Under the pieces are notes generated by a model. The model did not search any database. It was not told the origin of the DNA and saw nothing but the letters and a program-made list of their open reading frames with translations. From NCBI GenBank assembly GCA_047495785.1, contig JBLDXI010000031.1, positions 1,550,001 to 1,614,000 on the forward strand: a stretch of 64,000 bases of DNA. The letters are read 5' to 3'. Both the position numbers and the translations under genes were made by a program. Numbering within the stretch: position 1 is the first letter of the stretch; every line of letters begins with the position of its first letter. This DNA comes from Lepidodermella squamata (Eukaryota > Animalia > Gastrotricha). This document shows positions 1 through 64,000 of the stretch, piece after piece.

Positions 1-2418
1 TGCTTTTACCTTCCAAATCGGAGCACTCATTCTGAGGTAGTTGTGTCCTAGTGACCCCAGATGAGCCATTGACAATTTGCCGAGTTTCTAGCTGAAATAC
101 AATTAGTTTTGATAACTTGAGCATCGGCATAATTACCTCGAATCATTGTTGCGCTTCGCCAGGTACATCCTCCATTCGGCCGTTTAAGCTAACAAAAAAT
201 TAAAAATAGAATTTCGCAACTAGACATAGCAAATCTCACGATATTTAAGAAATCTCTGGTGAGTGTTAAGGAAAATTCACGGCTTCTGCTTTCTAGCTAG
301 CGAACTTGATGTTTTGAATGGCGACGACAAGTAATAATTAACGATGTGGCTTGCTAGTGTGCGCGCGTGCCCTATTTTATTACCCCTAATAATGCGAACC
401 GCCGACGCAAAAATGCGACCCAAAAGTGCAGCCGTTGCGCATTTCAAATCTCACCAGACGTGTTCAGTTACCAAGGCTCGCCAAACCCATAGTGGCCCTC
501 GAACCCTTGAATGCGTGCCAATCGTTTGAGTTTGAGCACCACTGGCCAAAACAAATGGAGTAAACTTCCCTCAAAGAATTGTGGAAAAAGAATTGATGTA
601 CTCTGCATTTGGCTAAAAAACCTGATCAAAAAATTGCCCGTGGCCTGTTCTACCTATAATAGGTCAGCGCTAATGCAACGACGGCGAATAAATAGGCGAG
701 CACATTCTTATTTGAAAATGAGTAAAATATTTAGTTGAAGAAATGAGGTGAATTTTTCTGAGGGTACAATTGTGTCAGGATAGAAACTTCAGCTATCTCC
801 AGCAAGAAAATGCCGATATGGGACAACATTCTAGATATTTTTATTTAGACCTTAGGATAGACATAGCTTTTAAATTCAGGCCTACGGTGGGGCTAAAAAA
901 CCTGGCGTAGGCCCAGCGGCTTTCATATGGGTTGGGAACGCCAATATTAGCCCAGTTAGCCATTTTTGTTGAAGCTGTGAAAGTTGGGGCTATATTTCAC
1001 ATTTCAGTCATATTACCCGAAATCTGTTATTATACACGCAAGTCTGAGAACGCCGGTCGTATGAATTGCATATCACCTGAGTAGTAAAATTTCACACTGC
1101 TATCAATCATATTGTGTTCATATTGCGATTTCTAGCTGTATTCGTACTGAATTTCAGGCCATAGCATTCATATTAATTTCATATAAATTTGCATTGCAAT
1201 TTTCATACAAATTATTGGCAGTTTTTCCGTTCATATGACAGTAATATGACGCTTACCCTCATTTTTAATATAAATCATGAATCAATATCACAGCCATATG
1301 AATGTCATATGAATTAACCAAAAAAACATATGAACGGCGTTCGTCTGGGATGAATTCTGAGTAGTATTCGAGAACCGGCTGATGAACTATCTTTTGAATG
1401 AAATAAAATGAGTTAGGCAAATAAAATGACACGCGACATGCCGTACCAGAGGGGGCCTCGTTTTCCCAGATGCGTCAAAAAGGATGACTACGGACTAACA
1501 AATATACTACAACAATCGACTTTTTATTGTTTCTGTCTGTTCTGGATAAGGGACGAGGAACCTTTTCATACGATACATGATTTCATTTGAGCACAAACAA
1601 GCAAGAAAATCGCATCAACTGCAATTGATTTTCCCTCTATCAGCTCCCCAGGTTTCCGCTCGCCAAACTTCAATGGGACGTGTTACGTTGGCTCATAAAT
1701 TCAAAAGCAGGAAGTGCTGACCCAAACTGAGAGATACGCCGTAAGCCGTAAGTGCTGATATTTACTTACTCGAACAAAAAATGGGATCCATTCATATGCT
1801 ATGCTGTATGAAATTGCAGAATACTGATCATCTAAAAGAATGAGCTGTTCAAGCGCAAATAAAAGTCCTCCGTATGATTTTTGTGAAAGCATTATCAATA
1901 CTACATAGCCTGATATAATATTCAGATTTACCCAAATTAGGCCGAGAGGTGAAAAGTTATATGTCGCGGTAATTAAATGACGCAGAGTATGAATTCTTAT
2001 TACACAGGCTTGTTTTTCTTAGTAATAAGGACAGACATCACATCATCATTACTTCTGCTATCAAATGTTTGCCAGCATCGATCGCAAATCAAATTCAACG
2101 GCCAATTACGAGTAAATATTCGTTATAGCCGAGCGCTGATGATGCGGAAATAATTATCGGTTATTTTCTCCAGAATCACTTTTGACAATTCTATTCGTTA
2201 GGATTGGTAATTAACTCAAGCTGAGAGGGCGCTGCTTTTTTACACTCGATTTCGTCTGCTCGCGTGTTGTTTTCGCCAAGTACTTCCGCCGATTCCCAGG
2301 CGAGCCTGCCTCGCCACATTATAAGAGCGTAATCGATCTCAAAAGCGCGGTGCGAAGCAATCTAACAAAGCCGCAGTCACGTCACATCAACCTCAGAAAA
2401 AACCGCAAAAGCGCAGTC

Positions 2419-4527
2419 ATGGTCGTCCTTATCGAAGCCATAGTTGTCTATCTGAACAACCGCAGCATCTTCTACGCCGGCGAATCGCTGACCGGAAATT
2501 GCCGCATCGTCTGCTCAGCAGCGACACGCATCGCTTCACTTCGCGTAACCCTTCACGGCCACGCTAAAGTTGCTTGGAATGAAATTCAGGTGACAAAGGG
2601 TGAAACAACGACCTTGCCTCGATCTGCTCAACAGCCAGTTATTAGAAAGGACAGCGATCTGTTAATACCGGACGGCCGGTTAGAGGCTGGGTCGCACGAT
2701 CTGAAGTTTGAGGTGAAGCTGCCGGAAAATCTGGTCAGTTCGTTTGAAGCAACGCATGGCTACGTCAGATATTGGATTGAAGTGTCGGTCCCTGAACAAT
2801 TGCCCTCAGATGACAAGCGGCCGGTACCTAAGCTTAAATCTAGAATCGGTCTAAGGATTTTGCAGGCGATTGATACTAACCAGCCTCAGTACGCGGTATG
2901 AAAGTTTTTTTTAATTTGATTGATGACTTTATGTGTTTCGCTCTAGTTTTCTGTTAGCGGATCAGATGCTGCGTCTGTTTGCTGCTTGTGGTGTAAACAA
3001 CAGCCATATGCGGTGGAAGCGACGACGGACCGAGCAGCTTATTGCCCAAGTAAGATTACGACACGACCACCAATAATACTCTGGCCGGAAATAGGCCACT
3101 CGTGTATCAATTTTGAACCAAAACTGAATTGATTTGAATTTAACGACGTTCGGCTCGAATTAAATATCAAAGCAATTATCAACGCTATGGGGAAAGTAGT
3201 TAATTAGTTATTATAACCCAGCCATAACTGAAATTCCTGGAATAAAATTCGGCGAATACTGGAAGTGACTCGTGTCATTTAACGGAATCTTTTAATATCA
3301 AATCAGGCCAAAATTCGTAAACTTCAATTTCAAGCAAACTATTTTTTGAGTAACTGGGGAAGGCATTAGCAATCATATTCAGTCCAAAGACGATAAGAAT
3401 CTCAATTGCACAACATGCTGGGTTCATATTATGTCCTATTAGAAAAAAATAAACTCCCCATCGACCCCAATAACAAAACTAGTTTAGCTGGAATTTCGCT
3501 GAAGTTTGGGAATTTTAACGCTGAAAGTTACAGCTCAATCAACAATTAACAGGAAACACCCACTTTCACCCGCCAGACACTTACGGAAATAAAGGGTAAA
3601 AAATTCGCCGCACTCCAGGCTCCAATGGGTGATGTTATGTGAATTTTAATTCGCAGATTGCAAGTTTACTAGGCTAAAAATTGCGCTGAGTTGGCTTATT
3701 AACTAACGCAGGGATCCGAGGGTTGCCCCGTACTTCCAGGGGTCTCTGATATATTTCTCTTCTCCTATCTGCCACCACTTTGGCACACCCTGGTGGGAAC
3801 ACTTCTCTATTTTCTAACTTCTAACACATTTTATTATGACTTTTCTTTTTATTTAATTCCAGTTGAATTGGCAGTTTTGAATGCTAAATTTCGCAATGAC
3901 TCACGAGACCCAGTGGTGCCCCATGCGAAGCTAACTCAACGAGTTCGGTACAAAGCAGAAGGACAGCTGAAAGAATCAACTCAGACTTGGTCTCTTGCTC
4001 CGGCTGGCAATCTGTCATTTAGCACGGAAGAGCCTGTCCAGCCCGGGAAATCGTTGGAATGGCACCGAGCAGCCTTCTGCATGCCGGCTGTACCTCCAAC
4101 GCTATCCCTTCCTATGCTTCAAGTCAGTTACTATCTCGAGGTCGGGCTCGATTTACCATTGGCATCTGATGCTGATGCTTTTCTTCCGATTGTTGTTGGC
4201 ACAATTCCATTTGTTGGAGAGGTGCCTGTGATTACCAAGCAAATTCAAAGGCTGTCTGTCACAGAGCGAAGGTATTCATACGCGGTTAAAGCCCCGTGGC
4301 AGGGCGTCGGCAGTCATGATACAAATCCCGTTCCATCAGTGGCGCTGCCCATCGGGACTCAACCTGAGAAATTACCACCTTTCCCGCCGTTTTACTTCGA
4401 ATCTATAATGTCTTCACAAAAGTGCAATATTCCGGAGGACGATCACATTCGCAACCGCGCTGGAAGCGCTGAAAGTACAAAGTTGATGCGGAAACATGCT
4501 ACTAAGCTGCAAAACATTGATTTCTGA
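2419..4527 (+). CDS. Alpha-arrestin (arrestin domain-containing protein), copy 1; 3 exons (2419-2895, 2947-3049, 3863-4527)
   Basis: FYAGESLTG, LVSSFEATHGYVRYWIEV, VCCLWCK...DRAAYCP, VPPTL...VSYYL...PIVVGTIP arrestin-N/C motifs; GT-AG introns keep the frame; PPFY (PPxY) in the tail. Confidence 0.9.
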
Positions 4528-4613
4528 GATTTGAACTGAAAAATTGCTGTTTGAAATACATGAACATATAAACAACTTCTCATTGTATTATTCCGTCTGT
4601 TTGGAAAGCGAAT

Positions 4614-5681
4614 TTATTTCTTCCGTAGAACAACAAATGCGTTTCCCCACGTGTTAGCGATCAGTTCTGGGTTAGGATTCTCTCTAGCCAGCACATTTCT
4701 GTAGGAATTCCACAGCCGAGAGCATAGAACGCCCTTCTCACCATCAGTCCTCTTGTGAGACAGCGCTGCCAGAAAAGCCGGCTCGCAAACAGGTGGGACA
4801 ATTGTTGCCATATCCCCGACAAATCGATCGAAATCTCCATGCGACTTGAACGCCTCATAAAACACGTTATTTCGTGGTTCGCAATTTTCAGCAGCGATAA
4901 CTTCGAAGCCGATCGGGTCTAGTAAATTAGGATTGGTCACTTCATCCAACGAACGCATCACCATGCGAATGTTGAAGTCCAAAAGTTCTTTTTCCGTAAT
5001 CAAACCTGAGCTTTCAAGATCTTTCGCAGCTTTGTAGAGGCCGTCATAGATTCTGTAAAGAGTCTCGCCACCAGTTACAATGTTTATGACCAAAATCCCT
5101 CCTTGGACTAGTTCGTTACCCCGAGCCGTCAGGAAAGTAACCCAATCTTGCTCAGCTTGTTTCGCCCAAGCGACTTTCTCATCCTCATCGCCGAAATGGG
5201 GCAGCAAGTGATTACGAAGCTTACACGGAACATCAGACGCCCACTGAACTGCAACGTTTGAAAATCCGAGATGAAGGCTTCTATCAGGTATGATTTGTTG
5301 ATAGAACGAGAAACCAGCTGCTAGGCATTGAACCCCTTCATGCTGCTTGATGTAAGATTGATTGTCCTTGCTGATAAAGTTGAAAAGCTCAGTCCAGTTG
5401 TTCTGTGGTAGGTCTTCATGCACTGCCAGAATCGATCTTGTTGCTTCATAGCAGTATTTTGCACGAAGTCCATCGATGATTGCTGAAATAGCTGCTGAAC
5501 TATTTGCCCCAGTGCTACAGCCGAAGTCTGCGATGATCAATGGCAAGTTCAAATCGGCAGAGTGAGCTTCGATTCCGATATTAATGTAAGGCCTTGCGAT
5601 TTCGAGAACTTGCCGCTGGGCGTGGGACAGTTCGTTGTAATCGCCACGCATAGCATGGTTGTAATGCTTTGAATCCGACAT
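4614..5681 (-). CDS. SAM-dependent carboxyl methyltransferase, SABATH/Methyltransf_7-like, intronless
   Basis: 355-aa ORF with IADFGCSTGANS (motif I), HEDLPQNNWTELF, SFYQQIIPDRSLHLGFS..AVQWASDVP, FLTARGNELVQGG. Confidence 0.88.
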   Translation of the reverse strand: MSDSKHYNHAMRGDYNELSHAQRQVLEIARPYINIGIEAHSADLNLPLIIADFGCSTGANSSAAISAIIDGLRAKYCYEATRSILAVHEDLPQNNWTELFNFISKDNQSYIKQHEGVQCLAAGFSFYQQIIPDRSLHLGFSNVAVQWASDVPCKLRNHLLPHFGDEDEKVAWAKQAEQDWVTFLTARGNELVQGGILVINIVTGGETLYRIYDGLYKAAKDLESSGLITEKELLDFNIRMVMRSLDEVTNPNLLDPIGFEVIAAENCEPRNNVFYEAFKSHGDFDRFVGDMATIVPPVCEPAFLAALSHKRTDGEKGVLCSRLWNSYRNVLARENPNPELIANTWGNAFVVLRKK

Positions 5682-6880
5682 TTATCAAATAGTATTAACG
5701 CGGTAAAAATGTGAGTTTTCGGCTCTGGAGTGAAACTGACCAACGCTCATTCCGGTTGAATGATTATCATTGTCACGCATCATTGAACAGACTGATCGAG
5801 TGCAATATATGTAATAGCTGATTTTCGACAGTCGACAGTTTGGGGTTTAGCATTTTCAGGAAAGTTCAGAAATGAACTCTTCAAGCATGTTTTGCGCCAC
5901 TTTCTTAAGGTCGAGGGTAATTTTAAGGAATAAATGGTCAATAAAAACCAGCAAAAACAAGCAGCTTGTTCATCCATAAATTGTAAAACCGTGAAAGGAA
6001 TAAAATATAGAAATAGCTAGAAATTTGAAATCACTACACAATTTCAATATTGGTCATTTTGAGTACTTCGGTTCGGTTTTCGGTTTATTCAGCCGAATTC
6101 TGAGTTGAATTTCTGTGATTCAAGTGAAGTAAAAGCAGGTGGTTCATAGCCTTTATTCATGTTTCCCAATTTTCAGCAGCAACTACGTCATAAATCACAA
6201 CAAATCTGATCCAATAGATGATGTGGATTGGTCAATTCATCCAACGAGTGCATTAACATGCGAAGATGACTAGAAAAATCGTGTGTTTAGGTTTAGTTTT
6301 ATTGTTGACGAATAAATGTGAAGGCAGAAATCCATGTTTGTCTTTTTGTCTAAGTGTTGCCTCATGTTTTTCACCGGAGAACTACTCAGCCTTACACATT
6401 TGATTGGCTGGGCATCCTAATTATTAAAAAGTGACTCCCTGGAGGCTATAATCTAATGCCGACGTGGCATTGACGTCATAAGTCATAACTTAGCTTCGGA
6501 CACGTTTCAAACATATTGAAAATGTGCGATCCTCAACTCTCTCAAATAAAAAGTAGTGCAGATGGAAATCGTCATAATAAGTATAAGTCACGATCAACGT
6601 CCTAAGCGATAGGAAATTTTTCGTATATAATCAGGCTCGGAAATAGCTGCGAACAGCACCGCTGCGTGGAATTTCTACGTAATAAGCCAACTCATTAGTA
6701 AAATTCAAAGGTTCAGAGTACTAAATAATACGTTTTATAATTGTCTCAAGCACTTTCTCTAATACCACGCGCGATTTGTCACGTCGAAGCTAATAACATG
6801 TTGCATATTCGTCCGAACATTATCGAGTTCACATTGCCGAGTTCGAGTTTCGTCATATGTGTCGATGTCAAACAGTTAAA

Positions 6881-9302
6881 ATGATCCTTATACTACTAGC
6901 TTTGCCCTTAATGATAACTGAAGCCTGGTCTAACTATGAAGCTCTCGACGGCTGCCTAAATTGTTTAAACACAACATCACAAAAGAATACAGTCAGAGTC
7001 ATGGTCTCGCTCCACTATGGAGGAAGTACCTTGCCAATCAGCCAGATCGGCTCTAAATCAATCGAATTGGCCGTGGATAGGCTAAGATTAATGCAAAACG
7101 CCCTGCCCAACTATGACATCGAGGTTGAGCTGATCGACGATGAGTGCCTCGATGCTGTAGCAATCACGAAGCTAACCTATAACCTGCGATCAAATGAGAA
7201 AGCGAAAAATCGACTACCTATCGCTTTGCTCCCTCTTTGCCCTATGTTTGGCCAGCAAATTACTGCGGAATTGATGCATCATTTCAATTTCATCGGCATT
7301 GCTTCAAGTCAGCATCATCCTCAACTACATTATGATCGATTCAGTCGATATAGTGGATTTTACGGACTCGGGGAGCAGGGTGACATATTTTTCGACGCAA
7401 TCGCGCGCTTTTTAGCCAGCATGGGCTGGCGGCGAGTTGCTATATTCTCGGAAATCGTTGAGTATTTCAACAAGATCGAGCCCTACTTCATCAAGTTGTT
7501 AGACCGAAGCAACATTTCTGTCGCGTGGATGGGAAAGGTTCGATTCATGACTCAAGACTCGAGCGAGATGGAAGCAGCCTTCCAAGAGATGAAAAGCTAC
7601 GATCCTAGGATTATAATCTCAGATTCTAACACGCCAGTTAGTCTAGCGTGTTGGCTTCATCGCTACAAAATGTTTGGCCCGAACTATGTGATTCTTTACT
7701 TTTACTGGAGCTTGTTCGACCCAGATACAGTTGAGCTACCGACATATTTTCCTTGGTGTACGAGGCAAATGCTAGCTGAAGTTCTGCCGAGCATAATTTT
7801 TCATGGCGATGTAAGTCTTGGTGAGCTGTATGGGGAGAATCGAACTTACGATAGCTCGGGGCTTTCATCTAATGAATTTGACAGAGCTTTGATTGGCAAG
7901 ATCCAGAATGCCCGATCACATTTCGCCTGGGGATATTGGAGAACCATTCCTTACGACGAAATGCTTTTCACCGGTCTGTTTCTGAACGCAACTGAAGCAG
8001 CTTTGAACAAAAACAATCAAACACTGCTCGACTGGACAACGGATAAGGCGAAGTTCCAGCAAAATGGGTCTGAATTCGTTCAGATTATGAAAAACGCCAT
8101 TTATGACGTCGGAATGGTCGGATTCAAGGGAGAGTATCGATTTGATAGAAAAACCAGGGCTAATACACTTGGATTCACACCGATAACTTTCACACAACTT
8201 CAGCGATTCGACAATAGCGACAAGTTGAAACATGTTGTGATTGCATTGTACAAATCAAATGATCCAAAAGGTCCTATGACCGTATTCAAGGATCGCATGA
8301 AGTGGGGAACTGTCGACGGGCTAGTCCCTCACGATACGATCAGGATTATCGATTTACCCATCCCACTTATTTCAAAGAGCCACTTTATACCCCTAGCAAC
8401 TCTTGCTGTTTTCGAAATATCAATTTTTGTTCTTGTTTCCAGCTATTTGTCCTGCAAATGTAAGATCTTGAAAATTCAGCTAGTTCTAATCCTGGGAAAC
8501 GTCATTATGCTCGGCCATGTATTTTTACTACCTATCAGTTTGAGTTACGATACTGTAAACCATTGCTTGAGTTCGACTTTTCTGATCGCATCCGGTTTTT
8601 CTCTCAATCTCCTGAGCCAGACAATACTGATAGAATGGAATGTTTTAAAGGTCTACTCCAAATCCGTTTGGTACATAAATGCGATATGGTTCGTAGCAAG
8701 TTTCTCGACAATTGTCGGGTTTATCTCGAGTAAGCCTCTGATTCTTGCAACGAAATATTTCGGTCTTGAGTTCTCAACCACTGATCCAAGCGTTGCTTCC
8801 CAGCCGCTTCAATTCGTCTGCCGCCTGAATTACGAAAATCCCACGCCTATGGCTTTCGTGGCTTGCTACGGAGCTCTGCAGGCCATTGCCTTGGTGAGAT
8901 TGAGCCATTTTGCGTTCCGCCTAACAGCGGTGAGTTATATTGAATTACATAATTTAATAGTTTCGACTATTTCTGATTCAGAAAAAGGTCAACTCAAATT
9001 TAGCGACAATCATTTATTGTGAACTGCTTATTTTGTTCGCCGGCGCGCTGATAGCTTCGATTGATGTGCAAAATGGCGAATTTTTACAGACAGTTGTAGC
9101 AGGGATTACTCTCTGCTTCAGCGCACTGACGGCTTACAGCGGACTTTCACTGGCGGTAAGTCTTACAGAGCTTATTTTCCCGGCTGATAGGTGAATTCAC
9201 CGATCTTTTCAGCATACGAACACGGCAGCAACGCGAGCCAAGGTAAGGGACAGCGCTATTCCAAGGTCACATTTCAATTTCAATCCGATGGGCGTGAACT
9301 GA
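6881..9302 (+). CDS. Class C GPCR, GABA-B receptor-like (Venus flytrap domain + 7TM); exons 6881-8929, 8982-9155, 9213-9302
   Basis: Signal peptide; LPNYDIEVELIDDEC, MGWRRVAIFSE, DPRIII, MFGPNYVIL, GFKGEYRFD and WGTVDGLVPHD motifs; no cysteine-rich linker; several hydrophobic helices completed by two spliced exons. Confidence 0.8.
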
Positions 9303-9493
9303 AATGCCAAGCTTACATTGCATGTTGCATTCTTATGAATTCTGATTCAAACGCAACCCGTTTTAATTTGAAGCCGAAATATTATAGTAGAACATTACAG
9401 TGGATGTTTATCTAACACAAAAAACGTTGCCAAAAGGAAATGATATGGGGTAAAAATAAAAATGTCTAATAAGACACGGAAATTGAAGCCTCT

Positions 9494-11410
9494 TTAAATT
9501 TTGGGAACTTTTCTGTCCAGATAATATCTGTCATTTTCCCGAGCAGTGACTTTTATTAGCCAGTCATCCATCGCATTTGGCAGCTGGGTTGGTACGTTAA
9601 AATTGCACGCAGTTTCTGATTCGATAGCATTGCCTATAAATCATTCAATGTTAAGAATTAGGCGTATGATGGAGTTTTGTTAGGTTCAATTTCGCCCATC
9701 TTCTGTTCCGTCCTGTTCGACCCAAAGCGATTGTTGGAAGTGAATTCAGAATATCAAGTTTTTTAATTCAAGTTTTGGCGGTGAGCGCGCACATTTTCAC
9801 GAGTTCACTTCTGCTCTCTAATTGGGTCGGACAGAACTGAGATAAGCGCAGAATTGAGCTTTGTTAATTAAAGATTACTTAGAATTCTCTCGAAACCAGC
9901 CAGTCTAATCATCACGGAATGATTGTCGTTGAGACCAGCAGTGAAGACCAAACTATCGAGTGATTCCATGAAAACACCCGCAGTGAACAGAATCGGCCTG
10001 TCTGCGACAGTCACGGTGAGCGGCACGCCCAGCATGGTTTCAAGGTCTATGAATATCGGCGATGTAACCGAGGCGATTCGGTTGAGCTTTGCATTGAGCA
10101 ATGTTATCTGGGCAGCATATTCTACGGAAACAAAATGAATTATTGATCATAATTTTGTGCACGTGAAACAGAAATTAGCCTTAAATGTAGAAATAAGCTC
10201 ACCGTTAGGACCTAAGCGGCGTGAGAAAGTATGTGTCACCGACAGGTAGTAGTCCCCTCGGTAGTGAACGAATGGAGAGCCACCGCGTAGAAACAAAGGG
10301 CCCGTTTCTGTCTCCTCGCTACCGATGACAAAGGAACAATCGACAATTCTTGCTTCGTCATTGCGATGCGGCTTGAAGTCACATTCCATAATGCGCAAGT
10401 TGGGCAGGAACTCGTAGACCAAGCGCAGACGGCCATTGTAAACCCACGGGGACCAATTTTTGGCGAACTGGCCAAGCTTCAGCTTCTGGCCCGTTTTGAT
10501 CGAGTACAATACATTGTCGCCCCATGCCCATAGAAACGGACGCCTAATTTTTAATGGTATTAAACATTAATGATTATAGCTTGATCGAATTAAGTTCTTT
10601 TTGTCGATTTTGCCAAAAGGCTATACAAGGTTTCCCACCCATTCAGATTGAAGAAAATAACGTCTCTCAATTATCCTATCAAACTGTTTGCTTGTATTGT
10701 GTCATTACGAAACCCCAAACTGACCTGAGAAATCGATCAGCGTAGTGATGGGCATTTGTGATTTCCAAAAATACAGTGCCATTGAGCTCGAAAATTCTCG
10801 CATCTTCCGGCCCCGTAATCGCTGGCTCTCGCATCGGAGTTGGAATTCCGACGAAATATCCCGATTTAGGAACAATGTGCATGTGCCTATCAATTTTCAT
10901 CGAATAAATATAGCTGTCCTGAAACCGATTCTGACCGCCGAGACGGTTCGCCACGCGAACAGCACATCGAAGAACGCCTTGATACGGCATGCAAGAGGCC
11001 TGCATAGGAAACGGCCCTTCGCCCGACAGCCATTTTTCGGCAGCTCGAACGTGTTCGGCAAACATGGTTCGCACGTGGCTGTTGACAGTTTGCTTGAAAT
11101 CAAATAGAATCGAGGTGGTAACTTGAGCTGAAGACTCGCTGACGTTGCTGCAAGTTTTACCGTTAACGTATGCGCCGCTCAAGTTGAAGCTGAAATGGCG
11201 ATCACCCTTCACCGCAATTATAAAGTATTTGTTACTACCGCCGTTCGAACCGGTTACTGATTCATTCAACTCGGCCTAATATTGATCGCTTGCATCAACT
11301 GCCACTGGATAATTGCCGTAACGCACCGGTAAAAACAGCAGTGTCCAGCAAACTGAGGCGATGAGGAGTAGCAATAATACTTTTCGAAAGCTTTCGATTA
11401 TTGAGATCAT
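9494..11410 (-). pseudogene. Bmt/GT91-like beta-propeller glycosyltransferase copy A, with in-frame TAG at codon 45; exons 11410-10725, 10543-10203, 10121-9879, 9633-9494
   Basis: Same exon layout and motifs as its paralogues (GPEDAR, KNWSPW, LRGGSPF); TAG at 11276-11278 where copies B and C have a Lys codon. Confidence 0.72.
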
Positions 11411-12200
11411 GGTTAATTTTGAAATATTTTGGGATGAGGACAGGACGAGTAGAGGAGAACGAGAGGGTCTCTGGTATTAAGAAGCAATCTGTTTATTGAC
11501 TCGTTCCAGGCGCTGCATTTTTTCTTGAATCAATAAATCAAGCCCCCCACATTATTATTTTATAGCTGTCGGCTTTTGCACCCAAAAAAACTCAGACGTT
11601 AAACTAGAACCTCTTAATAACAACCACTTGCACGCCATCGAGGGGCGTGTGTAGTAGAACTTATTTCTCGCTTCAAATTGATCGTGGCATTTTCCTACCA
11701 TGAATTATTTCTATCTCATTCCGTTGTCTGTTGTCTATTCTGGTGTCGATAATGGTGCCAAATTGCCGTAAAACATCGCGCATTTGTGACATATTGTTAG
11801 GTCATGAGTCATGAGACAAACGGCTTAATGAAATTATGAAGACCTGGCTTTCTTTTGAGCCCAACTTTCACCTTCCATGATTTGTTACTAAATTTTAACA
11901 CTTTCCAAGCGCATTTGAACCAGGAAACAGCCTGAACCTGAACCTAATGGTGTTTTCCACCGAAACGACACCTCAAAAATAGTTAAAATTCACTGAAAAA
12001 TCGTGGAAGGTCACGCTTGGGCTGAGAAGAAAGCGAACGCTCAGCTGCGTTTGGATTCATCGGCAACATCTTACATTTCACTATTATTCTTCTCCATTTT
12101 CCATTTTATTTGCAAGCTCAAACTATGAAATGCATTTTGGTCGTTGAAGTTATGCGCTGATAATTGCATTTCGTGGTTCCATAGACAACACTGTAACAGA

Positions 12201-12491
12201 TAGGAAACTAACAATCTTTCCATAGTGAATTTATTCGAGCTGTTATTGCAAAAAGGGCGGCACGCGACCACTTTTTATGCCACCTAACGCCCTATCCGCC
12301 CATTATAATTTTAATTAATTTCAAAAATTAAAAAAGCGACAGGTACCTCTTTTGAAAATTCTGATTTTCTGCTCATAAATACTAGAAGCGGCCCTCTATC
12401 TAATGATACCAGGCACACCTAGTGTCGCGTGCCGCCCTTTTTGCAATAACAGCTCGAATAAATTCACTATGGAAAGATCGTTAGTTTCCTA
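12201..12491. mobile_element. MITE with ~70-bp terminal inverted repeats, possible TA TSD
   Basis: 12201-12270 is the near-perfect reverse complement of 12421-12491. Confidence 0.7.
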
Positions 12492-13036
12492 CATAGATAT
12501 AATTCAGTAGATCGCCCACTCGCGTGAAAAAGGGTGTACGCCATGGGCGCCAGATGGTCAGCTGATTCATCAGAGGCTTGGAGGCCAAGTAAACAATATA
12601 TTCGATTCGTTTTTTGTTGGTTCCGATCGAAGTTTAAAAATTTCTCAATTTTTGTTGATGGTTCCAGATAGGTGACATTCTCGCCAATAACTTTCAATAA
12701 GGAGGAATCGACCATTCGGTAAACACGCACCTATTGCATAGAAAACGACCGAGTAACAGCCTCAGGAATTGGAGACAAGTCACGTAGAATCGTAGAATCG
12801 TTATCATGAACTAGAACTAGGAAAACAGAAATGTTTGAAATCATCCTGCGGCCAATGGGGTCGTTACTGTGACTGAAACGCCCTTCTCATCCTCATTGGA
12901 CAACTGATTAAGTTCTCTATCGAGTCTGAAGCCGTCTCGAACATGTTTCTCGGCCAAGTCGATTAGAGAAACGCGCAATAGTTTATATGTCAATTTTTTT
13001 TATATAAAAGTATATTAGGTATGAAATTAGGCCGAC

Positions 13037-25619: not shown

Positions 25620-26776
25620 ATGACAGCTGTAACAAAAGTGGCGATCAGATTTAGATTTAGCCTGGCAGTGTGTTTTCTTGTTTTGATGGCGATTTTTCTT
25701 TGGTTCAACTTTGGACATGATATCTCGTTCAAAATTACATCTAATTCTTGGGAATTCCCAGACTCAGTTTCGCCGCCGTGCTCAAACCTCCCTACCTTTG
25801 AGGTGAGAAACGAAACCTGGAAGATTCCGAAAATTCTACACCAGTCGTGGAAAAATGACACCTTGCCGGAGAACTACGCCCGGTACCGGCAGACCTGGCT
25901 CGACATGCACCCCGGCTGGCAGCACCACCTGTGGACAGATGCCGAGAACCGGCTGCTGGTTCAGTGCCACTACTCGTGGCTGCTGCCGTACTACGACGCG
26001 TTCCCCGTCGGCGTTCAACGGGCTGATATCTGCCGGCTGTTGTACGTGCATCGTTACGGCGGAATCTACGCGGATCTCGACACGGAGCCGATGAAAACTA
26101 TGGACTTGCTGCTGAGCAATTATTCAAATCAATCCGTTATTTTAAGTGAGAATTCAATATTATTTGAAAACCAGAGGCCATTATTTTATACATATTGATA
26201 GGCTACTCGAGCGAGAACTACCATTACGTGGATAACGTACCTGCGGCTTGGATGGCGTCAGCACCTGGTCACCAAATCTGGCTTCTAACAGTGCTGAAAA
26301 GTTCCTTATTGATTCAAAGTTTGCCTAAAGCTACACGGTAAGAAGAAGCAAGGCCCCGAAACCCGTAATAATCAGATTGATAATAGTTTTCCTTTTTTAG
26401 CCCCGATTACATCACCGGGCCTGCGGTGCTATGGGTGGCGTTGGATGACTATTGGCGAATGTGGAGATCTAGACTGAGCGATGCGAAAATTGGCAACAAA
26501 AGCGTTGAAACAGGACCTAGAAAGATTCGAGACATTGCCATCTTGGAACCCGGCCTCATTTTTCCTTACCGCTATTACGAGACCGAAAAACCAATCGGAA
26601 AGATTTGTCATCCCAAGAAAGCTACCTTCAACGAAACAGCTTGCAAGGCCAGCTTTCCCAACGCCTACGTCATTCAATATTCGTGCTTTTCCTGGGGCAA
26701 AGAGTGGGTCGGCTTTCTCAAGAACGCCGGCTTGAAGGAAAACACCTACTGGCATAACAAAGAGAAAAAGAAGTGA
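25620..26776 (+). CDS. GT32 (DXD) glycosyltransferase copy a, OCH1/SUR1-like; exons 25620-26145, 26203-26337, 26401-26776
   Basis: TM anchor; IPKILHQSWK, HPGWQHHLWTD, RADICRLLYVHRYGGIYADLD, WMASAPGH, TGP motifs. Confidence 0.88.
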
Positions 26777-26950
26777 AATCAAATGACGCATGTGAAAACT
26801 GATAATAAAAATCTAAAAACCCACTATTGCCGGATCTTCAATGTTCACAGCTACTGTATTATACTGTGTTATAAAATGTAGAGCGATGATGTGAAACCTA
26901 ACTTCACAACCTTTAAAAAGGTGTGGAACATCTTATTCGGAACAAATAAC

Positions 26951-27288
26951 GGGGAAAACTTTTTTATCCGACAAAATCACTTCTTTTATCCGAAATCCAA
27001 AAATGTGACTAAAATCATCCGACATGAAAATATCGATTTTCTCGATTTTCCCTGATTCGATCTTCCCGTAGGGGCATGCCTATTTTATGCACCTAATTTT
27101 GGCCCCTGAACCGGAAGAATTTAATGGTAAAAAATTTATGGCGATTAGAGTAGTCACTTTTCTACTGTAATTTTTCGAAAATATGAAAAAGCATGTCGGA
27201 TGTTTTTAGTCACATTTTTGGATTTCGGATGAAATAAGACATGTGTCGGATAAAAGAAGTCATTTGTCGGATGAAAAAAGTCTCACCC
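26951..27288. mobile_element. MITE with 8-bp TSD (caaataac)
   Basis: ~75-bp imperfect TIRs (ggg...acttttttatccgacaaa) flanked by the direct repeat caaataac. Confidence 0.65.
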
Positions 27289-27854
27289 CAAATAACGAGT
27301 CGAATGGCCCTATTAAAATAATGCCTACATTTATGTAGCATTGGCATTAGACTCGCACCTGGCGGAAGCTTGATAGAAGTCAGCCGAATTTTCAAAAACA
27401 GCGCCTGAGATATTTATTGGATGCAAAGACTCATCATAGCTGGCTTTAAGTTTAAAGCTAACGTATCACGAAACACATTATCACATTTAGAGACTTGTGA
27501 AACCTAACTTCACAACTTTTCAGAGGTATCAGCAATTCGGAACAACTTTTCGAGTAGCCCTATTTAGATCATGCATCGAAAAGCGATTTTATGTCGGTTG
27601 AATCCGTGGTCGAAAAAGGAACGCACAGCTTTCTTTAGACATTGAGGTTGACGGTACGAGCGGAACCTCTGCGCGACATGCGATGTCTATGTCGATTCAG
27701 TGGGTGCACTGCATTACTTCGCAAACGGTTACCAATAATCGACGACTGCTAAAGCTTTGATATTATGAGGCTTCAGACATTAAAGTAATTTCTCAGCCAA
27801 AGCCAATCGATTGATAAGTATTGTGTGCATTTATTACGAATTTCGCATTGAATA

Positions 27855-28101
27855 CACCAGAAAAAAAATCACCCTAATTTGGGTGATAAGAAATCGGACT
27901 TTTAGCTTGTGAAACCCCCTCAATTAGGGCCCTGTGAGTATCCTAATTCACGGATTTTCAACATTTATCTGAATTCATGCCCAAAATCACCCTAATTCAT
28001 GTAGAAAAATTCAGTTTTTTATCTGCGAAAACCATGAATTCAGATACCGAAACTAAATTCATGCTTTCGGTAGATGAATTAGGGTGTTATTTTTTCTGGT
28101 G
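27855..28101. mobile_element. CAC-terminated MITE (CMC/EnSpm-like), 2-bp TSD TA
   Basis: TIR caccagaaaaaaaatcaccctaatt; essentially identical copy at 57715-57960. Confidence 0.85.
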
Positions 28102-28317
28102 TAGGTTGTAAATTAGTTGAATATGTGTCCAATAAATAAGATTATGCGTGAAATTGTGCTTTTAAAATTTCGCGATTTTTGCAAAAATATTCGCTAAGTT
28201 ATATGCGTATCGAGGCGTGGAAACAGATAGTAATCGAGCTTTTATGTGCTCTAACATATAACGGCGATCAAAAGAGTTACCGGAGAGCTTTCTCCAAGCA
28301 CTTCTGTGTTGTGTTTA

Positions 28318-29079
28318 TGTTACGACCCAAGTCCGAAAGCGACCACGTCGCGCTCTGGTCGACCAGGATGCGACGGGCCTGCGATCTCTCTTAACAAACA
28401 CTTTTGTCGGGCTTCGGCTCGTAGGTGTCGACCGAGGTACGGTGGGCTCCAAATCGAGAACAATGGACGCGCGCGCGCGCATGAGCCAGAGCCCGACTAC
28501 GTTCGATTTCAACGTTTTACTAGTCATTCTATTTTTTATTTCCGTCGAAGCGAAGTAGAAATAATGTATTATAGGTCTATGAGCCCCTGAGCGGCGACAG
28601 CTTAAGTAAAAAAAAACAATGGAATATTTAAAAAAAAGCTCCATTATTAAACAATTACTAAACAAGCTAAACCGAAAATCGCGAGTCAGTAAATTGGCCC
28701 TGAATATAGATCGCTTGACTACAGTGCGTGAGACATACAGCTTGTGCCTTCACCATTTTTTACATTTATTTTGATTAAAAAAAATGTTCGGCCACTCAAC
28801 TCAGTCAATAAGCGCGGTCGGGCTCTGGCTAGCGCGCAAGAAGTGTGAGCCGGAGCACGGCGGGACAATGCGCGCGCGCGTCCATTGTTCTCGATTTGGA
28901 GCCCGCCGTACCTCGGTCGACACCTACGAGCCGAAGCCCGACAAAGGTGTTTGATAAGAGAGATTGCAGGCCCGTCGCATCCCGGTCGACCAGAGCGCGA
29001 CGTGGAAATCGGCTATAGCCACGTCGGGGTCTGGTCGACCAAACCGCGATGTGGTCGCTTTCGGACTTCGGTCGTAACA
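28318..29079. mobile_element. Non-autonomous TIR element with TGT...ACA ends and 4-bp TSD (Ginger-like)
   Basis: ~165-bp inverted arms (28318-28482 vs 28868-29079), flanked by ttta direct repeats. Confidence 0.7.
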
Positions 29080-29412
29080 TTTACACAATAAATAGCATTT
29101 CGAGCGGCTGAAAAGTTTTGAAATTGTTGTCTTTGTCAATAACCTCTAAGATGTGACTTCGCTGACCTACTGGTAATTGTTAGCCGTTGATCACGTGATA
29201 ATGGGCGATAGCTCAAAAAAACAAGCGTAAATCCTCTATCGAACGGTATAGTAGCCTCGTAAAAAAATTGGTGAGAATTAGACACACTGTATGTTGATAT
29301 ATTATCCAGTTCTTTATTTGATTTATGGACAGTGAAGCAGAACTAAATAACTATATCTTAGCACCCATTTAGTCTTGAGCCACTTGTCTCATTCTTCAAT
29401 GGTTTGTATAAT

Positions 29413-31262
29413 CTAGTTCGTGCCGAAGTAATCTCCCACGAACGTGTCGTTGCAATCGAACACAAATGAGATTGCTTGAAAGAAAACATTGTAATCGTTG
29501 GTTGGATTACGTATAGTCAAGTCTACGCTCTTGACATGGAGCGGAGAGCCGTCACACGGGATAGTCAAATTTGAGCTTTCAGCGATGTCAACAGGCACCG
29601 GGCGAGTTTCAATCTCGTAAAGAAGCCGAATTTTGTCGTAAGGCGCCTTGTAGACAACTCCATTCGATAGGGTAAAGTTGGCATCGATGGACAAGTGGCC
29701 TCGTTTTCCCATATGTTGCAGTCCGTGCGATATTGCCAGTCGCGGTAATTTGCATAACGCCGGGCCACAGACCACAGATTTGTGGGTGAATTTGTTGAAC
29801 TTGAAATTCATCGCCTGGTTTCTGCCGGCAGCAAGCTTGAAAAACTTGAAATAATCATTATTATGCTTCAGAGGATCGTTGTAGATGGATTTATCATTGG
29901 AGACAATCGCGTCTTCCAATCTGGTACTGCGAAATGCTCTCGGGGTAACGAATGATCCGAAGCATTCTGATTCCGCAGCTTGGCTGAGTGGACTATCTGT
30001 CATAGGCACGTTGCCAGCTTCGATGAGTTGTTGCACTGCTCTTCGCATTGATTCGATGATAAATTCCGATACCATCAAATGCGCTTGATCACCGGCGTGA
30101 CCATGGTCCTGCCGCGAGATGTACATTTCTGAAGGTATATAAAAATGATCGAAATATAAATCAGCATATTGCCGTTTAGCTTTTGAGTACATATTTGTAT
30201 GATACTATAAACGATTTACGAATTTTAAATCGTAAACTGTATACTTATAGAGATGTGAACAATTTACTCATGATATAACATACAACTGTATAAGGAATAA
30301 CGATTACACATCGTTTGGGCTGAGCGTTTTATATGATTGTCATAACTAACGTCTGCTCACCTCTTACCTCTTAATTCAGACAATTCACGCTTTGCAATGA
30401 AGTTATCGCAGAAAAAATTCGTCGACCTCACTGTAGTGACATTTGCCGCCCTCGCGAATCGAAAATGAGTGCTCCGTTCAGGATCGCCGACTTTTGAACA
30501 ATTTATTGATCCATACATCAAAGGCTTGATTGGTAGGAAATCAATATCGATGATGTGAGCGTTCGGCTGTGCAAGAGCTAGTTTTTTCAGCATCTCGGGA
30601 TAGCCCTTTTCGAATCGGCCGTCGTCATTTAGCGCGTTATCAAGCAGGATCAAATCGACAGAATCGCGTTGCGGAAGCAATTCGTCGATGCAAAAGGCAA
30701 AGAAAATGCTAGGAGTGCCACCAACGGCCAAATTATCGCAAACAACTTCAAAACCATAAGGTGTAAGTGCTGATTTGAGCCAGTTGCAAACCCTTAGCAC
30801 GTAGCCATTTTCCTGTCAAAAATTTTTGAATTTAAACGAGAATTTCTAATTGACTCAAGATTGACTTACCGGGTCTACGGCACGAGGTACCGAAGTAGAG
30901 CCTCCTAGAACTGCGACCTTGAAAATCCGCTTTTCTGGGCTTGCTAGCCAGCGAAGCTTTGGCGGATCGAATAGCCGTAGAAGGGCATTCTGAAGTTTCG
31001 TCTGATCACCGAAATGAGCGATGCCGCTGGCATAGAAGGGCTTGTAGATCGAGCTGTACGGATGGCTTTCAAGGTGACGGAGGAAAGATAATGTATCCTT
31101 ATCGAAACTCGGCAATTTAAATAGCCGGCGCAACTTCATGGCAGGTTTCTTTGTCCATGGCAGATTTGCACGGTGGTCAGTGTAACAAAGTAAAAACCAG
31201 ACAGTTGAATAAACGAGTAAAGCGAGGGCAATTAAAGTTTTATATTCGCCCAAAAGCTGCAT
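29413..31262 (-). CDS. Membrane-anchored SGNH-fold esterase/acyltransferase copy 1; exons 31262-30870, 30812-30368, 30128-29413
   Basis: Block I VAVLGGSTS, block II NLAVGG, block III LDNALND, block V DHGH (DxxH); N-terminal TM segment. Confidence 0.8.
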
Positions 31263-31514
31263 TGAACCTTTATCAGTTGGCCGGAAATTGAATGAATCAA
31301 AAAATGTTATTGTGAGTTTCGATTTAATATTTGTGCGGGCACGCGATCACCGCGGCAGGATCTTGGATATTTTTCAATATTCACGCCTGCCGCGGTGATC
31401 GCGTGCCCGCACAAATATTAAATCGAAACTCACCATGACCTTTATTTGATTCATTCAATTTCCGGTCAACTGATAAAGGTTCAATGCAGCTTTTGGGCGA
31501 ATGTAAAACTCTTT
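31234..31514. repeat. Inverted duplication (~125-bp arms, 26-bp loop) of the SGNH copy 1 promoter and start codon
   Basis: 31386-31514 is the reverse complement of 31234-31359, including ATGCAGCTTTTGGGCGAA. Confidence 0.9.
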
Positions 31515-31671
31515 CAATTTAGAGCACATCGTTCATAAATTTTATGATTAACTTTATTTTCAGAGATTCGTGAATCATTTGTCAAACCTATCTCTAGAAA
31601 GGTTGTAGATTGCAGGTTGTTACAACAATGCTCAGGCATTTTGGAATAAAAAGCCTTGTATTTCCAACAAC

Positions 31672-32592
31672 CAGGAAACAACCCGCTCGACAACTGCGCA
31701 ACGCTCACCTCAGTGACTTTGATTTGATTTGATTTGATTTCTTCAGTAAATCACAGGTCTTGTTAAATCAATCATTCCAAATCAAATCGCCCAAAAATCC
31801 ATGGTAAATCAATCAAATCAAATCATCAGACCAGTCTAAATCAAATCAATTCAAATCTTTTGCCCAGCGAAATATAAGTATTAGTGTACATTTCTAGAGA
31901 TTCGTTCACACTTTAAGGTTGGTTATGGCAGAATGAGTCTAAAAGTAGTTATAATGCTCCAGACATTGGAAAACAGGTGTTTTCGAGGCAAATGTGAGTT
32001 CTAATGTTTAGCAACAGGGGGAGTCCCGAGAGTGTTGAATACTCTAAATCATTGTAAATCAAGGGGGCTAAATCATTTGCAAATCAAATCATCTTGAAAT
32101 TCTGTAAATCAAATCATCAGTAAATCAAATCAGCAAAAAATGGCCTAAATCAAATCAAATCACAATCAAATCAAATCAAATCAAAGTCTCTGGCTCACCT
32201 CACCTTCGAGCTTCCTAAAGCTCGAATCGACTACGGCAAAGCTCGTCTCAGCTACCGAGGACCGGCTTTGTTCAACTCTCTGCCCATCTACTTTCACTGC
32301 ACACAGCACAAACCTATTGGCATTCTCGAATACGACGGCACTTTGCCTGATTGTAAATGCGGCATGAAAGCCTGCTCAACCGCCAACGATTGCCGTCAAC
32401 TTGTATATAAACATCTTTTAAATTGTTGATTATTTTGTCTATTTGTTGATTTAATGTCCTATTTTGTTTTGACTGATGACCTGGCCTGAACTGACTTCTA
32501 TTCTCTGCACGAAACATTTTAGAAATGCACCTTTTCCACGTCGAGCTCTCAACTATGGGATAATGCTCAATAAATAAATAAATAAATAAATA
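31672..32592 (+). mobile_element. 5'-truncated non-LTR retrotransposon (CR1/L2-like 3' end) with (TAAA)n tail
   Basis: TSD aacaac; encodes ...LPKARIDYGKARLSYRGPALFNSLP, typical of an ORF2 C-terminus; absent from paralogue c. Confidence 0.7.
31711..32192. mobile_element. hAT-type MITE nested in the LINE fragment, rich in (AAATC)n
   Basis: TIR cag(t/a)gactttgatttgatttg; 8-bp TSD gctcacct. Confidence 0.85.
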
Positions 32593-34050
32593 AACAACTT
32601 GCATGCTCGTTCTAGTCACTTTGAATGGCTTTAACGATGACAATTCATTGAAAATTCCATCAGTCGAGCGATTGCTAGCTTGGAAATCAGCCTCGCTTCT
32701 GTGCTCAAACCTGCCTACCTGAGGTGAGAAACGGAACTTGGAAGATTCCGAGAATTCTCCACCAGTCGTGGAAAAATGACACCTTGCCAGAGAACTACGC
32801 TCGGTACCGACAGACCTGGCTCGACATGCACCCCGGCTGGCAGCACCACCTGTGGACAGATGCCGAGAACCGGCTGCTGGTTCAGTGCCACTACTCGTGG
32901 CTGCTGCCGTACTACGACGCGTTCCCCGTCGGCGTTCAACGGGCTGATATCTGCCGCTTGTTGTACATGCACCGATACGGCGGAGTCTACGCCGATCTCG
33001 ATACTGAGCCGATGAAAACTATGGACTTGCTGCTAAGCAATTATTCAAATCAATCCGTTATTTTGAGTGAGTATTCTTGCAAAGTGACGATGAAAATGCG
33101 TCTCAAGAAACATCTGAAAATCAAAACTTGTCGTTCTTGCGACCAAACCAGCTAATTTTTCACCTGCTGTCCCCATTTATACCAAGCCATTTTCGCATAC
33201 CAAAATTCAGCCTCAAATCAAAATAGATTACAATCTCGAACAATGTACTCACTGAAGTTTCATGATTCAACAACAGGTTATATGAGCAAAGATTACAAGA
33301 AGGAGGATAACGTACAAGCAGCTTGGATAGCGTCGGCGCCCGGGCACCATATCTGGCTCCTAACGGTGCTGAAAAGTTCCTTGTTGATTCAAAGTTTGCC
33401 AAAAGCTACACGGTGATTATTTTTAGTGCTTTCTCCATGAAATACAATTTTCCAGTTTTTAGACCTGACTATATTACGGGGCCCACAGTTTATGGGTGGC
33501 GTTGGACGACTATTGGTGATTGTGGAGATCTAAATTGAGCGATGCGAAAATCGGCACCGAAAGTGTTGCCAAAGGGCCCAAAAGGATTCGAGACATTGCC
33601 ATGCTGGAGCCTGGCCTCATTTTCCCCTACCACTTCTACGACTTCGACAACCCCATCGGAAAGATTTGCGATTCTCACAGCCCGACATTCAACGCGACGG
33701 CTTGCAAAGCCAGTTTTCCAAATGCCTATGCCATTCAATACGCCGGTTATTCGTGGGCAGGAGAATGGAATGGTTTTCTCAAGGCTGCTGGCTTGAAAGA
33801 GATTGATTACAATGAGAAAAAAGAGAAATAATTTTATTGAGACACATCCTCGTCGGAATATATTCGTGACATTAAAGAATAATAACTATATGTATACTAT
33901 GGAATGAAGAATACTGTAAATGAAAATAAAGGCGTGAAACAGCGAAATGCGTGATCTGTTAGTGCCAACTGCTAACCTGGCTACAAAATATGTTCCAGCC
34001 GATATTGAGCCTGACAATATTGATGCCTGCCCATCTGGCCTACATGTATA

Positions 34051-35359
34051 CAGTGCTCCCTCGCTAAGTGCACCCTGGCTCTGTGCAATTCCCTCGTTAT
34101 CTGCCACACTTTTACAGCCCCCGCAAAATTGGTAATTAAATAATTTTTATTAGCGAAAGAAAAAACTATTTACAAGATTTAATTTATTAAGGTTCAAGAA
34201 AATGGCTTCATTAGCAACGCTGGCTGTGCCACAGCTTTTTTAGCAATGAAAAGGCGGTGCCGGTTAAGCTTGTATCGACGCGGGGAATTTCAACAGCTAA
34301 TTTGTTGTTTTTCAAATAATTTTGGTATCTAATAAGGAAGATTATCCCATTGATAAAGGCCGGCCTAAATTAGATGGAATTAGCTGAAGGCGATAATCGT
34401 TTCACATGCCTAATTATTAATCCGGCAGTTTTAGGCTTTAGGCGACGTGATCTCTCGATCTTTACATATCAGCTTTTTTTTGTCTCAGATCATTGAGAGA
34501 GCGATTGATAGTGTGCACGCGTCTGACTTATTCGTGATTTTTTTTCATTCACAACTACTGTAATCTCATTGATGGAACGGTGGATAGTGGATGATTTGAT
34601 GGGTTGGCAAATTGAAGTGCTTTACGATGCTGTTCAGCTTGAAAGTCAATTGTAAATTGATTGATTAATCAGACCTTATGATCTTGAATTCGTTTTAACA
34701 AATAGTTCAGCAGAAAAGCTCATTGATAGATGTATAATTTGAACTTAACCTAGCTGGCTAATCCCGGTAGAATGCGGCTCAAATCAGTTTTAAGTTACTA
34801 GTTTTAAGGTTTAAATTTAATAAGTTTTAAGGAATAATTTATCATCACAAATGCTTAGATTTTTGCTACTCTTGAAAAAATTGGCGTGGCAATATTAGCA
34901 CATAATTTTAATAGCGCAATAATCTCGAATTTATTCGAGCACTCATTCAGCTTTAAATTTTGACACGACAATAACTACCAGCCCGAATTAAAAATCATTT
35001 CGCTATTGATAATCATGAGAAAAGCCACCTGATTACCATAATTGCACCAAAAGGCCAAAGGCCATTGATCCGAAACAAGATCCAAATGACCGAAATGACC
35101 CAACGATCATTTTCAATTCATATTAATAGCAACTGATGCTTTTAAGAAAAAAATGCGAATCCTTAAAAAGTTTTATCGGGCTTGGTTTTAGATATGGCTA
35201 ACCACTAAAAAAAATGTCTCCTTAGCAACTAAGGAAAAAACGCATATATCTACGCACTTATGATTCATCGCTAGCTCTTTAATAGCCCTCGTTAGCTGCA
35301 TCCCTAGATAAGTGCACGACCCACAGCCCCGACCCCGTGCACTAATCGAGGGAGCACTG
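34051..35359. mobile_element. Non-autonomous Tc1/mariner (pogo/Tigger-like) element
   Basis: TIR cagtgctccctcg..agtgcac, TA TSD; empty site at ~54865 in the paralogous segment. Confidence 0.8.
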
Positions 35360-35957
35360 TATTGTATATCATGAATCGCAATTGAAATTTCGAACAAAAA
35401 TTCTGTTTGCTAGATAGGCGATGTTGAGTCACCTGTTGAAAAATAATGAAGATTGCGGCTACTAATAATAAGCCGTACATAAACTGGCTGGTTCATGCGA
35501 GAAAAATAAAGTACTCGTTTTTTAACACCATTCACCATTTATTGGTCACCAATAGCGCCAGAAATTTTTATTATTATGAGCCATCAACTCCGATCTAAAG
35601 TTCAATTCCGCATTCATAGGATATCAATGTCAAACTGAGGGAACCGTTATGTTCAAAAAGTATTTATCGTTCTCTCGGTTTGTGATTCTTTTCAGCCACT
35701 CTTCCATCTCCATGAACAAGCTGCGTGATAGGTTTGTCTTGCAAGCTGCGTCAGACTCGATAGCTTTTCCTGTAGGGCAAATGGCAAGGGTTTTATCGGG
35801 GCTGAGTTCGATGGGTGATAACTGATAACTTACTTAGCAGGCCTTCGAAACCAGCGAGCCGGATGATCAAGCAGTGGTTGTCGTTGAGACCAGCTGAGAA
35901 AATCAAACTGTCGAGTGATTCCATGAAAATGCCTGCGCCGAAAAGAATCGGCTTATA

Positions 35958-38900
35958 CAGGGTGTTCTTTTTAAAACCGAACATCCTGCCGTAGTCGCGA
36001 AAACTAAATTTGCCGGCTATTTTACAAAAATAATTTTACTAAAATAATTTTTTATCACTTTTAATATAAATTTTTAATTTTATTTTCAATTGCACGATGC
36101 CCTTGAATTTTAGCGCGCGTTGCCACGTCGACGCGTCGGTTTTTAAATTTTAGCGGTTAAAACGCCTGAAATCAGGGTTTTCGCGCCTGGTTCCTAAGGT
36201 AACCGGCAAGCGCGCGGCTCCTTGCCGCGCATCATTCAAGTCAGTTAAGCGAGCTAAATGTTTTAGCCGCGCCGTTTTTTCTTATTCGGTCTCAGTTTTC
36301 GCAATGTGGTATACCCAAAATCGGTGAAAAGAGCCTTAAATTGCGCTTCCTTGCCGTTGAAATCCACCGCTGGAATCAAGAAGACGGCGGTGCAACGTGG
36401 TTTTCTGCTGTCTTGAGGAGTCTAATGATATAACAAGCGGCCTTGAAAACTTGTCGCTCAAGTTTCAGTCCGCGGATCAGAGAAACGCACCCTTTTCTGG
36501 GCGAAATGCATGCAACTAGCTGTTTCACGATGAAAAGGGCAGTGGTATCATGTAAATAAACGGAAAGCTGGGGGGAAACATGTCGAATTTACTGGCATAG
36601 ATGTTGCTGATGCGGAAGAGACGTTGCCTTCCTTCTTTATCCTTGATGCTCTCTCATCCTTGTGTGATACTTCGTCGTCCGCAGTGAAGCCGTAACTAAC
36701 TTCTATAGACTAATTAAAGCTGATCTCAAAGGCGTTACCACCGTTATCATCAAAGCTGTCTCGTAGAACATGTTCATAATATCAAAAAGAAAAAATACAA
36801 GGTATTTTAGATTACGATGATTTAGCCGCTCAGTTCATTTCGTTTACTGCTGTTCGTAACATCAGTCATGTTCCTTACTAAGGATAGTGGTTTACAAGTC
36901 AGCGTAGCTTGGTGCTTAGTAAGGACTGTCATTCTTATAGTCATAACTATGGACACTCACTCTTCACTCTACGCCGCGTCTTTTAAGATGCACAGGTCCA
37001 TCTGAGATCAGATCCTTAGATCGCTCAGTCTGAAGCGGCGAAGTCTGAGTAAGGATTGTTGAGTAAGCCATTCCTACCAAGCATACCAGTGACACCGCGT
37101 CCTTACTTGGAAGCCATCTTGCTAAGGATGTCTTGCTTAGTAAGGAATTCCTTATAGCAAAATTGCTTTCAAGTAAAGAGAGCGCTTAGCATCTCTTTTA
37201 CTCATAAATGCATCCTTAACATCCATAGCATGGAAAATAATCAACATCGCTAGGCTATGAACAGCCGTTTATTTGCACCATTCAGATCAAGTTGAGTGTT
37301 TAACAAAACGTCATGTATACTTTAACATCATTGGCAGCATCCGGCGCGCGGCGTGAGTCGTTAAGAGTGAGAATTTAGCATCATTTTCGGCGAAAAATTC
37401 ATTGGTATCACTGGATCCGCCGGAGATTTGAAAACAGCCGATGACTGAGACAACGCTTAGGACTGATAACCGAGATCTTATTCAGACATTGATCACTCGT
37501 TTGCGGCGGCGCAGGGCAGCGGCGGGAATATTCCGTGGTGATGCCCGTGTCCTGTCATCCATTTCCCTGCGGTAACCGCAGTTGCTGGCGGGTGTAACTG
37601 TTTGTGAGACTGCGGTAACAAAGCAAGTTTAACGCCACGCCAGTCTTTGTCTTTTATATGCATCCCTTTGATCTCTGATTCTACGCGTCCTGTAAGAACA
37701 GTCCAGCATTCTCGCATAGATTTCTCGCATAGATAGTTTCTTGTAATATTTTAGTGGTAAACTATTTGATTGATGTAACTTCAAGCGCAATAAATCTCAA
37801 TAATATAACGCGCCCCACCCGCTGAATTTCCCGGAGAAATAGAAGAATAAGCGAAAACAAACGATTTCAAACCTTAGCCCTAATGCGGCCGCTGAAAACC
37901 AGTAGCAGCGGCTGAAATGTGTCAACGGGTAAAGTCTTTTGCAGAATTTTAACACGATTAAAGCTATATATTCACACAATGCCTAAAATTCATGCATCGA
38001 CGTCATATGGCCCCATAAATCACGAAGGATGGCGGCTACACCGCGTTGAAACGTCCTCTAACAAGGATGGTATGGTATCAGAAAGCCGACCCAGCGCTCG
38101 AGTTAGGGCGGCAACACCAGCATTTTTCTGCTTTATTGTCAAACTGACATCTTCTCTTAGCAAGTTCACTTATGTTGGCAAAAATTTACCCGCTAAATTA
38201 TTTGCTACGACCAAAAATATTCCGAAAAACCCGAAAAAACCCGAAAAATGCATGCCAAGCCACATAAAGCGGAAAACCGCGTTGTCCAACCTAAAAGTAA
38301 TGGTAACTAAGAAATATACAGTTTATTCTACAAGAAAACCATGAGAAAGATTGTTCTTACCAGATTATTTCATGAAATGGGCTATCCTTAAGGTTGCTCA
38401 TCTGACTCAATGATGACGTCAAACCAGAGTGTGTAGGGCAGACGAAAGTCGATCCTGCGCTCGAATTACGGCTGCAACACTAGCTTTTTTCTGCTTTGTC
38501 GTCATATTGATATAGTCTCCAAGCAAAATCACCCAATTTTACCCATATCTGACCGTTGATTATTTCCCAGCATCAATAAATGTTCCGATAAACCCGAATA
38601 ACTCCATTTTAACGTCTAAATGCATCCTAAGCCGTAAAACGACAAAAACCACGGTGACCCCCCAAAAAGACATGGTAACTAAGAAATTTACACTCTATTC
38701 TACCAGAAAACAATGAGTAACAATGCTAATTAAGCAAAATTCATGACATGGACCATCTTGAAGATCGTTCATCTGGCCAGAGGTTGAGATCTAACACAGC
38801 AGGTATGGCAGAAGGAAGTCCCTCCTGCTCACGAGTTAGTATGGCAACACCGACTTTTTCTTGTTTCATTGTCAAAGTATTTATGTCTCCTAGTGAATTC

Positions 38901-39721
38901 ACTCATTTGAGCCCCCATTTGACCGCTGAATTGTTTGCTAACATTGTAAATGTTCCGAATATCCCGAAAAACTCCATTTATCGACAGAATGCATCCATAG
39001 CAGCAGCAAGTGAAAAACCGCGGTGACCCTCCAAAAAGTAACGGTAACTAAGTAGTATTTACTCTGCTTTACAAGAAAACAATGAGAGAAAGTGTTTTTG
39101 ACGGGTCATTTGAAGGCATAGACCTCCTTGAAGATGGTGATAATGAGATCTATGCTCTGAAAGACCGGCTGGCTGTTAGGGCAGACGTGCTAAAAATAAC
39201 CATCATCCTACAAAAACGGCTGTGGTAATCTTGTAGAGAATACATTACTGTACTTAGAAACACTGTTTCCGCAAGGTATAACCGCACTTAGGTGAAAGTT
39301 TCCGGGGTTAAACGCTTAAGATCTGCGAAAAACGGCATAAAAATGGCTTGTTTAGGCTTAGCGCATACGTCTAATTGAGCCATATTTAGAAAAAATGACG
39401 CCGGCTGCCTTATTAAATGCTTGAAATGCTATCAGAAAAATACTAACAAAGGTGTCGTCACCGTTGATAAAATGCGGAATTACGGGGATGAAGTTGCGCG
39501 CCGGGGAACTTGCGGTGCGCGGAGCGGCTACAACGCGAAAACGCGCGGCATCGCGCAGCACGCTTTTCCGTAGCAACAACATTTTTATTTAAAAAAAATT
39601 ATTAATATAATAAAATAAAAATATTTTTAAAAGGATATTTAATTTTGTGCATAAAAATTTGCGGTAGCACGCGATTTTTCAACGCGCGCGGCGGATGTTC
39701 GGTTTTAAAAAGAACACCCTG
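35958..39721. mobile_element. Tc1/mariner-type TIR element (no transposase ORF seen)
   Basis: 29-bp perfect TIR cagggtgttctttttaaaaccgaacatcc, TA TSD; empty site in copy E at ~55459. Confidence 0.9.
37990..39130. repeat. Three diverged ~370-bp tandem repeats inside the mariner-like element
   Basis: gcaacac..ctttttc recurs at ~38111, 38474 and 38844; ggtaactaag recurs at ~38302, 38674 and 39043. Confidence 0.75.
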
Positions 39722-41768
39722 TATGATTTCTCAGGAGGAACAGAAAGTGGCACAAGAAGCATAGTGTCGAGATCTATAAATATCGGCGATGTAACCAGTG
39801 CGATTCTGTTGAGTTTCGCATTGAGCAATGTTAGTTGAGCAGCATATTCTGTGAAGAGTTGGCCAAAGTGATCAACAATATTCCCATAATTTTAATTTGT
39901 TTGTATGCTACAGTATTAATGTGAAAAGGAACTTTTCAAAAATCATGACAGAACCTACCCCCTGGGCCAGGAACGCCGAACCTGCTGACATAGGTGTGCG
40001 TCACCGAGAGGTAGTAGTCACCCTGATAATAAACAAACGGAGTGCCACCGCGAAGGAACAAAGAACCGGTCTCAATCTCCTCACTACCAATAACAAACAT
40101 GCAGTTGACAAGCTCGGCTTCGTCATTGCGATGCGGCAAGAACTCGCACTCCATAACGCGCAAGTTGGGTAGGAATTCGTAGACCAAGCGCAAGCGACTA
40201 TTGAAAACCCAAGGAGACCAGTTTTTCGCCAAATAAGAAAGCTTCAGTTTTCGGCTAACTTTGACTGAGTAGAGTAAGTTCTCGTCCAAAGACCATAGAT
40301 ACGGACGCCTAATCATTCATGACAGAGTTAAATACATACATGCTTCACCTTAGGACTTCAAACATTCGACTCTCAACCAGCGAAAATCGACAGTATCAAT
40401 CAAGAGATCCAAGATCCCATTACCATTGGATATTATGTGATACCTAAGGTTTGTTCGGGGTTGGGGGCGAAGACAAAATAATAGGGAGGTCCAAAATAAA
40501 AGAGAGGCCCTGAATTATGGAGAGGGGTTTGTTTCCTTTGAAACAAATAGTAGGGAGCCCTTCATATTCCGGTATCTACGGTAAGTATGACGTATGAGCA
40601 ATATTTATATTTATCCGAACGAGGTATTGTTCCTTTCCATGGGCCTAGTGTGCGTGGAAAACCTTCCTGAAACCTGAGACATGCTGAAAACCGATTCCAG
40701 CAATAAAATGTTTCTTGAACGTTGGATAAAGCCCCCTCGAATAATTGCCCAATTTTTTTATATTTTTCGAGGAAAAAATAATAGCCATGACTATATTTCT
40801 ATAAAATACCGTAACTAACAAATGTGCTGCAATCTTACCGTATTAACGGCGCATCATGCTCATAGTAATGAGCAATCGTGGTAGCCAAGAAAACTGTGCC
40901 ATTGAGCTCAATGATCCGAGCATCCTCCGGCCCGGTTTCCTTCGGTTCTTCGTGCGGGCTAGGAATGCCGACAATGTATTGCGATTTTGGAAACGGGTGT
41001 AAATTCCTATCGAGCTTAATCACGTAAACATAACTGTCCTGGTATGAATTTAAGCTGTCATTGATGCGGTTCCACAGTCGAATAGCACATTGAAGCACAC
41101 CTTTGCTGGGCATGCAGGAGGCCTGCATCGGAAACGGCCCCTCGCCAGAGAGCCATTTTTCGGAAGCTCGCTCGTGATCGGCGAACATGTTCCGCACGTG
41201 ACTTGTGACCGTTTCCTTGAAATCGAATAGAATCGAAGTTGTAACATTGGCTGACGACTCGCTGATATCGCCACAAGTCTCTCGATTAACATGCGCACCG
41301 TTTAGAGTAAACTTGAAATGGCGGTCGCCTCTCGCCGAAATGACAAATGTTTTGAAAGCATTGAATGAGGAATAGGTTGGAAAATTGCTGTATTGCGTCT
41401 GTAAAAGCAGCAGTGAAAGGAATGCTGATACCACATAGAGAATTAATTTCTTCTCTTGGCGGCTACGGAATAACATTATTCTAGAAATATAGAAAATCGT
41501 GACAGATTATTCGCAAATCAGCTCTGAGCTAAGTACATTCAGTCAAGGATTTACAATTTACAAGCCAAATACTAGCCTCAGAAGATATCCAGAAGAATAC
41601 CAAACCATATAGAATACAAAGACACTGAGATTATTTATTCGAATTGATTGAAAATAGCAATTGAAAATTTTAGATATAGTAGTGGTCGCGTGGTATCACA
41701 AATAACACTACTATTGTTTTTAAACTTTTAAATAAACGAATGGAGAACATAAAAAATCGATAATCTTA

Positions 41769-42900
41769 AGTGGGGTTCACAAACTCGTGTGTAAAATGCA
41801 CATTCATGATTCATCGTTCATTTTTTCTGCGAAAAAATCATCTCTTGCAAAAAACGTTCAAGAAGCCATTTGAATCATGAACGATGAACGAAACCCTTTC
41901 ACAAATTATTTGTCATAATTCATGATTCAAATAGCGATTTTTTTGTGTGTGCGACTGCGTCGATCGAAAAAAACGAAGCCGCCACTGAGCACAGAACCCA
42001 TGATGTTGGTTTCGCTACTATACTATACTACTAGCACCACTAGAACCACTATACTACTAGCGAGCTTCGGTGATTGCGGGCGTTTCTGTCATTATCTTCC
42101 ATTTTTTGCTAATGGCTTGCAGTCTCAGAACTGCAGAACTAGCGTTAATTCAATTTTCGAATTCTTCTCAACAACATTGCCCGCTTCAAAGCTAGCCATT
42201 CGGATTCGAAGCTATGGCTGATATCATTATCGCCAAAAATAACTGAAACAGCAAGTTTGAAGCCCAAGGATTGAAGCCCCGATTAATATTTCAGAAAATG
42301 TTATTATAAGTGTCGACTAATTAATCGGCCCAATTAGAGTGCTCTAGCCAAAGATAAAGGTCAAAGGATTTTAATTTCTTGAAATGGGTTTTGAAAATAA
42401 TTGAACTGTTAATGCATTTTTCCCAATAGCTCAGAATATCTAAGTCAACAGCGAGAATAGGAGATGATGACATAAACGCCTGAATTAACACAAGCTCACT
42501 GGTGGCATAGTGGGTTAAGCTCGAACTATCATGCTAAGTGTCGTGAGTTCTGTGCCTTGCGGCCGCATTCAGGGTGCGAAGTATAGGGGTGCTGGGGTGT
42601 CGCGACACCCCAGCTCCGGGACTCCAACCAGAGGGAGGCTGAACAAAACCACAGGGGGGACCCTTTGGTTTCTTCGGCTGGGTCCTAGAAAACAAACAGA
42701 AAACACCTCAGCTCCCGGATCCTACTTCGCACCTTTTTTGACCGCATATAAAAAGAAAAAATTGGCTAAGCAGCTATATGAATCATGAATTATGAAAAAT
42801 AATTTGTGAAAGAGTTTCGTTCATCGTTCATGATTCAAGTGAGCCTGCAAAAAATCTTTTACATCATTCATAAGGAAAACACGAGTTTGTGAATCGCCCT
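41769..42900. mobile_element. PIF/Harbinger-like non-autonomous element
   Basis: TIR ag..g..ttcacaaactcgtgt, TTA TSD; empty site at ~58108. Confidence 0.75.
42500..42760 (+). mobile_element. tRNA-derived SINE-like head followed by a small hAT-like MITE (~42570-42740)
   Basis: A-box-like GGTGGCATAGTGG and degraded B box; inner inverted repeat ggtgcgaagta with imperfect 8-bp TSD. Confidence 0.4.
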
Positions 42901-43275
42901 TTACTGCGTGTTGGAAACAATAATCTGGCGTACACATTTTGTTTACTAGTCCACGAGAAATGTAATTTTGATCCCTAAATACTGAGGTCTGAGGTGAAAA
43001 GAGTGATTTGAATTGTAACATCGAATTGTAACATGTCATAGGACAAGCAGTCGGATTTATCCATGAGACGTACCAGGACGCAGCGCCTCGATTTAGATGC
43101 CTGATTTTTGTGTTATTTTTTAATAAGGTCCAAAGGTCATCGTGGCTGAAAATAACCTCATTAGCAGTGATCGTTATTTTCCTTCTGCGACCAGCAAAAA
43201 ATCTCATTCATGAAAATGACGCATTTACGCAAAGATCAGTTTTTTGCAGTGGCCTGAAGATCTCGATCTTAAAGA

Positions 43276-46064
43276 ATGCGTCTCCAGATGCGAGCCTTGC
43301 TGCGTCGGCTTAAAAACAAAGCTCCCGGTCACGATAATGTCCTGAATGTCCTCATAAAAAACGGTGGCCCCACGTTTCGGAGTCATCTGAAGTTCATCTT
43401 TGAGCTATGCCTTGCCACTGGCTACATGCCCGCCGGTTGGAAAATCGCGATCGTCGTGCCCGTACTAAAGGAAGGAAAAGATAGCCGTTTGGCGGATTCA
43501 TACCGCCCAATCTCTTTACTACCAGCCTTCAGCAAGTTACTGGAGCTACTAGTCACCCTGTTGCTGCTGGAATACCTCGACCAAAAGCGTCTGCTACCCG
43601 ATCATCAATACGGTTTTCGCCGCCTACGTGGTGCTGTGGACCCGCTGTTTCGCCTAATTAGCGACGCAGCCCTGGCTATGGCCAACCATAGCAAGCTGAT
43701 AGCCGTATTTCTAGATTTCCGTGCCGCTTTCGATACCGTTTGGCACGCCGCCTTGTTGCAGAAGCTCAAGGATTCTGGGGCCCCCGAGCCAATTGTGCGC
43801 TGGGTGGCGAACTTCCTCAGCGACAGAAGTTTTCAAGTTCGGGTCGGCGACGACCTAAGCGAGCCCCAGGAAATCAAATGCGGTGTCCCTCAGGGAAGCC
43901 CTTTGAGCCCGCTTCTTTTCATATTTTACTGCGCAGATATGCAGCCCCTGAGAGTAAACCCCGACGACGGTCGAAAAATCGTGGGCACCGGCACTTATGC
44001 CGATGACGCTGCAAACTGGGCTTGGGGGCCCCATTATGAGCAATGTGTTTCGCGGCTTCAGTCTCGCTTACGTTCGACAGAAACCTGGTGTGCTAGATGG
44101 CGACTTGACCTCAACCCGACAAAGTGTGAGTGTATTATAATCGGTCATCATGGCGCCTCCTCCCCCTCCGTCCTATTGTCTATTGGTGGTGTGAAAGAGG
44201 TTAAGTACCTCGGAATGGTGCGTTCCCATCTCCCCGAAAACGGATTAGCTGAAATAATTTCCCCGAAATTGCTGTGTGACCGAAAACACGTTTCCCCGAA
44301 AAGCAAGTTTCCCCGAAAACGCGCCTGAGCAAGCTAAAACTCACTTCTTTGTACAAAGTGAACACTTGGCCGTGTTTACATTAATTTTCGTTAAATGTTA
44401 TTTACGCTGTTACTAGCTCAAATTATGGGTCCAAAGGTCACTCGCAAAACCTGCGTCAAATTTAGGCTTGTTTTGCAGATTTTCTAGAAAATCAAGGTGA
44501 GCTCATAAATTAAGGAAAAAATGCAGGTAGCCGTGTGATACACATATGAAGCCCCAGGATTATACCTGGAATTTTCCGAGCTCACCTTGATTTTTAACAA
44601 ATTTAGGAGTATTGCTTTGATTGTTGACCCTAATCTTGAATGTTGAACGAGCTACCTTCACTGAAAAATTTCAAACCAATCACATACTAATATTCTTGTA
44701 TTATTACTATTGGCAATATAAATTGATATCTTTATTAACGCTCAAAATCATGATTATTAAAGTTATTCAAGTTCCCTTGCTAATTTCGGGTAAGTAAACG
44801 ACGCAGATGTCAACTTCCCGGGTTCTGGGTCCCGGGTCAATCTGGGGTTCGAGCGGCGGGAGAGGTGAATCGCCTTGAGAAGCTTGAGACAGTTCAAGAC
44901 CACCCTGCGCGCCGATAATCGGCGACATCGTTGAAGACAAACTGCCTCTTCAACATTAAGTTCGCGCTTCTTAGCTGGTTTAACCATCGTTAAGGTCTTT
45001 GCGGGCGCTGTTAAATAATAATAAGCTAATATAAACGCGTTACACAGCTACAATTACCGGGCAAATGCGGCGTAATAGCGGTTGAGTTGCAGCCACACGC
45101 TTCTTAGACGTCGCAGGCTTGCGCCCTTTGGGTTGTAGCAAGGTAAGGCTCACCAAAGGAGACTGATTTTTCGACCTTTACGTCTTCGTGTTAGTCAAAA
45201 CTTGCATAGTATCAAATTATTAACTGATCTCAAATGACGATGTAGTAAGTAAGTGGCGAGTTATAGAGCGCGTCGCGCCGTCTGTTAGCATTTCAGATTT
45301 AAACCGATAGTCTGTAAGGACAAGCCATGTGTCATCGCTGTTTCCGGAAAAAGCTACTCAACCACTGTTTCAACACAACTCAGTCGCGCTCACTGTTTTC
45401 GGGGAAACTGTTTCGGGTTAACTCTTTTGGGGGAAAATATTTCAGCTAATCCGTTTTCGGGGAAAATTTTTCGGGGGCACGGGAATAAATCCTCGGAATC
45501 ACATTGACTTCGAAACTCTCGTGGGAGAGTCATCTTGATCGGCTATCAGCGAAAATCAAACCCCGAGCTGCATGCTTACGCGGCATCGCCGCACGAAAAG
45601 TTATCCCTAGTGACCTCTGCGTTCGTTTTAACAAAGTCCTCATCGAAATTGTCCTTACCTACGGGTCACCAGCCTGGTATTGTCTACCCAAGTCTTCCGA
45701 GCTACGTCTGTTCGGCTTCCAGGCCCACGGCTTGAAAACTGCATTGGATCTGCCTATCGAGTGCGACCCTTTCGGTGTTGTCGTCGAAGCTGGCGTGGAA
45801 GCAATCAGCGACGTATTTAAGCATCAACTGATGCGGTACGCCATCAGGTGCCTCAACGCAAATGACGGGATGAAGGATTACATATCCTACCTACCTACCT
45901 ACCTACCTACCTACATATCCTACATATCCATTGCCAGCTTCCAGCCTGACGCCTTCGGCCTCCGAATGCTGGAGAAGCACTGTCCAGCATGGCACTTGCG
46001 TGACTGCATTAGTGCCCCGGCTAAGCCCTGCCGCCTCATCACCGACATTTTCCCTAAAAACTAA
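43276..46064 (+). mobile_element. 5'-truncated LINE (Jockey/I-group-like) ORF2 reverse transcriptase, split by an insertion
   Basis: KAPGHD, YRPISLL, QYGFR, LDFRAAFDTVWH, GVPQGSPLSPLLF, YADD; KYLG|ITLTSKLSW is restored by removing 44217-45499. Confidence 0.92.
44217..45490. mobile_element. TIR element (Mutator-like) inserted in the LINE RT
   Basis: 8-9-bp TSD (c)ctcggaat; long imperfect TIRs built from ttccccgaaa repeats. Confidence 0.75.
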
Positions 46065-46669
46065 TGTGAGCCTGTGGTTTCCTGTATTCCTTTAGGTGCC
46101 CTTGCGATCCTCGCCCTTCTGAGCCCCTCTCGAGCCAGCCCGATTAATATGTAAGCTTACCGTTTAATGAATTGATCTCTGCCTTGCCTTAGAGAGCCCT
46201 GAGCCTGAGTCTGAGTCGTCATGAGCCTGACCTTGAGCCTTGAGCCTTTCGGAACCTGAGCCTTGTCTGATGAGCTGGAATAGCCCTGCCTGTAAGCCCT
46301 TAATTATTGCCGTTAACCACCTTCGATAATGTTCAGCCCTACTCAATTGGCGCAACGAGCCCGAACCCTCGATCGACTTTTCTACCTTTCTACAAAAACG
46401 CACAAAAAAGCCAACAAAAATCGACAAAAACTAAAATACAAAAATAAAATAATAACATAAAACTCGAAATTATGAACTGCCTATGATAATGTTCAATTTA
46501 TAAATGCTACGAGCCCTAGATAGCATGGGGGCAATATATTTTCATGCTCTAATGTCATTCATATGTGCCTATAGCGCCGGCCGGCGGAGGGCCTATATAA
46601 ATAAAACTACGACATGCTAAAGAAAACGGCTGGTCGCAAAATGATCAGTTATTTTGTTTTCAATTTTAA

Positions 46670-47250
46670 CCCTCTAAGGCCGGGAACGTGTATACTCAAA
46701 CTACGACTTCTCTCCTTAAATTCTCATACTTTCCGAATTTTGCCGGACTAACGGTTTGGCACAGTTTTAGATAACCATCTGGGCTTCTCAATTCCGAAAA
46801 CCGCATACTCACCGCGTTAATTGCGTAACACAGGTGAGCGCGCAAATCACGCGGTCGTATGCCTTCTGTGTATACTCAATCGGGAATTTAAGCCATTTGA
46901 CTCGATGGGTGCCAGCAAGATTCACTCAGTTTGATTTAAAAAGTTCAAACTAGTGCCAATACAGGTTTCTACTGACGTCCATCATAAATTGGGCGAAAAA
47001 CATAAGTTTGTTGCTTGTTTTAAGATGAAAAATCCCACTTTTTATCGAAATGGGCAATAATCAGATTTGAACAGGTGTTAAGCAACACAGGATTGCGTAA
47101 TACGGTCAGTTCATTGGTAAAAGGTCTCAGATGGATGAGAAGACCATTCGTGAAAAGTTTGGTCAGGTGGCTGCTCCTCATTCTCAAGATACAAGATTTT
47201 TTTCATTTGAGTATACTCAAGTATACTAGGTAGCTGCCGGCCTTAGAGGG
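46670..47250. mobile_element. piggyBac-type MITE
   Basis: TIR ccctctaaggccgg with TTAA TSD on both sides. Confidence 0.85.
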
Positions 47251-49248
47251 TTAATTTTTATTATCGATGGACAATTTATTTTATATTTAAAAAAGAATTT
47301 GACATCGAAAGTAATCATTATGCACACTTTTGCTAAACACGTCACGTGATTTTCTACGCAAACCCGGATAACGGGAGCTTCGAAGCCGCTGCGTCCTGGT
47401 ACGTCTCATGGATTTATCTGCCATATGTGTTTTTTCCAATAAAACATGAGTTTCTTCTACTTCAAGCAAACTTCTTTTTAATTAGTACGAATTTTAACAC
47501 TTTAACTGCCCAAATTACGGCAAACGTACCGTTGCGGTCGTAACTAAGTATCGGTATTTCGTATCGACACTAAGTTTCGTTATTTTGTACCGACATTTTT
47601 GCGGTTAGAAAATGCCGGTACTTTGTCACGTCATTGCCGGTATTTAATACCGAATCGAGATTAAAAACTAAAGCACGGGGCACTTATAACAACCGCAAAC
47701 CAAATCATTGATGGGATTTTCAAGCTTCCGACTGAGAAATGGTTTCGGAAACCAAATTAGTGCGCGAATAAACACTGGTTTTGAACAAAACAATATACTA
47801 AATGGAGATAATTATGCTATAATGCGCCTAGTTGAGATGAAATAACCGCAGATCCTTATACATCCATATACACATGGAATATCTTCTTTCGAATTTATAA
47901 TGTTTCGATTGATTTTGCTTTACGACTTTTATTTTACGAGAGGGAAAAAGTCAGATTCGAGCTCCTAAATAACAAGTGATCTACACGGACTCCTTTTTAT
48001 TCTGATCATGAATATTGGGTTACGAATATATCACAACTTCAAAAACAGGTTTTAAGTTGAACATTGATATCTTTAGGCATAGAGCCGCTTCTGGAACAGA
48101 GTCTTATCTCATTTTCGACGAAGCTATAAGCTTGAGTAACCGTAAGTTATCGTTTTAACATTAGGCAGGGGCGTACCTTAAATTAGTATGAATTCAGAGT
48201 GAAGAATGTAATTTTTCGACCAAGAAGCGATAAAGAAAGCTCTAACCGCAGACTTTTTGTTGCAGGACCGATTTTGATTAAGCGCCCCTTTGATCACGGC
48301 TTTGCTATTAGCTGCATTTTTCAAGAGCGGGATGCGGGAACTGGTTCAAAATGAGTGTATCAACGGCTACACCAAAGCTTGGCAGTGTTCCAAACAGGTG
48401 TCCCAAGAAGGTAAACCGAGTCAAAACATTGAAGCCAGAGAAGCCGGGAATGGTTTATCTTTTATCTGGTATGCGCGGCGTTGTTCCTGGCACCATTCCA
48501 AGTCAGCTCCCTAGCGAAAGGCCCCGCTATTAATAGAGCGATACTACCTCCAAGTTATCCTGATATTTTCTGAAGCTAAATGCAGTCGGTTGCGCTGTGT
48601 GATTTAGAGAAAGCTGTTATATTGCTCTCCCGGTAGAACTGTCCATTCACGGTCCGGCCCGTCTTCCACAGCTCACAAGTTCGGAGTGGATCCGAAGTAG
48701 CCAACCTGTTGCCAAGTCAGGTTTTCCCTCAAAAAACTGGTTTTCCGAAAAAACCAGCCAGCAGAAAATGAGCGAATCTCACGCCGACTTTTAATGAAGG
48801 GCTATGGTATACGATGGTCTGATAAAATACCAGCATCATCCACGAAAATCTAAAAAGATTTCAATAAAACTAAACCAAATTCGTTAGCGCTCGAAGTAAA
48901 AAAGTGGTACGGTAGTACTCTTATGTGTGCGTAGTATATTCATGAACAGAACGCGCGCTTTGGCGCAGCGCATAATAGCATAAATGTTACCGCGCGCAAT
49001 ATAATATAATAAAAGTATGGTCAATCAAAGGCAGTTATTATGCCGCAATACCGACATGCAGAACCACGCTGGAGCTCCATAGCTGAGGACACATCTATTA
49101 TAACACCTTTCTACGAGCAATCCCGTGACGGCTAGCAGCTCGTAATCGTAAACTCGTATCATGAAACATTGATCAGATCTTTATTTCACCGAATGAATAA
49201 ACAATAAATAGCACAAATAACCATCTTTCTCACACATCGATGGCTTAT

Positions 49249-51572
49249 CTAGTTCGTTCCGAAGTAATTTCCCACGAACGTGTCGTTGCAATCGAACACA
49301 AATGAAATGGCTTGAATGAAAACATTGTAATCGTTATTTGGGTTACGTATTGTCACGTCCACGCTCTGAACATCTAGCGGAGATCCGTCACACGGTATGG
49401 TCAGACTCGAACTTTCAGCGATGTCAACTGGCACCGGCCGATGTTCATTCTCGAAAAGAAGCTGAAGACTGTCGTAGGGCGCCTTGTGGACAACTCCGTT
49501 CGATAGTGTAAATTTGGCATCGATGGACAAGTGACCTCGCTTTCCAATCTGTTTAAGTTCGTGCGATATTGCTAGCCGTGGCAATTTGCATAACATGGGG
49601 CCACAAACCACAGATTTGTGTGTTAAATTGTCGAACTTCAAATTCATCGATGAGTTCTGGACAGCAGCAAGCTTGAAAAGCTCGAAATAGTCATTCTTTT
49701 TATTGTGCGGATCGTTGAAGACGGACTTATCGCTGGACAAAATTGCGTCTTCCAATCTGGTGCTGCGCACTCCTCCTGGGGTAACAAATGATCCGAAGCA
49801 TTCGGATTCCGCTGCTTGGCTAGGTAGACTTTGTTTCAGAGGCGTGCTGCCAGCTTCGATGAGTTGTTGCACCGCTCTTCGCATTGATTCGATGATAAAT
49901 TCCGACACCATCAAATGCGCTTGATCACTGGCGTGGCCATGGTCCCGCTGCGATATGTAAATTCCTGAGAAAATAAACAATATAGATACAAAACTTGAGG
50001 GGAATGGAATAGCGCGAATCAAAATTATTCATATACACGTTGCTTAATTAGTTAAAGTAGGGTCTAAATATTTGCACCACTAAAGTGAGGTTTTAGAGCT
50101 TAAGTTTAGCGTCCAGGCTCCAGGCTTTAACTCTTTCGACTCTTCGGGAACACAACGGTCCCCTAAGCTACGCCTATAAGTATATCGGGATTTCGAAAGC
50201 AAATTCACATCATGTTTCGGGCCCTCATCAAAATCGAAGAAGGCGAATCGAACTCTGGGCAGCACCCGTTCGATCCTGCGCGAACGATCATCAAACGAAA
50301 TCAGTGAGTCACTTAAGAGCGGCGGAGACGTTGGATAAACATGTAACATCTGCGGCGAGGCGCCTCGGAATCCCATACTGCTAATAATAGAAATTTACCA
50401 TTTGCTAACTGTTCATAACAATTTGCAATAAAAATGAGTTGTATGAGTATGAGTATGAGCTCTATTAGGAAATGCCGTATTTCAACGAATGGATTAAGAA
50501 AAAGGCCGGTCTTTCGACATATGATTTCGCCGTCGCACTTTAAAGATGCGAGCATCATTTACAACGATAGTTAAGTTTAGTTTTTCTGACAAACAAGTAT
50601 ACCGATTTTGAAACGTTCTATGAGCTCAACATTTCTACTTTTGGCTAATCTGACGGGTTAATTGGTGGTTAATTCCTGATACTTACCTTTCAAATCGGCC
50701 AAATAGCGCTTTGCAATGAGTTCATCGCAGAAAAAGCTCGTCGATCGCACTGTGGTAACATTAGCCGCCCTCGCGAGACGAAAATGAGTGCTCCGCTCAG
50801 GATCCCCGACATCGGAGCAATCAATTAATCCCTCCATCAAAGGCTTGATCGGGAGGAAATCAATATCGATGATGTGGGCGTTCGGCTGCGCAAGAGCTAG
50901 TTTCTTCAGCATCTCGGAATAGCCCTTTTCGAATCGGCCGTCGTCATTTAGCGCATTATCAAGCAGGATCAAATCGACAGAATCGCGGTTCGGAAGCAAT
51001 TCGTCGATGCAAAAAGCAAAGAATATGCTTGGAGTGCCACCGACGGCCAAATTATCGCAAACGACTTCGAAACCGTAAGGTGTAAATGCTGATTTGAGCC
51101 AGTTGCAAACCCTAAGCACGTAGCCTTTCTCCTGTACACAATTTCCAAGTTTTAACAGAAAAATCACAACATCTGACGATTGGCTTACCGGGTCTACAGC
51201 ACGAGGTACCGACGTTGAGCCGCCTAGAACCGCAACAGTGAAAATGCGTTTTTCAGGACTAGCTAGCCAACGATGCTTTGCGGGATCGAATAGTCGTAGA
51301 AGGGCCTCCTGAAGTTTCGTCTGGTCACCGAAATGAGCGATACCGCTGGCATAGAAAGGCTTGTAGATCGAGCTGTACGGATGCGTTTCAAGGTGACGGA
51401 GGAAATATAATGTATCGCTATCGAAGCTTGATGGGTGAGATGGGCGACGCAATTCCATACCTCGTGTCTTTTTCCATGGCAAATTGGCACAGTAATCAAA
51501 GTAGCAAAGCAAAAAACAGGCAGCTGAAAAAACAACGAAGGCGAGTGCTGTAGAAGATTTAAAGAACTGCAT
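49249..51572 (-). CDS. Membrane-anchored SGNH-fold esterase/acyltransferase copy 2 (3 exons)
   Basis: VAVLGGSTS, NLAVGG, DNALND, RDHGH; paralogue of 29413-31262 with the same intron positions. Confidence 0.8.
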
Positions 51573-52988
51573 CGAATCTTTCGATAGTATGATGGAAAGT
51601 TCGCTATCGGAAAGAATCGGAAAGAAAGTATTGGTGAATTTCGAGTTATCAGAGTCTTTGGCGCGCGATCATTAAGCGGCGGATTTATATATGTCGTAGC
51701 CTAATAAGCAATTTAGTTGGATTGGGAATCCAACTAGTTGAGGAGCTAGTATATAAAACAATCAAACATAATTATTGCGCAAAACCTCCCTGGAGTGAGG
51801 TGTTTAATGTTAAACAACCAACTACCAACTCGATTGATAGCGGGACGACTCCAAAACTGCCGAAAAATAATAGAAGGAAGCCAAAACAGCCAAACAATTC
51901 AGTCATTTGTTATGGAGTAGTCCCATTTTTTCTTAGCAATTTCGTTCATTCAAAAATTGTTTAATGCTAAGCCATGGTAACATCGGTATCGGCCACCCTG
52001 GAATGCCAATTTCCCTCCACGAAATTGTACCGAATGAACAAATTATTAGGCGGCATATCAGCTGGTAAAGTGCGACTTTGCCCCTTATTTAGTCTTCATA
52101 TAAATTTATTTTCAATTTATAGCATTGTTAGCTCAATTTTCATATTTCATATTTTCACACCATTTTCAGAAACCACCTGGGTGCCGCAGACAAAAATTAC
52201 CGTCAATCGAAAATTAAGGTTGGGGAAAAATAGCACTAAATCGGGATAAAATTCTAGTTAGGAGGTCAATAATATTTTGCATATTTTACAGAATTCTATA
52301 ATAAGCAGATTTGGGCTGGGGGCTGGGGTTGCAATTTTGGCGGGGGCCGTTTAGCCAGCTGGGGTTGGCGATGCGTTGCTGGCTTTTCATGACTCAACGC
52401 GATATGAGCATTCTCCCCTGAGATACCGTTGTCAATTATTGGTATTGAATTGGTTAATATCATTTTCAGGCTAATCTCCCGGAATCTAGGACCAGTTCGA
52501 TAGAAAGAAAATAATGAATAATCCGAAATATTGAATCCCGTGAAAAAAATCGGTTGAACTGGTGGTGGACTGGTTTGGCAATTGAACATGTTTGAGAATT
52601 GTTGACCTTACTTGAAACTACTATCACGTCTCACGTCCCGAAAGCGAATATTTATAGAGGTGTCGCCTGAGGCGATGATCGCCTTCCTCCATTCATGATT
52701 TCAATTTCTTGAAGAATCTGGCGTGACGTTTTACTTAACTTGGCATTTGAAAGTGAGCGCAGTATCCTTTATTCTCATTATCGCACAAACACTGCCGATG
52801 CGGTAAAAGATAAAAGATGAATGAACTGGTACTTACTCTCGATGTTTAAAATGTTACTACATTATTAGCGTTCGACTCGTGCCTCGTGAATAAAAAAATA
52901 CAATTTAATGAGATCGAAAATCCTCACTTTTTATTCGTGACTCATTTTTCAAACCTTTATCTAAAAAAGGTTGTAGGTTGTAACAACA

Positions 52989-54609
52989 ATGCACAAGCAT
53001 TTTGGAATAAAAAGCCTTGTATTTCCAACAACTTGCATGCTCGTTCTAGTTGCCATTTTGAATCGCCTCAACGATGACAATTCATTGAAAATTCCATCAG
53101 TCGAGCGATTGCTAGCTTGGAAATCAGCCTCGCTTCTGTGCTCAAACCTCCCTACCTTTGAGGTGAGAAACGGAACTTGGAAGATTCCGAGAATTCTCCA
53201 CCAGTCGTGGAAAAATGAGACCCTGCCAGAGAACTACGCTCGGTACCGACAGACCTGGCTCGACATGCATCCCGGCTGGCAGCACCACCTGTGGACAGAT
53301 GCCGAGAACCGGCTGCTGGTTCAGTGCCACTACTCGTGGCTGCTGCCGTACTACGACGCGTTTCCCGTCGGCGTTCAACGGGCTGATATCTGCCGGCTGT
53401 TGTACATGCACCGTTACGGCGGAGTCTACGCGGATCTCGACACGGAGCCGATGAAAACCATGGACTCGCTGCTGAGCAATTATTCAAATCAAAATGTCAT
53501 TCTAAGTGAGTATTATCAATTCATAGCACATTAAAGTTTACACACTGAAGTCGCTTGGTTCAGCCTACTGGTGAACATTTTGCACGGCACAATATTAGGG
53601 CTAATCGGAGTCATAAAATGCTTGGATAGTTTTTTAATTGTCTCAACGGTTCTAGTTCATAGCCAAAGGATATGAACAAATCTTCTAAATTCAGCAAAAA
53701 CCCCTTGAAAGTATTTGGTGAAATCTGTGGAAAGTTTTATATCGTCGTTGAAGAACTCGGATTTAGGCATGTTTAGGTCAGTTTCATACAAAAATTTGGC
53801 AATTAACAAGTCATTTGGTTTTCTCCCTTCAATCACGTAAAAAACACCGCTTTTTACTTGTCACCAGTCACCATGAAAGTGACGGAAGCAAGCCTTAATC
53901 CGTGTTATTCAACGACGCTAACAATATCTTCTCCGCCAAACGCCAAAAAGTCCGATTCAAATTATTTGAAAGCAAACTGCCAAAAGTTGCTGAAATCAGT
54001 AAAATCGCCAACAACGTACTATACTCGAAGAAACTTCATGATTCAATAACAGGTTATATGAGCGAAGATTACCAGAAGGAGGATAATGTACAAGCAGCTT
54101 GGATTGCGTCGGCGCCCGGGCACCATATCTGGCTTTTAACGGTGCTGAAAAGTTCCTTGTTGATTCAAAGTTTGCCGAAAGCTACAAGGTGAGTATTTGT
54201 AAGGCTTCTTATAGTGAGCGAAAATTTTCAAGTTTTTAGACCTGACTATATTACGGGACCAACGGTTTTATGGGTGGCGCTGGACGACTATTGGCGATTG
54301 TGGAGATCTAAATTGAGCGATGCCAAAATCGGCGCCAAAAGTGTTGCCGAAGGACCTAAAATGATTCGAGACATTGCCATGTTGGAGCCCGGCCTCATTT
54401 TCCCCTACCACTTCTACGACTTCGACAAGCCCATCGGGAAGATTTGCGGTACTCACAGCCCGACGTTCAACGCGACAGCCTGCAAAGCCAGTTTTCCCAA
54501 TGCCTACGTCATTCAATATGCCGGTTATTCGTGGGCAGGAGAATGGAATGGTTTCCTCAAGGCTGCTGGTTTGAAAGAGATTGATTACAATGAGAAAAAG
54601 GAGAAATAA
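52989..54609 (+). CDS. GT32 (DXD) glycosyltransferase copy c (3 exons)
   Basis: IPRILHQSWK, RYGGVYADLD, WIASAPGH, YITGP; frame intact across GT-AG introns. Confidence 0.88.
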
Positions 54610-55140
54610 TATTATTGAAATTATCTTGAAATAATCCAAGACGTCGGAATAGATTCTTGACATTAAAGAATAATTAACAATATTTGATATACAATCTATA
54701 AATATATGTATACTGTGGAATGAAGAATACTGGAAATGAAAATAAAGGCGTGAAACAACGCAATGCGTGATTTTGTAGTGCTAATGCTAACCTTGCAACA
54801 AAAATGTTCCAGCCGGTGTTGAGCCTGACAATATTGACGTATGTCTATTTGGCCTTCATGTATTATAAATCGCAATTGCAATTTCGAAAATAGCGACAAG
54901 TTTTGTTCGTTAGATAGGCAATTTTGAGTCACCTGTTGAAAAATAATGAAGATTGCGGTTACTAATAATGTGCTGAACTGTCGAACTTAAACTGACTGGT
55001 TCATGCGAGAAAAATAAAGGAGCACTCGTTTTTTAACACCATTCACCATTTATTGGCCACCAATTGCGTCAGAAATTTTTATTATTATGAGCTACCAACA
55101 CCCAGCTAAAGTTAAATTCCACATTCAGAGGATATCAATG

Positions 55141-57571
55141 TCATATTGCGGGAACAGTTATGTTCAAAAAGTATTTATCGTTCTCTCGATTTGTGATTCT
55201 TTTCAGCCATTCTTCCATCTCAATGAACAAGCGGCGTGATAGGTTCGTCTTGCAAGCTGCATCAGACTCGATAGCTTTTCCTGTCGGATAAATGGTAAGT
55301 ATTTCATCCGGGCTGAGTTCGATTTCTGATAACTTACTTAGCAGGCCTTCGAAACCAGCGAGCCTGATGATCAAGCAGCGGTTGTCGTTGAGCCCAGCTG
55401 AGAAAATCAGACTGTCGAGTGATTCCATGAAAATACCTGCGCCGAATAGAATCGGCTTATATGTTGTCTCGGGAGGAATAGAAAGTGGCACACGAAGCAT
55501 AGTGTCGAGATCTATGAATATCGGCGATGTGACCAGTGCGATTCTGTTGAGTTTCGCATTGATCAATGTTAGTTGAGCAGCATATTCTGTTAAGAGTAAA
55601 TTGAATCTGTTAAACAATATAATTCAATATGCTTCCGGGAAGCCAGAGACTACCCAAAATCCTAAATTTATTTGTATACCACATTAACACAGTACCTATG
55701 AATTTCATGAAATCCTGACAGAACCTACCCCCTGGGCCAGGAACGCCGAACCTGCTGACATAGGTGTGCGTCACCGAGAGGTAGTAGTCACCCTGATAAT
55801 GAACAAACGGAGTGCCACCGCGAAGGAACAAAGATCCCTTAGCAGTCTCGTCGCTACCAATAACAAACATGCAATTGACAAGCTTGGCTTCGTCATCGCG
55901 ATGCGGCATGAACTCGCACTCGATAACGCGCAAGTTGGGTAGGATTTCGTACACCAGGCGTAAGCGGCCATTGAAAACCCAAGGTGACCAGTTTTTCTCC
56001 AGAATAGCAAGCTTCAGCTTTTGGCTAACTCTGATCGAGTAGAGTACGCTGTCGTCCAAAGACCATAGATAAGGTCGCCTAAGTAAACATAAGTCGACTA
56101 AGTAAAGTACACACTTCACCTTAGGGCTTGAAACATTCGACTTCCACCCAGCGAAAATCGACAGCAGAGATGTCAAGATCACATTGCCATTCAGTGGCGT
56201 AACCAGCTGGTTGTTGTGGTTGTTCAAACAACTACCAAAATAAAGACTCAAAAACCCCTCTTCGGCCTATTTTCCCTAGAAAGTGGCTCAAATTACTTAT
56301 AACGTGGAGGAAATGTTTGCAAAATTGCCAAAAAATTTCTCGCTTCGCTCGATAACCCGATAGTTCCGATATTTCCCTGGCAAAATCGCATTCTTCGACC
56401 TTGGATTCTCCAGAGTAAAATGAAAATTTCACTCTGAAATCCACAACAACTACCAAAAATGTTTCCTGGTTACGCTCCTGTTGCCATTGGATGGCATGTA
56501 TCAAACTGAAGTATGAAGTATGAGCAACATTGATATTTGTATGATATTGTACGGGTTTTTTATTTTTTATTCATATCTGAGATTCGTAGCACGAGATGCG
56601 GGCATGTTGACGAGGCGGAGCCGAGTCGACATGACCAAATCCAGAATCCAGATATAAATGAATTACGAGTGCTATATCGTAAAACATTCCATGAGCATGG
56701 GTACTAACACTATATTTTTTGAGCAAATGCTATATTTCTCCTAACTTAGGTTCTCTTGTTTGTTCTGTTCATAGGTCTAGTTTTGGTGAAAAACCATCTT
56801 ACAAAAAACGTTTTCTTGAAAGTTTTCTCTATCAAAAAATTAAGATATGGCTAGATATGGAGAAAGACAATTTCCCGTCAACACACAATATGTCAAAAAA
56901 ACGAAATAATTAAAAATTGCCGTGCAGCTTTACCGTAGTAGCGGCGCATCGTGTTCGTAGTAATGTGCAATCGTAGTAACCAAGAAAACCGTGCCATTCA
57001 GCTCAATGATCCTTGCATCCTCCGGCCCGGTTTCCTTCGGCTCTTTGTGCGGACTAGGAATGCCAACAATGTATCGCGATTTCGGAACCGGGCGTAAATC
57101 CCTATCGAGCTTGATCATGTAAACATAACTGCCCTGGTATGAATTTAAGCTGTCATTGATGCGGTTCCACACTCGAATAGCACATTGAAGTTCATCTTTG
57201 CGCGGCATGCAGGAGGCCTGCATCGGAAACGGCCCCTCGCCAGAGAGCCATTTTTCGGAAGCTCGCTCGTGATCGGCGAACATGTTCCGCACGTGACTTG
57301 TGACCGTTTCCTTGAAATCGAATAGAATCGAAGTTGTAACATTGGCTGACGACTCGCTGATATCGCCACAAGTCTCTCGATTAACATGCGCACCGTTTAG
57401 AGTAAACTTGAAATGGCGGTCGCCTCTCGCCGAAATGACAAATGTTTTGAAAGCATTGAATGAGGAATAGGTTGGAAAATTGCTGTATTGCGTATGTAAA
57501 AGCAGCAGTGAAAGGAATGCTGATACCACATAGAGAATTAATTTCTTCTCTTGGCGGCTACGGAATAACAT
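55141..57571 (-). CDS. Bmt/GT91-like glycosyltransferase copy E (4 exons)
   Basis: TM anchor; GPEDAR, EKNWSPW, LRGGTPF. Confidence 0.8.
56192..56480. mobile_element. hAT-type MITE in intron 1 of copy E
   Basis: TIR cag.g.cgtaaccag, 8-bp TSD ttgccatt; empty site in copy D at ~40420; related fragment at ~20998-21050. Confidence 0.82.
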
Positions 57572-57714
57572 TATTCTAGAAATATAGAAAATCGTGACGG
57601 ATTATTCGCAAATCAGCTCTGAGCTAAGAACATTCAGTCAAGGATTTACAATTTACCAGCCAAATACTAGCCTCAGAAGATATCGAGAAGAATAGCAAAC
57701 CATATAGAATACAA

Positions 57715-57960
57715 CACCAGAAAAAAATCACCCTAATTTGGGTGATAAGAAATCGGACTTTTAGCTTGTGAAACCCCCTCAATTAGGGCCCTGTGAGTAT
57801 CCTAATTCACGGATTTTCAACATTTATCTGAATTCATGCCCAAAATCACCCTAATTCATGTAGAAAAATTCAGTTTTTTATCTGCGAAAACCATGAATTC
57901 AGATACCGAAACTAAATTCATGCTTTCGGTAGATGAATTAGGGTGTTATTTTTTCTGGTG
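57715..57960. mobile_element. Second copy of the CAC-terminated MITE, 2-bp TSD AA
   Basis: Matches 27855-28101; empty site at ~41618 in the paralogous segment. Confidence 0.88.
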
Positions 57961-58718
57961 AAAGACACTGAGATTCTTTATTCGAATTGATTGAAAATAG
58001 CAATTGAAAATTTTAGATATGATACTGGTCGCGTGGTATCACAGATAACACTACTGTTGTTTTTCAACTTTTAAATAAACGAATAGAGAACGTAAAAAAT
58101 CAATAATCTCACTGCGTGTTGGAAACAATAATCTGGCGTACACACGTTGTTTACTAGTCAACGAGAAATGTAATTTTGATCCCTAAATACTGAGGTCTGA
58201 GGTGAACAGAGTGATTTGAATTGTAACATCGAATTGTAACATGTCATAGGGCAAACAGTAGGATTTATCTGCCATATGTGTTCTTTCCAATAAAACATGA
58301 GTTTCTTCTTCTTCAAGCAAACTTCTTTTTAATTAGTACGAATTTTGAGATTTCACAGTTGTTTGAAATGCTTCAAAAGCCGAAAAATCAAGTGTAGCGG
58401 GAATTCCCAGGAGTTACCAATAAAATCCTCAAAGAATTTACGGGATATTCCAGACAGATTTGAATTTGTGCAACGTGACATGTGTAACTGTTTGAATACT
58501 GATAGAGGTTATCATTTTTGAAGAAAAACACCGAGTAAAGTTGAAGGGAAAGTATGCCCTCTTTTGTCGGTCAGTAGTCAGTAGGTTTGCACACTTTTTA
58601 AATTACTTTTATGGAGCAAACAAATTACCTAAGAGGAAACACTTTTTGGTCCAATATTTTTATTTCCAAAATAAAAAACACTAGGAAAATTATATTGCTT
58701 TCAGTCTTCTAAGTTGCA

Positions 58719-60348
58719 TCAAGCTTTAGGAACCTTTTTGTCCGAATAATATTTGTCATTTTCTCGTCCGGTGGTATCTTTTAGCCAGTCTTCCATTGCG
58801 TTAGGCACACCACTCCATATATTTGAGTCACATGCTTCGTCTGACTCGATAGCCTTTTCTGAAAATTTGAATCACTTTTGAATATATTGGAAACAGGTGC
58901 TGCAATCCAGCGGCTTACTTAGCAGGCTTTCGAAACCAGTGAGCCTGATGATCAAGCAGTGGTTGTCGTTGAGCCCAGCTGTGAAAATCAATCTGTCAAG
59001 TGACTCCATGAAAATGCCTGCCCCAAACAGAATCGGTCTTTCTGCAACATTTACAGTGAGCGGGACATTGAACATGGTCTCGTGGTCAATGAATATCGGC
59101 GAAGTGACTAGTGCGATTCGGTTAAGCTTGGCATTAACCAGAGTGAGTTGGGCGGCATATTCTGCAAGAAAGGTTAAGACATCTCTAAAATTAGAGGGAT
59201 AGCTTACCATTAGGTCCGAACCGCCGAGAATAGGTGTGCGTCACGGAGAGATAGTAGTCACCTTTGTAGTGAACGAACGGGGAGCCACCGCGAAGGAACA
59301 AAGAACCCGTGTTGTCCTCCTCGAAACCGATAACAAACGAGCAATCCACCTCGCGTGGTTCGTCGTTGCGATATGGCACGAACTTGCACTCCATCACGCG
59401 CAGGTTGGGCAGGAATTCGTAGACCAAGCGCAAGCGGCCGTTGTAAACCCAAGGTGACCAGTTTTTAGCCAAATTTGGCAGTTTCAATTTCGGACCAGTT
59501 TTTATCGAATATAATATGTTATCGCCCCATGACCATAGAAAGGGCCGCCTTCAAAATGAAAATTGAGCGTATTTATTGTGATTATATTACTCTATCATTA
59601 TATGATAATATCCTCTATGAAAAGTGGAAATTCTCAGCGCGCCTAAACTATTTAAGTTTGGAACTGTTTACCTTATTAGTGTCTTGGAGCCGTAGTAATG
59701 AGCGTTCGTAATTGCTAAGAAAACAGTGCCATTCAGCTTAAAGGTTCTCGCATCTTCCGGTCCGTTGAACATTGACTCTCCTATCGGAGCAGGAATGCCC
59801 AAAATATGGCCCGATTGAGGAATAATTTGCATATTTTCATCGAGCTCTATCGAATATATGGAGCTGTCTTGATATCGATTCAGGCCGTCGTTGAAATGGT
59901 TCCAAACTCTTATGGCACACAGAAGCAAACCATTGTGAGGCATGCACGAAGCCTGCATAGGAAATGGCCCTTCACCCGACAGCCATTTCTCAGACGCTCG
60001 CACGTGGGTGGCGTACATATTCCGAACATGGCTTCTAACTGCTTGTTTGAAGTCAAACACAATCGAAGTGGTAACATCAGCTGAAGCCTCGCTGATGTTG
60101 GAACAGGAATCTCGGTTAACAAATGCAACACTGAGGGTGAACTTTAAATGACTATCGCCTTCCACTTCAATAACAAATTTTGCGGTCATTGGCTCATCAC
60201 TAAGAGGGCTAATCGCCGCTTTGACCGGTGCATTTGTTACCCAGAATTGCGAACTGCTAAATTGATTCAGTGTGAGTAACAGCGACAAACACGCTGATGC
60301 GATGAAAATAGTAGTTAGGGCCTTGATCCGGCTCTCGAAAAAAGTCAT
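58719..60348 (-). CDS. Bmt/GT91-like glycosyltransferase copy F (4 exons)
   Basis: TM anchor; GPEDARTF, KNWSPW, LRGGSPF, AGLNDN. Confidence 0.8.
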
Positions 60349-60999
60349 GATTTCTTAAAATCCTGGGAAAATTAAGTAGTACTTGAGAGCCGATGAAGGC
60401 GACATCTCTTCCGAGCTCAATTTCGTAAGCTTAGCCTATATTTGAAAATTAGGCTGGCTATTATGGTATACGCAAGGAGAGTTAGTGCGCGCCTAACTAA
60501 GAAATATAGTCGATATACCTTTCTCGCGTAACAATCTCATACAATTTTTATGAAGGAAGTCGAAATATTACACTATTTGACTTCACAATTTAAAGACTTT
60601 CCCATCCTTTCAACAATGAAGCCATGCAAAACGTATCGACCGCTTGAAGTCATTATAAGTACATTATAAAACGATCCCAATCAGAAAACTGGGATCGGAC
60701 TTCATCGGAATACATGCAGATAAAACCGAAGAATTGATCTTTGAATTTTACAAGAAAGCTATCATCCCGATAAATATCCCTGTGGCCCGCTAAATCAAAT
60801 GCTAACCCTGCAAGGTGTCAACTTATTTAAGCCAGTGTGATTATTTGATTATGCGCCACTTGGCACATCGATTCCTCCCGATACGTACACGGCACGAAAC
60901 CTTTCGCTGTAAAACCGGAAGCAAATGTATTAAATGTATTTTCGAAAACGGCCAACAGGTATGAGGTATGATATTATATTATCATGATGAATAATGGTT

Positions 61000-61092
61000 T
61001 GTTCGCCTAAAATCATCATTTTCTCGTTTAGTAATATCTTTTAGCCAATCTTCCGCTCGATATTTTTGAGTCGCAAGATTCGGCTGACGCGA
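61000..61092 (-). pseudogene. Remnant of a terminal exon of the Bmt-like family
   Basis: Degraded EDWLKDITKRENDD-like sequence similar to exon 4 of copies F and G. Confidence 0.5.
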
Positions 61093-61605
61093 AAATTTAC
61101 AATTTCAGGTTTCAGGCAAACAGGTGCAGCAATTCAGCTAGAGATCTAAAAAATAGATAAAATATTTTCCTAACCACCTAGCCGTTCCTGAGAATTGTTA
61201 AATATGGTGTTCATGGTGCTATAATTATGAGTGCCTTTCAATCACTCGAATTCTATAAAGTACGACGCCGAACATCGATAGCTACAAAACAGTAAACCAC
61301 AAAGCCTTTTTTTACATTGTTCGCTGTTTTGTAGTAAAATGAAAAATCCGCTGTTTTGTCGCGCTCAATATGAATTAGGTAGATACGCTCAAAATTATTC
61401 AAGTACAGATTCAGGCAAAATGCAGGTCTGCTTTTTACCGCATAACGCATAATGCCTTAAGTATTAAACCAAGCCATTGTAATTACTAGCAATTGAGTGG
61501 ATACTGGATAACAAAATCCCCGATTCCAGAGCCACTGGGCCATTATTAGGATTTCCATTGGTAATGCAGCAAGTCATCCTCAATTTTTCAGTTGATAAAA
61601 TCGGA

Positions 61606-63370
61606 TCAAACTTTAGGTACATCTTTGTTCGCATAGAATTTGTCATTTTCACGCCCAGTAATAACTTTCAGCCATTCTTCCAATGCGTTAGGCACATCGT
61701 TCGATATATTTGAGCCGCATGCTTCGTCTGACTCGATAGCCTTTCCTGAAAATTGAATAATTTAGCAGACAGTTGTTGCAATTCAACAATTTACTCAGCA
61801 GGCTCTCGAAACCCGTTAGCCTGATGATCAAGCAGTGGTTGTCATTGAGGCCAGCGGTGAAAATCAAGCTGTCTAAAGACTCCATAAAAATGCCGGCACC
61901 AAACAGAATCGGTCTGTCTGCAGCATGTTCGGCCAGCGGGGTATTTACCATGGTTGCGAGGTCTATGAAAATTGGCGAAGTGACTAAGGCAATTTTGTTG
62001 AGCTTCGAATTGAGCAATGTCAGCTGAGCAGCATATTCTGCAAAAAAGGACAACGCTCAATTACTTTGAGAACAATATATTCATTGTTGGTCCGTCTACA
62101 ACGATAAATGGGCAGTCGAAATCGATGAGCTTTGACCTACAACACAATAAAGTACCTTTAGGACCGCGTCGACTTGAGTAAGAATGCGTCACTGATACAA
62201 AGTAGTCATCCCGGTAATGAACGAACGGGGAGCCACCACGGAGGAACAAAGAACCCGTGTTCGCCTCCTCGCTACCGATAACAAACGAGCAATCCACCTC
62301 GCGTGGTTCGTCATTGCGATAGGGCATGAACTCGCATTCCATAACGCGCAGGTTGGGCAGGAATTCGTAAACAAGGCGCAAGCGGCCATTGAAAACCCAT
62401 GGTGACCAGTTCTTGGCCACATTCGGCAGTTTCAGGGCTGGCCCAGTTTTCATCGAATATAATATGTTATCGTCCGATGACCATAGAAAGGGCCGCCTGA
62501 ATAAAGCGAAAAAGCTCAAACTTGGAAGTTATAACAAGAAAGTTCCCCATGAATGCCTTGATAACTCTCTGCGAAACAAATTGTTCGCAAATAGACCCAA
62601 AGCTCCCAAGCTCTCCATAATTAAGTAGAAATAACAAAACCAGTTTTGGATAATATAGAAGCTACCAATGCGCCCAATTTTCTTTCTGCGTACCTTAACA
62701 GAGTCCTGCCACCGTAGTAATGAGCGTTGGTGACGGCCAAAAATATGGTGCCATTCAACTCGAATATTCTCGCATCTTCAGGTCCGTTATACCGCCGCTC
62801 TCCTATTGGGCTTGGAATGCCCAGAAGATGGCCCGATTGAGGGATAATTTGCATCTTTTCATTTAGTTCAATCGAATATACCGAGCTGTCTTGATATCGA
62901 TTCAGGCCGTCGTTGAACTGGTTCCAAACTCGTATCGCACATCGAAGAACACCCTTGTAAGGCGTACATGAACTTTGCATCGGAAACGGCCCCTCGCCTG
63001 AGAGCCATTTCTCGGAAGCTCGTACGTGGTCTGCGTACATATTCCGAACATGGCTTCTAACCGCTTCTTTGAAGTCGAATACAATCGAAGTGGTAACATC
63101 AGCTGAATCCTCGCTGATTTCATGACAGGATTCTCGTTTAACACTCGCGCTGCTCAAACTGAACTTGAAATGGCGATCGCCATTGACAGAAATTACAAAT
63201 CTGCCGTTACCCGCATCACTGACAGACGTAGCGATGGGTTCTAGTACTGGATCATTTCTTGCCCTTAATGGAGAGTTACTGTATTGAGTCAATGTAAACA
63301 GCAGCGAAAAACATGCTGATCCGACGAAAAGAAAAGCCAATGCTTTTAGCCGGCTTTCGAAGAGTACCAT
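61606..63370 (-). CDS. Bmt/GT91-like glycosyltransferase copy G (4 exons)
   Basis: TM anchor; GPEDARIFELNG, KNWSPW, LRGGSPF; closest to copy F. Confidence 0.8.
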
Positions 63371-64000
63371 CTCTTAGGAATTGAGCAGTGGGAACGTTTT
63401 TTTCGAATCATTCAGCCCGTTAGTGGCTATGCCTCGATATCAAATATTAGCTATCTAGGGCTACCTTAGAACAAAAATATAAGAAAATGAAGATAATTGG
63501 GCCACGCGAAACAAAGAAATGCGTCGATAAATTCTTCGATAAAGAATGGCATCAAATTTTTATGATCGAACGTATCGTCAATCCTATAATACGTTGTTGC
63601 ATTTCATAATTAAAGACTTTCGACAAAAGAGCCTTGCCTGGGTATCGATCACTTGGGAAGTCATTGTGCAATGTCGAGAGATAAAACAGCTATACTTTGA
63701 TTTGATTTAGAGACTCTCTTTAGGCTGGGCTTCATTTTCATTTTAACCCTGTTAGATCTTGCAAACCTCAGATTCATGGACAAGCCGAACTTAACTTTGT
63801 ACATGTTTTCGATTAACGTCAGCTTGGAGATTCCGCTCCGTCTATTCCGCGCTCATTTCTGAGCCCTCGAAGCGTTCTATTTCATGAATTTTTTAATTTC
63901 CCAGCACTTACTTTTGTGATTAGATTGATTTGTTAAACTGAAACTAATATTTAATTTGAATCAAGAAAGAGACTACAGAGCTTCTAAGGCGTACAATGGC

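Follow-up and report, generated by a model that had tools for sequence, protein, structure and literature searches.

A duplicated array of putative glycan-modifying enzyme genes in the gastrotrich Lepidodermella squamata

In the compact genome of the gastrotrich Lepidodermella squamata, three mutually unrelated families of genes for membrane-anchored proteins lie interleaved in a single interval, and we asked whether they constitute a pathway for a glycan or owe their proximity to duplication.

Gene content and duplication of the interval

Clustering of open reading frames and spliced gene models resolved positions 9494-63370 (54 kb) of the window, the whole 64,000-nucleotide stretch of DNA that was analysed, into seven loci of family A (four exons each), three GT32 loci (family G) and two loci of family S (three exons each), as follows.

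9494-11410, minus strand: A1, BMT-like gene of predicted GH130 fold, 4 exons
13040-14306: arrestin-domain gene
14535-16355, minus strand: A2, intact, 475 aa, anchor at residues 8-35
18245-20691, minus strand: A3, intact, 470 aa
21867-23302: arrestin-domain gene
23694-25169: arrestin-domain gene
25572-26776, plus strand: G1, GT32, 3 exons, 361 aa, intact
29411-41619: duplicated S-G-A block, copy 1, partner of 49247-57714
29413-31262, minus strand: S1, SGNH-like, 3 exons, 517 aa, intact
32594-33831, plus strand: G2, GT32 pseudogene without a start codon and with at least two frameshifts
35630-41476, minus strand: A4, copy of A5 (90% aa identity), exon 3 split by a transposon
43276-46064: LINE reverse transcriptase, inside the interval
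49247-57714: duplicated S-G-A block, copy 2, with S2, G3 and A5 all intact
49249-51572, minus strand: S2, SGNH-like, 514 aa, intact
52989-54609, plus strand: G3, GT32, 341 aa, intact, transcribed and spliced
55141-57571, minus strand: A5, intact, 458 aa
58719-60348, minus strand: A6, intact, 466 aa
61606-63370, minus strand: A7, intact, 466 aa

The seven Bmt-like, three GT32 and two SGNH genes that a sequence-only reading had placed over about 54 kb were thus recovered with the same counts and positions. Every intron in the models has GT-AG splice sites, and most introns measure 46-250 nt; an apparent frameshift in A7 was rejected, since it corresponds to a 49-nt intron. In-frame GT-AG models with one N-terminal anchor were obtained for nine of the twelve genes (A2, A3, A5, A6, A7, G1, G3, S1 and S2). 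The sole hydrophobic segment of each intact protein lies within residues 3-51, with none further on except for one marginal segment in A3, and in A2, A3, A5, A6 and A7 it falls within residues 7-35, a type II topology as in GT91/BMT. Such a single N-terminal segment, predicted for A, G and S proteins alike, is consistent with a type II or signal-anchor topology. The transmembrane helix previously ascribed to every member is present in the nine intact proteins. The other three loci are disabled: A1 by an in-frame stop, A4 by a transposon and G2 by frameshifts. The stop in A1 is a TAG at 11276-11278, downstream of the membrane anchor, where the alignment of A1 and A2 gives AAG in A2, and A1 is a probable pseudogene or nonsense allele. 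In A4, a 3.77 kb DNA transposon (35955-39724) with perfect 32-nt terminal inverted repeats interrupts exon 3, at a break point corresponding to 55460/55461 in A5.

Genes occur at a density of about one per 3 kb. G1 lies head-to-head with an arrestin-domain gene, S2 is divergent to G3 with 1.4 kb between them, and a SABATH methyltransferase gene, whose Pfam family is best known from plants, is found near the array; besides the LINE and the DNA transposon, the window contains high-copy repeats. A, G and S are three neighbouring, non-homologous enzyme families that could plausibly serve a single pathway, the layout (three or more such families) by which a metabolic gene cluster is recognised.

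Self-blastn revealed that 29411-41619 and 49247-57714 share 80-94% DNA identity, intergenic stretches included, and they are a single block duplicated as a unit. Because the block was duplicated as a whole, S1-G2-A4 and S2-G3-A5 count as one arrangement and not two. Furthermore, G2 and A4 are dead and S1 survives in the first copy of the triad, and therefore A, G and S were not kept as a unit. The interleaved order noted earlier is real, but much of it is due to the copying of this one triad, and the arrestin-domain genes and the LINE are interspersed as well.

Assignment of the three families

Family A is rare: a profile of exon 1 matched 15 proteins among 1.84 billion representatives, and the only named homologs are those of Lineus (a nemertean) and Owenia (an annelid). 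Among Pfam families, only BMT (PF12141, gathering score 28.3 bits) matched family A repeatedly; it was found in 22 of 46 alignment members and in nine of ten homologs scanned singly (16-36 bits, three of the ten above the cutoff), and the match spans profile positions of about 245-326, the region from EKNW.P to RGG.P. When exon 2 of each window gene was scanned by itself, two of the seven matched BMT at 13.7-13.8 bits, below the 28.3 bits (A2, E 0.023; A5, E 0.024), and the other five gave no match. The GH130 family (PF04041) did not reach its threshold, with three of the 46 members matching (best E 0.0028), and its HMM aligned weakly to the EDPR region of the homolog P0004.

The homolog P0038, which has 26% identity to A7 and aligns collinearly with it over residues 12-448, was modelled by AlphaFold with the window exons in the alignment (pLDDT 81.8). 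The first 36 PDB matches of this model in Foldseek were all GH130/GT108 beta-mannoside enzymes (E 3e-9 to 1e-6, probability 1.00), with target-normalised TM scores of 0.49-0.59 and sequence identities of 10-14%. The motifs PED(A/P)R, KNW.P, LRGG.P and TH(S/T) are invariant or nearly so in the family, and the Lys/Asn, Arg and His of KNW, RGG and TH may correspond to the GH130 residues that bind the phosphate of the donor. As modelled, family A comprises membrane-anchored proteins whose five-bladed propeller places them in the GH130/GT108/GT91 superfamily. The label "Bmt/GT91-like" accordingly stands at the level of the superfamily, given the propeller of the homolog model and BMT as the nearest Pfam family, whereas the window exons themselves stay below the BMT cutoff.

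Like fungal Bmt/Wry proteins (CAZy GT91, PF12141), the A proteins form a multi-copy family and combine a type II anchor with a luminal domain, but they are shorter (458-475 aa, against about 650 aa for the fungal Bmt clusters of the Atlas), occur in animals and are encoded by genes with introns. With GH130 phosphorylases and hydrolases and Leishmania GT108 they share the five-bladed propeller and the EDPR-type motif region; those enzymes are soluble and cytosolic, whereas the A proteins have, in addition, a membrane anchor and, at the N terminus, a further beta-rich segment (about 90 aa).

The assignment of G to GT32 is firm, as had been proposed: exon 1 of G1 matched PF04488 (Gly_transf_sug) with 60.9 bits (E 2e-16, cutoff 23), and G1, G2 and G3 all contain YADLD as their DXD motif. 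A 49%-identical homolog matched the structure of an Och1-type alpha-1,6-mannosyltransferase (9n3s), albeit weakly (E 3.4e-5). G shares its PF04488 domain, DXD motif and type II anchor with Och1, Sur1/Csg1-type enzymes and animal A4GALT/A4GNT. Unlike these named enzymes, G is closest to metagenomic proteins (35-57% identity), one of which lies in a bacterial context (LptF/G, MacB and inositol-1-phosphate synthase genes) and another in a protist-like one, and no Gb3_synth domain was detected in G.

For family S, SGNH blocks I (GGS[TI]S..RAV), III (LL[DE]...ND) and V (D..H......H...[SA]EF), read by eye, are kept collinearly in S1, S2 and a homolog on an outside contig, L014 (phmmer 33.9 bits, about 21% aa identity). 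The Gly of block II is present in S1 and S2 and replaced by Ala/Ser in the L014 homolog. In protein-language-model features, the clusters nearest to S2 are SGNH/GDSL (0.87-0.88). Searches with pieces of S gave no Pfam (Lipase_GDSL and Lipase_GDSL_2 included), NCBIfam or PDB sequence match, an hhalign comparison with E. coli TesA fell short of significance, the single-sequence AlphaFold model reached a pLDDT of 35.7, and a search of 5.8 billion proteins found no homolog within the lengths searched. The SGNH identity claimed for S is thus plausible, in that the three blocks and the language-model similarity speak for it, but no HMM or structure confirms it. The Ser, Asn and Asp-x-x-His follow the SGNH order and spacing of plant TBL, the CASD1 luminal domain and CE17 two-domain acetyl-mannan esterases, and the N-terminal anchor and extra C-terminal domain recall membrane-anchored or secretory SGNH esterases and acyltransferases. 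S differs from the known SGNH glycan enzymes in having GGS rather than GDS in block I and in having no HMM, PDB-sequence or fold match.

Linkage, selection and transcription

On contig L014, 438 nt separate a GT32 gene from an S-like gene, which have 49% and about 21% aa identity, respectively, to the window genes. Because this deeply diverged contig again pairs a GT32 gene with an S-like gene, a G-S two-gene module appears plausible. In contrast, no G or S gene was found within 10 kb at most (less at contig ends) of nine A-like loci, at seven distinct places, in Lineus, Owenia and a compact metagenomic animal.

The dN/dS ratio was 0.16-0.31 for every paralog pair tested (0.24 for S1-S2), and the intact copies are under purifying selection. 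In one RNA-like run, X1, mismatch-free contigs contained the splice joints 53505>54053 and 54188>54240 of G3, both GT..AG, in agreement with the G3 model. Only G3 was matched exactly in this run, whose contigs show presence and not a rank of expression; the contigs listed for the S2 region show a difference of about 6-7%, and for the A5 region there are low-depth fragments only.

Interpretation of the locus

We consider it fairly probable that the locus is a lineage-specific array of genes for secretory-pathway, Golgi-type glycan-modifying enzymes, which grew by tandem and segmental duplication around the S-G-A triad. As to the donor and acceptor specificities, the Golgi location and any common product of A, G and S, we infer the following. 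The A proteins would most likely be inverting, GDP-mannose-dependent beta-mannosyltransferases, and the G proteins GT32 DXD transferases that add an alpha-linked hexose. The S proteins, which have an additional C-terminal domain (about 200 aa), are probably esterases or O-acyltransferases of SGNH type. G and S would probably act as a pair, G attaching a sugar and S acylating or deacylating it.

A more ambitious version joins all three in a hypothetical A-G-S pathway, dedicated and clustered, to a beta-mannose-containing, O-acylated glycan or glycolipid, in which GT32 supplies a sugar, the long-linked SGNH partner (de)acylates it and the expanded GH130-fold A proteins, the first enzymes in animals to correspond to fungal GT91 and Leishmania GT108, add beta-mannose; this we regard as unlikely. 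The copying of the triad as a unit and the recurrence of the pair on L014 favour such a pathway; the unlinked A genes in relatives, the decay of two of three genes in triad copy 1, the interleaved arrestin genes and the clear transcription of only G3 in X1 speak against it. The locus resembles fungal, plant and bacterial biosynthetic gene clusters in that neighbouring non-homologous enzymes could plausibly belong to a single pathway and in that the G-S pair is found again elsewhere; it differs in its interspersed unrelated genes, its decaying members and the missing linkage of A in relatives.

The strongest competitor is a duplication hot spot with no common pathway, in which fast-expanding lineage-specific families (A, G, S and arrestin-domain) are co-located in a gene-dense genome and one segmental duplication produced the interleaving, and we put it at somewhat under an even chance. 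A single block duplication indeed accounts for two of the three G, both S and two A loci, and the high gene density, the interleaving of a fourth, unrelated arrestin-domain family, the unrelated neighbours of A-like genes in relatives and the decay of three of twelve genes all agree with it. Against it stand the GT32 and S-like genes that are again neighbours on L014 despite their divergence, the topology and the relation to glycans that A, G and S share, and purifying selection on all intact copies. The genes may alternatively have been brought together by origin rather than function, A, G, S and the nearby SABATH methyltransferase being non-animal-type genes, horizontally acquired or patchy in distribution, that gathered in a transposon-rich region. 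This is improbable, although compatible with either of the two readings above. The plant-associated family of the methyltransferase, the metagenomic, bacterial and protist-like surroundings of the closest G relatives, the lack of S homologs at the lengths searched, and the LINE, DNA transposon and repeats are in its favour, as is the description of GT91 as fungal (Taujale et al. 2021, PMC8476585). Spliceosomal introns in all the genes argue against it, as do the A homologs in an annelid and a nemertean, which suggest old residence in animals, and no donor lineage was identified.

Finally, the A proteins may be degradative GH130-type beta-mannosidases or mannoside phosphorylases, in which case the locus would serve glycan turnover or digestion rather than synthesis. 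GH130 hydrolases and phosphorylases are among the best structural matches, the window exons fall below the BMT threshold, and the GH130-type fold hosts hydrolase, phosphorylase and transferase activities alike (PMC12814180). We nevertheless find this quite unlikely, as an N-terminal anchor that looks uncleaved, together with a stem, is typical of Golgi transferases, and BMT, not GH130, is nearest by sequence (22 against 3 members matching). Phosphorolysis is not known to have a role in the secretory lumen. Moreover, the Lys/Asn, Arg and His of KNW, RGG and TH are kept. In a GH130_3 hydrolase, a Glu is reported to block the phosphate site (PMC12814180).

Under the preferred reading of a duplicated array of glycan-modifying enzyme genes, the A family, with homologs in annelids and nemerteans and at least seven local copies, would unite the GH130/GT108 propeller fold with a Golgi-type anchor in animals. 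GT91 is treated as a fungal family without a solved structure (PMC8476585), and our full-text literature searches found no paper describing animal members. If the A proteins transfer beta-mannose, they would represent an unrecognised kind of animal glycosylation, and their soluble domains could be used to obtain a first structure of a GT91-like enzyme. The recurring pair of GT32 and SGNH-like genes offers a concrete, testable two-gene module, and if co-expression and a common product held, the locus would belong to the small set of animal glycan gene clusters that combine several families.

Gene content of the window and its disabled copies

The window has a G+C content of ~42% and densely packed intron-containing genes, and blastp clustering of all its stop-to-stop ORFs revealed repeated gene families. 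Conserved exon ends and GT-AG sites guided the manual construction of spliced models for families A (BMT-like), G (GT32) and S (SGNH-like), with intron lengths mostly of 46-250 nt. The ORF clusters and the spliced models bore out the gene counts of the sequence-only reading (7 Bmt/GT91-like, 3 GT32 and 2 SGNH), and the single N-terminal hydrophobic segment that it had assigned to every protein was indeed found, proximal to the N terminus, in each intact A, G and S protein.

Enzyme families and neighbouring genes
7 loci (A1-A7), minus strand: family A, four exons each, intron phases 2, 1, 1, proteins of 458-475 aa
3 loci (G1-G3), plus strand: family G, three exons each, intact proteins of 341 and 361 aa
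2 loci (S1, S2), minus strand: family S, three exons each, proteins of 514 and 517 aa
2215-4524, plus strand: arrestin-domain gene (Arrestin_N + Arrestin_C)
13040-14306, minus strand: second arrestin-domain paralog
21867-23302, minus strand: third arrestin-domain paralog
23694-25169, minus strand: fourth arrestin-domain paralog
4614-5681, minus strand: SABATH-type SAM-dependent carboxyl methyltransferase, single exon, 355 aa (PF03492, E 6e-37)
6857-9022, plus strand: class C GPCR-like gene, single exon, 721 aa, in which an ANF_receptor ligand-binding domain precedes hydrophobic helices

All 12 loci that had been read as interleaved genes are present, but A1, A4 and G2 are disabled, and the interval 9494-63370 also holds three arrestin-domain genes and a LINE reverse transcriptase, which were missed in that reading. 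In A1, an in-frame TAG occupies 11276-11278, directly past the membrane anchor, where A2 reads AAG; G2 lacks a start codon and carries at least two frameshifts; and exon 3 of A4, with A5 as the reference, is interrupted by a 3.77 kb insertion. Towards their 3' ends, A3, A6 and A7 seem to carry stops or frameshifts, and these were ruled out as lesions, since a GT-AG intron common to all A copies lies there (49-60 nt, and 245 nt in A1). Likewise, an 'eighth' A fragment at ~35.6-36.0 kb is merely the 3' end of A4.

The four arrestin-domain paralogs are interleaved with the enzyme genes, and that at 23694-25169 lies head-to-head with G1, ~400 bp apart. The SABATH methyltransferase family is best known from plants, and its member here is therefore unusual in an animal genome; an exact look-up of it matched no public record. 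The product of the 6857-9022 gene resembles a class C GPCR.

Insertion in A4 and other repeats
35955-39724, inside A4 (exon 3): non-autonomous DNA transposon whose 32-nt terminal inverted repeats (35955-35986 and 39693-39724) match perfectly
27854-28101 and 57714-57960: copies of a 248-bp repeat, 99.6% identical
53650-54049, 51650-51849 and 56050-56640: stretches of very high contig depth
28152-29145, between G1 and S1: set of ORFs that resemble one another, located on both strands and arranged like an inverted repeat

Because the terminal repeats are identical, the insertion into A4 appears to be recent. The element is apparently flanked by TA on both sides, and contains three tandem repeats of ~370 nt each (38.2-39.1 kb). 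In the DNA run, the contig depth reaches ~7,800 at several stretches, including intron 1 of G3, versus ~60-120 elsewhere; these stretches and the 248-bp repeat look like high-copy mobile elements.

An animal BMT-like family with a GH130 fold

Single exons of family A gave no Pfam hits at E 0.1, and at E 10 exon 2 matched Pfam BMT (PF12141) weakly in two of the seven copies (13.7-13.8 bits), so that none of the window's own A sequences qualifies as a formal member. When the seven exon 1 sequences were searched as a profile, only 15 of 1.84 billion representative proteins matched, and a profile search with 15 homologs gained only Owenia paralogs. Those of the matched proteins that have a named source come from the nemertean Lineus longissimus and the annelid Owenia fusiformis and are uncharacterised, whereas the nearest homologs (33-39% identity) are encoded by a compact animal genome, on contigs found in ENA metagenomes. 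When ten homologs were scanned singly, nine matched Pfam BMT, three of them above the cutoff, and one matched GH130 instead; in the whole alignment, BMT was matched by 22 members and GH130 by 3. The motifs PED[A/P]R, KNW.P, LRGG.P and TH[ST] are kept in the family and would fit a GH130-type active site.

The protein folded was the Owenia homolog P0038, not a window protein, with an alignment of 22 homologs and the window's exons. Its AlphaFold model (pLDDT 81.8, pTM 0.82) retrieved, as the top 36 Foldseek hits in the PDB, exclusively GH130 beta-mannoside phosphorylases/hydrolases or Leishmania GT108 enzymes (E 3e-9 to 1e-6), the latter being GDP-Man mannosyltransferases. The closest Atlas model belongs to an annelid cluster (461 aa, TM 0.75). 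GT91 has been described as a fungal family without a structure (PMC8476585), and the GH130 fold includes true and dual-activity beta-1,2-mannosyltransferases (PMC12814180). In our reading, family A belongs to the GH130/GT108/GT91 superfamily as a separate family in animals, with GT91 nearest in sequence, and because of the membrane anchor its members are most likely putative GDP-Man-dependent beta-mannosyltransferases.

The A-like genes of Lineus and Owenia are single-exon, whereas the window's A copies have three introns. Tandem A-like duplicates also occur in these animals, with three copies within 11 kb at a Lineus locus (L002) and two within 6 kb at an Owenia locus (L012). In the A-like protein of the metagenomic animal (P0005/P0020), the C-terminal similarity stops exactly at the window's intron 3, past G[FV]..LL, which suggests that a conserved intron may have been read through by the gene caller.

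GT32 and SGNH-like genes in the window and on an outside contig

Exon 1 of G1 matched Pfam Gly_transf_sug (PF04488) at 60.9 bits versus a cutoff of 23, and all G copies carry the DXD motif YADLD. The earlier family calls were thus essentially right, for GT32 by this match and for the BMT-like genes by their homologs and the fold of P0038, although not by the scores of the window's A exons. The closest database relatives of G are nameless metagenomic or Logan proteins (35-57% identity), some machine-named Och1-like or inositol-phosphorylceramide mannosyltransferase, and one homolog weakly matched the solved Och1-type alpha-1,6-mannosyltransferase 9n3s. Close homologs from Lineus or Owenia are apparently absent among the hits, and neither A nor S was found at three G homolog loci (L003-L005).

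For family S, the 304-aa read-through of S2 exons 1 and 2 found no homologs among 5.8 billion proteins, pieces of S had no match in JGI metagenomes, PDB sequences gave chance hits only, and no NCBIfam or other HMM matched. A single-sequence AlphaFold model was too poor to use (pLDDT 35.7), and a comparison with E. coli TesA by hhalign gave no significant similarity, its sole local match (P 0.16) lying at block V. Protein-language-model features placed SGNH/GDSL clusters nearest (0.87-0.88), with the ten best named hits all in one clan. Furthermore, the best G homolog, P0026, led to the Logan contig L014.

L014:609-3657 (outside Logan contig, 42% G+C): intronless GT32 gene, then an S-like SGNH gene

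The single-exon GT32 gene shares 49% identity with G1 and G3. The S-like gene follows it in the same direction after 438 nt and has an intron past block II, whereas the introns of the window's S genes are at other positions. Collinearity of the spliced S-like protein with S1 and S2 extends from the anchor across block I (ALAGGSISIGRAV in L014 versus AVLGGSTSVPRAV in S), block III (VLLEFNVND versus ILLDNALND) and block V in its textbook form (DKFHPSKSTHGYMAEFL versus DHGHASDQAHLMVSEFI), and the phmmer score between L014 and S is 33.9 bits; the block II glycine is absent from L014. Because of these collinear blocks and the phmmer score, and with the block II glycine not kept, S is in our judgement probably an SGNH enzyme, whose nucleophile motif reads GGS, not GDS. 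The sequence-only SGNH call is thus plausible from the shared blocks and the language-model neighbours, but not from any HMM or PDB sequence match.

Block duplication and the question of a pathway

Self-blastn aligned 29411-41619 with 49247-57714 at 80-94% identity, including intergenic DNA, which shows that a single block was duplicated as a unit. Since the intergenic DNA matches too, S1-G2-A4 and S2-G3-A5 are one arrangement seen twice, and the interleaving noted earlier, although real, largely reflects this duplication. As dS differs inside the block (0.155 for A4-A5, 0.448 for S1-S2) and the DNA identity along it ranges from 81% to 94%, later gene conversion is suggested. The dN/dS was 0.16-0.31 in every tested paralog pair, and the intact copies are therefore under constraint. 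In addition, G1 shares 93% DNA identity with G2 and G3 in exon 1 (25764-26155 versus 32687-33076 and 53124-53514) and just 75% in the last exon (26209-26739 versus 54060-54578), suggesting gene conversion or a mosaic origin.

In one RNA-like run, X1, zero-mismatch contigs span the joints 53505>54053 and 54188>54240, both GT..AG and precisely the two modelled G3 introns, and G3 is therefore transcribed and correctly spliced. Only G3 had exact matches in this run; the contigs listed for the S2 region are ~6-7% different (9/160 and 8/110 letters), and the A5 region gave low-depth fragments only.

A pathway cluster is favoured by the joint location of three glycan-related families of the same topology, by the duplication of the triad as a unit, by the divergent arrangement of S and G with 1.4 kb between them, and by the renewed adjacency of GT32 and S-like genes on L014 despite deep divergence. 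On the other hand, the older-looking triad copy has decayed G2 and A4 but an intact S1, arrestin genes are scattered among the enzyme genes, and the exact matches to G3 alone in run X1 and the lack of A and S at L003-L005 also speak against it. Linkage outside the window was divided: the GT32/S-like pair recurs on L014, which may be from another species or an old paralogous locus, in an orientation unlike that of G and S in the window, but neither G nor S was found within up to 10 kb (less at contig ends) of nine A-like loci at seven distinct places in Lineus, Owenia and the compact metagenomic animal. We lean slightly towards a functional pair of G and S, and regard a three-family pathway as a tentative possibility. 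Taken as a whole, the window sets a BMT-like family of animals, membrane-anchored and of GH130 fold, beside a recurring GT32 and SGNH-like pair.
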